In this document: positions 1 to 64,000 of the stretch, piece after piece
How positions within the stretch are numbered: the first letter of the stretch is position 1
Layout of the letters: each line of letters opens with the position of its first letter
IMG/VR virus record: IMGVR_UViG_3300045970_000794
Location: 1-64,000 of that record
DNA from: a virus
DNA: 64,000 nt
Direction: 5' to 3' (one strand)
Translations under genes and position numbers: made by a program
Notes under the pieces: generated by a model
Seen by the model: the letters and a program-made list of their open reading frames with translations, nothing else
Told to the model about the DNA's origin: nothing
Databases searched by the model: none

Positions 1-2
1 TA

Positions 3-356
3 CTCGCTGCGAATCATTTAACTACTTTAACAAAGAATAGTAAATCTGATAGAATCACAATATTAAGTGGTGCTTCTGGAACATTTCAAATTGGATTTAC
101 AGCTAATGTTAGCGTATCAAACACAACACCAATATATTGGTGTGGGATTTATAAGAATAATGTTTTAATTCCTCCAGCTCAAAGTTATATTTCAGCAACT
201 AATATTAGTGATAGATATAATTTTAGTCAAAGAACCGTAATTACTGGGGTTACTGGTAATGATTTTTTTGATGTGAGATTTAGTTCAGATAATTCAACAA
301 CTAGAAGTATTAAAATATATAATATAACATTTAACATGAATCGTATCGGGCCTTAA
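3..356 (+). CDS. 3' end of a gene cut by the window edge; beta-rich C-terminal domain, function unknown
   Basis: Frame 3 is open from the window start to TAA 354-356 (ends ...SIKIYNITFNMNRIGP*). It is absent from the ORF track because no start codon lies in the window. Confidence 0.45.
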   Translation, partial: LAANHLTTLTKNSKSDRITILSGASGTFQIGFTANVSVSNTTPIYWCGIYKNNVLIPPAQSYISATNISDRYNFSQRTVITGVTGNDFFDVRFSSDNSTTRSIKIYNITFNMNRIGP

Positions 357-427
357 CTGTAAAATAATATGTAATATATTAATTTTCAATAAAATAAAAG
401 TTTCCGATATTTATAAATAAAACAATA

Positions 428-983
428 ATGAATATTTTCATCAAAAATATGACAAACTTAGCATGTATTATATATGTTAAAAATGTATTGAAAAAACTAG
501 GTTTACGGTATATCAGCGTTGAACTTGGTCAAATCGAAATTATTGATGATATTGACTATAGGAAGTTACTTAAATTGAACATTCTTCTAAAAGAAGCTGA
601 CCTTGAATTAATGAAAAAACAAAGATACCATTTTAGCTGAAAAAATAAAATTAATTATATTAGAGCTAGTACAAAATGATGTATTGTTGAAACTCACTTT
701 TTCTAATTATATAAGCTCTACTTTAAATAGAAAATATAGCTTTTTAGCTAAAATTTTCCTAAAATTATATGGTGTCACAATTAAAAAACATATCAGTATA
801 ATAAAAATTGAAAGAATTAAAGAGCTTATTAAAAATGACTCTTTAAATATGTCTGAAATTTCAGATAAAATGCACTATAGTAGTTTATCACATCTATCGT
901 TACAATTTAAACAAATAACAAAGATGACACCATTAGAATTTAGAAAATACTGCGTACAATTAAAAATTGATGTAAAACGTTAA
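428..983 (+). pseudogene. AraC-family HTH regulator split by a 1-nt frameshift
   Basis: ORFs 428..640 and 684..983 are the N- and C-parts of one protein. The C-part has an AraC HTH (MSEISDKMHYSSLSHLSLQFKQITKMTPLEFRK). Shifting frame in the A6 run 614-619 gives a continuous ...KNKDTILAEKIKLIILELV... Confidence 0.6.
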
Positions 984-1372
984 TGTATATTTAAAACACT
1001 ACTAATATCCCATATGGTTTCCAACGGAATTTCTCTTTGTTTAACTATACCGTCTCGACAAAAAAGGATTTCCATTTCCAATTCTTGGAATAATGTTGTT
1101 TCAAATTCAAAGAGCTTAAATCCATTATTATATAAACCTATTGCATCAGAAGCAGTAAACCAATAATTCATGTCATCCAAATTTTTACCAGCACTTTGCC
1201 AAATAAGACCAGCTTTTCTATGAAGTTCTAAATTAAGTGGCATTGGGAAATCTTTAGCCACGCCATCTGGGCATAGAATATGAATTTTTTTACGTAATAT
1301 ACCATCCTTAGTATACCACATACCATCCTTATCATTAGGATTTTCGATTCTAAATATTGTTCTAGTTTCCAT
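980..1372 (-). CDS. hypothetical protein (130 aa)
   Basis: ORF track; abuts the next minus-strand ORF; no recognisable motif. Confidence 0.6.
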   Translation of the reverse strand: METRTIFRIENPNDKDGMWYTKDGILRKKIHILCPDGVAKDFPMPLNLELHRKAGLIWQSAGKNLDDMNYWFTASDAIGLYNNGFKLFEFETTLFQELEMEILFCRDGIVKQREIPLETIWDISSVLNIH

Positions 1373-1738
1373 TTATTTAGTGTTAGTTTCGATTTTTTTC
1401 CAATCTCTTACGTATGACTTTGTTTTAAACTTACCAGTGGCGAATTCACCGAAAAAACAAATGATATCAAGTGCCATTGGCAATTCTTCATATAATTTTT
1501 TCATGCGGTTAATTTCATCTTCACCATACAATGGGTCTTGTTCCGTATCTGGCTGAACTTCTTTTCCATCGTAGCCATGTAATATTAACCCAATATCATA
1601 TACAATCCTTTCACCATCGCTAAATGGTGTATTGAAATTTACTTGATGTGTAATATGTGGGAATTGAAGAGTATTCCATTTCAAATGCTTAATAAGCTTG
1701 ATATGGTCCTCTGTTACCTCAAATTTGATTAATGACAT
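1373..1738 (-). CDS. hypothetical protein (121 aa)
   Basis: ORF track; head-to-tail with its neighbours. Confidence 0.6.
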   Translation of the reverse strand: MSLIKFEVTEDHIKLIKHLKWNTLQFPHITHQVNFNTPFSDGERIVYDIGLILHGYDGKEVQPDTEQDPLYGEDEINRMKKLYEELPMALDIICFFGEFATGKFKTKSYVRDWKKIETNTK

Positions 1739-1744
1739 AATTTA

Positions 1745-1939
1745 TTATTTTACTTTTACATGTAATTCTTTTACCATTCCAAGTGCTATTTCACCTAGGT
1801 CAGTAGTATCACCAACAGTAATACCATCAATAAACACAATGTTTAATGATTCTATTTCATTATTATTAAATGATACAAGTTTTTCTTCAACATCTTCATT
1901 TAATTTTTCATCAGTATTAGATAATTCAATCTCATACAA
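1745..1939 (-). CDS. hypothetical acidic protein (64 aa)
   Basis: ORF track; same-strand packing. The antisense ORF 1698..2030 is low complexity and was discounted. Confidence 0.4.
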   Translation of the reverse strand: MYEIELSNTDEKLNEDVEEKLVSFNNNEIESLNIVFIDGITVGDTTDLGEIALGMVKELHVKVK

Positions 1940-1977
1940 TGTTTCTTTTTCATTAAAAATTTTAAATTTTATAATCT

Positions 1978-2844
1978 TTAGTTTTTATTTTTACATTTTT
2001 CACCATGCCACATGGTGTAATTATTTTTAGTTATCTCTAATCCACAATATTCACATTTAATTCTGGGTTTAGGCAATTTGTTTCGAACTTCTAAAATTTT
2101 ACCTAATTTTTCACCATGCTCTTTTGTTTTTTTCTTATTTTTAGAAGCCAAACTAAGTTTATTACGATGCTCTTCACTTAATGGTTTATTTTTTTTACTT
2201 TGATTCATTTTACTTTTTACTTCATCTGATAATGGCTTTCTTTCTATTTTTTTTTTATTTGGATTTAATTTACAATATTCATTGTGATGTGTTAATATAT
2301 CTAAGTGAAATCCTTCCTTACCACAAAATTCACATTTAAGCTTAGCCATTGGCTTTGTACCGCATTTTTCACCATGCCAACGAGTGTAATTCCTATCGTC
2401 AACTTCTTTACCACATTTCTCACAAATAACTCGTTTAAAAATTAATTTGTGCTTACCATATAATGGGTTATTTTTACCAGTTACTCTTTCACTTCTATTT
2501 AACCTTTCTAATTTAGAATATTCTTTTAATTTCATTTTCTCACAAATCTCTTTCCTATTAGGGTGGTTACTTATTGTATCACCACCTTCACCACCCTTCA
2601 TTATATTATAACCAATATCCAAATCAATTGAATCAAATTTAGATATCCAATATTGTTCTTGTGTATCTAATTCTTCTTTACTATAACAATGTTCTAATAT
2701 TTCTTTAGTGAAATTATCCTTACCATATTTTTTAATTGCTTTTTTCAACAATAAACCACTACCCAAATAATTTGGATTATTTTTAGAATCTTGACCAATA
2801 TAAATTTTATTATTGATTAGATTAGTTGTTTTATAGATTACCAT
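1978..2844 (-). CDS. GIY-YIG homing endonuclease with repeated Cys-His modules
   Basis: Starts MVIYKTTNLINNKIYIGQ...YLGSG (GIY-YIG) with NUMOD3-like NPLYGK. The first ~30 aa are nearly identical to ORF 60013..60645. Confidence 0.8.
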   Translation of the reverse strand: MVIYKTTNLINNKIYIGQDSKNNPNYLGSGLLLKKAIKKYGKDNFTKEILEHCYSKEELDTQEQYWISKFDSIDLDIGYNIMKGGEGGDTISNHPNRKEICEKMKLKEYSKLERLNRSERVTGKNNPLYGKHKLIFKRVICEKCGKEVDDRNYTRWHGEKCGTKPMAKLKCEFCGKEGFHLDILTHHNEYCKLNPNKKKIERKPLSDEVKSKMNQSKKNKPLSEEHRNKLSLASKNKKKTKEHGEKLGKILEVRNKLPKPRIKCEYCGLEITKNNYTMWHGEKCKNKN

Positions 2845-2903
2845 ATTTATTACTTTACATATAAATATGTTGTGATGTAACAAAGTTTACTTTTGGTGAT
2901 GAA

Positions 2904-3254
2904 TTAAACTTTCTTAAAATATATATAATCAGGATACCCATCTTTAAAAACGAACAAAGTAACTGGACATAACCATATTATTATATCAATTTTTTCACCT
3001 AAATAATTATCCAATTGATAATAAGCACCACTTTCATATTCAGATGGTCCAAATTTTTCAAATACTAATACATCAGCATCTTCAAATGATTCTTCTGATA
3101 GTATCAAATCGATTGATTTTTCATCGCCAGCTATTTTATCTAGCATAAGGTCAGCACCACTAACCATTTCTAAGTCTTCTTTAAGACCAGTCCACTCGGG
3201 AAGAACTATAAACCAACGGTCCGATTCTTCTTTTACAAAATTAAACGTTCTCAT
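2904..3254 (-). CDS. hypothetical protein
   Basis: ORF track trimmed to MRTFNF...; GGAGG lies 5 nt upstream of ATG 3254. Confidence 0.55.
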   Translation of the reverse strand: MRTFNFVKEESDRWFIVLPEWTGLKEDLEMVSGADLMLDKIAGDEKSIDLILSEESFEDADVLVFEKFGPSEYESGAYYQLDNYLGEKIDIIIWLCPVTLFVFKDGYPDYIYFKKV

Positions 3255-3385
3255 TTTTAACCTCCATTTCATTAACTTTACGCAAAGATACATATATTTT
3301 TTTAAATAAACAAGGAATTTAAAAATTAATTTTTAAAATATTTACATTTAATATGTTTTGTATATATTTATAATAAAAAAGATAT

Positions 3386-3536
3386 ATGAAAAAAGAAAAA
3401 ACATTTTTAATTAGAATTGATGAAAACATACATAATCAATATAAAGAATTGTGTAAAAAAGCATGGGTTTAATATGAGTCAAAGAATAAGAAATTTCATT
3501 TTAAAAGAAATTAAAGATTTAAATAATGAGAAATAA
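3386..3536 (+). pseudogene. ribbon-helix-helix (CopG-like) small protein interrupted by a frameshift
   Basis: MKKEKTFLIRIDENIHNQYKELCKK continues as HGFNMSQRIRNFILKEIKDLNNEK* only after a frame change in the A6 run 3455-3460. Confidence 0.45.
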
Positions 3537-3573
3537 ATTCATTTGTAGTTAATTTATTTCTAAATCAATTTCA

Positions 3574-4302
3574 GTGTATGGTGATAAATATGATTATTCT
3601 AAAGTTGATTACAAAAATAATTACACTAATGTAATTATCATATGCCATAGACATGGCGAATTTAATCAACGACCAAATAATCATTTAAATGGTAGCGGAT
3701 GTTTAGCTTGTGGGATGACTAATGGACATATTAAATTATTAGATGATACCAAGTCATTTATAGAAAAAGCACAAATCATTCATGGTAACAAATATTTCTA
3801 CGATAATGTTAATTATGTTAACGTTAAAACTAAAATATCAATAATTTGCCCTAAACATGGTGAATTTAAACAAACTCCGAATAAACATTTAAGTGGTGAT
3901 GGTTGTCCAATCTGTAAAGAAAGTAAAGGTGAGCGTAATATAAGATTGTGGTTAGAATTTAACAATGTTAATTATATCCCTCAGCATAAATTTAATGATT
4001 GTAAAAATATTAGACCATTACCATTTGACTTTTATCTTCCAGACTATAATATATGCATTGAATACCAAGGTGAACAACATTATAGACCAATTAAACGTTT
4101 TGGTGGTATCAATAAATTTGATAAAACTGTTCAACATGATAAAATAAAAAAAGAATACTGTGAATCGAACAATATTATTTTAAAAGTTATTAAATATACT
4201 GACGATATTTTAACTAACTTGCTTAACATCAATACAATTAACATCTTGAAGTTTAGCCCAGAACCTAGCTCCTTTAAATTTACCATTTTTAATGATAAAT
4301 GA
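3574..4302 (+). CDS. endonuclease-like protein: two Zn-ribbon repeats plus a C-terminal PD-(D/E)XK (DUF559/Vsr-like) domain
   Basis: Repeats are GDKYDYSKV..IICxxHGEF.Q.P..HL.G.GC..C; the C-terminus has PFDFYLPDYNICIEYQGEQHY. Shorter paralog of 8971..10503. GTG start follows an in-frame TAA at 3550. Confidence 0.7.
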   Translation: MYGDKYDYSKVDYKNNYTNVIIICHRHGEFNQRPNNHLNGSGCLACGMTNGHIKLLDDTKSFIEKAQIIHGNKYFYDNVNYVNVKTKISIICPKHGEFKQTPNKHLSGDGCPICKESKGERNIRLWLEFNNVNYIPQHKFNDCKNIRPLPFDFYLPDYNICIEYQGEQHYRPIKRFGGINKFDKTVQHDKIKKEYCESNNIILKVIKYTDDILTNLLNINTINILKFSPEPSSFKFTIFNDK

Positions 4303-4671
4303 TAATGAACTAAAATCCCTAGCACCTTTTCTAATATAAACTCGGTCAACACCCAATTCAGTCTTAGCTGGTAGTGTAACTTTAAATGCACCATTAATCT
4401 TATCTGGGTTGCATTTAATGTATGATACAATCATTGTTTGGTATTTACTATAATCGAATAATTTACCAACCTTATCAAGCTTACACGATTCATAAATTAC
4501 ATGCATCGCATTCATACCTTCAACTGTTGACCAGTATTGTTCACCATGACTAGTATGCTCAAACCCATAGAATTTAGCTAATCTATTATTTCTAGCTTCT
4601 GGGTGTAACATAAAGGTCCATTCACTTTCTAATGTGATAATATCACCGATATCTGGAATATTTAATTTCAT
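4210..4671 (-). CDS. hypothetical protein (153 aa)
   Basis: ORF track; ATGA-type overlap with the upstream ORF 4668..5063. Confidence 0.6.
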   Translation of the reverse strand: MKLNIPDIGDIITLESEWTFMLHPEARNNRLAKFYGFEHTSHGEQYWSTVEGMNAMHVIYESCKLDKVGKLFDYSKYQTMIVSYIKCNPDKINGAFKVTLPAKTELGVDRVYIRKGARDFSSLSFIIKNGKFKGARFWAKLQDVNCIDVKQVS

Positions 4672-5063
4672 TCGTCTTTATTTTTTAATTTATCTAATTC
4701 AATAATTAATTGATTAATAAAATCCTTAGACATCTTATCCTTTGTTATTCTACTTACAAGTTGTTCAGCTAATTCTTGTGCTGATGAATTAATCTTAGTT
4801 TTAGTATACTCCAATAACTCACCATTATACCGCTCAATCATTACATTGATGTTATCACAAGTCAATCTAAATGCACCTCTAACGTATTCACCAATTTCAT
4901 TCAATAATATACTTTTAATAGCTGCCTTAGCTACTTCTGGGTCAGCAACAACAAGCTCACCGTTTATTTTATCAACAAAATTAATTATATCTTCATATAA
5001 ATCTATTTTTTGATTTTTTAAGGTTGCAAACCCGTTTGTGTTAACTTCTGATATTCTAGCCAT
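4668..5063 (-). CDS. hypothetical protein (131 aa)
   Basis: ORF track; overlaps both neighbours by a few nt. Confidence 0.6.
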   Translation of the reverse strand: MARISEVNTNGFATLKNQKIDLYEDIINFVDKINGELVVADPEVAKAAIKSILLNEIGEYVRGAFRLTCDNINVMIERYNGELLEYTKTKINSSAQELAEQLVSRITKDKMSKDFINQLIIELDKLKNKDE

Positions 5064-5760
5064 TTTTTGTTTCTACTTTTTCTCTCATCCACATATTATG
5101 TTCAATCAAAGATAATTTAGTTGCTAACCAATCGGTTTCTGGATTGAAGCCAGCTTTATCTTCAAATAAAACATTCATATAAGGTTTATTGTCGAAAAAT
5201 CCATATTTTGAATTCTCAGCTTCTGGATTTTCATTAACGTATTTAAATTTTATCCCGTTTTCAATAAAAAAATCAAGATATTTATCAATTTCATCTAAAT
5301 GAGAACAAGTATACAATACCATTACAACATCATGGCGTTTACTTAAAACTTGCATCACTTCTTTAGCTATAGGATAAAACTCAGTACATATATCCCCAGA
5401 CTTATAAGTTGGTTTTAATAATGTACCATGAATGTCGAAAAACCAATATGTTTTTTCCCATTTACGTTCAGCTTTAACTTTAACAGCTGTATCAATCGCA
5501 TTAACAATTGATGGTTTATGAGGGATTAATTTCTCTAATTTTTCCTTAGCTTCATTTAAACTAACCCTGATTTTATCCCTAATTATATTATAAATTTCGG
5601 TTTTCAACTCATTATTAACCGTTATTTTAAGCCTATTAGCACCATCTTCAAACTGAATCGATGTAATAGTATCTAGAGAATCAAATTCAGTTATAAGCTT
5701 ATAACAATCATTAATTGTTTCAAATAATTCTTTAGCTTGTTCAAATGTATTAGCATCCAT
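5056..5760 (-). CDS. protein with a C-terminal HAD-like phosphatase fold
   Basis: Motif WFFDIHGTLL followed by a ...LFEDKAGF pattern. A TAnnTTTG promoter lies upstream. Confidence 0.5.
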   Translation of the reverse strand: MDANTFEQAKELFETINDCYKLITEFDSLDTITSIQFEDGANRLKITVNNELKTEIYNIIRDKIRVSLNEAKEKLEKLIPHKPSIVNAIDTAVKVKAERKWEKTYWFFDIHGTLLKPTYKSGDICTEFYPIAKEVMQVLSKRHDVVMVLYTCSHLDEIDKYLDFFIENGIKFKYVNENPEAENSKYGFFDNKPYMNVLFEDKAGFNPETDWLATKLSLIEHNMWMREKVETKNG

Positions 5761-5784
5761 AAATAACTTTTCATTAATTTATTG

Positions 5785-5816
5785 CAAAGATAAATAAAAA
5801 AAAGGGAAAATACAAG
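5785..5816 (-). promoter_or_regulatory. Bacteroidota-type promoter (CTTG-N20-TATCTTTG)
   Basis: Minus strand reads TATCTTTG at 5792-5785 and CTTG at 5816-5813, about 25 nt upstream of ATG 5760. Confidence 0.5.
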
Positions 5817-5826
5817 TTTTTCCCTC
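5794..5826 (-). terminator. intrinsic terminator after the NAMPT gene
   Basis: Hairpin GGGAAAA / TTTTCCC (5804-5824) is flanked by A and T runs. Confidence 0.6.
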
Positions 5827-5849
5827 TTTTTTTTGCATAATTTATATAA

Positions 5850-7424
5850 TTAAACTAGTACACTAGCAATTACTGGCACTTTAGCTTTCGCTCTTACTTC
5901 TTCGAAACTCCATTCCTGTGTAATAACACCGTTTTCGAAGACAGTTACCATAACATCTTCAGCTTCTTCAAATCCAGCTTCTTTAGATGTAATAGTCCTA
6001 TAGCTATCAGCAGTCTTAATAAGCTTCATTCTACCAGACTTAGAATTCTTGAAACTACGGATAATATTACCATCAGCATCAATTTCAGTTGGGTGTTTGA
6101 TTAGATTTGTTTCTTTACCATTAATGACAGCAAAACAAGCTTTGAATGCGAAATTTTGAGTATCACGGTTGATATCAGCTTGTAATAATTTACCACCCAT
6201 ACCGAATACTAAATTTTCCATACTGATTTTTTCTTCAACTAACATCGCTAATATTTCAATAATGCTATTAAGATTTACACCATCACCTTGAATCACACGA
6301 ATTTGTGGTGGAAGTACTCTAAAACCTTTTGTATTCACTGTAAATCCAAATTTATCGAATAAAATATTGAATACTTCAAGTAAAGTTCTTTTAGGGTCAC
6401 CACTATCTGGGCGAACCACTAATTGATTACCTGGTTCCGATGGACGGCTCAATATAAGTTCTTTCAATTCCTCACCCCAATATTGTCCACATGCTCTGAA
6501 AATGTTATAACTATCAGAAACGCACGCAACAGGACCTGTTGGGAATACTTGAAGTACTCGCTTCATCACATTACATTCACCTTCTTCACCTTCTTGAGTC
6601 ATAACACTATGCTCAGTTGCTGGAATTGATGCTACATAGATTTTATCACTATTGTAGAACTCAACTGGGGCTTTACCAGCATATACGTTATCAGAACCAC
6701 AGAAATTAACTAAGTGGGCTGAACCACCATTTCTGGCTGATTGTACAGATGATACACCTCTGAAACCAAAATCATTAAGAACGAATTCAGCAATGAATTC
6801 AATAGTTTCAGCTGGTAAATCACAAGTGTCATTGAAAGCTTTCATAACAACTTTCTTAACTTCTCTTGATAATGTAGCTACGGTGATTGGGTACCAAATT
6901 TGTAATAGAATACTTTCTAGGAAGTTGGTTAACCAAGAACAGTTATCATCAGTATTTTCAACGGTCATAAGAACGTTTTTAACTGGTACTGATATACCTT
7001 CTGGAACTGCTTTAATTTTAATAGGTAATTTACCACCATGTTCATTGAGAATATATTCCCATTTAGTGCGGTCGAATACACCTTCTTTACCAAAAACTTG
7101 TGTTAAATACCATTCAGCTTCATCAATGTCTTCCATTGTGAATGTCATACCTTGAAGATATTCTTTAATGAAAATCTGTAAACCATAGAATACGGTTTCA
7201 TCAAACTTACCACCCCTACTTTCTAAGTATGAGTAAATTTTAGTTGTTCCTTTAGCATAAATCTTGTGATGGGAATATTTGTATGCATCCGACAATAAAA
7301 TTAAGTTATGTGGCTTTTCAAGAGCTTTAATTAATAAAGGCTCCATATCTACAATTGCTTCGAAGTCACGATTTTTAATCGCTTCGGCTAATCTTCTTTT
7401 GAGTAATCTCTGTAATGATTGCAT
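5850..7424 (-). CDS. nadV: nicotinamide phosphoribosyltransferase (NAMPT)
   Basis: Family hallmarks LLSDAYKYSHH, DFGFRGVSS, GSDN, IPATEHSVM, VRPDSGDP and VIQGDGV. Confidence 0.9.
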   Translation of the reverse strand: MQSLQRLLKRRLAEAIKNRDFEAIVDMEPLLIKALEKPHNLILLSDAYKYSHHKIYAKGTTKIYSYLESRGGKFDETVFYGLQIFIKEYLQGMTFTMEDIDEAEWYLTQVFGKEGVFDRTKWEYILNEHGGKLPIKIKAVPEGISVPVKNVLMTVENTDDNCSWLTNFLESILLQIWYPITVATLSREVKKVVMKAFNDTCDLPAETIEFIAEFVLNDFGFRGVSSVQSARNGGSAHLVNFCGSDNVYAGKAPVEFYNSDKIYVASIPATEHSVMTQEGEEGECNVMKRVLQVFPTGPVACVSDSYNIFRACGQYWGEELKELILSRPSEPGNQLVVRPDSGDPKRTLLEVFNILFDKFGFTVNTKGFRVLPPQIRVIQGDGVNLNSIIEILAMLVEEKISMENLVFGMGGKLLQADINRDTQNFAFKACFAVINGKETNLIKHPTEIDADGNIIRSFKNSKSGRMKLIKTADSYRTITSKEAGFEEAEDVMVTVFENGVITQEWSFEEVRAKAKVPVIASVLV

Positions 7425-7436
7425 AGTTAAGTTATT

Positions 7437-7985
7437 TTAATTGTTATTGTTTTTATTTAATGAATCCCACCAAATGGTGAATTTGTCTAAAGCTTTTTCT
7501 AATGCGTTGTCACCAATAACTATATCTTCATAATGATAAGGTGATTTAGTCTCGCCATCGGCATGACTTAAACCACTTCGTATTGTACAAAAACTACCAC
7601 CTTCAGTAATTTCAAACCAATCAACCATTGTCATATTACCAAATTTAAATTCTGGATTACATGATAACACTTCTTTCTTCGTCATAACTGATTTGGGGTA
7701 TTTACCATTCCACCATTCATACTCACTATTTTCAGTTTTGAATCTGACATAATGAACATCATCATTTTTAATTTCTTCCAAAATTTCAGTAACAATGGTT
7801 GTTAACCACCAATCTCTCTTACTGTAAGTTCCAGCTATTAAGCTACCAACCTTCATAGAACAACCAACAACTGGAATATGATTAACAACACTTTTGAATG
7901 TATTATCTTCATTCCATTCAATAGCTTCAGATGAAGCACCAACGTAGCCCTCACCATCACTAACACGTCTTAAACTAAATGACAT
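7437..7985 (-). CDS. hypothetical protein (182 aa)
   Basis: ORF track; overlaps the upstream NMNAT gene by 11 nt. Confidence 0.6.
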   Translation of the reverse strand: MSFSLRRVSDGEGYVGASSEAIEWNEDNTFKSVVNHIPVVGCSMKVGSLIAGTYSKRDWWLTTIVTEILEEIKNDDVHYVRFKTENSEYEWWNGKYPKSVMTKKEVLSCNPEFKFGNMTMVDWFEITEGGSFCTIRSGLSHADGETKSPYHYEDIVIGDNALEKALDKFTIWWDSLNKNNNN

Positions 7986-8922
7986 TTTTATTTTCTTTTA
8001 AGTATTTAATTAATTTTTCCATTAATACAATATGTTCTGGTACTATCAACATTTCCAATCCTTCATAATCCATATCAAGTAATGAGTCAATATTAAACCA
8101 CATCAATGCGCTAATATCGTCAGATGGCTTAATAGCACCATATATGAACTTACCAATAAATAAACTTGTAACAATCCCAGAACGTTCTTTAGCATATCGC
8201 CAATCTGGAACCTTAATACTACCAACATATTTTAAATCATCAATCTCACAGTTGCCAGATTCTTCTCTGAATTCTCTTTTAGCGGCAAATTCTAATGATT
8301 CATCACTTACATCCACATGACCACCAATGAATCGCCATTTCTCTTCATTTGGCTTCTGAGCGAGTAATAATTGCTCTTTATCATTATAAGCAACAACATC
8401 AACACATGGATAAGCTACTGGCCATTGTGCTGTGCATGCATGAATAACACCAGCTCTAAAATCTTCTGATTCTAATATTTCCCTAGAAACTTGTTTACGA
8501 ATTTCAGTACCCGAGTAGAAAATATCAGTTATTAATTCAACACTTTGGTACTTACCAGAGTAAAATGGTAGGAATGAATCTCGACTACCATATAATAATG
8601 CACGTTTTTCACCGAAAGGAACTTTAATCATGCTATCTAACTCATGACTCCAAGCTTCGTTTGAGCGATTATCTTTTATTGGTAGAATAATAACGTTTGG
8701 ATATAATTTTTGGACCATTGCTTTCCTTGTGGCAAAATCTAAAGGATTATGGTCAGTATTTTGTACTTGTGGAATACCTAGGAATATGATAACTTTTTTA
8801 TGATTATTACATATGCTATCAATTAGCGCAATATGTCCCTCATGTAATTTATGTACTTGAAATCTTGCAATCATTACACCGACTTCAAAATCAGATGGGT
8901 TTGTACTATTTTTAATTTCCAT
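7975..8922 (-). CDS. natV: bifunctional NMN adenylyltransferase / Nudix hydrolase
   Basis: N-terminal nucleotidyltransferase motif GVMIARFQVHKLHEGH and C-terminal Nudix box GGHVDVSDESLEFAAKREFREESG. Start trimmed to MEIKNST. Confidence 0.85.
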   Translation of the reverse strand: MEIKNSTNPSDFEVGVMIARFQVHKLHEGHIALIDSICNNHKKVIIFLGIPQVQNTDHNPLDFATRKAMVQKLYPNVIILPIKDNRSNEAWSHELDSMIKVPFGEKRALLYGSRDSFLPFYSGKYQSVELITDIFYSGTEIRKQVSREILESEDFRAGVIHACTAQWPVAYPCVDVVAYNDKEQLLLAQKPNEEKWRFIGGHVDVSDESLEFAAKREFREESGNCEIDDLKYVGSIKVPDWRYAKERSGIVTSLFIGKFIYGAIKPSDDISALMWFNIDSLLDMDYEGLEMLIVPEHIVLMEKLIKYLKENKNVI

Positions 8923-8970
8923 AAAACTATTTTTTTTAATGTTGGTGCAAAGATAATACAAATATTTTTA

Positions 8971-10503
8971 TTATCCAAGTAATTTTGTAAATATTTTTAT
9001 CTGAGAAAGTTTTTTATTTATATCCTCATTATATTTTATCCTAATTAATCTAATATTATTTTTTTTACAAAAATCTCGTTTTATTTTATCTCGCATTCGT
9101 TGTTTATAGTAATTAATTTCATCACCAAAACATTTAACATGCTGAAAATGTTGTACCCCATCATATTCAACACATAAATTAATGTCAGGTAAATAAAAAT
9201 CGAAAGGTAATTTATGTTTATTTCTACACCCATCAAATTTTTTTTGTGGAATATAATGAATCTTTTCTTTTTCTAAAAACAATCTAATTTTTGTTTCACC
9301 TCTACTTTCACAGCACTTTGGGCAACCCCCACCTTTCATATGTGAAGCGGGTGTCTGTCTGAATTCACCATGTTTAGGGCATATAATTGTAACTTTTCTG
9401 TCGTTTTTAAAATACTCAACTTTGGAATAATCGTATTTATTACTATGAACTTTTTTTGCATTATTTATAAATTCATCAGTTGTAAGACGAGATTTATAAC
9501 CATTTATTTCGGAACTGCATTTGGGACAACCAGCCCCTAACAAATGGCTTGTATATTCTTGTTCAAACCTACCATGTTTATGACATATGATGGGAATTTT
9601 AGTTTTAGTACCATCAAAATTAACTTCAGAATAATCATACTTATTACCGTGTTTTTTTTTTAGTTTGAAAATAATGTAATTCGTTTTATCGATAGCACTT
9701 CTAACTGTTAATTCATCACAAATTAAATGTGTTTCAAGTCGTTGATAATGTTCGAAACCATTTTCATCGATAATTATACCAACATCTTTTATACTTTTAT
9801 ATTCACCAAGTTTGGAATAATCATATTTATCACCATGCTTTGCTTTAGCCTCTCTAATATATTCTTCTATACCCCTACGACATTTATCAGCATTGATTTC
9901 AACAGCACATTTAGGACAAGCAGCTCCATGTAAATGTCCAGCTGGTACTTGTTCAAATTCACCATGCTTAGGGCATATAATGATTACTTTAGTTATAGAA
10001 TTAATATACTCAACTTTTGAATAATCATATCTATCACCATGCTTTATTTTAGCCTTTTCAATAAATCCTTCAACTTTATAAGTAGATTTTTTTGAATTGA
10101 TTTCAACAGCACATTTAGGACAACCATCACCTCTTAAATGGTTAGCAGCTTTTTGTTTAAATTCACCATGTTTAGGACATATAATTATTATCTTATTTGC
10201 AGTTCCAGTATACTCAACTTTGGAATAATCATATTTATTACCATGTTTTACTTTAATTTTTTTTAAAAAATCTTCTTCATTAAATAACTTTCTAGTTGAA
10301 CAATTTTCATTTGCACATTTAGAGCAACCACGACCTCGAAGATGTCCCATCGGCCTTTGTTCAAACTCACCATGTTTATGGCATATTATGATTATTTTAG
10401 TATAATTATTTATATAATTAACTTTAGAATAATCGTATTTATCGCCATGAAGTAATCTCGCTTTTTGGGTAAACGTTAGAATACTGTGTTTTTTAATTAC
10501 CAT
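8971..10503 (-). CDS. endonuclease-like protein: six Zn-ribbon repeats plus a PD-(D/E)XK domain
   Basis: Six copies (one degenerate) of HG.KYDYSKV.Y....IIC.KHGEF.Q....HL.G.GCPKC; the C-terminus has LPFDFYLPDINLCVEYDGVQHF. Confidence 0.7.
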   Translation of the reverse strand: MVIKKHSILTFTQKARLLHGDKYDYSKVNYINNYTKIIIICHKHGEFEQRPMGHLRGRGCSKCANENCSTRKLFNEEDFLKKIKVKHGNKYDYSKVEYTGTANKIIIICPKHGEFKQKAANHLRGDGCPKCAVEINSKKSTYKVEGFIEKAKIKHGDRYDYSKVEYINSITKVIIICPKHGEFEQVPAGHLHGAACPKCAVEINADKCRRGIEEYIREAKAKHGDKYDYSKLGEYKSIKDVGIIIDENGFEHYQRLETHLICDELTVRSAIDKTNYIIFKLKKKHGNKYDYSEVNFDGTKTKIPIICHKHGRFEQEYTSHLLGAGCPKCSSEINGYKSRLTTDEFINNAKKVHSNKYDYSKVEYFKNDRKVTIICPKHGEFRQTPASHMKGGGCPKCCESRGETKIRLFLEKEKIHYIPQKKFDGCRNKHKLPFDFYLPDINLCVEYDGVQHFQHVKCFGDEINYYKQRMRDKIKRDFCKKNNIRLIRIKYNEDINKKLSQIKIFTKLLG

Positions 10504-11067
10504 TTATTTATTAAGAATTAAATCAATTATTGTATCAATTGATACTGGCTTAAAATCCCAAACATCGACACCAACATTTATATTTTTACCATGTTTAACC
10601 CATTTTTCATGTATATGACCAGATAGAATCCAGTCATACTCGCTTAAATTGATAATACTCTTTACCTCAGCATCACGAAATGGGTCATTGGTTCCAGCTG
10701 GATAAACTGGTCGGTGATTCATTTTAAATTTATATCCACCATATTTAAAATCTAAATTTTGATGAATTTTAAAATCACAACCTTTAAGTTCCGAGTTTCT
10801 ATCGTGGTTACCTCTTATTAGGATTATTTCACCATTTAAACGTGGTAGATATTTGGCTATACCACCAAAAGCAAAATCACCTAAATGATATACTATGTCT
10901 TCTGGACCTACAGCTGAATTCCAATTTTCAATCAATGCATTATCCATTAAATATGCATTTTTAAACGGTCTGTTACAATATTTTATAATATTAGTATGAC
11001 CAAAATGAGTATCTGATGTCAGAAAAATTTTACTAACTATAGGTTTAACAATCATTTTTCGCATCAT
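10504..11067 (-). CDS. calcineurin-like metallophosphoesterase
   Basis: Motifs SDTHFGH, GDFAFG, GNHD and GHIH. Confidence 0.75.
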   Translation of the reverse strand: MMRKMIVKPIVSKIFLTSDTHFGHTNIIKYCNRPFKNAYLMDNALIENWNSAVGPEDIVYHLGDFAFGGIAKYLPRLNGEIILIRGNHDRNSELKGCDFKIHQNLDFKYGGYKFKMNHRPVYPAGTNDPFRDAEVKSIINLSEYDWILSGHIHEKWVKHGKNINVGVDVWDFKPVSIDTIIDLILNK

Positions 11068-11371
11068 TAAATTTTTCTAAATCTTCAACTTTAACCTTCA
11101 CAAAATCAACTATAACGACATCATCTATTTCAGCAAATATATGTTCATCAATATAATGTTTTGGGAATACTGATACAGTATAATTATTATTGAGGTCATC
11201 CCCCAATATTTCATAAGCTTTAAACTTATCCATTTCAACTAATGCGTATGAATCATCAGCTCCACGTCCAATACACATTAAATCGTAAGTTTTAGATTCT
11301 TCAAGTAAAAACCTATAACGTTTAGGTTCAACTTTAAAAAATTCTACTTTTGGTTTTTCATTATTCATCAT
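11045..11371 (-). CDS. hypothetical protein (108 aa)
   Basis: ORF track; overlapping gene chain. Confidence 0.55.
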   Translation of the reverse strand: MMNNEKPKVEFFKVEPKRYRFLLEESKTYDLMCIGRGADDSYALVEMDKFKAYEILGDDLNNNYTVSVFPKHYIDEHIFAEIDDVVIVDFVKVKVEDLEKFNDAKNDC

Positions 11372-12734
11372 CCCTTGAGGTGTTAAATTTAATTGTTGTT
11401 TTTTTACTTACTTGACTGGCATAAAATCCAGCATATGTTTCTTTTATTAAACAAATTGTATCAGTAATAGTCCAATCTTCTTCGTCTAATTTCATTTCAA
11501 TAATATTTTCAGCTAGATTAGCGATAAATGCACCAGTAACTTTAATAGCTTTACCTTTAAGTGCATCATAAATCTCTTTGATTTGGCATTCTTCGGGTAA
11601 ATACATCTTAGAAACAGCTTCAATTTGTGAATCTTCTAAGAATCCGAAATCAAGAATTAAGTTAAATCTACCTAGTCTTTCAGCTGCTCTATCCACCAAT
11701 CCTTTATCATTGGTTGATGCTAGTAAACTAACTTTACGTTTTTTAACTCCATCGAAAAATGATAAGAATTGACCTAATAGTTTAGTATAACTTCCTCTAT
11801 CTCTAGAACCAAGATATAAATCAATATCATCCAAAACAATAACACTTGGGTCAAAAATTTCACAAGCTTCTAAAATCTCAGTCAAATCTCTTGCATCATC
11901 AAATTCTGGAATAACAAATGTAACGAAAGGAATTAATTCGAACATTATTTTACGAATACTTTCAGTTTTACCAGTTCCTGGTTCACCATTGAACAAGTAT
12001 CTAACCACACTACCACGTTTTAAACGATTAACATAGTGTCCGATAAATTTAGTCTGGGTCTCATTAAGAATTAAATCTTTATTGAATTCAGCTGAATCCA
12101 AAATTTCGATACCTCTGAAAGAGCCTTCTAATACTTTAACTTTAATACATTTACCTTTATATTCGGAATGATTAAATGCAATCTTTTTAAGTATGTCAAA
12201 TAATATTTTGTACTCATCGTAAGTCATACCATCATTAACAGATAATGATAAACGATAAATCATTTGACCCCAACTGTCTTTAAACATTAATGTTTGAACG
12301 ATTACGTCTTGCTCAAATCCTTCTAATTTAACTCTAAACCACCATGGTGCTACGTGTGAGAATGACCCACCATAGAATAATGCATTGGTTTGAGAATCTA
12401 CTTGACCATAAGATTCGGTTTTAATACCAGCTAATCCTTCACTAAGACAGCTATAGAAAAATGAATTTAATATCGCAAATTCAACAACACTAATATTGTG
12501 GTTATTGACTTTTACTTTTTCATTTGCTTTTCTAGGTGATTCAACTGCAATATCATCATCATCAGAGTCACCATCACTTATGTAAATATCTTCACCGTCA
12601 GTTCTAACTTTGATTGATGATTTTATCTCTTTCAATATTCTAATGGCTTCACTAAAATCATTAGGAGTCTTCTCAATAGCTATATATTCGTTTTTCTTTT
12701 CCATATAATTGATATTATTTACCTTCAGCTTCAA
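11361..12734 (-). CDS. AAA+ ATPase
   Basis: Walker A GEPGTGKTES and Walker B VIVLDDIDL; acidic N-terminal region. Confidence 0.75.
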   Translation of the reverse strand: MKLKVNNINYMEKKNEYIAIEKTPNDFSEAIRILKEIKSSIKVRTDGEDIYISDGDSDDDDIAVESPRKANEKVKVNNHNISVVEFAILNSFFYSCLSEGLAGIKTESYGQVDSQTNALFYGGSFSHVAPWWFRVKLEGFEQDVIVQTLMFKDSWGQMIYRLSLSVNDGMTYDEYKILFDILKKIAFNHSEYKGKCIKVKVLEGSFRGIEILDSAEFNKDLILNETQTKFIGHYVNRLKRGSVVRYLFNGEPGTGKTESIRKIMFELIPFVTFVIPEFDDARDLTEILEACEIFDPSVIVLDDIDLYLGSRDRGSYTKLLGQFLSFFDGVKKRKVSLLASTNDKGLVDRAAERLGRFNLILDFGFLEDSQIEAVSKMYLPEECQIKEIYDALKGKAIKVTGAFIANLAENIIEMKLDEEDWTITDTICLIKETYAGFYASQVSKKTTIKFNTSRDDE

Positions 12735-13320
12735 GTTTAGCCTTTAATTGTTGTAACACATCTAAATCACCAAGAGTGGCTGATTTAGGTTTTTGAACTA
12801 CTTTGCGAAGTACTTCAGCTTTTTCTTTTTCACCCTCTGGTAATACTTCAGCCAGTTTATTAATAATTACATCATCACGCATTTGACGAAGAACCCAATT
12901 AATATGTTTATCACCAGCCAATATTTTATTTGTTAACCAACTGAAAAATTCATGGTATACTGGTAATGCTAAATAAGTGTCAGTTTTATCACCAGTAACA
13001 CCCATTTTTCTATTCTTTAAACCATCTTTAATTGCAGAATTTAAAGCTTTGAATGGCTTTTCTGGCTCAATCACCATTTGCTTCATGTTTTCCATGAAAG
13101 CTTTTTTGGTATCATCCGAATTAATAACTACGAATGCATCATTAACTGAGAATAATGGTTCATTTGTTATGGCACATCTAAATTTACCTTTGGGAGTTTC
13201 CCATACTTTTTCCACTTTACTTGTTGGGAAATAAGCCCTAATCATATGATTAATAAAGTTTCTAGAACCAGTACCATTGTACATATTATCTAATTTCTCA
13301 TGAATTTGTTCTGATGTCAT
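12715..13320 (-). CDS. hypothetical protein (201 aa)
   Basis: ORF track. Confidence 0.6.
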   Translation of the reverse strand: MTSEQIHEKLDNMYNGTGSRNFINHMIRAYFPTSKVEKVWETPKGKFRCAITNEPLFSVNDAFVVINSDDTKKAFMENMKQMVIEPEKPFKALNSAIKDGLKNRKMGVTGDKTDTYLALPVYHEFFSWLTNKILAGDKHINWVLRQMRDDVIINKLAEVLPEGEKEKAEVLRKVVQKPKSATLGDLDVLQQLKAKLEAEGK

Positions 13321-13335
13321 AAATTTTTACGTTGT

Positions 13336-13713
13336 TTAATTAATAAAATAGTATGTTAATAGCACTATTATAGTAACATGTAGTGTTTGGTCACCACCTA
13401 TAACCCTAATAAATTGCTTTAATTTGTTGTTTTTATAGTAATAAGCTGTTATTTTACTTGATATATAATCAATAATAAAATGAGTTAGTCCATTAAGTAG
13501 TATTAATAGTACTAAATTACCCCATGTGAATGCATTGGCGAATATATTATATACTGATACTAGTATACCTAGTGCTAATGTAAAAGAACTAACATGTGCT
13601 AGTAACCATAGCACTGAATTATGCTTATTCTCTGACATTTTTTTGGTTTGTAGCATATAATCAGTTAAATAGTTCAACCAAAGTACTACAATAAGAGTTG
13701 TTATGAGTAACAT
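13336..13713 (-). CDS. integral membrane protein (DUF3307-like pattern)
   Basis: Four hydrophobic segments; ...THFIIDYISSK... Confidence 0.5.
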   Translation of the reverse strand: MLLITTLIVVLWLNYLTDYMLQTKKMSENKHNSVLWLLAHVSSFTLALGILVSVYNIFANAFTWGNLVLLILLNGLTHFIIDYISSKITAYYYKNNKLKQFIRVIGGDQTLHVTIIVLLTYYFIN

Positions 13714-13745
13714 GTGCTATTTTTATTTTAAAACACTAAATTAAG

Positions 13746-14242
13746 TTATTTTTTTGAAAATTTCAAGCTTTTTCTAACATATTTTTGGAATTGAAAGATA
13801 ATTCCATACTCTTTTTTAGGTGATGATGACCCAATAAGTTGCCATTCACTTGGAATTAAACCTTTTAATGTTATATCACCATCAATTTTTGTTAAAATTC
13901 TAGTAACTTCTAATTGATTTACCAATGGAAATGCTTGTTCATAGATTTCACCACCACCAATTATGTAAATTTCTTCATTAGTTGCCATAGAAATTGCTTC
14001 TAATAAGCTAGAAGCTTTCAAACAACCATCAAATGTTATATCTTGTCTGGAAATTACTATATTTTCCCTATTAGGCAATGCATGGCCTATGCTTTCAAAG
14101 CATTTTCTACCCATAATAACAGTGTTATTAGTGGTTAATTCTTTAAAATGAGCTAAATCTGAGGGTAAATACCATGGTAGGGTACCATTTTACCTATAAT
14201 ACCGTCTTTAGATACGGCAACTATTAATATTATATTATTCAT
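13746..14242 (-). pseudogene. folA: dihydrofolate reductase interrupted by a 1-nt frameshift
   Basis: ATG 14242 forms an ATGA overlap with the upstream gene and gives MNNIILIVAVSKDGIIGK. One more A in the run at 14188-14191 would give ...NGTLPWYLPSDLAHFKELTTNNTVIMGRKCFESIG..., joining ORF 13746..14114. Confidence 0.75.
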
Positions 14243-14538
14243 CGCAATACCTTTTTAACTTTTTTCTGTTGTTTCTTAACCCAATCAACGAATTTACGCA
14301 CTTCTTGATTAGACATTAACTTTGCTTTAGTATTATAATCTCTACCCATAACCTTTTCATCTGGAATAGACTTATGAATCGCTGGATGACAGTCCCCGCA
14401 AAGATTAAGCTTGCGGGTTTTCATATCATCTAGTGTAAAATTAGCCCTAAACCATTTATTTTTATGGTTGGTTCTAGGAATCAAATGATGTTCAGTCAAT
14501 TCTAACTCCCTTTCGCATAACTCACAAATACCTAACAT
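14239..14538 (-). CDS. small HNH endonuclease
   Basis: CELCE...EHHLIPR...CGDCHPAIH. Confidence 0.7.
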   Translation of the reverse strand: MLGICELCERELELTEHHLIPRTNHKNKWFRANFTLDDMKTRKLNLCGDCHPAIHKSIPDEKVMGRDYNTKAKLMSNQEVRKFVDWVKKQQKKVKKVLR

Positions 14539-14556
14539 ATAAAACTATTTTTTTTA

Positions 14557-14886
14557 TTACATTTGGTCCTTAATGACTTCAACAACATTGATATCAGTAG
14601 AACCACTTAAATTAATATCTGGAGCTTTTGGTAAATCAATTTTTTTACCCACTTCAGTTTTAAGTCTATACAATTGTTCGAACGTTACGATACCTAATAA
14701 TACCAATACAAACATCATATCATAAAATAATGCATCAATAGCATTAGCACTACCAATATACTTGTAATGAATATAAAGTATACAAATTACAGTTACAAAT
14801 GCAGTTAGTTTTCTGGCAGAATACCCACCAATTGCTGTGTTTAACGAGTTTAATAAATTATCTCGTATTTCTTTTAATTTTTTCAT
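14557..14886 (-). CDS. membrane protein (109 aa)
   Basis: Two transmembrane segments. A 37-codon ORF (about 14883..14996) ends in an ATGA overlap with its start. Confidence 0.55.
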   Translation of the reverse strand: MKKLKEIRDNLLNSLNTAIGGYSARKLTAFVTVICILYIHYKYIGSANAIDALFYDMMFVLVLLGIVTFEQLYRLKTEVGKKIDLPKAPDINLSGSTDINVVEVIKDQM

Positions 14887-15082
14887 ATTACCAAATCATT
14901 AGCATTTATTATTGTTCCAGTAAAAACCATGCCAGTCAATGATTTTCGAGTGAGTTCAACCACCTTATCCCATTCAACTACTGGCACCCAATACATCCTA
15001 AACTCCAACTTTTTTCATTATTTTCTTTCATATACTCTATTTAACTATAAATATATGAATATTAGTTGAAATAACTTAACAT

Positions 15083-15433
15083 TTATATTGGTAATTGGAT
15101 TTTATTTAATAAAAATTCTTTTTCAATAATTTTTGGGAGCTTCTTATCGCCTCTAGGTCTTTCAAATGACACTTTATCATACGTTTTACCCAACCCATTT
15201 TTATAGAGAAATCTAATTGCATTAATCACTTGATTTTGCTGAGATATAGAAGTGAACATGTAACTATCCAAATAATCTTGGAAATCACTAACCACCAATC
15301 TTGACGGTGATATATCTGATGTGTCATCTAAAAACTCAGAAATATAAAAAAGATATACTCTATTTGTATTCCCAGAATAATTAAAATACTTCAATTTTTG
15401 TTCACAAATTTCGTAATAATCAGTCTTTTTCAT
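15083..15433 (-). CDS. tyrosine-recombinase N-terminal SAM-like domain only (truncated integrase remnant)
   Basis: ...SGNTNRVYLFYISEFL...FQDYL...SISQQNQVINAIRFLY... The ORF stops where the catalytic domain should begin. Confidence 0.45.
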   Translation of the reverse strand: MKKTDYYEICEQKLKYFNYSGNTNRVYLFYISEFLDDTSDISPSRLVVSDFQDYLDSYMFTSISQQNQVINAIRFLYKNGLGKTYDKVSFERPRGDKKLPKIIEKEFLLNKIQLPI

Positions 15434-15500
15434 AATGAAATAAATTGATTTTCAATTAAATAAAAACACTTGTTGATATATAGTAGTTATGTGTAATATT

Positions 15501-15710
15501 TTAATTTCCCACCGCACCAGTTTCTCCAACAATCGGTGCATATGGTCGTTTGCCACATTCTATAATATTTTTTATTGTTGATTCACCTTTCACATCAATA
15601 ACTTTATCGACATTTTGTAACTCTTTTGCTTTTAACCAACCTCGTTCAGTCAATAAAAAATGTTCATCACTAAACAACCAATTTCTGTTTACTTCAATAA
15701 ATTTTTCCAT
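15501..15710 (-). CDS. hypothetical 69-aa ORF inside an inverted-repeat hairpin
   Basis: ORF track. Flanked by inverted repeats 15486-15507 / 15749-15771 and by direct copies of GTGCG(G)TGGGAAAT. Confidence 0.35.
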   Translation of the reverse strand: MEKFIEVNRNWLFSDEHFLLTERGWLKAKELQNVDKVIDVKGESTIKNIIECGKRPYAPIVGETGAVGN

Positions 15711-15940
15711 TTTATTTTATTTTTAAATTAATATTTCCCACGCACAAAAAATTAAAATACATACACATAACAACAAATATATATAAGTTTTTATTAAGTT
15801 ATACGTAAATTTTAAGCATTTGTTACAAAAACCTACATATATTTGCAACCGTTATGCTCCATGCCTTAGTTCTGTTCTTCGATTTAACATTTGTGATGAA
15901 AAACAAAAAGAATTTTCCCAACGCACAAAGATAATAAAAA

Positions 15941-16568
15941 TCATTCAATTAAACTAATATTTTCACTTGGTATTTTATCAATATCTTGTATATAATAGTG
16001 TCCTTTATATGCTGATGTTGTATCTTTATATAATTTAAAATCTAATCCGTTTGTATTTATTTCTATTATTGAATACTCTGATTTACCTTTCCACCTCATT
16101 AGTTCTTTTGATAATGGTTCTAATGTACCAACATTATCTGAAACATATATTCTTGGTGGAAATTTATGTCTTAAATCTTCTGATTTTGGTTTTAAACCAT
16201 TTGATAAAATATTTTCAACATTTGATGTTGGTGTAAATATGATAAAGTTTTTCTGGAATTGTTGTTTCAGCTTCTTTAATATATTTCTGTGTAATTGTAA
16301 AACTTTTATTACTACCACGTTCTAAATACCAATTATTATCATCAAGTAATTTTTTCAAATCATCTAAATATTTTACATCTGTTAATATTAAATCAATACT
16401 ATGTAAAAAATGTCCACTCGGTCTATCCACATATTTTATATAAGATAATGTTTTCAATTTTTCAAACATATCATAATTTGTTGCAGAATAATTGTTATCA
16501 ACTTGTTCATTCACAAACTGCTTAAAGTTTTTAACTTTATCAATCATTTTACGTATATCCTCACTCAT
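15941..16568 (-). pseudogene. frameshifted ~209-aa ORF; the C-terminal half resembles the Tpt1/KptA ADP-ribosyltransferase-fold lobe (tentative)
   Basis: ORFs 16215..16568 and 15941..16318 join as ...IPEKLYH|FTPTSNVENILSNGLKPKS...PPRIYVS... if one nt near 16235-16241 is skipped. Compare KptA LYHGT....GL....R.YVHLS. Confidence 0.35.
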
Positions 16569-16780
16569 AGTTTTTACTTTATATATAAATATTCAGATTT
16601 AAAATTTCCACCCTAAAATTCTTTTTGTTTTTCTTTCGTGTTTCAAATCAACAGTTGTGGTTAATAAGTCGGCACGAGAGCATAACAAGGTGTATAAGAA
16701 AGTTTGCTATCAGCAGGTTGTGATAATTTGAAAATTAGTTTAAGCAAACCTTCTCATACACCCAACCGTTATAAGTAATG

Positions 16781-17011
16781 CTAAATGCACATCGCACAGC
16801 CTGTCAGTCCACAATCATCACATTGTTTACAACACCAATATTGTGCTTCATCATCATCTTCATCTATCTCCATTTGTCCTAAATTTTCCGACCCACACGC
16901 ACCACATATTTTAGCACCACATTTGCAACTTATCCAACAGCAGTTTGATGTTGTTTTGTGATGTAATTCTCCACATTTTGAGCATTTTACCATTTCATCT
17001 TTTGTTCCCAT
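16781..17011 (-). CDS. Cys-rich small protein (76 aa, 19 Cys)
   Basis: MGTKDEMVKCSKCGELHH...CCKQCDDCGLTGCAMCI, preceded by a ~150-nt leader downstream of a TATCTTTG box near 17170. Confidence 0.5.
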   Translation of the reverse strand: MGTKDEMVKCSKCGELHHKTTSNCCWISCKCGAKICGACGSENLGQMEIDEDDDEAQYWCCKQCDDCGLTGCAMCI

Positions 17012-17258
17012 TTTGCTTTGATTTAAAAGCACATACGCCTAACAATCTGTATAGTTAATGGCGGTTTTGTGCGTGGTTTAACATTTATTTTATCTATTTA
17101 ATTTGTTCAAGTTTGATATGTTCGTGGTTTCTAATCCCCAACTAACCATACCACCATCGTTAATTAATTACAAAGATAGTACTTATTTTTTAAATATCCA
17201 AATAATTCCATTTATTTTTATAAATAAGTGAATATATTTATAATAAACACATACAATC

Positions 17259-17390
17259 ATGGAAAATACTACCAAAATTAACATCACCATTTCACCAGAA
17301 ATTTTAACAAAGATTAAGGAAGGTAATTATAATCGTAACGCTTTGTTAGTTAGTCTATTAAAGAAACATGTTGCAAAACAGATAAAATAA
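17259..17390 (+). CDS. ribbon-helix-helix small protein (43 aa)
   Basis: MENTTKINITISPEILTKIKEG...; the TATTTATAATAAA motif lies upstream. Confidence 0.5.
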   Translation: MENTTKINITISPEILTKIKEGNYNRNALLVSLLKKHVAKQIK

Positions 17391-17449
17391 TTTACGGTTT
17401 TATGACCGTTTTTAGATTATCGTGATATTTATAATAAACAACATTTATT

Positions 17450-17605
17450 ATGAGTAGAAACAAAGTGAAAGTAGAAGACCAAAAGCAAACGATTAGTGTT
17501 AGAATACCTAATGAGTTGATAGGTCATTTAGAAGGAATTAAGAACAAATCCAAGTTCTTTGAGTGGTTATTAGAAGAACACTTCAATAGTTTAAAAACCA
17601 AATAA
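17450..17605 (+). CDS. ribbon-helix-helix small protein (51 aa)
   Basis: ...KQTISVRIPNELIGHLEGIKNKSKFFEWLLEEH...; same upstream motif. Confidence 0.5.
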   Translation: MSRNKVKVEDQKQTISVRIPNELIGHLEGIKNKSKFFEWLLEEHFNSLKTK

Positions 17606-17607
17606 CT

Positions 17608-18255
17608 ATGGACTTCAATGGTGTAATATACAAATACGTATTTGAGAATGGAAAATGCTATGTTGGTCAAACTAATAATCTAGTTAGACGAATAAACTAT
17701 TACCGTAATCACTACAAAACAAATCCTTATCCATTCCTTAGAGCATTAAATAAATATGGTTTTGATGAAACTAAATTTGAAATAATCGCTACCGCTAATA
17801 CTCGTAGTGATTTAAACATATTGGAAATTGAGTTGATAAAATCATATGATTCAACAAACAAAGAAAAAGGATATAATTTATCAACTGGCGGTGGTGGATT
17901 AAGTGGGTTGAAACATACTAAAAAATATAAGGACAAAATGTCTAAAATGTATATGGGTGAAAGTAACCCTTTCTTTGGTAAATCGCATACTAAAGAATCA
18001 TTGGTTAAAATGTCTGAAGCAGCTAAAAAATTACCACCAGTTTGGTTAGGTAAATCGCACACTGATGATTATAAAATTAACATGAGTAAAAACCATTCAC
18101 AATCTCGTAAAATTGTTTGTTGTGAAACAAATGAAGAATTTCATAGTATCAGAGAATGCGCTAAACAAATGAAATTAAATGCTGGGTCAATTGGTAAAGT
18201 GTTAAGCGGTGAGTATTCTCACCACCATAACTTTACGTTTAAATATATTGATTAA
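17608..18255 (+). CDS. GIY-YIG homing endonuclease (I-TevI-like with NUMOD3 repeats)
   Basis: GVIYKYVFENGKCYVGQT...YNLSTGG, plus repeated NPFFGKSHT / GKSHT motifs. Confidence 0.8.
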   Translation: MDFNGVIYKYVFENGKCYVGQTNNLVRRINYYRNHYKTNPYPFLRALNKYGFDETKFEIIATANTRSDLNILEIELIKSYDSTNKEKGYNLSTGGGGLSGLKHTKKYKDKMSKMYMGESNPFFGKSHTKESLVKMSEAAKKLPPVWLGKSHTDDYKINMSKNHSQSRKIVCCETNEEFHSIRECAKQMKLNAGSIGKVLSGEYSHHHNFTFKYID

Positions 18256-18869
18256 GCCAAGTCAGAACCACTGATAATAGTACCCGTAAAAACTTTTGAT
18301 TGACCACCAGCAATTGCTTGTCTTGTTAAACTTATAACTTTCAACCACTCTATCATAGGTGCCCCAAAGCAACCCAACGACCAATTATCGACAGTAAACG
18401 CCATAATATCTCGTTTATCACCAACATTACTCATCTTATGCCAATGGGTACCAAATAATCTATCATCTTGTTCATTAACGTAATCAATTTCAGTGTCCAT
18501 ATCACCATCACGATAATAATCAATTACTTTTATCTGACGGAAGTATGGGTAATGACTGAATTCATCAATAGTATCCCTAAATTCCCAAGAACCACGATAT
18601 TGACCTTCTTTAATAACGGCCGTTCCCTTAACACCAGCAACAGTTACTGGGTTGAATAAACTACCTCTAAGACCTGGTTTAGTGGTACATTTAACTGCCA
18701 ACACTTTTTCAATGCCATTCTCTTTATATGCGATGAATAAATCATCTGTGAAGTGGTTCGATGCGTGTAAATCGTTACGAACCCATATGAAATTAAGATT
18801 AAAATTTCCTTTGTCAAAGAACACGTAACCTTTTGTTTCTAAAGCTTGTTTTAATTTTTGATATTCCAT
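18252..18869 (-). CDS. hypothetical protein; weak resemblance to phage cell-wall hydrolase families
   Basis: Pattern NLNFIWVRN...TTKPG...GQYRGSW...HWH...SLGCFG; assignment not secure. Confidence 0.5.
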   Translation of the reverse strand: MEYQKLKQALETKGYVFFDKGNFNLNFIWVRNDLHASNHFTDDLFIAYKENGIEKVLAVKCTTKPGLRGSLFNPVTVAGVKGTAVIKEGQYRGSWEFRDTIDEFSHYPYFRQIKVIDYYRDGDMDTEIDYVNEQDDRLFGTHWHKMSNVGDKRDIMAFTVDNWSLGCFGAPMIEWLKVISLTRQAIAGGQSKVFTGTIISGSDLA

Positions 18870-18921
18870 GATACAATAAATAAATCTTTTGTTATTTATT
18901 TATAAATATCATTGAATTTAA

Positions 18922-20046
18922 TTAATTACTATTGACTTGTATCACATCATAAGCTTCTAACAATGTAGGAACTTCTAATTTATTAATCATATTTTCAATA
19001 GCGGCCTCTGGTATCTTACTATCCCTATTGTGATTTTGCTCAAGTAATTTACGGTATGGAGCCTCAATATAAACGATTGTAACTCTACCACCATATGAAG
19101 TGAATAAATCAATCAATTGACTTCTCATTTGTCTAGTGATATTCGTTGCATTCCAAACAAAACTATGTCCTTTACGCATGAATTCTTTAGCCCGTTCCTT
19201 TGCCAACTGAATCACCCTACCATTACCTTTGGTATCACCATACTTAACCCCAAGTTCTTTTCGAATATCATCTAAAGAAATTACATCAGTCTGAGCATAA
19301 TTAAGTATTGCATAATAATCTTTACCAGCACCAGCAATACCACATAACAACGTAACATCAAATTTGGATTCATCAAATGGTTTAAAATCTGGATACGCTT
19401 CTTCATGTGTTAAATAATACAGTCTACCCATATTAGATTTAAATGGATATGGTTGACCAAAACAATTATTTTCAATACATAAATCCTTGAATAATTCAAT
19501 ATCATCTAACTGAGCTTGTGCATCATCACAAATACGACCAATAACATCAGCTTTAGCCAATAAATAAAGTAATTTTGTGTTAACCTTTAATGATGCTTCA
19601 ATCACGTATCGATTAATATCTTTAGCATCACTCCACCATATCGGTAAAGAGTGCCTTCTTACTAAATTGCATATCTCTTCCCTCATATCATAATCAAAAC
19701 ACATATCTCGATACAAAATACTTCTAGCTGTTTTTTCACCTTTATTGCAATGTCCGTGGCTTCTAATTCGCCCATCTTCATAAGTTGTCGTTGAACGCTT
19801 TTCAACGTCATGTAAGACCGCTGAAGCTATCAGAATGCGTTTCTCTATCAGAGTTAATTTGGTAAGCTCAGGGAGCTTTAAAATGGCTTCTACGACCATC
19901 TTGGTATGAATGTAAACATTACCCTCAGCATGCCAAGTTTTATCTTGCTCGACATTTTTCATATCTTGAACCCAATCGAATTTATCAATCTCAGTCCAGT
20001 CAACCGTATTGGTTGAATCATCGTAAAATGGGAATCTATTTGTCAT
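18922..20046 (-). CDS. HD phosphohydrolase fused to a P-loop (polynucleotide-kinase-like) domain
   Basis: HD motif VLHDVEK in the N-half and Walker A CGIAGAGKDYY in the C-half. Confidence 0.7.
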   Translation of the reverse strand: MTNRFPFYDDSTNTVDWTEIDKFDWVQDMKNVEQDKTWHAEGNVYIHTKMVVEAILKLPELTKLTLIEKRILIASAVLHDVEKRSTTTYEDGRIRSHGHCNKGEKTARSILYRDMCFDYDMREEICNLVRRHSLPIWWSDAKDINRYVIEASLKVNTKLLYLLAKADVIGRICDDAQAQLDDIELFKDLCIENNCFGQPYPFKSNMGRLYYLTHEEAYPDFKPFDESKFDVTLLCGIAGAGKDYYAILNYAQTDVISLDDIRKELGVKYGDTKGNGRVIQLAKERAKEFMRKGHSFVWNATNITRQMRSQLIDLFTSYGGRVTIVYIEAPYRKLLEQNHNRDSKIPEAAIENMINKLEVPTLLEAYDVIQVNSN

Positions 20047-20353
20047 GTTTTTTATATCTAATATTAAAAAATGGTTGCCATAACCAATTATTCATTGATG
20101 ACAACATTAAATGTGATAATTCAGCGGGCCATACGTCAACTTCTTTTCCTTCAGACATACACTTCCAACCACCAAAATGATTTCTTTTAGCATCGACTGG
20201 AATTAACATACAAGCTTTTTGCCACTCAGAAAATGGAACTGCAACATCATAATCCCTAGGATTTGTAACCTCTGGGTCTGCTGCTGAACCAACAATCCAA
20301 CCACCATGTGCTGCTGTTAAATCCAATACTAATTTAGGTAATAAACTACTCAT
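20036..20353 (-). CDS. minimal Pol-beta-type nucleotidyltransferase
   Basis: GGWIVGSAA...DYDVAV. Confidence 0.55.
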   Translation of the reverse strand: MSSLLPKLVLDLTAAHGGWIVGSAADPEVTNPRDYDVAVPFSEWQKACMLIPVDAKRNHFGGWKCMSEGKEVDVWPAELSHLMLSSMNNWLWQPFFNIRYKKHDK

Positions 20354-21044
20354 CGTCTTCGTCTTTATATCTTTCTTTAAACTCGTCCCAGTTTTTATTT
20401 TCTTCCTCAGTCAACTCAAACCCAAGTTCTAATACCTTAGCTTTTAATTCATCAACCCCACCACAATCTTCATGATACTTTATGATAGTCCATGGGGCCA
20501 TATCAAATAAAAATTTACCGAAACGCTCACGTTTAGCTAGTTTTTTAAGATGTTTAATGTCTTTAATTTCAATTAATTTTTCACCAGTTTTATCCCAAAA
20601 TTTATAAGCTGTAACTTTTTTAGCATTCCATAAATCAGTAAACTGGTCAACTTCGTCACTAAAATAAGAACGGTCTTTTTCTTTAGCAAATGCTTCTAAC
20701 GCAATTAAATTATCCGTGGAACCTAAGTCACAGTAACCTTGCAAATGTATAACATGATTGGTCATATAATCAAAAATAACAATTCCATAACCATCTGGTG
20801 CTAAAGTACCATTATTTGGTGCATAACAATCAGTCATATTATGTTCAAAATTACCAGTATCCTTGTTTTTTTCCCAATCAGCTTTCATTTCATAATAAGG
20901 TTTAAGATATTTTTCAAGATATTCTTCATCTTGTTCAATAAACTTTATATTACTCACAAATGCTGGTAAACTATTTGTCCATCTACAACTTTTAATTATT
21001 TCACCGTTCTTTTTTCTAACGATTACTGTTATTGAACCACCCAT
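20346..21044 (-). CDS. hypothetical protein (232 aa)
   Basis: ORF track; overlapping chain. Confidence 0.6.
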   Translation of the reverse strand: MGGSITVIVRKKNGEIIKSCRWTNSLPAFVSNIKFIEQDEEYLEKYLKPYYEMKADWEKNKDTGNFEHNMTDCYAPNNGTLAPDGYGIVIFDYMTNHVIHLQGYCDLGSTDNLIALEAFAKEKDRSYFSDEVDQFTDLWNAKKVTAYKFWDKTGEKLIEIKDIKHLKKLAKRERFGKFLFDMAPWTIIKYHEDCGGVDELKAKVLELGFELTEEENKNWDEFKERYKDEDDE

Positions 21045-21050
21045 ATTAAT

Positions 21051-21362
21051 TTATTTTAAGTTTTTACTACATTCAATTGCTAATTCCTTTGATGACCCTA
21101 TTATTTCATATAAATCATCTGGATGATAACCTAATTCAGTTATACCTATTTCATGATATAATTCAGCTTTTTCATGACATTCACTACAAAGACTAATACC
21201 ATTCTCTTTAACGTACCCACCATTTGGGATGAAATGTCTGTCAGTAATGTGATGCGCATCAATTGCTGGTTCATTACATTTTCGACATTTATCATTATCC
21301 CGAGTAAATACTTCTTTCCTAAAGTTCGCTCGAATTTCCTTTTTCTTGTTCATTTTTTTCAT
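21051..21362 (-). CDS. HNH endonuclease
   Basis: CRKCNEPAIDAHHI...ENGISLCSECHEKAE. Confidence 0.75.
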   Translation of the reverse strand: MKKMNKKKEIRANFRKEVFTRDNDKCRKCNEPAIDAHHITDRHFIPNGGYVKENGISLCSECHEKAELYHEIGITELGYHPDDLYEIIGSSKELAIECSKNLK

Positions 21363-22053
21363 GCATTAGTGGAGCCCGTTTCCACGCTCTAGTCCAGTGC
21401 TCATCTGTTTTGACATGATTAGCACGAACGTACTTGAATACATTGTTTTTAAATTGGTCCACCGAATATTCATTGATATTTCTACTTACGATACCTTCAC
21501 GAGTACAATCTAAACCACTATTTGAATCGATTGAACCAAATACACTTGGTTTGCTTATGATTTGATGTACAATTCTTTTATACTCTTCTTCACATGAAAT
21601 TGATTTCATATCAATAGTGTCTAATAATGGAACCACTGGAAATTCAAAAAAATCAGCATACCAACACACTTCTTCCCAACTTAACCATGTATCTAAAGAC
21701 CTAACACCAAACATAAAAAAATGTGATGGTAAATTAGGGTATAATATCGAATGTACGGCATATAAATTTTCACCAAATAACTCAATATCATTACGTCTTA
21801 AATCCTCTTGTATCATTGAAAACTTTGGTTTAAGATGGTCGGCCCATGGATGTAATGTAGGTGCCGCATGTGACCTAGCAAATATACCGATGCCATTCAT
21901 ACACGTATTTTCACCATCCAATTTCTCAGTGTGTATTACCGTTTCAATCTTCCGCAAATCATCCCAATATTGATGATTAATGCGGTCATCCGAAGTAGTA
22001 CCTGGTGAGAACGGATAATGATATGTTCTTCCGTATTTTTTGCTAATGCTCAT
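21319..22053 (-). CDS. RNA ligase (adenylyltransferase superfamily)
   Basis: Motif I HTEKLDGEN; start trimmed to MSISKKYG. A TATCTTTG promoter box lies at 22076-22069. Confidence 0.65.
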   Translation of the reverse strand: MSISKKYGRTYHYPFSPGTTSDDRINHQYWDDLRKIETVIHTEKLDGENTCMNGIGIFARSHAAPTLHPWADHLKPKFSMIQEDLRRNDIELFGENLYAVHSILYPNLPSHFFMFGVRSLDTWLSWEEVCWYADFFEFPVVPLLDTIDMKSISCEEEYKRIVHQIISKPSVFGSIDSNSGLDCTREGIVSRNINEYSVDQFKNNVFKYVRANHVKTDEHWTRAWKRAPLMHEKNEQEKGNSSEL

Positions 22054-22092
22054 AATTATATTTTTTTGCAAAGATATAAAAAATAAATTAGA

Positions 22093-22605
22093 TTACCAAA
22101 GAAAATTATAATTATTTTTTTCTAAAGCTACATATTGTTTAACATATAATATCCCAGCATCCCTACAAGCTTCAGCATGGGTATCAGCATTTTTATTAGA
22201 ATTATCGATTTTGTTTATTTCACCGACTAAAATATCAAAAACTTTACTAACATCTATTTCATGGGAACTAACCTTATTATCTTCATTTAAATAAATCAAC
22301 TTATAGATATACCCAATTAATGGGAAAAACATTATACTAACATTTATAACATATTTATTTTTTTGAATCTTAATTGAATTGATATAAACTAAAAATTCAT
22401 ATGCAGCCTCCAAAAAATCACCTAATTTTCGCTTATGGTTTAAATCATCAATATAATCTAAAAAACCAGTATCTAACCAATACTTATATTTTTCCTCATT
22501 GGTTTTAAGATTTTTAAATAAGCGATGAGTCATTAATTCACTAAAATAGGATGAATCACTATTTTCATTCAAATCTGGCTCTTGAAATAATTTATTTTCC
22601 ATCAT
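22093..22605 (-). CDS. hypothetical protein, paralog of 22592..23146
   Basis: Both start MENK(L/V)FQ.P and share the same layout. Confidence 0.55.
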   Translation of the reverse strand: MMENKLFQEPDLNENSDSSYFSELMTHRLFKNLKTNEEKYKYWLDTGFLDYIDDLNHKRKLGDFLEAAYEFLVYINSIKIQKNKYVINVSIMFFPLIGYIYKLIYLNEDNKVSSHEIDVSKVFDILVGEINKIDNSNKNADTHAEACRDAGILYVKQYVALEKNNYNFLW

Positions 22606-23146
22606 GAAATATATCTAATATATACCTATCACATACCATAATACAGGTTTCAGCCTCAATATCTACTCCAGCATGTAGGTAGTCATTCACTTTAATTTTA
22701 TCAAAACTACTAAATGCGTCATCAATCATTTGAACTAATTTAGATATATTAATCATATGTTTACATTTTTTAAGATTTGATGCAGCTTCTAAATTAATAA
22801 TTTCATAATCAGTATATGGGTAAACATCTGGTTTCGAATATATTGCACTATACAGTCTACGAATAATTGAGAATAAATATATATCAATTTGTGATATTTC
22901 ATCAGAAACTATTATTTCAACAACTCTCATTTTTTCTCTAAAAATAAGATAATGCGCACCATATTCTAGTAATTTAGCCAACTCTACTTTATTAGTATAT
23001 TCTAAATCATCTAAAAGCCCAGAAGGAACCCATTTATTAATCACATCATTCTCATTAAATGATTCTATCACATTTAAATATTCAAATGTTGGTGATATAT
23101 ATGGATTATCAATAATATTGGGAGTTTGAAACACTTTATTTTCCAT
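22592..23146 (-). CDS. hypothetical protein, paralog of 22093..22605
   Basis: See the neighbouring paralog. Confidence 0.55.
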   Translation of the reverse strand: MENKVFQTPNIIDNPYISPTFEYLNVIESFNENDVINKWVPSGLLDDLEYTNKVELAKLLEYGAHYLIFREKMRVVEIIVSDEISQIDIYLFSIIRRLYSAIYSKPDVYPYTDYEIINLEAASNLKKCKHMINISKLVQMIDDAFSSFDKIKVNDYLHAGVDIEAETCIMVCDRYILDIFHDGK

Positions 23147-23147
23147 A

Positions 23148-24254
23148 TTAATGTTGTAATAAAAGTACCGACTTTACATCTTTTCTCATCGCCGCTTCAT
23201 CACCAGCACCTTTTGGTACTATAACATGCCATTTTGCTATTTTACCTTCACCAGTTTTTCTTAATTGATAATAAGTTATGATGTTATTTATATTAATCGT
23301 TGGGTCTTGTTGTTTAATATCTGGGTCATTAACGATAAGTGTCTTAATCTTTTCCAAATCATCAATCATATTAGGTTTCAAACCTTTAAATAATGTTTTA
23401 GGTATAACCACCGATATTTTTTGCTTACTTAAATCAACTTGTGATATTTGGTTTGGATTTGCACCCAATGAGAATGTTGTTGGCATATCAAATTTATTGC
23501 CTTTTGCAACGTTAGCCATTTTAGTATATGCGTATGAACTAACGTTATATCCTTTGTTTTGTAGGTTTTTAATAGTTCTTTCAGCAATTTCAACATATTT
23601 TTTAGTGAAGAAATCACCAGAATCATTCCATCTTAATATTATTTTATTGACACTACCCTTAACCGCTTTCTTTTCTTTAGCCAATAACGCTAATTCATTA
23701 TATAATTTTTTCTCATATTCGTCTGGGAAATTTAATAAATAATTCAATCTTCTAGTTAATGAATCATATGTATTGCTATACATAATATAATATCCATGAA
23801 GACCATAGCACATTGACATGCATGAACCAGCACCTAGGCATGTGTTTACATAATAAAATTTAGCTTCATCAATATCATAAACTAAACCTTTAATTGCGGG
23901 AATACCAGTATTATATACGAATTCATTTGATTCACCAGAGGCTTCCATTTTATCATTTTGACTTATGATACTTTTAGGTGGGGTTGTTATTTCTTTAATA
24001 AAATAATCAATACCAGCTAAAGTAAATTCAGCGTCTCGCTTAATTAATTTAGTACTAGCATGTAAAAATGGAGTATCTTTACCGAATTTTTTTCGGTCTG
24101 GGTAATCTAATTTAGAATTTTTTTGTAAATCATTTAAGTATTGAACCACATCTTCAACTGGTACACACTTTTTTTGGACATCGGAAAATGCATTTTTCCA
24201 ATCTATTTCATTGATATAATTAGTTAAGGATTCTCTCAATAATTTTTGTATCAT
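23148..24254 (-). CDS. hypothetical protein with a Cys cluster
   Basis: NTCLGAGSCMSMCYG...RWNDSGDFF; family not assigned. Confidence 0.55.
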   Translation of the reverse strand: MIQKLLRESLTNYINEIDWKNAFSDVQKKCVPVEDVVQYLNDLQKNSKLDYPDRKKFGKDTPFLHASTKLIKRDAEFTLAGIDYFIKEITTPPKSIISQNDKMEASGESNEFVYNTGIPAIKGLVYDIDEAKFYYVNTCLGAGSCMSMCYGLHGYYIMYSNTYDSLTRRLNYLLNFPDEYEKKLYNELALLAKEKKAVKGSVNKIILRWNDSGDFFTKKYVEIAERTIKNLQNKGYNVSSYAYTKMANVAKGNKFDMPTTFSLGANPNQISQVDLSKQKISVVIPKTLFKGLKPNMIDDLEKIKTLIVNDPDIKQQDPTININNIITYYQLRKTGEGKIAKWHVIVPKGAGDEAAMRKDVKSVLLLQH

Positions 24255-24310
24255 AATAATATTTTATTATAAATATACTACAAATTATTAAAAATGTCAA
24301 TGAATATTTG

Positions 24311-24382
24311 AGTTCCCAATCAGATTTGAACTGATGACACTAGCATACAACACTAGAATTTTACCTACTAAACTATGAGAAC
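24311..24382 (-). tRNA. tRNA-Thr(UGU)
   Basis: Acceptor GTTCTCA/TGGGAAC; anticodon stem CTAGT/GCTAG with loop GTTGTAT; T arm ATCAG-TTCAAAT-CTGAT. Confidence 0.65.
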
Positions 24383-24404
24383 AATTACATATTAGGAATT
24401 TTTG

Positions 24405-24475
24405 AGCAGTGTAACAGAATTGAACTGTCGTCTCGACCTTGGCAAGGTCATGTAATACCACTATACGAACACTGC
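24405..24475 (-). tRNA. tRNA-Gly(GCC)
   Basis: Acceptor GCAGTGT/ACACTGC; anticodon arm TGACC-TTGCCAA-GGTCG; T arm GACAG-TTCAATT-CTGTT. Confidence 0.8.
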
Positions 24476-24559
24476 AAAAACGTTAGGTTACGTTATATTT
24501 CTATAAGAGGCTTGACCTAACCAAATTATTTTTAATTACCATTTAAGATATTTAAGGCA

Positions 24560-25267
24560 TTAATAACTTTTACCTTCATTATAACGCTCACGCCTTTTAT
24601 GTCTACCATTACCTGTATTTAAAGATTTATATGTTGACGTTAATGAATGACAGTTTGGACATAGAAGTTTTAAATTAGATAATGAATTATTATTAGAATT
24701 TCCATCAATATGCTCTAATTCAATCGGTATTTTTCCACTATGTTGATTTATTTTACACCATCCACACACCATACATTTATTACCATGTTTATTAATTAAA
24801 TATTTTTTATATTGTCTAAAATCTAATGTAATATCACCATTTTCTATTAATTTAAACTTTTGCTTTTGATTATACTCATTAAGACATTTTGAATTACAAA
24901 ATTTATGAGTTGTAATATTATCACAATTAATACATTTTTTTACCTTCCTTAAATGATATTCATGTCTTTTACGTTTATTAATTTTATCATTTTTACTAAT
25001 ATTTTTTTTAGTACGTAATTTATTATTAAATGTTGCACTACAAGAATTAGAACAAAACACCTTACCAAATTTAAATATTTCGCAACCACAATTAATACAC
25101 ATTCTTAATTTTTTATCATTATATTTACTATAAGTTTCACCGATACGACCCATCTTTACCCTAATAGAATTTTCACTTCTACCAATTATTTTACTAACCT
25201 CGAAATATGTTTTACCTAGTTGAAGTAAATTAATAATTTCATTAATACATTCATTTGTCCATTTCAT
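24560..25267 (-). CDS. HNH homing endonuclease with an N-terminal HTH
   Basis: ELEHIDGNSNNNSLSNLKLLCPNCHS; start trimmed to MKWTNE because the upstream part of the ORF runs into a tRNA. Confidence 0.75.
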   Translation of the reverse strand: MKWTNECINEIINLLQLGKTYFEVSKIIGRSENSIRVKMGRIGETYSKYNDKKLRMCINCGCEIFKFGKVFCSNSCSATFNNKLRTKKNISKNDKINKRKRHEYHLRKVKKCINCDNITTHKFCNSKCLNEYNQKQKFKLIENGDITLDFRQYKKYLINKHGNKCMVCGWCKINQHSGKIPIELEHIDGNSNNNSLSNLKLLCPNCHSLTSTYKSLNTGNGRHKRRERYNEGKSY

Positions 25268-25334
25268 AATATTATATTTAATTATAAATATAATCAAATG
25301 AGCCAAAAAGTCAAGTCGAATGTAAATAAATTTG

Positions 25335-25407
25335 AGCCCCATGACGGAATCGAACCATCTTCCCAACATTACAAGAGTTGACATCATCCATTAAATGTTT
25401 ATGAAGC
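25335..25407 (-). tRNA. tRNA-Thr(UGU), second copy
   Basis: Acceptor GCTTCAT/ATGGGGC; anticodon arm CAACT-CTTGTAA-TGTTG (one U-U pair); T arm GATGG-TTCGATT-CCGTC. Confidence 0.6.
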
Positions 25408-25452
25408 ATCTACAATTTTTTTACACACGTCTTGGATTGTGAACCAAACTTG

Positions 25453-25540
25453 AGCGGTAGGTGGGATTTCAACCCACGGCGTGACATTATCTGACCAGTT
25501 TGGAAGACTGGTGCCATCGAGCAGACTAGGCGACTACCGC
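25453..25540 (-). tRNA. tRNA-Gly(UCC) with an atypical 17-nt variable region
   Basis: Acceptor GCGGTAG/CTACCGC, U73, anticodon arm CCAGT-CTTCCAA-ACTGG, then TCAGATAATGTCACGCC before T arm GTGGG-TTGAAAT-CCCAC. Confidence 0.55.
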
Positions 25541-25541
25541 A

Positions 25542-25587
25542 TGGTGCCGAGGGGTGCTCCCACCATGAGTTCCCTTTCAACTCGGCA
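25542..25587 (-). ncRNA. 46-nt acceptor-stem minihelix with encoded CCA
   Basis: TGCCGAG...GGTG-GGAG-CACC...CTCGGCA-CCA. It has a 7-bp terminal stem and no D or anticodon arms. Confidence 0.3.
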
Positions 25588-25593
25588 TTTTAA

Positions 25594-25872
25594 AAATAAG
25601 ATGAGCTTAGCCGCAATCCTGTTCTATGCTAACATTTATCTATGACCCTTACGAACCATCCTCAATTAAGAGGTGCCTCTACCCGTTCATCATCGACATC
25701 AACGTACCCTATCTAGAACTGTATGAGTTGCATACCGTGTTGCTTCGGTAATAACGATTAGCAGCGACTACTGCATTTAGCAGTTTGTCCTGTTTTATCT
25801 CCCGAATCGTTGAGATATGTTGCGAACTTCCTCAAGTCGTTTCCGACCAGCGTTAGCTTCTCTTTCTTATTT
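25594..25872 (-). ncRNA. rnpB: RNase P RNA-like (bacterial type-A-like, reduced, ~279 nt)
   Basis: P1: 25872-25860 with 25605-25594. P2: GCUAAC (25857-25852) with GUUAGC (25633-25628). P3: GUCG-GAAA-CGAC. CR-I-like GAGGAAGUUCGC (25833-25819) pairs with GCGGCUAAG (25614-25605) leaving a bulged U. Also AACAGGACAAACUGC, GGGUAGAGGCACC and AUAGAAC. Confidence 0.5.
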
Positions 25873-25874
25873 AG

Positions 25875-25958
25875 TACACTCGGAGGGACTCGAACCCACG
25901 TAACCCACTTTAAAAGAGTGGTGCCTCTCGCTTTCGCTACCAACTCGGCCACAAGTGC
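25875..25958 (-). tRNA. tRNA-Lys(UUU)-like with a 21-nt D-loop
   Basis: Acceptor GCACTTG/CGAGTGT (G1-U72); D stem GCC/GGC around GAGTTGGTAGCGAAAGCGAGA; anticodon arm CCACT-CTTTTAA-AGTGG. Confidence 0.45.
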
Positions 25959-26013
25959 AACTTAAATTCTATGATGCGGGTAGGTCGTATCATGTAATTC
26001 ATCATAAAATTTG

Positions 26014-26086
26014 TGGGTTATAAGGGGCTCGAACCCTTGACTCCCACCTTAAAAGGGTGGTACTCTACCAACTGAGTTAATAACCC
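26014..26086 (-). tRNA. tRNA-Lys(UUU)
   Basis: GGGTTAT-TA-ACTC-AGTTGGTA-GAGT-A-CCACC-CTTTTAA-GGTGG-GAGTC-AAGGG-TTCGAGC-CCCTT-ATAACCC-A. Confidence 0.85.
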
Positions 26087-26523
26087 ATTAAAAATTCTTT
26101 ATACCAACCTTGACTAATTGCAGTTCGTCTTCTATGACAATTTGCACATCTAACATCACATTTTTTAATTTCTTTTAATATATTCCCCCAAGAATAATCT
26201 CTAACCATTGTTGAAACATTATCAAGCTTATCAACACCATCCCTATGGTCAAATTCTAATACCATTGGGTCTGATTCGCCGCAATCAATACATGGGTGAG
26301 TTTTATAATATTCGAAAATTTTACGTCTATTATCAAGTGCCGTTTTTTTATTTCTACTTTTTATAATAATCTTATGACGTTCTGTATTTTCACTATAATA
26401 TTGTTTTGACCTAGTTTTACTACATTCCCTACAAATATTATTATAGCCATCTACCTTACTTTTATTTTTATTAAACTCATCAATTTCTTTACTTCCTTTA
26501 CACTTAGTACATATTTTTTCCAT
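26077..26523 (-). CDS. HNH homing endonuclease
   Basis: CIDCGESDP..LEFDHRDG...VRCANCHRRRT. Its last codons overlap the 5' end of tRNA-Lys. Confidence 0.8.
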   Translation of the reverse strand: MEKICTKCKGSKEIDEFNKNKSKVDGYNNICRECSKTRSKQYYSENTERHKIIIKSRNKKTALDNRRKIFEYYKTHPCIDCGESDPMVLEFDHRDGVDKLDNVSTMVRDYSWGNILKEIKKCDVRCANCHRRRTAISQGWYKEFLMGY

Positions 26524-26590
26524 AAAATTTAATATAAATGATTTAAAATAATTTACACTTCATTCATTGATTATAGTGCGAACTAATTTG

Positions 26591-26664
26591 TAACCCATAT
26601 GGGGTTTGAACCCATAATCTCCACCTTGAAAGGGTGACGACTTAACCAATTTGTCCAATGGGTC
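26591..26664 (-). tRNA. tRNA-Glu(UUC)
   Basis: Acceptor GACCCAT/ATGGGTT; anticodon arm TCACC-CTTTCAA-GGTGG; T arm ATGGG-TTCAAAC-CCCAT. Confidence 0.7.
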
Positions 26665-26724
26665 ATTCTCTAATTCTACGCTTCCGTATTGGTACGGTCT
26701 ATGAATTAGTAACAGTCTAGCTCG

Positions 26725-26803
26725 TGAGCGTAGATGGATTCGAACCACCATTCTTTCGACACTGGGTTACAGCCAGCTAGGCCACCAATTGCCCAATACG
26801 CCC
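26725..26803 (-). tRNA. tRNA-Tyr(GUA)
   Basis: Acceptor GGGCGTA/TACGCTC; anticodon arm GCTGG-CTGTAAC-CCAGT; 11-nt variable region GTCGAAAGAAT; T arm GGTGG-TTCGAAT-CCATC. Confidence 0.8.
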
Positions 26804-27018
26804 ATATTAATTAATTACGTTAATCACTCGGTGGATTTTTTTCATCGCAGACCACTTACAGCTTGTTGGTTCAAGGGCTGGTATTAACTTTTCAGCAAGT
26901 TACCACTCCGTGTACTTTAGATATCCGAAGAAACCCTCAAGTGATGTGGAGAAGACTCGAACTTCATGCAGTTCGGTTTTACAGACCGTCTGGCATGCCC
27001 TGTGCATCACCCCTTTTG

Positions 27019-27124
27019 AACTGAGTTGGAGAATCGAACTCCATCTATTTCATATACCCGTCTTATCGTTGATATATTCTCTTTCACCTGGGATTTGGTG
27101 TGCTTACCATTACACTAGCTCAGT
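27019..27124 (-). tRNA. tRNA-like, 106 nt, non-canonical (no clean anticodon arm)
   Basis: Acceptor ACTGAGC/ACTCAGT, D arm GTGT-AATGGTAA-GCAC and T arm TGGAG-TTCGATT-CTCCA enclose ~55 nt instead of ~22. Confidence 0.35.
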
Positions 27125-27130
27125 ATTTAG

Positions 27131-27201
27131 TTGTCTACAAGGGATTCGAACCCCTACTCTATGGACCAAAACCATATGTACTGCCATTATACTAGAAGAC
27201 A
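27131..27201 (-). tRNA. tRNA-Gln(UUG)
   Basis: U1-A72 acceptor TGTCTTC/GTAGACA (one mismatch); anticodon arm TATGG-TTTTGGT-CCATA. Confidence 0.6.
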
Positions 27202-27207
27202 TAATTG

Positions 27208-27280
27208 AAGCCTCTCTGAGATTCGAACTCAGGTTATTTGGCTCAAAACCAAATGTGATTGACCACTACACTAAGGGGCT
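27208..27280 (-). tRNA. tRNA-Gln(UUG)
   Basis: Acceptor AGCCCCT/AGAGGCT; anticodon arm TTTGG-TTTTGAG-CCAAA; T arm CTGAG-TTCGAAT-CTCAG. Confidence 0.65.
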
Positions 27281-27293
27281 AAAAAGTCAAGGG

Positions 27294-27363
27294 TTGCTTT
27301 ATCGGGACTTGAACCCAAACTAGAACTTTCAGAGAGTTCCGTGCTACACTACACTATAAAGCA
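27294..27363 (-). tRNA. tRNA-Gln(CUG)
   Basis: U1-A72 acceptor TGCTTTA/TAAAGCA; anticodon arm GAACT-CTCTGAA-AGTTC; T arm TTGGG-TTCAAGT-CCCGA. Confidence 0.75.
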
Positions 27364-27595
27364 ATAACTTGTCATCACGCCAGACTCGATACTGGAATTC
27401 TGCGGCCGCAGTGAGATGCTTTCTCCACGAGATGAAAAAGAACAGGTTAACTTTGTTTTCTTACCAAAAAAGAGTTTAAATTTGCTGAATGTAACCTTTA
27501 TCTTGTCGAATTATAAGGATTCGAACCTATTAACTTGGTTAATTACTCCAAGTACCGCCTACGTACAATTTCTTGCATGGTAGTTAACTCGTTTG

Positions 27596-27670
27596 TCGGA
27601 ATGGCGGGATTCGAACCCACGAACCGATACTTCCAAGGTACCGTTGTATAGCCATCTGCATAACATCCCG
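27596..27670 (-). tRNA. tRNA-Pro(UGG)-like, second copy with a weak D arm
   Basis: C1-G72 acceptor CGGGATG/CATTCCG; anticodon arm GGTAC-CTTGGAA-GTATC; T arm GTGGG-TTCGAAT-CCCGC. Confidence 0.55.
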
Positions 27671-27751
27671 TGATTTCCTATTAACTCTTCCTAACACCCT
27701 AAAGTGGGTGGGTTGACAGAACTTCGGATAGATTTTACTCTGTTCAGTTAG

Positions 27752-44268: not shown

Positions 44269-45063
44269 ATGATGAAGATATTCAATTTATATGAAAACGT
44301 CCTTAGAGAAGAGGAAATTAGCCAGAACGCTCAAAATTGTGTTAGATATTTTGGTAAAGAATTGTTTGGTGATGAAATTTTCATTAATCAAGATGAACCG
44401 AATACTCCAATTGAGAAAAAATTCTCTCATATGATATATCACTTCACTGATAAGGCTTATGGTGAACAAATGTCAAGTGATAATCCTAGTTTCATAACGG
44501 CAATTAATAAATTGAAGTCATGTATGTCAGTATATCCAGAGATATTACATCCAGAAGGTGATACCGCATTTCGTGGTATATCTCTATCATTAGATAAAGC
44601 AATTAATCTATTTCAAAGATTTAATGGTAAATATGAATTCAAATTAGCCTATACACCAAAAACATATATTGAAAGCTGGAGTGAAAATTTAGGTGTTGGA
44701 GCTCAATTTGCACATCAAAGTCAAACCCCATGGTTAGATGATTTAGTTAAAAATCTAAAAGCTTTAGGACCTAACCCAAGTGATGAACAAATTATAGAAA
44801 CAATAAATGATGAATTAACAACCAAAGATTATTATAGAGCATCTAAAGTTGGTTTTATCATTAAACATAAGGTTACACCAGACCAATTCTTATTTAAAGC
44901 AAAATATTTTAAAGATTTAAGCTCAGTTCCAGAAGAAATGGAAATTATTAAAATCGGTAATACACCAATAAATTGCTTATGGTCAACAATTACTCCAGAT
45001 ATATTTAGAGTATTAATACCTTATTTAATAAAATATAAAGATAAATTGATAATATTTAGTTAA
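44269..45063 (+). CDS. paralog 2 of 4: putative ADP-ribosyltransferase
   Basis: AFRG, ESWSEN, FLFKAKYF and EEMEIIKI. Confidence 0.45.
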   Translation: MMKIFNLYENVLREEEISQNAQNCVRYFGKELFGDEIFINQDEPNTPIEKKFSHMIYHFTDKAYGEQMSSDNPSFITAINKLKSCMSVYPEILHPEGDTAFRGISLSLDKAINLFQRFNGKYEFKLAYTPKTYIESWSENLGVGAQFAHQSQTPWLDDLVKNLKALGPNPSDEQIIETINDELTTKDYYRASKVGFIIKHKVTPDQFLFKAKYFKDLSSVPEEMEIIKIGNTPINCLWSTITPDIFRVLIPYLIKYKDKLIIFS

Positions 45064-45064
45064 T

Positions 45065-45877
45065 ATGGGATTATTTAATATATATGAATCATTAATGACC
45101 GAAGCTGAAACTTCTGGTAAAGCACAAGCTTGTATTAGGGCCTTTGGTGAAGAATTATTCGCACAACAATTAGGTGGTGAAGAACCAAATACTAATTATG
45201 AAGATAGTATCACTCGTGGTATTAAGAAATTCACCGATACATCTTTTGGTGCTAAAATGAAACACGAAAACCCAGATTTCATTGGTAAAATGAATACATT
45301 AAAATCATGCATATCAGTATATCCAGAGATATTACACCCAGAAGGAGCTGTTTATCGTGGAAAAACAACGACATTACGAGAAGCTATTGATTTATGGGTT
45401 AAAATACATGGTAAAACAGAATTTAAAATGCCATATAAAGCTAATACCTACATTCAAAGTTGGAGTGAAAATGAAGCTATAGCTAAACAGTTTGGTACAT
45501 CGTATTTACCTGATGATTTGATACATAGGGTTAAACTAATTTTAAGTGGTGCTAAATATGATGATGAAAATGGTCTTGAAGTAGATAAGGATTATTTTGA
45601 TGCAACTATAACTAATGTTGCTGGTAAATTAGTTAGTAATCATAATATTGTTGGGTTCATTATAAAACATGATGCAACGCCAGATAGTTTTCTATTTAAA
45701 GCAAAATATTTTAAAGTATTAAGCACCGTTAAACATGAAGATGAAATTTTAAGAATAGGTAATAATCCATTAATGTGTGGTTGGACGTTAACTAAACCAA
45801 GTATTTTTGAATTTATAATACCATTTGTGAAAAAATATAATGCTGAAATAACAAACTATTTAGATAGTCATAATTAA
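45065..45877 (+). CDS. paralog 3 of 4: putative ADP-ribosyltransferase
   Basis: VYRG, QSWSEN, FLFKAKYF and HEDEILRI. Confidence 0.45.
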   Translation: MGLFNIYESLMTEAETSGKAQACIRAFGEELFAQQLGGEEPNTNYEDSITRGIKKFTDTSFGAKMKHENPDFIGKMNTLKSCISVYPEILHPEGAVYRGKTTTLREAIDLWVKIHGKTEFKMPYKANTYIQSWSENEAIAKQFGTSYLPDDLIHRVKLILSGAKYDDENGLEVDKDYFDATITNVAGKLVSNHNIVGFIIKHDATPDSFLFKAKYFKVLSTVKHEDEILRIGNNPLMCGWTLTKPSIFEFIIPFVKKYNAEITNYLDSHN

Positions 45878-45878
45878 T

Positions 45879-46637
45879 ATGGAAATATACAAATTATACG
45901 AATCATTAATTCGTGAAGAAGTTACTGGTGGTGTTCAAGCATGCGTTGCTAAGTACGGTAAAGAACTATTTGGTCCGCAGTTAGGTGGTGACGAACCAAA
46001 CACTGATGTTGAGGATAATTCTGTTGATAGAATCTATAATTTCACAACACAGCATTATGGTGGTTCAATTTCATCTGAATTTGGTGGTAATGTTGATGAT
46101 TTAAAAAAATGTATGAGTGCATTTCCAGAAGTATTACACCCAGAAGGTGAAGTTTATCGTGGATTATCATTATCACTAGAACAAATTCTACCATATATAT
46201 CAAAAATAGATGCACATGGCCACTTCCAATTCGAATATAATGCTAGGACAAGAGTACAAAGTTGGACTGAATCATTTGAAGTTGCTGATGATTTTGCAGC
46301 TGCATCGGTTAATAAATTTACGATTAATTTTATTACTAATGTTATCGAACCAGGTTCATTGAATGAAAAGATTCAAGATTATATTAATAATGGGTTAATG
46401 GTACAATTTAAAATCCCAGTAGTTCTAAAACATAATGCAACACCAGACCAATTCTTATTTAAGGCAAAATATTTTAGTTTATTAAGTGCTAGTGAAGATG
46501 AGGATGAAATTTTAAGAATCGATAATAAACCAACAATGATGAGTGCCGAAATTAGACATGATTATGAGTTAGGTAGTACCGATAAAACAGTAATTGAATT
46601 TCTACATTTAATTGTAAATGCATTAAATAAAAATTGA
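45879..46637 (+). CDS. paralog 4 of 4: putative ADP-ribosyltransferase
   Basis: VYRG, QSWTES, FLFKAKYF and DEDEILRI. Confidence 0.45.
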   Translation: MEIYKLYESLIREEVTGGVQACVAKYGKELFGPQLGGDEPNTDVEDNSVDRIYNFTTQHYGGSISSEFGGNVDDLKKCMSAFPEVLHPEGEVYRGLSLSLEQILPYISKIDAHGHFQFEYNARTRVQSWTESFEVADDFAAASVNKFTINFITNVIEPGSLNEKIQDYINNGLMVQFKIPVVLKHNATPDQFLFKAKYFSLLSASEDEDEILRIDNKPTMMSAEIRHDYELGSTDKTVIEFLHLIVNALNKN

Positions 46638-46667
46638 CTTATTTAATTTTTTTGATTATATTTTGGT

Positions 46668-46976
46668 ATGGGATATGTGTATTTAATAACCAACGGATAT
46701 GTTCATTATAAAATAGGTATTACTAGTAAAACGATTGGCCGAAGAATGCGTCAATTACAAACTGGTAATTCTGAAAAAATTCAGTTAGTTAAATCATATA
46801 AAAGTGAAAACTATCGGGAGATTGAATCGTGGTTACATCGTAAATTTGGTAATAAAAGACTCCAAGGTGAGTGGTTTGAACTGGATGATGTAAATGTAAT
46901 CGATTTTGAAAAAATATGTAAATCAATTGATGGCACTATAACCTTATTAAAAAAAGAAAACCCATTCTTTAAATAG
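46668..46976 (+). CDS. T5orf172/MUG113 (GIY-YIG-like) domain protein
   Basis: GYVYLITNG..HYKIGIT....RRMRQLQTGN...W.HRKF...R..GEWFEL. Confidence 0.65.
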   Translation: MGYVYLITNGYVHYKIGITSKTIGRRMRQLQTGNSEKIQLVKSYKSENYREIESWLHRKFGNKRLQGEWFELDDVNVIDFEKICKSIDGTITLLKKENPFFK

Positions 46977-46994
46977 AACTGGTTTTTTAATTAG

Positions 46995-47065
46995 TAAGTA
47001 CCAAGAGATTCGAACTCTCATCCCACAATGAACATGTGTATCTTTGCCAATTAGACGAAGTACTC
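46995..47065 (-). tRNA. tRNA-like, 71 nt, anticodon uncertain
   Basis: Acceptor GAGTACT/GGTACTT, D arm GTCT-AATTGGCAA-AGAT and T arm GAGAG-TTCGAAT-CTCTT. The anticodon arm CACA-TGTTCAT-TGTG has G at position 33. Confidence 0.4.
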
Positions 47066-47217
47066 AGCCCTTTCGGGCAATCATTTGCAAATGATTCGTT
47101 CGATGCCTTGCAACCGCATCAAACTGACCTATTGATGGGAATGGACCCACCCCAAATACTACGCAATATCGAATTTCTTCTCAATCGAACGTGATACATC
47201 CTAGACCAATAAGTTTG

Positions 47218-47314
47218 AAGACTAGGTGGGATTCGAACCCACAGCACCGATATATCAAATCAGCTGCTCACCACTCACCTTTTACATGTAAAAGGTAATT
47301 TAGCATTCTAGTCT
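47218..47314 (-). tRNA. tRNA-Ile(GAU) with a 33-nt D-loop containing a perfect hairpin
   Basis: AGACTAG-AA-TGCT-[AAATTA-CCTTTTACATGTAAAAGG-TGAGTGGTG]-AGCA-G-CTGAT-TTGATAT-ATCGG-TGCT-GTGGG-TTCGAAT-CCCAC-CTAGTCT-T. Confidence 0.55.
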
Positions 47315-47410
47315 AGCAGTGCTGTTTCACAGAGCGGTGAGGCTTCCGCTTTCTTGTTTTGAGCCCATATTTGTTTGTGACATACACATTTTATTATTAT
47401 TAACTTAATG

Positions 47411-47442
47411 CAAATTTACAAAAAATATTTCAATCTACCAAA
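47411..47442 (-). promoter_or_regulatory. Bacteroidota-type promoter TTTG-N20-TAAATTTG upstream of tRNA island 47.0-47.3 kb
   Basis: The -7 box is at 47418-47411 and the -33 element at 47442-47439. A 20-codon ORF (47327..47389) lies between the promoter and tRNA-Ile. Confidence 0.55.
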
Positions 47443-47459
47443 TTTTTTTGCAATTATTT

Positions 47460-48446
47460 TTAATCTTTTTTCAAAGACTCCAAATAATGTCCAAATGATT
47501 CCCAGATAATATCTTCATCTGTATTAAGAATGAACTTATTAAAGTTCTGGAATTTAGATTTATATCCCATGATAGCTTTACCCAAATCTGGACCAACCAA
47601 TCCGAATTTCCTAGTAATCTTATCACCATTAAACTTAGACTGAGTATATAGCTTTTCAGCATATTCATATTCAATCCTACGAATTTCAGTAGGTAGATTA
47701 GCATCTGGAAATGCAAAATCAATTGTTGGAATATATTTGTTTTTATCAGCTTCAAATTCATACTCCTTTTTAACATTATTCGTTTCAATCCACTCCAATA
47801 GAGACATATAACTAGCTCTTTTTATGTTTCTTTCACGATTAATATGATTCAAAGTATCCATTTGATATTGTCTCCAATCAAAATATGGTGAAGACGCAAC
47901 AAATTCAAATATATCTTCCAATGTATCAAATCCTTGTTCCCATCTTTCATATGATAGTCCAAAAAATTCGAAAATCTGTTTATAATCCTTTGAAATGGTA
48001 ATTGTACCAAGATTATGTCCCATATGATTAAAGTATTTGAACCACAACCCTTCTTGACCGTATTTCAAGCCAAATGGATGTGCCAAACGACCAATCATAT
48101 TACCCAAATCGTTATACGAAAGATACATGTAATTGCTATGGAAATCTTCGGGTGATGTTGTAATCAAATCAACCTGTATTTCCTTATAATCAAATGACCA
48201 GCAATTCCCATTGTGAAAAATTTCGTTTGGATGGAATTCATCATGGATTATTGTCATGATATCTTCCCGACCTGTTACTTCACACAATACATTAATATCA
48301 CCAAATGTTTCTTTCTTTTTATAAAACAATGGAATTGCAACATTTTTGAAATGATTCTCAAATTTTGGAATCACTTCATATGCTAGCATATCAAATTCGT
48401 CTCTATTATACCTTCTGGTAAATGTTTTCAATGCTCTTCCACCCAT
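47460..48446 (-). CDS. nucleotidyltransferase-fold protein (tentative), 328 aa
   Basis: MGGRALKTF...KKKETFGDINVLC resembles the Pol-beta NTase G[SG]..GD.D motif, with the second Asp replaced by Asn. Confidence 0.5.
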   Translation of the reverse strand: MGGRALKTFTRRYNRDEFDMLAYEVIPKFENHFKNVAIPLFYKKKETFGDINVLCEVTGREDIMTIIHDEFHPNEIFHNGNCWSFDYKEIQVDLITTSPEDFHSNYMYLSYNDLGNMIGRLAHPFGLKYGQEGLWFKYFNHMGHNLGTITISKDYKQIFEFFGLSYERWEQGFDTLEDIFEFVASSPYFDWRQYQMDTLNHINRERNIKRASYMSLLEWIETNNVKKEYEFEADKNKYIPTIDFAFPDANLPTEIRRIEYEYAEKLYTQSKFNGDKITRKFGLVGPDLGKAIMGYKSKFQNFNKFILNTDEDIIWESFGHYLESLKKD

Positions 48447-48461
48447 AATAAACCTCCTTTT

Positions 48462-49013
48462 TTATTTTTTAGCTGAATCATCTGCGGCACCAAGTAATGA
48501 TAATTTATCAAAATATGATAATTCTTGCATCGCTTTAACCTTAGATGACTTCATAATGTTTAACTTATGATAACGCATGTGATTATAAACCAAATTACCA
48601 ATTAATTCTGGGTTACCTCCCATGCTTGTAATCCAACCAGCATCTTGTCTAACCAATTTAGCACTAGCTACCTCATGACCGATTGATTGTGATACACCAT
48701 CCAACTTTGGGTGTGGTGTTTTAGTCGCTTGTTTACCTAAATCATGGTATAATGCGGCTAATATCAAATCCATATCTTGTTCTTCAGCTGGTACATTTAT
48801 GAATTGATTAGTAACACCCATGATATGTTCATAGGTATTACCTTCTTGATGATATTTTGGATTTTCCTTAAAATCTTTCAATTGCTCAAGTATTCCTTTA
48901 ACATGCGCTGGTGCCATATTAACCAACTCATCAAATGAATTGATATGTTTTTTAACAGCCAATGCTTCTTTCAAATTAGATAATTGAGACTCTGTTACTA
49001 TTATTTTTTTCAT
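48462..49013 (-). CDS. HD-domain phosphohydrolase
   Basis: ...YEHIMGV...ALYHDLGK... Confidence 0.7.
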   Translation of the reverse strand: MKKIIVTESQLSNLKEALAVKKHINSFDELVNMAPAHVKGILEQLKDFKENPKYHQEGNTYEHIMGVTNQFINVPAEEQDMDLILAALYHDLGKQATKTPHPKLDGVSQSIGHEVASAKLVRQDAGWITSMGGNPELIGNLVYNHMRYHKLNIMKSSKVKAMQELSYFDKLSLLGAADDSAKK

Positions 49014-49014
49014 T

Positions 49015-50397
49015 TTATTTTTGTAACCCCGCTGTTAATATTAATTTTAATGCCGCAGCTAATTCATTTTCTTTTAAATTATGTTGTTTTAGTTGAGCAT
49101 GTTCCATTTGTTTTTTGTATGAATTAGCTGCGATGATGATATCGTTAGCACTAATCAAGCTAGCTTTACGGTTAATCATATAAGCTTTAGCTCTGTCAAT
49201 GATTTCACTTGCGAATGCTGGAACAATACCAACTAACGCTTCAGCAGCTGCATCACGATTATTAGCTTCAATTAATGATTTACCATTATTATCAATTACT
49301 AATGTATTGATGAATTCCAACGCAGTTTCTTTATCCAAAGAACCCAATGATATTAAACCACCAATTCTTTTACCTCTTAGGAATGTTGGCTCAATCAATT
49401 CAATGTGATTAGTTGTAAAAATTGAAATGATTGCTTTATTTTTAGTATCACCACCATCCAATGTATTCAAAATACGTTGAATTGCTGCATCACGATTACC
49501 TCTAACTGCTTGGTCAATATCTTCAGTGAAGACAACAATACCTTTTTTTGATTTAGTGTAATTTTCGCAAATTTTAAGCGTGGTAGCTAAATTTTTACAA
49601 TCTTTCAAGTAAATGAAAGTCCAACCATTTTCAACCGCAAGTTTAGCAATTAAAAAAGCGATAAGCGTTTTACCAGTACCATATGGTCCTTCTAATAATA
49701 CACCGTATTTAAGGTCTAATCCTTCTTCAATACATCTGTCAGTATCACGAATTCTAGCAAGTATTGGAACTAACCCTTCTTTTGCTTCTTTACAAAGTAA
49801 GATTTTACTTTCATCAATATTTGATAAATCCAAAAATTCTGGTTCTTCAATATTACCATTACTATCAAATTCAATATTAATGGCTCTTCCAGTATATAAG
49901 CTACTAGTATCTAAAATACGTTGAGCTTCTTTCATGATATCATTAACTTGATATTGGAATTTCATTCTGATGGTACCAGTAATTGATAATTCAACAGTTT
50001 CCCAATCATAATCCATTGATAAATAACTATCTTTATCAAATGCTGGAAGTCTTACAGTTCCAAATGGAATTTGAATTTCTTCACCATTAGGTAATAAAAC
50101 ATTAATCAATTGTGGTGGCTCATCACCACTTTCACCTTTACTGGCAGTTATATCACAATGACCAATAACATTTTCAACAGCTTGAAATAATGCTAAAGCA
50201 CCTTCATGTTCGAAACATTTGAAAGTATAAGTAACATCAACAATTTGTTCTTCAACTTTAACCCTGTCAAACATGTATTTAATTGCATCATTAAAACCTT
50301 TAGTATCAATGGCTTCATGCAATTGGTCTAATTTATCAGTGTCAATTTTATTCACTTTCGTGTTCAAGTTTGTGTCCAAGTTTGTGTCCGTGTTCAT
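49015..50397 (-). CDS. AAA+ ATPase
   Basis: Walker A EGPYGTGKTL and Walker B IVVFTEDIDQA. Confidence 0.75.
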   Translation of the reverse strand: MNTDTNLDTNLNTKVNKIDTDKLDQLHEAIDTKGFNDAIKYMFDRVKVEEQIVDVTYTFKCFEHEGALALFQAVENVIGHCDITASKGESGDEPPQLINVLLPNGEEIQIPFGTVRLPAFDKDSYLSMDYDWETVELSITGTIRMKFQYQVNDIMKEAQRILDTSSLYTGRAINIEFDSNGNIEEPEFLDLSNIDESKILLCKEAKEGLVPILARIRDTDRCIEEGLDLKYGVLLEGPYGTGKTLIAFLIAKLAVENGWTFIYLKDCKNLATTLKICENYTKSKKGIVVFTEDIDQAVRGNRDAAIQRILNTLDGGDTKNKAIISIFTTNHIELIEPTFLRGKRIGGLISLGSLDKETALEFINTLVIDNNGKSLIEANNRDAAAEALVGIVPAFASEIIDRAKAYMINRKASLISANDIIIAANSYKKQMEHAQLKQHNLKENELAAALKLILTAGLQK

Positions 50398-50654
50398 TTT
50401 TTAGTTCTTTAGCGTGTTTATAAATTTCAATTACTTTTTCATTTGTATCTTCTAAACAGTCAATCTTAACCAAACCTTTATTCCATTGCCTGACTTTAGA
50501 TTCACCGAAATATTTTACTCTTTTCGATTTTTTACACTTCATAAAATTTTCAATCTGACGTAATGAGCCAGTAACACCTTTACAGGTAACATAAACTTCC
50601 CCATTTATTGTTTCAAAAACAACAGGATAACCATTAAATATAATTTGATTTTCC
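50348..50654 (-). CDS. hypothetical protein with a His/Lys repeat tail
   Basis: Start trimmed to MENQIIF; its 3' end overlaps the AAA+ start inside a short tandem DNA repeat. Confidence 0.5.
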
Positions 50655-50716
50655 ATAGTGAGTAATTTAATTTTTTGCAAAGGTAAAACAAATATTTTTA
50701 ATAAACAAATATTTTA

Positions 50717-51175
50717 TTAAATATTTTCAGATTTAATTCGATTTTCAATAATTTTATCTACACTTTCCCAATCTACGTAAGGACGCTTACCTTCTTCATA
50801 AATTAATGGACACCCAACAGCTGCATCATCAACATAAAGCTGACCATATGCTTTAGGGCTTCTAGTCCAGTATTTTTGAGTAGGATTGGAATTAACACCA
50901 TAAAATTCTAAACCATTTTTCTTACACCAATCAACCGCTTCTTGTAAACAATCACGGTCAACATATTCTATTGTTTCTTCGTTAGTATTAGGGTCAATAC
51001 TAACTATTTTTTGGTTGTAAGGTTTACTACTTCTCATAGTAAACAATATTATTTTAGCACCAGCTTTTTGATACTTTTTAAGATATTCAAAAGCTTTTGG
51101 TACTTCCTTACCGATTTCTGGATAGACGTGTTCACATAGTGTGCCATCAAAATCCACACAAATTGTTAATCCCAT
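50717..51175 (-). CDS. HAD-superfamily phosphatase
   Basis: DxDGT motif ICVDFDGTL and a distal YVDDAAVG. Confidence 0.65.
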   Translation of the reverse strand: MGLTICVDFDGTLCEHVYPEIGKEVPKAFEYLKKYQKAGAKIILFTMRSSKPYNQKIVSIDPNTNEETIEYVDRDCLQEAVDWCKKNGLEFYGVNSNPTQKYWTRSPKAYGQLYVDDAAVGCPLIYEEGKRPYVDWESVDKIIENRIKSENI

Positions 51176-51238
51176 AATTTTCTGTTTTAAGTTGTTATTA
51201 ACCCATTTTCAATGAGTCTGTGAATATATTTAGAATGC

Positions 51239-51940
51239 TCAATATTTTTTTCTATTTATTTTAATATCTCGATTTATCTTACTACATAATGGCTGTAAAT
51301 TACTATAGTGATTTAATTTAATTAATTCTTCTTCTGTTTTGGCTGAAGATAACGGTATAATATGGTCAATATCCCAGCCATAACCATACTCACCATTATA
51401 TTTACCATAGTTATCCCAATTCATCCATGGCTCAAATTTAACTTCCAGATGTAGTTTGAAGTCTTCGAATGAACAATCAAGAATTTGATAAGTTTTAGAT
51501 GATTTTGAATAACCATTTCTTCTGAATGAATCACTTATCATACTACGATAATTACATGTTAATCTATACACCATATCACTTTTCTTTCGGTTTGTATGAT
51601 ATTCACCAATTTTAGTTTTATTTTCAATACGATAATTTTTTTGATAAGTTTTTATATTATCAGAATTTTCAATTCGATATGATTTCTGATAATCCTTTAC
51701 TTTATCTAAATTATCAATAAAATATTTTCTATTTTTAATATCAATTACTTCATGATTTTCAGAATAATGTTTTTTTTGTTTTTCTTTTATTATTAATTTA
51801 TTATTTTTTCTATATTCAATATCATAATTACGTTTACATTCTTTACAAATACTATTAAATCCATCTAAACTTTTATTATTTAATGAAAATAATTCCAATA
51901 ATTTTTCATTATTACACTTAATACATTTTTTAGTTTCCAT
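51239..51940 (-). CDS. HNH-type homing endonuclease
   Basis: Cys-rich N-terminus; GWDIDHIIPLS...NLQPLCSKINRDIK. Confidence 0.7.
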   Translation of the reverse strand: METKKCIKCNNEKLLELFSLNNKSLDGFNSICKECKRNYDIEYRKNNKLIIKEKQKKHYSENHEVIDIKNRKYFIDNLDKVKDYQKSYRIENSDNIKTYQKNYRIENKTKIGEYHTNRKKSDMVYRLTCNYRSMISDSFRRNGYSKSSKTYQILDCSFEDFKLHLEVKFEPWMNWDNYGKYNGEYGYGWDIDHIIPLSSAKTEEELIKLNHYSNLQPLCSKINRDIKINRKKY

Positions 51941-51987
51941 AATCTATTTTATAATAAATATATGACAAAATAAAAAAATATTAAACA

Positions 51988-52485
51988 TTATAATATTAAC
52001 CCCATTTCGAGTAATTTATGAATGTATTGTGAGTGAGCTATGAATTTTTCATTTGCATGTCCAATCGACATATGTAAACCCCAATGTGGTCTACCAAGAC
52101 CTAATTCAGCTCTAATTGCATGAATTTCATCCCTATCTTCATTTGGTATGTTTAACCACCAGTGTTTACTATCAGTTCTAGCATCAACAGATAATACAAT
52201 TTTAATTGTCTTACCATCCCATTTTTCTTTAACTGATTCCCACTGATTTAATCCAAATTCACCTAATTCTCTATGACTATCATTGATAAAAGAAATATGT
52301 GAACCTCTGAGCGGCTTATTTAATATAAGATTATATCGTTTATTGATGAACCAAGCATAATATTCAGCAACATCACCATCAATCATAATCATAGCAACAC
52401 GTTTCCATGATGATTGTGCATTATGTTTATTCGTCACATTCACTGGTTCAAATACTATTCTACCTATTACTTCAATCTTATTCAT
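51988..52485 (-). CDS. putative 2H phosphoesterase (LigT / cyclic phosphodiesterase-like)
   Basis: Two H-x-S-x motifs with appropriate spacing: RGSHISFI and GLHMSIGH. Confidence 0.45.
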   Translation of the reverse strand: MNKIEVIGRIVFEPVNVTNKHNAQSSWKRVAMIMIDGDVAEYYAWFINKRYNLILNKPLRGSHISFINDSHRELGEFGLNQWESVKEKWDGKTIKIVLSVDARTDSKHWWLNIPNEDRDEIHAIRAELGLGRPHWGLHMSIGHANEKFIAHSQYIHKLLEMGLIL

Positions 52486-52503
52486 TATAATTTAATCCCT
52501 TCG

Positions 52504-52992
52504 TTAGTCGTTTTCACTTGGAACAAATTGATATTTTGGTGTAAAATTATTAGGGTCACAAATTACTTTCTTATCATAACCAGCTTCTTTCATTCGGTCT
52601 TCTAATTCAATAAAATTTCGAACACCATCTAAAACCGCTCTATCAATTTGAACTGAAATTTCAGCAGCTAATATGGCAGTTAATTCAGCTTCAGCATCAA
52701 TATTAGTATACGCTGCTATGTCTTGAGCCATTTCTGGTGACCACGTAGCATGTATTTTTCTAAGTGTATTCCACTTATCCCAATCAACACCTTGACTTAT
52801 AACCCAGATTTCAATTATATCACAAATTTCACCACGCTTGAACCCAAATACATTAACCACTTCGTTAATCGTATCACAAGCCCAGCGTTTTCTACCAGTG
52901 CTAATTGAGTAAACATTATTATCTCGAACTACAAACGTTCGTTCTAAATAATTATGAATATAATCCGATGTTGTTTTATATTTCCCTTCCAT
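52504..52992 (-). CDS. hypothetical protein (162 aa)
   Basis: ORF track. Confidence 0.55.
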   Translation of the reverse strand: MEGKYKTTSDYIHNYLERTFVVRDNNVYSISTGRKRWACDTINEVVNVFGFKRGEICDIIEIWVISQGVDWDKWNTLRKIHATWSPEMAQDIAAYTNIDAEAELTAILAAEISVQIDRAVLDGVRNFIELEDRMKEAGYDKKVICDPNNFTPKYQFVPSEND

Positions 52993-53032
52993 ATAAACTT
53001 AAATATATGGAAAAGAAACATAAAAATAAAGA

Positions 53033-53452
53033 TTATCTCAACTTAATACTAAATCTTTCTAACATTCTAGTCAATGAAGTTTCTGGAACGTTATGTACGT
53101 TCGAACCACCATGTCTGTTTTCAACAATAAGTGAGAATACCATATATCCGTACTTTTCAGCCAAATCAATGTATGGTTTCAATTCTTTATCAGTTGTTGA
53201 TGTGTTAGCTACTATAACCCTAGCTTCGCCAGCAATCATAGCATTTTCACACTTTTCAAAACAAAGTTTATGAGCAATACCCAATGCATTTGCATTGAAT
53301 TTGTATTCACCATCTTTCATGAAAAAATCGTCAGCACAACAAATCTTAGCGTTAAGGATTGAATCCATATCACCATAACCTTGTAACATTTCGGCAACTG
53401 TTGATTTACCACAGCCCGATATCCCTCTTAAAATAATTAAATGCTTCTTCAT
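53033..53452 (-). CDS. P-loop kinase (AAA_33 / polynucleotide-kinase-like)
   Basis: ILRGISGCGKST. Confidence 0.6.
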   Translation of the reverse strand: MKKHLIILRGISGCGKSTVAEMLQGYGDMDSILNAKICCADDFFMKDGEYKFNANALGIAHKLCFEKCENAMIAGEARVIVANTSTTDKELKPYIDLAEKYGYMVFSLIVENRHGGSNVHNVPETSLTRMLERFSIKLR

Positions 53453-53557
53453 ATTCGTAATCTTTTAAATCAATCTTATTCAAGCTACAAAATTACATAA
53501 AATAAATCAAAAAAGCAAATTAATTAGCAAAAAAAAATCCCCATATGGGGATTTAAT

Positions 53558-53962
53558 TTAACAATGCTTACCACAACATGTGGATTCACTACAGCAGTCT
53601 GGCTCATCATTGCATTCACATATGTGAGGCTCTGGCTTTGTAATGCTTTCTATCGTATACTCATAATTAGTATCATCAACTAAAATCATATCAGTATCAG
53701 TAGTAGTTGTTGCTTTATATAATAACTCAATAAACTTAGGGTCGGTTATATCAACACAATCCTCAGTTTGGAAGGTCCAATATTCAATTGAGTTTGTTCT
53801 ATAATGAGTTGAGAGTGTATGGTGACCAAAAAAGTATAAATCACTATTCTTTTTTGATTTAAAGGTTACATTCACAGTTTTTATTCCTAAATAAGAGTTA
53901 ATTCCAAATGCGAAGGTTGAAATAACTATGATGAATATCAATAATAATATTAGTGTTTCCAT
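53558..53962 (-). CDS. membrane-anchored protein with a Cys-rich tail
   Basis: N-terminal transmembrane segment; ends ...CECNDEPDCCSESTCCGKHC. Confidence 0.5.
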   Translation of the reverse strand: METLILLLIFIIVISTFAFGINSYLGIKTVNVTFKSKKNSDLYFFGHHTLSTHYRTNSIEYWTFQTEDCVDITDPKFIELLYKATTTTDTDMILVDDTNYEYTIESITKPEPHICECNDEPDCCSESTCCGKHC

Positions 53963-53979
53963 AATTTAAGTGTTAAAAG

Positions 53980-54270
53980 TTAAAATCTTCTTGTATCATC
54001 GGTAAATAAGTTAGAGTTACTAACTAACCAATTATATACTGTATTTTGTGTTGCTGGTGGTATTGGATATCCTTGCATGTATACTACATCCATTACAATT
54101 TCAAATTCAGTTCCAGCTGGAAATTGCATTCCATTAGGTAGTGATGCTTTTTCTTTTAAGCGTAAAACTTGTTGTTCAATTCTTGTGTGTCCCATTTTAA
54201 TAATTTTTAAGACTTTGTTATAAGAAAACTTGGACCCTAATGGACCCAAGTTTTTATTTAATCTAATCAA
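53980..54270 (-). CDS. hypothetical protein (start uncertain)
   Basis: ORF track. Confidence 0.45.
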   Translation of the reverse strand: MIRLNKNLGPLGSKFSYNKVLKIIKMGHTRIEQQVLRLKEKASLPNGMQFPAGTEFEIVMDVVYMQGYPIPPATQNTVYNWLVSNSNLFTDDTRRF

Positions 54271-54290
54271 TAACTTATAAAAGTATAGTT

Positions 54291-54728
54291 TTAATTATCA
54301 ATATATGGTTTATACTCACGTGGCAATGGTACCGTAGCACCTTGTGGTAATTCACCAACATTGCAGAAGGAATAATTGAACTTAACCATTGCGGCGTTAT
54401 ATTCAGCAGCTAACCCATTATAACTAGCTTTAACACCAGCTTCTTCTGATTGCCAAACTGAATACTGTTCTCTATCGTCTCTTGCCCAATCTTTACGAGA
54501 AACACCTTTATATTGTTCCTTTAAATCCGTTAATCGAGTTTTGTAAACGCCTAAGTCAGCCATTTTTTTGTCAAGTTGAGCACTCATATCTTTGAAATAT
54601 TCATATTTCTTCAATAAAGCACTTGGTTTGAATTCCTTGAAAGCGGTATCAGCACCATCTTGGAAATATCTACATGATGACATCAAAGTCATCATGCAGA
54701 TTAATATAATGATTAATTTATTTCTCAT
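54291..54728 (-). CDS. lipoprotein (145 aa)
   Basis: MRNKLIIILICMMTLMSSC. Confidence 0.55.
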   Translation of the reverse strand: MRNKLIIILICMMTLMSSCRYFQDGADTAFKEFKPSALLKKYEYFKDMSAQLDKKMADLGVYKTRLTDLKEQYKGVSRKDWARDDREQYSVWQSEEAGVKASYNGLAAEYNAAMVKFNYSFCNVGELPQGATVPLPREYKPYIDN

Positions 54729-55257
54729 CGTTTACGTTTGTTAATTCCATGTTAAGAACAATATTTTTAACTGCTAATGGTTGGTCTGAAATATGTAACA
54801 TCATACCACCTTGGATGTATTGTTGGTGATAAACACCTTTAGTATCCCACCAGTAAATATAATCAACTGAAGAACCATAAGTACCATCATCTTGAATTAA
54901 TTCTGGATTATACTCACCACTACTTTGATATGAATAATGAACAACCGATGGAGGACTTAATCTTTTACCAGAAGATGTTACTTTACCTTTTACTGTTGAA
55001 TAAACAAGAACTTGTCCAGAATAGGCTGAAATAATGTATAAATGTTTAATCGAACCTGGTGTATTATCCATTTTGTAACGAGCAATGATGTTGTTTTGTT
55101 CAGTAGTATGACCATTTGCATCTGTTTGAATAGTGGTACTTGCTTTTTCAACCCCACCGCTTGAAACTGGAGCTTTTTTAGTGAACTCATCACACGATTG
55201 AAGTGATAATGCTACAACTCCAATTACAATTAATAATAACATATTTAATCTTTTCAT
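54718..55257 (-). CDS. lipoprotein
   Basis: MKRLNMLLLIVIGVVALSLQSC. Promoter TTTG-N20-TACTTTTG lies at 55339..55370. Confidence 0.55.
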   Translation of the reverse strand: MKRLNMLLLIVIGVVALSLQSCDEFTKKAPVSSGGVEKASTTIQTDANGHTTEQNNIIARYKMDNTPGSIKHLYIISAYSGQVLVYSTVKGKVTSSGKRLSPPSVVHYSYQSSGEYNPELIQDDGTYGSSVDYIYWWDTKGVYHQQYIQGGMMLHISDQPLAVKNIVLNMELTNVNDEK

Positions 55258-55338
55258 TTTGAAATACAATTACCTATACATTGCGAGGTTCTAGTTTTAC
55301 TTTTTTTAATTAATAATTTTTTTGTTTAATTGAGAGTA

Positions 55339-55370
55339 CAAAAGTATAAAATATATTTTAATAAACCAAA
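55339..55370 (-). promoter_or_regulatory. Bacteroidota-type promoter TTTG-N20-TACTTTTG
   Basis: The -7 box is at 55346-55339 and the -33 element at 55370-55367. Confidence 0.5.
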
Positions 55371-55397
55371 TAAAAATGCATTTATTTTTAAATTATT

Positions 55398-55877
55398 TTA
55401 TAACCCACTGAGTTTGTTAATTTTATCAATTAACCAAAGTCTTGCTTTAGTTGATATAGTAGCACTAATATCTTTAGGTTCAAAACCATTTTCAACGATG
55501 GTATCCAATTCTTCTTTAATAACATCATTATAAACCCATTTTAAATAGGTTTCAATGTTTTTATGTTCAACGGTTAGATTTTCTTGTCTTAAATAATCTA
55601 AACCTTGTAATAGTCTAGCTTCACTAACAACAGTATCAACCAATTCTTTAATTGAATTGACTTTTTCAATATCAATCGGAACCTTTTCTTTAGTTTTAGT
55701 ACCTTTGTGTTCTTCACCTTTAGTTTTGAAAGCAAATCTTGTAGTGCACCAGCCTTCATCGACTGGGAACCAAACAATTCCCTCACCAGTCATATTAATA
55801 TCCACTTTTATCGTATCTTCAAAATCTTCTTTAGATTTATTTTTATTTCCACCAACCAATTTAAAAGTATATTCCAT
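55398..55877 (-). CDS. C-terminal part of a split Rnl2-type RNA ligase (motifs IV and V)
   Basis: GEGIVWFP (motif IV) and FAFKTKGEEH (motif V) lie after a ~30-aa unrelated head. Confidence 0.55.
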   Translation of the reverse strand: MEYTFKLVGGNKNKSKEDFEDTIKVDINMTGEGIVWFPVDEGWCTTRFAFKTKGEEHKGTKTKEKVPIDIEKVNSIKELVDTVVSEARLLQGLDYLRQENLTVEHKNIETYLKWVYNDVIKEELDTIVENGFEPKDISATISTKARLWLIDKINKLSGL

Positions 55878-55889
55878 ATTTCTATTATT

Positions 55890-56669
55890 TTAATTTTTAT
55901 ACTTACAATACCAGCCCTTATATTGAATAAAATCTTTATTTTTAGGTGGTAATTTATCGAATAATTTATATTCACCATTACTTATTTTAGATTTAATTAA
56001 TACCCTTTTAGGTAAGTTAAATTTTCGACATAAATCATCAAATTCAAAATTATTCGTAACATGAATAACATTGTCATTATTATCAATAATTAACACATCG
56101 CTTTTATTACTATTTGGATTATTCATACCCTTATTTAATCCATTTTTCTTTTGGGTGATAGATGATTTTTCGCCGATTATTTTAAAAATTTTTTCATTAA
56201 TCATCAACAGTGTATGTTTCCTTTTTTCAACCGATTCCCTAGAATCCCTATTTTTTAATGCAATACTTATTTTTTTCTTAGTTTCTTTAGATGGCTCGCC
56301 CTTTTTAACACCCAAATGTGACTTCTGAAGCCTAATTTTAGTTTCATCAGTATGCTTATACCCTATAGTCCTATCAGATTTTTTACAAATATTATAACCA
56401 TATTCATCGTTATATGATTCAAATAAATCGATATAAAATTGCTCTCTATTTTTTAAATCATTCAAATCATTAACATACTCTAAAATATCAAAAATAAAAT
56501 TATCTTTACCATACTTATTCCAACTATGTTGTATTTTTTTTGAATGGTGCTTATTCTTTTCTAATAATCTTAAATGCCTTTTCTTCCTATCTTCAAAATT
56601 AGATGATGAACCGACATAAACTTTACCATTTACTAAATTTTTAATTAAATACACAACCAATTTCCCCAT
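55890..56669 (-). CDS. GIY-YIG homing endonuclease lying between the two RNA ligase parts
   Basis: VVYLIKNLVNGKVYVGSS...YNICK. Its upstream 24 nt are nearly identical to those of HNH gene 24560..25267. Confidence 0.8.
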   Translation of the reverse strand: MGKLVVYLIKNLVNGKVYVGSSSNFEDRKKRHLRLLEKNKHHSKKIQHSWNKYGKDNFIFDILEYVNDLNDLKNREQFYIDLFESYNDEYGYNICKKSDRTIGYKHTDETKIRLQKSHLGVKKGEPSKETKKKISIALKNRDSRESVEKRKHTLLMINEKIFKIIGEKSSITQKKNGLNKGMNNPNSNKSDVLIIDNNDNVIHVTNNFEFDDLCRKFNLPKRVLIKSKISNGEYKLFDKLPPKNKDFIQYKGWYCKYKN

Positions 56670-56713
56670 AAATTATATTTAATTATAAATATATACCAAA
56701 GGTGAAAAACACT

Positions 56714-57538
56714 TTAAATTAAGTTAATTTTTATATAATTAACACCTATTGGATTTTTTTTTCGTAATTCAATAAAATACGGTTTTAATTTATCTTTTAA
56801 CGGAACTTCAAACCCATTTTCTTTTTCAAACCATATTTTACCGTCTTCAGACTCATACGCAACATTATTATTCCAAACTTCCACACCAAAAGCCCTACCA
56901 AATGGACATTCCTTTTCAACCGCTTCAACCAATTTAGCCATTATATCAGCAGCAACCACTGGGTTGTTGAAATTAACTTCGATTTCGTATGTGTCATAAT
57001 CTAAAATATTGAAAATCTTAGCTTCTGGTATCTTAACTAACTTTAATTGTTCGTCATTAATCCAAGCCTCACCAATTTTAATAGCAAAGATTACAAATCT
57101 TTTATCAAGCTGATTCAAAGCAACACCCTTCTGGATGCTACCACCACACCATTCACCATAGATTCTAATATCTGGATTCACCTTTTCATCAGTACCATAC
57201 TTTTTAAGGTCTGGCAATAATTCTAAAAGACGAAATACGTCATTAGTATATGCAAAAGTAGCGAAGCCAGCATTATCTTTTGCTGGAGTAATAATATTTT
57301 CTCTTGATTGAGCGTGAAAGTCATATGCTGCAAGGTCTATATCATATTGGAATATAATACCACCATTAGTACCATGAAGTTTAACACTACCTCTAAATTT
57401 AAGAGTTGGTAGTTTGATTGTTTCATCGAAAATTGGTTCACCAGAATCATCTTTACCAGTGAATTGTGTACGATACTTAACAGATACTATAACACTTCTG
57501 AATTGTTCAATATCTGGAAATGAGTAAAATTTTTTCAT
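56714..57538 (-). CDS. N-terminal part of a split Rnl2-type RNA ligase (motifs I-IIIa)
   Basis: SVKLHGTN (motif I; T4 Rnl2 has KIHGTN), IRIYGEWCG and FVIFAIKI. Ligase-like sequence ends near ...CPFGRAFGVE (about 56879), followed by a 54-aa unrelated tail. Confidence 0.6.
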   Translation of the reverse strand: MKKFYSFPDIEQFRSVIVSVKYRTQFTGKDDSGEPIFDETIKLPTLKFRGSVKLHGTNGGIIFQYDIDLAAYDFHAQSRENIITPAKDNAGFATFAYTNDVFRLLELLPDLKKYGTDEKVNPDIRIYGEWCGGSIQKGVALNQLDKRFVIFAIKIGEAWINDEQLKLVKIPEAKIFNILDYDTYEIEVNFNNPVVAADIMAKLVEAVEKECPFGRAFGVEVWNNNVAYESEDGKIWFEKENGFEVPLKDKLKPYFIELRKKNPIGVNYIKINLI

Positions 57539-57558
57539 ATTTTTATTTTATTTTATTT

Positions 57559-57981
57559 TTATTTTAACACCCAGATGTTTGGAACCCAAACTCTTTCGTA
57601 TCTTATTTTAGATGCTTCACTATTAGCCCAAGCTTCAAAACAAGGCCCACATATTGTTTGAATCCAATCATGTGTTCTACCAACATTTTTAGTTGTACCA
57701 CACACTTCACACATCTTATCCGACATTCCGCTAGCAAACATTTCATACGCTAATAGTTTATCGTTACCACCATTATGGTATATACGTAATGTACCAAATT
57801 TTTCTTTAATTTGAATAATTTTAACTGGTGGCATATTATTCCACTTGATATCATGCCTAATCAATTCGAAAAATGTTTCAATGATAGGTAACCAACCATC
57901 ACCACACGTTGGATATGCATGCGGACCATCAAATAAATCAGCATATTTTTTAATTAATTCGTCTCTTGTTATCATAATCAA
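57559..57981 (-). CDS. hypothetical protein (140 aa)
   Basis: ORF track; has a CEVCG...CGPC pattern. Confidence 0.55.
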   Translation of the reverse strand: MIMITRDELIKKYADLFDGPHAYPTCGDGWLPIIETFFELIRHDIKWNNMPPVKIIQIKEKFGTLRIYHNGGNDKLLAYEMFASGMSDKMCEVCGTTKNVGRTHDWIQTICGPCFEAWANSEASKIRYERVWVPNIWVLK

Positions 57982-57982
57982 C

Positions 57983-59380
57983 CTATATTAAACCTTTAGC
58001 CATAGCTTCTATTTGCTTAATCGATTCTAATGAATCACATGTATTCTTATCATCCCTCAATTTCTTGAAAACTGGGTGTAGTAAAGCATAATTACCTTTT
58101 GAATCATGAGTCAACCCAGAACATTTAACCTCTAAGATTGTATTCATCAATTTTTCTTGATTCTCAGTGATAAACGCCATCATTTTCTCATCAATACCAG
58201 TAGGTCTAGTATTAACCAAGCCATCGGATGATGTTACGGTTACTGATGAAACAAAATTTTCGTTCTTACCTGTACCATAATTAAACCCTACGATTATAAG
58301 GTCAATATCCATTTCCAGCTTCATTTTAATTTGCCAGTTTGGTTTTCCATCCTTCCAAGCACCATCAAAAGCTTTTAAGATAAGTCCTTCTTCACCATTA
58401 TTCAAAGCTTCTTGGAAATATGCCAATGCATCTTCAAATGATTCTAAAACACGACCATTAACAATTGAAATCATCAATGTATCATCTGAGGTTCCATATG
58501 ACTTTAAAATTAAGTCACCTAAATTATTTAAACGTTGAGAATAAGGTACATTTGATTTAGCATCGAAATATTCATCAATAGTTATCGTATCCCATACGGT
58601 AAACTTAATTGCATCCAATGCTTGTTGGTAATAATAACCATGCTTATCATAGAGCTTCTTAATATCTTTAGTTGGGTCTTCATTTTTCAGTAATTTATTA
58701 CCAATTGAAATCAATGATGCAATGACACCGTTACTTTCATAACGTGATATACCTGGTATAGTTAATTCACCATTCAAAACGCAATCACCAAATCTTTTTA
58801 ATTGGTCAACAAACCTAGCACCAGTTAAAATGGATGCTTCACCTTGACGTGACTCCAATTCAACTTCACCACCACGGATAATTGCATTACAATAACGACC
58901 ATCCATTTTAATTTGCCCGAATACACGTTTACCACCTTCGAAAAGCTTTTTAACTAATTTAACATCGTAAGATTTTGCACCCATATAAGGTGTATCTTCA
59001 ATTAATTTAGTAAATACTTTATTCATAAAAGTAGTACCCATACCAATTTTACAATCTTTTTCAATGATACGCTCAATTATATAAGCATCATCATAATTCA
59101 AATGAGTAAGAATTGTCTTTAAATAAGATATCGCCTCATTACCAGTAAACTCACGTTTCATTAGTTTCTCTAAATCAACTAAAGCAGCGTCTAAACTACC
59201 ATTAAATCCATTATTGGTATATTCTGGAATCTGTTTGATGTAAAACTTAACTCTTTTGGAGTTAGCTAGATATAGAACTCTTTTTAACAGTTCATTATCT
59301 TTATACTTAGCCAAGATTTCCATCTTTTTAATGGTTGAGGATTCGTTGGCAATCTCGTTAAAAATGTATCTAATTTTCAT
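57983..59380 (-). CDS. ATP-dependent DNA ligase
   Basis: Motif I GQIKMDGRY, plus EGLILK and an OB-domain-length C-terminus. Confidence 0.85.
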   Translation of the reverse strand: MKIRYIFNEIANESSTIKKMEILAKYKDNELLKRVLYLANSKRVKFYIKQIPEYTNNGFNGSLDAALVDLEKLMKREFTGNEAISYLKTILTHLNYDDAYIIERIIEKDCKIGMGTTFMNKVFTKLIEDTPYMGAKSYDVKLVKKLFEGGKRVFGQIKMDGRYCNAIIRGGEVELESRQGEASILTGARFVDQLKRFGDCVLNGELTIPGISRYESNGVIASLISIGNKLLKNEDPTKDIKKLYDKHGYYYQQALDAIKFTVWDTITIDEYFDAKSNVPYSQRLNNLGDLILKSYGTSDDTLMISIVNGRVLESFEDALAYFQEALNNGEEGLILKAFDGAWKDGKPNWQIKMKLEMDIDLIIVGFNYGTGKNENFVSSVTVTSSDGLVNTRPTGIDEKMMAFITENQEKLMNTILEVKCSGLTHDSKGNYALLHPVFKKLRDDKNTCDSLESIKQIEAMAKGLI

Positions 59381-59394
59381 ATCTATAATATTAT

Positions 59395-59913
59395 TTAGTT
59401 TGTAAATCCCATTAATCCATCAAGTTCTACCCACATTGGCCGTAATGATTTATTACTAGGGTTGTAAAGCATTTCTCTGAAATGAACATATTCAGCTTTG
59501 TAGGTATCACCCATTCGGTCATTATTTTCAATTGATGCTCTTGCATTAGCAATTCTATCAGCCACTTTTAATGTAACTGCAAGGGCATTTAATCTCATTT
59601 GAAGGTATAACTCATCTGGCTTACGTTCAGTCCTGTTATGACCTTTAAAATCAGTAACAAGATAAACAATGTCAGCAATTTCTTTTCCGAACACTTTTTT
59701 AATGTCATTATAAGTAAATCCACAATCTTCCATTGTATCATGTAAAACACCACTTGTTCTTAAAATATCATTATTTTTGAACCCATATTGAACTAAAATG
59801 GAATCCACATCATCATAATGAGTGTAATATGGTTGACCCCTGTAACTCTTTGTTGCATGTGCAACACACGACATTTTAATCGCTTTTAAATGATTTTCCG
59901 AAATTTGTATCAT
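59395..59913 (-). CDS. HD-domain hydrolase of the SpoT/MESH1 type (putative small alarmone hydrolase)
   Basis: ...SGVLHDTMEDCGFTYNDIKKVFGKEIADIVYLVTD... Confidence 0.6.
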   Translation of the reverse strand: MIQISENHLKAIKMSCVAHATKSYRGQPYYTHYDDVDSILVQYGFKNNDILRTSGVLHDTMEDCGFTYNDIKKVFGKEIADIVYLVTDFKGHNRTERKPDELYLQMRLNALAVTLKVADRIANARASIENNDRMGDTYKAEYVHFREMLYNPSNKSLRPMWVELDGLMGFTN

Positions 59914-60012
59914 AATTTTTTTTTACAAAGATACTATTTTTTTTTAACTTTTCCAAATAATATGATATTTATTTTAAACAATCTTCAATAATATCATGTA
60001 AAACTCTAAAAT

Positions 60013-60645
60013 ATGGTGATTTATAAAACTACAAACTTAATTAATGGTAAAATTTATATCGGGCAAGATTCTAAAAATAACCCAAATTATCTTGGTAGTG
60101 GTAAAATATTAGTTGTAGCAATTAAAAAATATGGTAAAAAAAACTTTAAAAAAGAAATATTAGAAAAGTGTGAAACCAAAGAACAATTAGATTTAAAAGA
60201 ACAATATTGGATAGTCAAATATAATACTTTAGATAAAACCATAGGGTATAATATAACCAAGGGTGGTGGTGGTACTTTAGGTTTAAAAACTAATCTAGGT
60301 AGAATTTTTAGTAAAGAACATAAATTTAAAATTAGTGAAAACCATGCTGATGTTTCTGGTGAAAAAAACCCAATGTTTGGTAAGTCTCATAAAACCTCAG
60401 TTAAAGAAGCTCAAAGATTACGTATGTCTGGAACAACAGCCTCAGAAAATACTAGAAAAAAAATGAGTGAAAAAAGACAAGGTGAGCAAAACATTAATTC
60501 AAAATTAACAGAGTTACAAGTGATTGAAATTAGAAAATTATACTTTGAAGATGATTTAAAAATTTTTGAAATCGCAAAAATATATGCAGTTAAACCACCA
60601 TGCATACATAAAATAGTTAATTTTCTTACTTGGGCTAATATTTAA
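60013..60645 (+). CDS. GIY-YIG homing endonuclease
   Basis: MVIYKTTNLINGKIYIGQDSKNNPNYLGSG...YNITKGG, with NPMFGKSH. Confidence 0.8.
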   Translation: MVIYKTTNLINGKIYIGQDSKNNPNYLGSGKILVVAIKKYGKKNFKKEILEKCETKEQLDLKEQYWIVKYNTLDKTIGYNITKGGGGTLGLKTNLGRIFSKEHKFKISENHADVSGEKNPMFGKSHKTSVKEAQRLRMSGTTASENTRKKMSEKRQGEQNINSKLTELQVIEIRKLYFEDDLKIFEIAKIYAVKPPCIHKIVNFLTWANI

Positions 60646-61094
60646 TTAGTTAATTTATCTAAAGCCTTTGTTAATTTATCAACCTCTTCTTGTTTCTCAC
60701 TGAGTAATAACATCATTGATGATTTTACCCTTTCTTCAGTCTCAACAATTTCTTTAATGTATTTATGCTTCGACATCAAACACTCAATCTCATTATCCAA
60801 TATTTTCAACGTAGCTTTTCTATCAGATTCGTTAGTATGAAATTCATGCTCTTTATTTTTAGTATCATTAGCACAATTTATTGCAGTTTCCTTTATTTCA
60901 GTACAATAACGCTCATAGGATTTATTATGTTCAACAATCACCGATTGTAATTTGGAAAGTAAACCTTCTTTAATACCAACCATTTCATCCCTAATTTTAG
61001 ATTCTGATTCTAATTTAAAAGCTTCTAACTCTTTTAGAATTAAATTACGTCTTCTATTAGCAAATATCCTAAGTAATAAATTAATCATTACCAA
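60642..61094 (-). CDS. coiled-coil hypothetical protein
   Basis: ORF track. Confidence 0.5.
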   Translation of the reverse strand: MVMINLLLRIFANRRRNLILKELEAFKLESESKIRDEMVGIKEGLLSKLQSVIVEHNKSYERYCTEIKETAINCANDTKNKEHEFHTNESDRKATLKILDNEIECLMSKHKYIKEIVETEERVKSSMMLLLSEKQEEVDKLTKALDKLTN

Positions 61095-61336
61095 TTAATT
61101 TGTAATGAACTGCCATCACGTTGGTCATCATGCGTTTGACATTTAAACCCACGTTTCTGTAATTCAGTTATTGTTAACGGGTCAGCATATATTCCTACAT
61201 AGCATGACATTTCATTTCTTTCTACAGCACTATTAATATATGATAAACACATGTTTAATTGTTTTTCAACTTTTTCACCTAAGATAGATGTTGCTGTTTT
61301 TCTAGCCCATTCGGCTGTAATTTGATTGTTGTTCAT
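61088..61336 (-). CDS. hypothetical protein (82 aa)
   Basis: ORF track. Confidence 0.5.
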   Translation of the reverse strand: MNNNQITAEWARKTATSILGEKVEKQLNMCLSYINSAVERNEMSCYVGIYADPLTITELQKRGFKCQTHDDQRDGSSLQINW

Positions 61337-61508
61337 AATCGTTTGGTTTTATTAAATTAAAATAATCTACAATCACAATATCATATTCATTATGACGTAA
61401 AATTGGTGGATTAAAAAAATTAGTTGATTCCCTTTGAGGTTGTGTCGCTGTTACAATCACAACCTCTGGGAATAACTCTTTAAATTTATTTAAATCAATA
61501 GCTTCCAT
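61302..61508 (-). CDS. hypothetical protein (68 aa)
   Basis: ORF track; overlaps the downstream ORF. Confidence 0.4.
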   Translation of the reverse strand: MEAIDLNKFKELFPEVVIVTATQPQRESTNFFNPPILRHNEYDIVIVDYFNLIKPNDYEQQSNYSRMG

Positions 61509-61510
61509 AT

Positions 61511-62641
61511 CTAAAGAATACTGTATAATTTTCGATTATCAAATTCAATCATATATTCTTTAATATTTGATATTTTACCATCTTTCAATCCGAACATAAG
61601 TCCAGTAAAGTTAGAAACTCCATTTTTCTTAGTAACTTCAAATACAGCCTCAGCATACTTTTTCTTTTCAGCTGGTGTAATGTTCTTTGGTAATCTTCCT
61701 TGTAATTCTTCCCATGTTTCAGTCAATTTTACCACTAACATATTGTATTTAACATGAAGGTCAAAGATTTCTTCCCTACGTTCTGGGAATGTAGCTGCAA
61801 ATTCTTCAATTTCGTTAGTTTTAACGATTTCTAGAATATTATATTCAGCAGTCTTAGACTTCAAGTGATGTACCGCAAGATATGCTGGATTTTTAATTTT
61901 AATTCTATTGAAGGAACCATCAACAACAACATATCCTTCTTCAGTGAATGGCATACCATCAAAAGTTCTCTTCAACGCACCAACATCCTTAATATTAAGG
62001 TCAAATCGCTTAACTGCTGGTGTGAATAAATACCCACTCACATAAACTAAACTATCATATGGTGCTTCACCCAATGTAGATAAATCCCTAATTGTTAATA
62101 AAGTTACTGATGATACACCGTGTGGTGTAACAACAATATTATATGGTGTTGTTAATTCAAATGCATAACACCATTTTTTATTTAACGCTAATTTGAATCT
62201 ATGATTATTACCAGTAACCTTTTCAATAGTTTCCCAGAATAAATCAGCGAAAGTAGTACCCATTTTATTGTTTACTTCACCTTCTGCTTCAGCCATACCA
62301 GATGTTGAAACACACCAATCATTCTTATGCCAATCCCAATACAATTGCATTAAGGACCCATCCACCTTTTCAAGTATATGAGCAGTATCCCAATCAATTC
62401 TAGCTGCATGAGTTTCTTCAGCATTAAAGAATTTACGGAATGTAAAGCACATAACTCTCCAAGTATCCTTTTCTAATATAATACCTCTAGCATCTTGTGT
62501 TTCAGCAAAACCCATTGGAGACTCTAACTGGTCATATTTTAATAAGATTTTCTTATCATATACCTTAGTCTTCAATTTAAATGTATCAATAGCCTTAGCT
62601 AGACCATTTTTCTTAATATAATTTATTAATGCTAGTTCCAT
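61511..62641 (-). CDS. rnlA: Rnl1-type RNA ligase (T4 RnlA-like)
   Basis: DARGIILE, FRKFFNAEE, motif I ILEKVDGSL, FELT, EGYVVV and RIKIKNP. Confidence 0.75.
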   Translation of the reverse strand: MELALINYIKKNGLAKAIDTFKLKTKVYDKKILLKYDQLESPMGFAETQDARGIILEKDTWRVMCFTFRKFFNAEETHAARIDWDTAHILEKVDGSLMQLYWDWHKNDWCVSTSGMAEAEGEVNNKMGTTFADLFWETIEKVTGNNHRFKLALNKKWCYAFELTTPYNIVVTPHGVSSVTLLTIRDLSTLGEAPYDSLVYVSGYLFTPAVKRFDLNIKDVGALKRTFDGMPFTEEGYVVVDGSFNRIKIKNPAYLAVHHLKSKTAEYNILEIVKTNEIEEFAATFPERREEIFDLHVKYNMLVVKLTETWEELQGRLPKNITPAEKKKYAEAVFEVTKKNGVSNFTGLMFGLKDGKISNIKEYMIEFDNRKLYSIL

Positions 62642-62740
62642 ATAACCTCCTTTTATCTTTAAAATGCAAAATTAAACAAAATATTTCACATTTCCAAATT
62701 TTTATAGGTTTATTTACCGATAAAATGTATTTATCGGCTA

Positions 62741-63067
62741 TTAACCCGATATTAATAGTTTTCTAGCCTCGGTTACCCCAATAGTTTTAACATTTTTTCT
62801 GAAAGTTGTTAACTCTTCCATGTTTTTAGGGTATTGTTTACCATATAAACCAATAAAATCTTCATCAGTACCATATGGATTAACTATTATAACTAATTTA
62901 TTAGCATATAATAACTCATCTAACCCAGTGTTGATGACTTTTCGGTCATATTTTATCTCAGTTATGATACCATATGGAACTGGTTCACCAATTTCTTTAT
63001 ATAAGTTAACAGTAGCTTCTAAAAAATCGATTTTAAACTGCATTTTCTCTTTATTCGCCATATACAC
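62741..63067 (-). CDS. hypothetical protein (108 aa)
   Basis: ORF track. Confidence 0.5.
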   Translation of the reverse strand: MYMANKEKMQFKIDFLEATVNLYKEIGEPVPYGIITEIKYDRKVINTGLDELLYANKLVIIVNPYGTDEDFIGLYGKQYPKNMEELTTFRKNVKTIGVTEARKLLISG

Positions 63068-63770
63068 CCCTATCTTTTAATATTGAAATTATAACAGTTT
63101 TATGAATTTGGCGAATATTATACATATTTTTAAGTATAGCTTGTAAATGCTCAGTTTCACAGTCAATTAATGGTACATATTTTAATGGCTGGTCATTATT
63201 TTTACCATATGTACCCCATAGTAACTTACTCTTGGTATACTCAAATGAATCCGAAGAATTAATAGTATATGATTCTATCTTAGTTTTATCAGCAAAACTA
63301 TATCTTTGATAATCCAAACCACCATCAACCATAACCCCATTAGCACATCCACATTTTTCATAATCATGAGTATATCTAGATTGGATTATTTTACCACATT
63401 CTAAGCATTTCATAGCATTTTGAATCATATGTGATTTTGGGTCTTCAACAACGGATTCAATCAAACCTTTTCCAATTAAAATACTTTCCCATACCTGTAA
63501 CTTATCTTCCATCATATCTTCAATCTCATCCATTGAAAATCCTTTATGTCTAAGAATATCAAAGCACATCATAATAGTATCAACACCTTCTTCCAATATG
63601 TGTTCACGTAAAGCTTTTTCACTAAGATTTTTCTTAGAAACTTTAAATCCATCTTCTTCTAATGCTGCCGAACAAAACTCACCATATTCTTCACCTAACT
63701 TAGTTAGTCTTTTGAATATATTAGTTTCATCAGCATCACTTAATTTGCTTAATAATTTAAATGATTTCAT
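63051..63770 (-). CDS. MazG-like nucleotide pyrophosphohydrolase with a C-terminal Zn-ribbon-like domain
   Basis: Start trimmed to MKSFKLL; LTKLGEEYGEFCSAALEED...EEGVDTIMMCFDIL. Confidence 0.6.
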   Translation of the reverse strand: MKSFKLLSKLSDADETNIFKRLTKLGEEYGEFCSAALEEDGFKVSKKNLSEKALREHILEEGVDTIMMCFDILRHKGFSMDEIEDMMEDKLQVWESILIGKGLIESVVEDPKSHMIQNAMKCLECGKIIQSRYTHDYEKCGCANGVMVDGGLDYQRYSFADKTKIESYTINSSDSFEYTKSKLLWGTYGKNNDQPLKYVPLIDCETEHLQAILKNMYNIRQIHKTVIISILKDRGVYGE

Positions 63771-63771
63771 A

Positions 63772-64000: not shown

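Follow-up and report, generated by a model that had tools for sequence, protein, structure and literature searches.

The minus-strand segment at 25594-25872 of the window (the whole 64-kb stretch of viral DNA analyzed here) is a real structured RNA gene, a divergent and reduced homologue of the bacterial type A RNase P RNA, and related copies of it are present in dozens of large and huge phage genomes. RNase P RNA is the ribozyme that trims tRNA precursors, and it is regarded as a cellular and organellar gene; a viral genome is a new place for it. We hold the homology of the window RNA to RNase P RNA with very high confidence. As regards its role, our preferred reading, to which we assign a probability of roughly two thirds, is that of a phage version of the type A RNA with a much reduced specificity domain, which would serve together with the host RnpA protein as the catalytic subunit of an activity maturing the phage tRNAs.

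The gene spans 279 nt from the 5' strand of helix P1 to its 3' strand, in agreement with a profile and a covariance model built without the window; on the minus strand it opens with AAAUAAGAAAGAG and closes with CUCAUCUUAUUU. It is located in a minus-strand tRNA array, and the 64-kb window contains 27 tRNAs according to ARAGORN and 25 according to Rfam. Its upstream neighbor on the same strand is an 86-nt tRNA-Lys(UUU)-like gene with an enlarged D-loop (25875..25960), itself preceded by a bona fide tRNA-Lys(UUU) at 26013-26086, also on the minus strand. The lysine-like gene received no ARAGORN call and scored 26.5 bits in Rfam over 25875-25946 (gathering score 29); its acceptor stem up to 25960 was read by eye from the sequence, and two relatives of the window phage, L010 and L013, carry comparable tRNA-Lys(UUU) genes of 86-87 nt. 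The first-pass annotation placed the RNA 3 nt after a tRNA 3' end: a tRNA-like neighbor is indeed there, but the spacing is 2 nt and the neighbor is this non-standard gene with a score below the Rfam gathering value. Downstream, 53 nt past the RNA, follows a minus-strand tRNA-Gly(UCC) (25452..25540) detected by both ARAGORN and Rfam. Several tRNAs of the window are oversized or odd, and several tRNA precursors are closely packed; a Gln-Gln-Gln tandem lies at 27130-27364.

With a G+C content of about 30%, the window has the gene content of a typical large virulent phage. Its proteins include NAMPT and a T9SS-sorted protein, the latter a hint of a Bacteroidota host, as well as a GP88-like protein and relatives of T4 Rnl1 and Rnl2; GIY-YIG homing endonucleases are also present, and HNH genes are interspersed among the tRNAs. 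The tRNA-repair genes comprise three RNA ligases and an HD/kinase protein. Queries of GenBank phages with the window DNA or a neighboring protein gave tRNA-level matches only or none, and no close relative. In the relatives of the window phage, which were found via the GP88-like protein, the RNA is kept between Lys tRNAs and Gly/Gln/Thr tRNAs. Several members of the RNA family have the motif GTTCTTTG about 10 nt before P1; in the window it is found at 27968-27975, shortly ahead of the array's first tRNA (tRNA-Pro), which suggests that the RNA is co-transcribed with the tRNAs. The 53-nt spacer downstream of the RNA (25541-25593) was considered as an HDV-like/theta ribozyme and rejected: it has no Rfam match, the P2-like pairing of the window is absent in the related locus L012, where only a hairpin within an outer stem is conserved, and the nested double pseudoknot (P1, P1.1, P2, P3) with a catalytic C in J4/2, by which such ribozymes are recognized, is lacking.

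Neither a scan of the whole window with Rfam 15 at gathering thresholds nor a scan of a 701-nt slice around the locus at E<=10 gave an RNase P match, and no Rfam 15 family matches 25594-25872; the single-sequence fold of the locus is modestly better than that of shuffles (z = -2.3). A cmsearch with the Rfam RNase P models was the check proposed in the first-pass annotation, which counted the lack of a significant match to any RNase P model, along with no stable RNA of this size, as refutation. Taken literally, the part on the models is the outcome for the window sequence alone; relatives of the RNA do match RNase P models, and for this reason the negative scan did not refute the RNase P idea.

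The relatives were collected by sequence patterns and profiles. A first DNA pattern, TAGATAAATGNNNNNNATAGAAC, relied on an assignment of the block AUAGAAC and was abandoned, since its seven matches were chance occurrences in coding regions and the motif is not conserved. The pattern GAGGAAGTTCGC-N(150-180)-AGATAAATG retrieved seven viral contigs, all visibly homologous, in which the P2 sequences differ yet remain complementary. Further patterns and nhmmer extended the family to at least 46 anchored members in phage contigs, corresponding to 43 distinct alignment rows, and a separate nhmmer count gave 56 near-full-length matches (50 distinct sequences) in 60 loci. The RNAs range from about 170 to 330 nt, and the contigs that bear them reach 519 kb. 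Members are also present in the GenBank huge phages LR756501 and LR756503 (735 kb), LR756502 (642 kb), and LR745206 (635 kb), closed genomes of 635-735 kb in all of which the gene lacks annotation. In L012 the RNA gene is interrupted, and a search of the interrupted gene for a group I intron gave no Rfam intron match.

The window RNA is an unambiguous member of this family. An nhmmer profile made from all other members, with the window left out, finds 25593-25870 with E=4.6e-29, and a profile of the subgroup that contains the member L053 finds the same locus with E=9e-9. The covariance model R1, built from 15 short members and their RNAalifold structure, again without the window, finds 25595-25870 with 88.8 bits and E=8e-26. 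For the window-free profiles and the covariance model alike, this locus is the sole significant match in the 64 kb.

The link from the family to RNase P RNA is provided by two members in relaxed Rfam scans. Positions 11675-11942 of L053 match RNaseP_bact_a (RF00010) over model positions 1-367 with 45.3 bits, the best score of any relative (E=8.7e-11 in a 69-kb search, 5e-13 in 401 nt), and positions 7793-7975 of L099 match RNaseP_arch (RF00373) over positions 1-288 with 35.6 bits and E=1.5e-6. Both matches are statistically significant but far under the gathering scores (45 versus 100 bits and 36 versus 84 bits, respectively). The alignment of L053 maps P1, P2, P3, CR-I, P5, P7, P15, P16/17, the CGGGU of L15, P18, the J18/2 segment AGAUAAAUG, the J2/4 segment ACAGAAC, and the 3' strands of P4 and P1; it deletes about 110 positions of the RF00010 model, which correspond to P10-P14. 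The main claim of the first-pass annotation, an RNase P RNA-like gene among phage tRNAs, is thereby supported through the Rfam matches of the relatives, the order of helices, the P4 and P6 pairings, and the conserved single-stranded blocks, and the 279-nt minus-strand segment with its main helices is present as described there.

The helices of the window RNA, all on the minus strand, can be followed from the outside inward. The 5' strand of P1, AAAUAAGAAAGAG (25860..25872), pairs with CUCAUCUUAUUU (25594-25605) around a small internal loop; this pairing was read from the sequence, as it had been in the first-pass annotation, and RNAalifold independently predicts P1 in the relatives, with compensatory changes. 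P2, formed by GCUAAC (25852..25857) and GUUAGC (25628-25633), is likewise as first drawn, and five of its six pairs are changed on both sides across the family. The P3 hairpin had been given as GUCG-GAAA-CGAC, which the family alignment extends to CUGGUCG-GAAA-CGACUUG (25833..25850); its final G doubles as the G that opens GAGGAAG, its outer pairs covary, and its loop is a GNRA tetraloop in many relatives. The CR-I-like block GAGGAAGUUCGCAA (25820..25833) contributes the 5' strand of P4 as AG, a bulged U (25826 or 25825), and UCGCAA, and its part GAGGAAGUUC is invariant in the anchored members used for counts. The partner strand, in the family alignment, is the CR-V-like UUGCGGCU followed by A (25609..25616). 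This long-range pairing with one bulged U, also proposed earlier from the letters, was picked unaided by RNAalifold: each of its eight pairs is 100% paired, with compensatory changes in three.

Two joining segments flank the 3' strand of P2. J2/4 is AUAGAACAGGA (25617..25627), where ACAGGA is the homologue of the bacterial ACAGAA according to both the Rfam alignment of L053 and the family alignment; the AUAGAAC after P2, initially taken as an M1-like block, has to give way to this ACAGGA, which stands directly before the 3' strand of P4. J18/2, a CR-IV-like segment AGAUAAAU (25634..25641) that runs into the first G of the P2 3' strand, is invariant in the anchored members, and in the L053 alignment it is placed on AGAugAAUG of RF00010.

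In P5, CAUA (25816..25819) pairs with UAUG (25731-25734), and 4/4 pairs covary and are 100% paired. The P6 pseudoknot joins UCAACG in J5/7 (25808..25813) to CGUUGA in the P17 loop (25699-25704). When this pairing was sought between the 12 nt after P5 and the P17 loop, at least five contiguous Watson-Crick pairs were found in 19 of 20 cognate combinations, as compared with 13.5% of non-cognate ones, and 16 distinct strand sequences were represented; a longest-helix test that allowed G-U pairs had proved too permissive, with 69% of non-cognate combinations passing, and was replaced by this one. The region 25677..25730 holds CAA, P15 (CUC/GAG), J5/15 (AUACA), P16 (GUUC/GAAC), P17 (UAGAUA/UGUCGA), and L15 (GGGUA). 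Every pair of P15 and P16 covaries, and the GGU of L15, between the 3' strands of P16 and P15, is invariant. Two hairpins at 25642..25673 separate P15 from J18/2, the second of which, AUGGUUC-GUAA-GGGUCAU, is P18-like with a GNRA loop; the corresponding hairpin of relatives also ends in GNRA, and some relatives have none.

The specificity domain is represented by a remnant at 25744..25806, in which P7 (UUCGG/CCGAA), predicted with covariation by RNAalifold, encloses GAG, one variable hairpin, and the conserved CGUUAUUA, with CGUUAnnACC as the conserved form. Two further resemblances to this domain in the first-pass annotation did not survive, the domain being largely absent: GGGUAGAGGCACC, read there as CR-II/III, is really the L15 GGU with the 3' strand of P15, as seen from the Rfam alignment of L053 and the P15 covariation, and AACAGGACAAACUGC, rather than forming a conserved block, falls within a hairpin that differs from one relative to the next. 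P10-P14 and CR-II/III, the elbow-reading part of the RNA, are missing, and the scaffold of the catalytic domain is kept: P1-P5, the P6 pseudoknot, P7, P15-P17, the L15 GGU, the P18-like GNRA hairpin, J18/2, and J2/4.

The covariation was quantified in a block alignment of 115 columns defined by sequence anchors and left unchanged by MAFFT, in which 30 pairs were counted. P3 and P4 are purely anchor-defined in it; the registers of P15 and P16 and two anchors were chosen by pairing from a few alternatives. Over 20 homologues, 98.6% of the cells in P2, P3, P4, P5, P15, and P16 are paired, and 22 of the 30 pairs are changed on both sides, in 140 cells. None of 500 shuffles reached any of five measures, and slid controls were 29-49% paired. 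With 42 sequences the pairing is 99.0%, and new compensatory variants of P4 appear. RNAalifold, applied to a plain MAFFT alignment of 15 members with the window excluded, recovered P1, P3, P4, P5, P7, P15, P16, and P17, with 27 of 42 pairs compensatory. Compensatory changes in the helices of at least 46 members point to selection on structure.

A departure within the catalytic domain concerns CR-I, which is GAGGAAGUUCG in the phage family instead of the near-universal GAGGAAAGUCC, the bacterial consensus of RF00010 and of E. coli M1 RNA. The P4 sequence is AAG-U-UCGCG, compared with the bacterial AAAG-U-CCGG. On the simplest reading the helix is shorter by one A-U pair above the bulged U and longer by one pair below it; positions adjoining the active site are therefore altered. 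In two divergent members, L183 and L015, the G-C pair beside the bulge is swapped to C-G in a compensatory manner.

The family is strongly linked to tRNA arrays. Within 3 kb of the RNA, 34 of the 46 members show at least one tRNA and 27 show three or more. With RNA ends approximated from anchors, a same-strand tRNA ends no more than about 30 nt upstream in 10 of 46 cases and starts no more than about 30 nt downstream in 13; in L053 a tRNA begins 1 nt past the RNA end as defined by Rfam. About a quarter of the members stand alone, with no tRNA within 3 kb, and these include the copies in the 635-735 kb phages. In one stand-alone locus, L182, a terminator-like hairpin with a T run follows the RNA. 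When 185,579 bacterial and archaeal species, each represented by one genome, were scanned with the signature, a single true member emerged, on a 3-kb contig that was binned with a Roizmanbacteria MAG and carries 13 tRNAs including duplicates; because of these tRNAs the contig looks like a phage one.

These observations suggest the following tentative scheme. The RNA would be transcribed as part of the tRNA array, the probable promoter being near 27968-27975, ahead of tRNA-Pro, and would be freed by the same processing that releases the neighboring tRNAs. It would then bind the RnpA protein of the host. Among the window ORFs scanned with Pfam, 10 large and 30 small, none had a Ribonuclease_P domain (rnpA-like), although a phage rnpA might be located beyond the window or have diverged too far for detection. 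No conserved gene adjoins the RNA: in an all-against-all BLAST of ORFs within 2.5 kb of the 46 members, no protein cluster occurred in more than six loci. The complex would cleave the 5' leaders of the many tRNA precursors of the phage, several of them oversized or closely packed, and phage tRNA maturation would become less dependent on the host RNase P RNA. Anchoring of the tRNA 3' end by the L15 GGU could have persisted, in the way suggested for the archaeal type T enzyme; any such pairing with CCA would need prior CCA addition, since CCA is encoded in only one of 26 window tRNAs. More speculatively, an enzyme without the elbow-measuring domain might better tolerate oversized or odd tRNAs that lack an encoded CCA.

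The role of a catalytic subunit seems to us the most economical, since conservation is strict in the elements that form the active site and keep the acceptor end in place. With CR-I altered, the elbow reader missing, and some copies standing alone, there is nevertheless room for a descendant of RNase P RNA that has been repurposed and is no general pre-tRNA 5' endonuclease, which we consider a minority possibility, though one to be taken seriously. Such an RNA could act as a decoy, titrating host RnpA or pre-tRNAs so as to shut down host tRNA maturation, or as a ribozyme whose substrate is new and narrower, for instance certain phage transcripts or unusual tRNA-like structures. The replacement of GAGGAAAGUCC by GAGGAAGUUCG beside the catalytic site, the loss of the domain that recognizes the tRNA elbow, and the quarter of members, including those of the 635-735 kb phages, that have no tRNA within 3 kb would all fit this reading. 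It is less easily reconciled with the distribution of the strictest conservation, which falls on P4 with its bulged U, J18/2, J2/4, J5/15, and the L15 GGU, and with the strong linkage of the RNA to tRNA arrays; a protein decoy, moreover, would need neither P15/L15 nor the P6 pseudoknot.

Two other explanations fare much worse. From its being shorter than the cellular RNase P RNAs and from its failure at the Rfam thresholds, one might take the segment for a pseudogene, a degenerating piece of host rnpB acquired by the phage, or for bacterial DNA wrongly assembled into viral contigs. We regard this as very improbable: the 46 or more members reside in different phage contigs with helices kept by compensatory changes, closed genomes of 635-735 kb contain the RNA, its signature is essentially absent from the 185,579 species genomes, and the position between tRNA-Lys and tRNA-Gly/Gln/Thr is common to the relatives of the window phage. 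Still less credible, to the point of being negligible, is a chance resemblance in a spacer or a degenerate tRNA; the missing direct Rfam match and the unimpressive z of -2.3 would be expected from it, but the E values of the window-free models (4.6e-29 with nhmmer and 8e-26 with the covariance model) and a covariation above that of all 500 shuffles argue decisively against it.

In the full-text literature and reviews searched, which covered subscription journals in part and leave a prior description possible, we found no report of a phage- or virus-encoded RNase P RNA, in line with the remark in the first-pass annotation that this is not known to be an established feature. If the preferred catalytic role is correct, tRNA 5' maturation would join the translation functions of large phages, which include tRNAs, tRNA repair, and tmRNA-like genes. 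By a narrower balance, we favor the broader proposition that an active miniature RNase P ribozyme is encoded by large and huge phages (up to 735 kb) whose hosts probably include Bacteroidota and others. It would be the first RNase P RNA encoded by a virus and, since some members measure about 170 nt, the smallest natural RNA of bacterial type; having lost the elbow reader, it may process unusual, tightly packed tRNA precursors independently of the host RNase P RNA. Since the family keeps P4, P6, P15/L15, and J18/2 and drops P10-P14, it shows which parts of the bacterial ribozyme are dispensable, a natural minimization experiment parallel to that of the archaeal type T RNA. The compact members of about 170-280 nt also offer material for structural and engineering work, and the huge-phage genomes already deposited in GenBank reveal an annotation gap.

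The type A RNA of RF00010, exemplified by E. coli M1 RNA, shares with the phage RNA the order P1-P2-P3-P4-P5-(P6)-P7 ... P15-P16-P17-P18-P2'-P4'-P1', with P1-P2-P3 nested at the 5' end and closed by P2' and P1' at the 3' end. Also common to both are the long-range P4 with its bulged U, the P6 pairing between J5/7 and L17, the P18-like hairpin with a GNRA loop, and the L15 GGU, a motif that pairs with the tRNA 3'-CCA in the bacterial RNA. J18/2 is AGAUGAAUG in type A and AGAUAAAUG in the phage family, and J2/4 is ACAG(A/G)A. In contrast to type A, which measures about 340-400 nt, the phage family has 170-330 nt, lacks the specificity domain with P10-P12 (as well as P13 and P14) and the CR-II/CR-III that recognize the T-loop, carries the variant CR-I, and is encoded by phages, often inside tRNA arrays; it scores at most 45 bits against the type A model with its gathering threshold of 100, and the window copy gives no match at all. 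According to one report, a catalytic domain by itself can be activated with or without bacterial protein (PMC2615603).

The nearest published counterparts are the archaeal type T RNA and the reduced RNase P RNAs of the Candidate Phyla Radiation (CPR; PMC8172020). The minimal type T RNA of Pyrobaculum and other Thermoproteaceae keeps the catalytic domain and has lost nearly all of the specificity domain; it is active despite this loss, and its L15 can still pair with the tRNA 3' end (Lai et al. 2010; described in PMC7191817 and PMC10966300). By the definition of type T (PMC7191817), the phage RNA shares this retention of the catalytic domain with a specificity domain nearly absent. However, the type T RNA belongs to archaea, functions with archaeal proteins, and has no second RNase P RNA beside it in the cell, whereas the phage RNA would be an extra copy beside that of the host and, with P6, P16/17, and P18 present, is of bacterial type A descent. 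Since it is encoded by a phage, finds its best full-model match in the bacterial type A, and retains those three elements, we would describe it as resembling type T in design without being a member of it.

Among bacteria, the RNase P RNA of Mycoplasma fermentans has 276 nt and lacks P12, the CPR RNAs lack P12-P14 and P18, and the CCA-pairing motif of L15, given there as UGG, is absent from many CPR RNAs (PMC8172020). With these RNAs the phage family shares the loss of specificity-domain helices, scores below the Rfam thresholds, and the need for manual refolding; unlike the many CPR RNAs that lose the L15 motif, it keeps it as GGU. The reduced RNAs of M. fermentans and CPR are the sole, essential rnpB of their cells, whereas the phage family is represented in the 185,579 species genomes by one short phage-like contig.

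Finally, other stable RNAs occur in a similar setting. The tRNA cluster of phage T4 encodes two small stable RNAs. The GOLLD RNA is another non-tRNA stable RNA found among phage tRNA genes (PMC6582537). Like the phage RNA described here, these RNAs lie amid phage tRNA genes and are probably co-transcribed with them and freed by tRNA processing; they have no relation to RNase P in sequence or structure, whereas the present RNA has the ancestry of a ribozyme.

The RNase P-like RNA of the window is preceded on the same minus strand by a tRNA-Lys(UUU)-like gene (25875-25960, 86 nt) whose D-loop is enlarged by some 12 inserted nt. ARAGORN made no call for this gene, and the Rfam score of its 25875-25946 portion, 26.5 bits, lies below the threshold of 29 bits. 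The gene probably represents an atypical but conserved tRNA rather than a pseudogene, because tRNA-Lys(UUU) genes of comparable size (86-87 nt) are called in two related viral contigs, L010 (3903-3988) and L013 (5690-5776).

On the other side, between the RNase P-like RNA and an 89-nt tRNA-Gly(UCC) gene with a long variable region (25452-25540, minus strand), there is an element of roughly 45 nt (25541-25587, minus strand) that is conserved in the related contig L012 (8988-9035). Its outer stem, GCCGAG/CUCGGC in the window versus CCAGAG/CUCUGG in L012, is followed by UUGAAAGGGAA and then by the inner hairpin GGUG-GGAG-CACC. Nothing in Rfam matched the element, and an HDV-like fold was considered and rejected as incompatible with its structure.

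Other oversized or unusual tRNAs of the window, all on the minus strand, include a 113-nt tRNA match given by Rfam only (34931-35043), a 91-nt tRNA-Ala(AGC) (33743-33833), Val and Cys tRNAs of 86 nt each (40700-40785 and 41785-41870), and a tRNA without an assigned anticodon (37574-37648). CCA is encoded by only one of the 26 tRNA genes of the window. In about two-thirds of the trailers (17 of 26 by our own count), the discriminator base is directly followed by C and an A-rich run, e.g., CAAA, and this common trailer start may be a 3'-processing signal shared among the window tRNAs. In addition, the motif GTTCTTTG, a candidate promoter element of phage or Bacteroidota type, precedes the 5' ends of tRNAs or RNAs by some 10-20 nt, at 27968-27975 (minus strand) in the window and upstream of the RNase P-like RNA in the viral contigs L053, L055, L057, L087, L098, L129, and L138. 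The window as a whole contains 8 copies of the motif versus 2.6 expected. The window further encodes three RNA ligases, T4 Rnl1-like and Rnl2-like ones among them (21319-22071, 56714-57538, and 61511-62641), an HD plus kinase protein (18922-20046), NAMPT (5850-7424), and a NUDIX/cytidylyltransferase protein (7975-8961); taken together, these genes form a set for tRNA repair and NAD salvage that accompanies the tRNA array.

In two relatives of the window phage, L012 (8400-8890) and L011, the RNase P-like gene is interrupted in P16/P17 by the same insert of about 480 nt, which contains an HNH_3/NUMOD4 homing-endonuclease ORF; the P17 loop sequence is partly duplicated, and Rfam detected no group I intron in the insert. 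Three other phage contigs have weak Rfam tmRNA matches (22-36 bits, under the gathering score) close to their RNase P-like genes (L055 10841-10914, L057 2974-3047, and L129 5717-5808), and these may correspond to unusual tRNAs or to the tRNA-like part of a phage tmRNA. Finally, in two divergent members of the RNase P-like family, one from the huge-phage genome LR745206 (L183 2959-3178) and the other from L015 (15365-15650), CR-I reads GA(A)AC-U, and the P4 pair adjoining the bulged U, ordinarily among the most conserved positions of RNase P RNAs, is swapped from G-C to C-G.

Follow-up and report, generated by a model that had tools for sequence, protein, structure and literature searches.

The DNA analyzed here, a stretch of 64,000 nucleotides (the window), is part of a very large (jumbo) phage of Bacteroidota of ~360 kb. 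A first-pass annotation had described in it a set of RNA end-healing and sealing enzymes encoded as separate proteins and had assigned them to the tRNA-splicing ligation chemistry of fungi and plants. The question raised by this locus is whether these enzymes are present and which chemistry they would serve. All of the claimed ORFs were found on the minus strand, at or near the coordinates noted, and nearly all proved to be real genes by profile or structure searches. The 2H-like, Tpt1-like and kinase ORFs each fell in the superfamily proposed for them, and the core claim of a multi-enzyme healing and sealing set of separate proteins holds. A toolkit of this kind is already known in jumbo phages and is not new here: ligases, kinases, 2H, HAD and KptA enzymes of such phages have been proposed for tRNA repair (Iyer et al., 2021, 2022; PMC7824862, PMC9503650).

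The best reading, favored somewhat above even, is a T4-style heal-and-seal repair of RNA (tRNA) as a counter-defence. Two others were weighed. In the first, which is rather unlikely, the genes form a mixed set and no unified toolkit: replication and the repair of DNA nicks or gaps would be the task of the DNA ligase, a PolX-like protein, HD-Pnk and a kinase; the 2H and HD_4 proteins would destroy signalling nucleotides of the host (cyclic oligonucleotides, (p)ppGpp); the phage would inject the ADP-ribosyltransferase (ART) as an effector of host takeover; and tRNA repair would be left to Rnl1 and perhaps Rnl2 only. The second is the fungal/plant-type route, for tRNA repair or for splicing of insert-bearing tRNAs. 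The 2H enzyme would give 3'-OH/2'-PO4 ends, a kinase would phosphorylate the 5' end, the ligase would leave a 2'-PO4 junction, and a KptA-like enzyme would strip the 2'-phosphate with NAD+ regenerated by the phage.

RNA and DNA Ligases

The ligases and their neighbors are the following:

61511..62641, minus strand: Rnl1-type ATP-dependent RNA ligase, 376 aa, motif I KVDG (PF09511)
59395-59913, inside the ligase block: HD_4 protein, RelA/SpoT-hydrolase-like
57983..59380, minus strand: ATP-dependent DNA ligase, 465 aa (PF01068, 7e-10)
56714..57538, minus strand: N piece of an Rnl2-type RNA ligase, motifs I-IIIa (residues 1-218) and a conserved 55-aa tail (PF09414, 3.1e-10)
55890..56669, minus strand: homing endonuclease gene of the GIY-YIG type, an insertion within Rnl2 (PF01541, 1e-10)
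55398..55877, minus strand: C piece of the Rnl2-type ligase, with a conserved head of 30 aa, motifs IV (EGIVW) and V (FKTKG) and the C-terminal domain (phrog_548)
53980..54270, minus strand: 96-aa protein, after Rnl2 in relatives (69/80 related loci)
21319..22071, minus strand: PF09414 RNA ligase (1.2e-26), ATG at 22053, ortholog of the Bacteroidota HD-Pnk-paired ligase

The Rnl1-type ligase was borne out by PF09511 (3.1e-13, 50.5 bits, cut-off 28.3), and a match to TIGR02308 (4e-14) lay under the equivalog cut-off. Its nearest solved structure was T4 Rnl1 (2c5u, 1.5e-6) and not Trl1, which counts against the fungal/plant reading.

The Rnl2-type ligase was indeed split, as first described. The N piece matched PF09414 with 40.9 bits (cut-off 27), the C piece matched positions 195-339 of 341 of the phrog_548 RNA ligase (2e-20), and the GIY-YIG gene lay between them. 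In an alignment with RnlB of phage RSP15, which is intact, the break fell between ...ECPFGRAFGV and GEGIVW, and in relatives with an intact gene residues 1-218 of the N piece were joined in frame to residues 31-159 of the C piece. No Rfam intron was detected in 55300-57600 at E<=1. The split was identical in six relatives, which kept the N-piece tail and the C-piece head, and this conservation at the protein level argues that the split form is functional. The DNA ligase gene was located just upstream of Rnl2 in 61 of 80 related loci. The gene of the 96-aa protein, for which a Pfam search gave no match, started at or just past the Rnl2 stop codon in L074, L069 and L054. The third RNA ligase, claimed for the second enzyme block (18922..22053), was confirmed by its PF09414 match; no sequence relative of it was found in the PDB.

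Putative End-Healing Enzymes and the LIG-HD-Pnk Cassette

The candidates for end healing, together with two putative nucleotidyltransferases (NTases), are listed below:

18922..20046, minus strand: HD-Pnk, 374 aa, a fusion of an HD phosphoesterase (N-terminal) with a polynucleotide kinase (C-terminal) (AAA_33 and HD)
48462..49013, minus strand: standalone HD/HDIG phosphoesterase, 183 aa (PF01966, 4.4e-8)
53033..53452, minus strand: standalone P-loop kinase, 139 aa, AAA_33/polynucleotide-kinase-like (AAA_33, 7.6e-8)
51988..52485, minus strand: 2H phosphoesterase, 165 aa, H63-I-S and H138-M-S (motifs, fold, profile matches of relatives)
50717..51175, minus strand: small HAD phosphatase, DFDGT motif, BT0820 family (NF046079, phrog_1238, PDB 2obb)
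47460..48446, minus strand: PolX-like nucleotidyltransferase-fold protein, 328 aa (phrog_24943 'DNA polymerase', 1e-33)
20036..20353, minus strand: 105-aa ORF, putative minimal NTase (G-S...D-x-D pattern read in the sequence)

The HD-kinase fusion was recovered with AAA_33 (1.1e-19) and HD (2.7e-4), and its kinase half matched the kinase domain of C. thermocellum Pnkp (4gp7, 2e-5). It has 1940 homologs, and Bacteroidota proteins with this architecture are ~52% identical to it. A ligase gene directly upstream of HD-Pnk was seen in two Bacteroidota genomes and one related phage, whose proteins share 52-63% identity with those of the window, and the PF09414 ligase of the window was 53-58% identical to the HD-Pnk-upstream ligases of Cytophagaceae and Chitinophaga genomes. 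These sequences show the pair to be of bacterial origin, a copy in a phage of the LIG–HD-Pnk cassette known from Bacteroidota (PMC6097658). Two reports on this cassette count against an RNA-repair toolkit. The Runella-type ligase was reportedly unable to seal standard 3'-OH/5'-PO4 substrates (PMC6097658). HD-Pnk would also act on DNA ends, to go by the title of Munir and Shuman (2017) cited in PMC6097658, and a reference quoted there makes it a DNA/RNA end-healing enzyme; the DNA ligase and the PolX-like protein lie in the same block, and these points on DNA favor the mixed set.

The HD protein beside an NTase-fold ORF and the P-loop kinase were both verified. The former resembles the HD region of CCA-adding enzymes (TIGR02692, 2e-12) and is 27% identical to residues 26-132 of HD-Pnk (E 4e-7). 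The latter passed the AAA_33 cut-off (33.2 bits, cut-off 27), matched phrog_2071 (3e-40) and the phrog_505 polynucleotide kinase (5.8e-9), and shares 25% identity with the kinase half of HD-Pnk in the window across 138 aa (E 6e-4). From these alignments, the two standalone proteins are paralogs of the two halves of HD-Pnk.

The 2H protein belongs to a phage family that is new and well conserved and has Pfam 2H-SAK as a relative. Its 557 homologs at ~60% identity carry no Pfam annotation, and no direct Pfam or PDB sequence match was found for the protein itself. His63-x-Ser and His138-x-Ser/Thr are invariant in the family; in divergent members the only invariant residues are H63, R125 and H138. 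The AF2 model (pLDDT 93.6) had 2H enzymes as its top Foldseek folds in the PDB, although with weak scores (E 0.08-3). Among 40 distant relatives, 27 matched PF22547 2H-SAK (best 1.2e-6) and five matched LigT_PEase. The putative 2H assignment was therefore upheld by the HxS/T pair, the fold and the relatives, and since 2H-SAK is an RNA-repair-associated family, these matches support RNA repair. Phage 2H enzymes can also destroy immune signalling nucleotides, which was counted against the toolkit, and the weak fold matches included Acb1 and a poxvirus cGAMP phosphodiesterase, in favor of the mixed set; the relatives, however, fit the 2H-SAK model and not an Acb1 model.

The surroundings of the 2H gene were compared in 80 related loci, all from one phage lineage (50-60% identity). 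Rnl2 was found near it in 62, the DNA ligase in 61 and Rnl1 in 40, in support of the toolkit. Two RNA ligases accompany the 2H gene in most relatives, which speaks against the mixed set. Within a single lineage, this synteny may reflect shared ancestry instead of functional coupling, a point against the toolkit. The 328-aa NTase-fold gene was downstream in 28 loci. By contrast, the standalone kinase (10/80), the HAD (3/80) and the standalone HD (1/80) were poorly conserved beside the 2H gene, in favor of the mixed set.

Three further claims stood in part. The DxDGT motif of the HAD phosphatase is present, with matches to NF046079 (3.7e-25, under cut-off), phrog_1238 (5e-32) and PDB 2obb (5.5e-17), but the protein belongs to the BT0820 family. 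The NTase-fold ORF showed a weak similarity to the Thermus PolX palm (profile against PDB, E 0.07), a point for the mixed set, but its catalytic GDxD, which is FGD[AIV]D in 12 of 12 aligned relatives, reads FGDIN in the window (Asp to Asn). The minimal NTase shows its pattern, but nothing significant was found in Pfam, PHROGs, NCBIfam or PDB (best Polbeta, E 0.27).

The KptA/Tpt1-Like Gene, tRNA Array and NAD+ Salvage

Three further elements bear on these readings:

15941..16568, minus strand: KptA/Tpt1-like ART gene, broken, with a 21-aa N-terminal leader ending in VNE (restored homology, fold)
24310..47065, minus strand: array that separates the two enzyme blocks and holds at least 27 tRNA genes (ARAGORN, Rfam)
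5850..8961, minus strand: NAD+ salvage genes, NAMPT (5850-7424) and NMN adenylyltransferase-Nudix (7975-8961) (Pfam profiles)

The Tpt1/KptA-like ORF was not a single ORF but two in different frames, owing to a 1-nt insertion (an extra T at the T run 16235-16237). The gene is unbroken in relatives, and the DNA is 90% identical to L093 save for that T. Once restored, the protein aligned from end to end with intact homologs of 206-208 aa at 89% identity, and its best 18 Foldseek matches in the PDB were all KptA/Tpt1 (5.7e-7 to 1e-3). The KptA fold and C-lobe were thus confirmed, but not the Tpt1 N-lobe. The protein missed the PF01885 cut-off, and 28 of 30 homologs matched this profile below threshold. 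The sequence match to Tpt1 spans ~36 residues, the NAD-binding C-lobe alone is common to both, and the N-terminal lobe has another order of secondary structures, with no recognizable Arg-His dyad found. The leader is common to unrelated neighboring small genes in relatives, where leader-bearing genes form clusters, and no ligase or kinase was found within 10 kb of the ART gene in five other contigs. This shared leader and the separation from RNA-repair genes elsewhere suggest a packaged effector, as the mixed set also holds. The ART most likely lies outside the RNA-repair pathway and is probably a capsid-targeted, injected effector, predicted by comparison with T4 Alt.

NAMPT matched PF04095 (1.5e-42) with PF18127 (1.8e-31), and the second salvage protein NUDIX (7e-13) with CTP_transf_like. 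CCA is not encoded in 26 of the 27 tRNA genes. Insert-bearing tRNAs had been reported. The one clean insert lies in the anticodon loop of a tRNA-Phe(GAA) copy, between nucleotides 34 and 35; its 17 nt are too short for self-splicing, a point for the fungal/plant route. Most of the long tRNAs have enlarged variable arms and not introns, no bulge-helix-bulge motif was found at this insert and, in agreement with the first pass, no splicing endonuclease was found among the ORFs scanned, all of which argues against splicing.

The four enzyme classes are all present at fold level, the ART gene has the salvage genes at a distance of 7-10 kb, a true Tpt1 clusters with LIG and HD-Pnk in Runella (PMC6097658), the ART here lies 2.4 kb downstream of HD-Pnk, and a 2H-then-KptA route has been proposed for phages (PMC9503650); nevertheless, with a frameshifted ART gene whose product shares only the C-lobe with Tpt1, a T4-like Rnl1 and variable-arm tRNAs, fungal/plant-type splicing chemistry was unsupported and is quite improbable.

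Proposed Mechanism

The gene set probably comprises several modules that heal and seal broken RNA and are in part redundant, and the purpose suggested by analogy is most likely the undoing of host attacks on tRNA. We infer the substrates, activities and joint action of the enzymes from T4 Pnkp/Rnl1 and from published jumbo-phage genomics. Host defence ribonucleases would cleave tRNAs or other RNAs, leaving 2',3'-cyclic-phosphate and 5'-OH ends. The 3'-end phosphate would be opened or removed by the HD domains (HD-Pnk, standalone HD) and the 2H-SAK-like phosphoesterase, the 5'-OH would be phosphorylated by the P-loop kinases (HD-Pnk, standalone kinase), and one of the three ATP-dependent RNA ligases (Rnl1-type, two-piece Rnl2-type or PF09414) would reseal the strand. 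The PF09414 ligase would have been captured together with HD-Pnk from Bacteroidota, and the array of 27 tRNA genes and the genes for NAD+ salvage may belong to the same counter-defence theme.

A distance of 25 kb separates the two enzyme blocks, and unrelated genes are interspersed, as are at least six genes for homing endonucleases; this was counted against a unified toolkit, and the DNA ligase and HD_4 protein within the block fit the mixed set. However, DNA metabolism alone hardly explains three RNA ligases and two kinase/HD sets.

Comparison With Known Systems

Like fungal/plant Trl1 and Tpt1, the window encodes a covalent-nucleotidyltransferase ligase, a P-loop kinase, a 2H phosphodiesterase and an NAD+-using ART-fold enzyme. 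Unlike them, it encodes these enzymes as separate proteins, its ligase resembles that of T4, its ART lacks the Tpt1 N-lobe and a recognizable catalytic Arg-His dyad, and neither a splicing endonuclease nor a canonical intron accompanies them.

T4 Alt and the capsid-targeted internal proteins (PMC9026906) share with the ART a short propeptide-like N-terminal leader with a hydrophobic-x-Glu end, on an ADP-ribosyltransferase and across several small, unrelated proteins from adjacent genes. The prohead protease gene of this phage lies beyond the window. The ART domain differs from Alt in being KptA-like, and its packaging, cleavage and injection are predictions.

The LIG-HD-Pnk cluster of Bacteroidota, in Runella slithyformis Tpt1-MTase/HIT-LIG-HD-Pnk (Munir and Shuman; PMC6097658), shares both proteins with the window (52-58% identity to Bacteroidota orthologs whose genes form adjacent pairs), with the ligase upstream of HD-Pnk and an ART of KptA kind nearby. 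Here, an HNH endonuclease, a 232-aa unknown protein and the 105-aa putative NTase lie between ligase and HD-Pnk, there is no MTase-HIT gene, and the ART is not an orthodox Tpt1 and is frameshift-broken.

Compared with jumbo-phage complements (Iyer, Burroughs, Aravind et al.; PMC7824862, PMC9503650), the ORFs scanned here gave no RtcB, RlaP (PF10127), cRec, Macro or SAK-type HAD, and the 2H family lacks its own Pfam model. Shared with them are several Rnl1/Rnl2 ligases, polynucleotide kinases, 2H, HAD and HD proteins, a KptA-family ART, NAD+ salvage and a large tRNA set.

In comparison with the tRNA repair of phage T4 (Pnkp and Rnl1, with Rnl2 as a second ligase), the window would heal ends with HD phosphoesterases, P-loop kinases and a 2H enzyme, as one fused HD-kinase pair and one separate pair, and not with a kinase-HAD Pnkp; its Rnl2 is in two pieces, and its third ligase is of bacterial origin. 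Both have Rnl1-type and Rnl2-type ligases, 5'-kinase and 3'-phosphoesterase functions, and a presumed role against host anticodon nucleases.

RNA-end enzymes encoded as separate genes

Profile and structure searches largely confirmed that predicted RNA-repair functions are encoded here by separate genes, with family or fold matches for the ligases, the HD protein, the kinase and the HD-Pnk fusion. The Rnl1, the split Rnl2, the third ligase and the HD-kinase fusion proposed in the first-pass annotation were all recovered in profile searches. On balance, we regard it as reasonably probable that the locus is an RNA heal-and-seal toolkit.

Genes of the two repair blocks and the Tpt1-like gene (the repair genes lie on the minus strand)
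15941-16568, Tpt1-like ADP-ribosyltransferase (ART) gene, as two ORFs in different frames
18922-20046, HD-Pnk fusion
20036-20353, 105-aa "minimal nucleotidyltransferase" (NTase) with a G-S...D-x-D pattern
21319-22071, PF09414 ligase
47460-48446, PolX-like NTase, 328 aa
48462-49013, standalone HD/HDIG protein (profile search)
50717-51175, small HAD protein with a DFDGT motif (profile search)
51988-52485, 2H candidate
53033-53452, standalone AAA_33 P-loop kinase (profile search)
53980-54270, 96-aa protein without family assignment, immediately downstream of Rnl2 in relatives
56714-57538 (N piece) and 55398-55877 (C piece), Rnl2-type ligase with a GIY-YIG gene between the pieces
57983-59380, ATP-dependent DNA ligase (profile search)
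59395-59913, HD_4 protein (RelA/SpoT hydrolase-like), between the DNA ligase and Rnl1
61511-62641, Rnl1-type ligase (profile search)

Rnl1 and a split Rnl2

The Rnl1-type ligase scored 50.5 bits against PF09511 (cut-off 28.3), its translation shows motif I as EKVDGS (KxDG in the family), and its best PDB match was T4 Rnl1. Its score against TIGR02308 was 52.4 bits, below the stricter equivalog cut-off of 242 bits; this match spans model positions 48-332 of 373, and the PDB alignments end at about residue 265. In the T4 Rnl1 family, tRNA specificity is conferred by the C-terminal domain.

The Rnl2-type ligase is not a single polypeptide, as its two ORFs are parted by a GIY-YIG gene. The N piece clears the PF09414 cut-off and the C piece matches phrog_548 at positions 195-339. 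Alignment with the intact RnlB of phage RSP15 showed KLHGTN, YGEWCGG, EGIVW and FKTKG in the window Rnl2, so that the two pieces together supply nucleotidyltransferase motifs I, III, IIIa, IV and V and the Rnl2 C-domain. The break falls after motif IIIa and before motif IV. The gene is uninterrupted in about 50 related IMG/VR loci, where residues 1-218 of the N piece run in frame into residues 31-159 of the C piece. The same split was found in six relatives (L069-L071, L074, L075 and L077), whose GIY-YIG gene encodes 319-331 aa. These split relatives (43-53% identity) preserve as protein sequence both the N-piece tail (55 aa) and the C-piece head (30 aa), and the stop and start positions are conserved. 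In two other related loci, L003 and L065, Rnl2 is split at a second, independent site, after residue 152, by another GIY-YIG gene.

When an intron was sought in the split gene, Rfam gave nothing at the gathering score or at E<=1. A group I intron was rejected on this result and on the conservation of the extensions as protein, and an intein because the N junction has no Cys or Ser and because such short extensions could not form one. A degenerate duplication of motifs IV-V as the source of the N-piece tail was weakly supported (BLASTP E 0.028), although tblastn alignments overlap in about 20 relatives, and was set aside. Since no Rfam intron was found and the tail and head are conserved as protein with a fixed stop and start, a gene in pieces is the preferred reading, and Rnl2 is probably a ligase of two polypeptides that is still functional. 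The gene of the 96-aa protein is present in 69 of 80 related loci, and in L074 it has a stop/start overlap with Rnl2; its product may be a partner of the ligase.

A Bacteroidota ligase/HD-Pnk pair

The HD-Pnk fusion carries HD at residues 44-151 and AAA_33 at residues 231-360, the Runella/Deinococcus-type architecture (about 370 aa). Its kinase part matches the Cth Pnkp kinase, and full-length homologs carry the same Pfam pair. By family membership, it is a predicted 2',3'-phosphoesterase and 5'-OH kinase. The PF09414 ligase gene has the same orientation, with three inserted genes between the two. Ligase and HD-Pnk genes are immediate neighbours in L089 and L090: the genomes of a Cytophagaceae member and of Chitinophaga flava encode orthologs (52% and 53-58% identity) side by side, with the ligase upstream. 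In a related phage contig, two genes separate the members of this pair. A LIG-HD-Pnk cluster that includes a true Tpt1 has been described in Runella by the Shuman laboratory; the Runella ligase reportedly forms ligase-AMP, and the standard substrates tested were reportedly not sealed (PMC6097658). Judged by sequence, the window pair is a phage copy of this Bacteroidota cassette. The standalone HD and kinase proteins of the main block (47.4-62.6 kb) are paralogs of the HD-Pnk halves (E 4e-7 and 6e-4, respectively), which supports the view that these activities are also encoded as separate proteins.

A large family around the 2H candidate

The 2H phosphoesterase proposed at 51988-52485 was supported by its motifs, with weak fold matches and a transitive link through relatives; the window protein itself had no match in Pfam, NCBIfam or PDB sequences. 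Its family counts more than 550 proteins sharing about 60% identity, or 315 clusters when grouped at 50%; among 40 divergent members, invariance is limited to His63, Arg125 and His138. The family consensus is HITxIND plus HxTIG, and the window reads H63-I-S and H138-M-S. In the AF2 model (pLDDT 93.6) both motifs lie on strands (E63-70 and E138-144), as in the two-lobed fold of the 2H superfamily, where each H-x-T/S motif sits on a beta-strand. The best PDB matches of this model in Foldseek were all 2H enzymes (poxvirus cGAMP phosphodiesterase, Usb1, LigT and Acb1), at weak values (E 0.08-3, TM 0.33-0.41), and hhalign of the family against E. coli ThpR was not significant (E 0.15). Of 40 relatives, 27 matched PF22547 (best E 1.2e-6), which models the 2H domain in the "Swiss Army Knife" (SAK) protein of RNA repair, and five matched LigT_PEase. 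This transitive link via relatives is the clearest tie of the candidate to known 2H enzymes.

The 2H gene is co-oriented with the gene of the 96-aa protein in 69, with Rnl2 in 62, with the DNA ligase in 61 and with Rnl1 in 40 of the 80 related loci. As these belong to one phage lineage only, the synteny is modest evidence of a functional link.

Members of the blocks with a weaker or no assignment to RNA repair

The competing view, that the genes form a functionally mixed set, is in our estimate rather unlikely. The main block also contains the HD_4 protein, an AAA ATPase and three homing-endonuclease genes, which were not assigned to RNA repair; the HD_4 protein is probably an alarmone hydrolase and not an RNA-end enzyme. 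The HAD phosphatase of the first-pass annotation keeps its DFDGT motif, but belongs to the BT0820 family (PDB 2obb, 5.5e-17). At E<=0.01 no Pnkp or SAK-HAD model matched it, and nothing connects it with phosphatases of the T4 Pnkp or SAK type.

The two nucleotidyltransferase assignments are among the weaker ones. The 328-aa protein resembles the PolX palm weakly (E 0.07). FGDxD is present in 12 of 12 aligned relatives and the window reads FGDIN (residue 52); with the second Asp of GDxD changed to Asn, a metal-binding Asp is replaced, and the G[GS]...DxD active site of RNA-repair NTases is not intact (D-I-N instead of D-x-D). This GDIN may reflect an inactive copy or a sequence error. The 105-aa ORF has the motif only, with no significant match in Pfam, PHROGs, NCBIfam or PDB, and neither 47460-48446 nor 20036-20353 matched PF10127 (RlaP) or PF01743 in Pfam. 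A split CCA-adding enzyme made of the HD and NTase proteins was rejected, as the NTase is PolX-like and the PolyA_pol head domain was not found. The NTase gene lies beside an HD gene in just one of 80 relatives, which makes such an enzyme unlikely despite the lack of an encoded CCA in 26 of 27 tRNA genes (24310-47065). About 19 of the tRNA genes are followed by discriminator-C-A-A(A), a recurrent trailer and not CCA.

Genomic setting and host

The window has a G+C content of about 30%. In megablast searches against GenBank phages, the 15.6-kb block had no nucleotide-level relative; the best protein matches of the window were uncultured huge phages, and an identical 2H protein is also recorded on a 362-kb JGI contig. 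A Bacteroidota host is indicated by a T9SS sorting domain and by two genes whose products are 50-58% identical to proteins of this phylum.

Other genes of the window
1978-2883, 17608-18255, 21051-21362, 51239-51940, 55890-56669 and 60013-60645, homing-endonuclease genes
5850-7424, NAMPT (NAD+ salvage)
7975-8961, NMN adenylyltransferase-Nudix fusion (NAD+ salvage)
10504-11067, calcineurin-like phosphoesterase
31615-33204, T9SS sorting domain (Por_Secre_tail)

The six homing-endonuclease genes comprise four GIY-YIG, one HNH that Pfam confirms and one HNH-like recognized by motif only. Their density is unusually high, and several split or part the repair genes. In the related phage contig L091, NAMPT, Macro and PRPP synthetase genes lie downstream of its HD-Pnk. 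Just upstream of the 2H gene, a 162-aa ORF (52504-52992) matches the Gp23 family of T4 major capsid proteins over 49 residues (6.5e-11) and is kept at the same position in 22 of 80 relatives.

A KptA/Tpt1-like ADP-ribosyltransferase with a shared leader

The Tpt1-like assignment held for the fold and motifs of the C-lobe, but not for the reading frame, the family threshold or the N-lobe. Deletion of one T from the run 16235-16237 yields a 208-aa protein that shares 89% identity with intact homologs from end to end, the restored junction LYHITPTSNVENIL included. The DNA is 90% identical to the related contig L093 but for this single extra T, and the reading frame is not intact; the comparison points to a putative assembly error or a very recent inactivation.

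The family member P0121 scored 17.4 bits against PF01885, below the cut-off of 26. Sub-threshold matches to this model over about 35 residues were obtained in 28 of 30 homologs, some of which also match PARP and DarT. In hhalign against E. coli KptA, 36 columns of the family were aligned, and sequence likeness to Tpt1 is limited to a stretch of about 36 residues with which the NAD-binding lobe begins. The LYHGT and R-x-V-H-L motifs of the C-lobe have conserved counterparts in LYHITP and R139-I-Y-V-S. The top 18 PDB matches of the P0121 AF2 model (pLDDT 85) were KptA/Tpt1 (E 5.7e-7 to 1e-3, probability 1.0), with TM values of just 0.35-0.45. Of the catalytic tetrad of Runella Tpt1, Arg16, His17, Arg64 and Arg119 (PMC6097658), only the last Arg could be aligned (R139). 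The conserved Arg-His pair is absent from the N-lobe, the order of helices and strands differs from Tpt1, and the C-lobe contains an R133-H134-K135 loop. No RNA ligase or kinase was found within 7-10 kb of the ART gene in five other contigs, and a search for related loci in IMG/VR gave three partial matches only.

The first 20 or so residues of the ART are MSEDIRKMIDKVKNFKQFVNE (window 16506-16568, minus strand), or MKDLRKFIATTIREYLNE in relatives, and this leader ends in [LV]-N-E. It recurs at the N-termini of neighbouring, otherwise unrelated proteins: the 7-kb contig L093 has six leader-bearing ORFs (973-6874), including a second ART (ART-PolyVal), and several occur in the related contigs L086 (7437-11889) and L088 (2518-6120) too. 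At least five unrelated, side-by-side protein families are headed by the leader in related contigs, and two of them are ADP-ribosyltransferases. In T4, a capsid targeting sequence of 10 residues is common to the internal proteins and is cut after Glu by the prohead protease; the ADP-ribosyltransferase Alt travels in the capsid and is injected (PMC9026906). By analogy, the ART leader resembles a capsid targeting sequence of the T4 type that includes a prohead-protease site, and we infer that the KptA-like ART is probably a packaged effector.

tRNA genes and the question of splicing

The minus strand carries at least 27 tRNA genes from 24.3 to 47.1 kb (24310-47065), and according to ARAGORN their extra length is mostly in variable arms. 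In the tRNA-Phe(GAA) copy at 33743-33833, an insert of 17 nt, ATTAGCAATAATCTACG, separates nucleotides 34 and 35, and its removal leaves a perfect cloverleaf. The insert folds as a GNRA (GCAA-capped) hairpin with a 6-nt one-sided bulge and is too short for a group I intron; no group I introns were found in the tRNA cluster, and the insert-bearing tRNA-Phe had no match in IMG/VR. Fungal/plant-type tRNA splicing, which the first-pass annotation proposed from the enzyme set and the insert-bearing tRNAs, is unlikely. No bulge-helix-bulge motif was found at the insert, and no EndA-like splicing endonuclease was seen among the approximately 60 window ORFs scanned. Alone, the insert does not establish a need for enzymatic splicing.

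Three tRNA-like elements (33978-34099, 34242-34361 and 34931-35043; 113-122 nt) have normal acceptor, D and T arms and large internal inserts, two of which hold a second T-arm-like hairpin (GGTTCGAATCC and GGTTCGATTCC). A weak, sub-threshold match to YrlA (Y RNA-like) was obtained at 34986-35097.

A more speculative proposal, to which we give little credence, is that the phage runs NAD+-dependent 2'-phosphate RNA repair of the fungal/plant kind, which could excise short non-self-splicing inserts such as the 17 nt of tRNA-Phe. The 2H-SAK-like enzyme would make 2'-PO4 ends, a phage ligase would then seal them, and the KptA-like ART, delivered in the capsid with the DNA and fuelled by NAD+ salvage, would strip the junction phosphate.

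Significance and comparison with known systems

Phage RNA repair is an established counter to host tRNA-cutting defences. The locus offers concrete, testable material: a phage copy of LIG-HD-Pnk, a large unannotated 2H family that synteny links with two RNA ligases, an Rnl2 seemingly working as two polypeptides and a KptA-like ART that is seemingly a packaged effector. Current concepts stay unchanged unless the 2'-phosphate pathway is shown to operate. Comparative genomics of jumbo phages (Iyer et al., 2021, PMC7824862; 2022, PMC9503650) has described several Rnl1/Rnl2 ligases together with polynucleotide kinases, 2H/HAD/HD phosphoesterases and KptA-family ARTs, alongside NAD+ salvage and a large complement of tRNAs. 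The route from 2H to KptA was explicitly proposed by the same authors (PMC7824862, PMC9503650). Since the same combination has been published for jumbo phages, the toolkit proposed here is of a kind already known.
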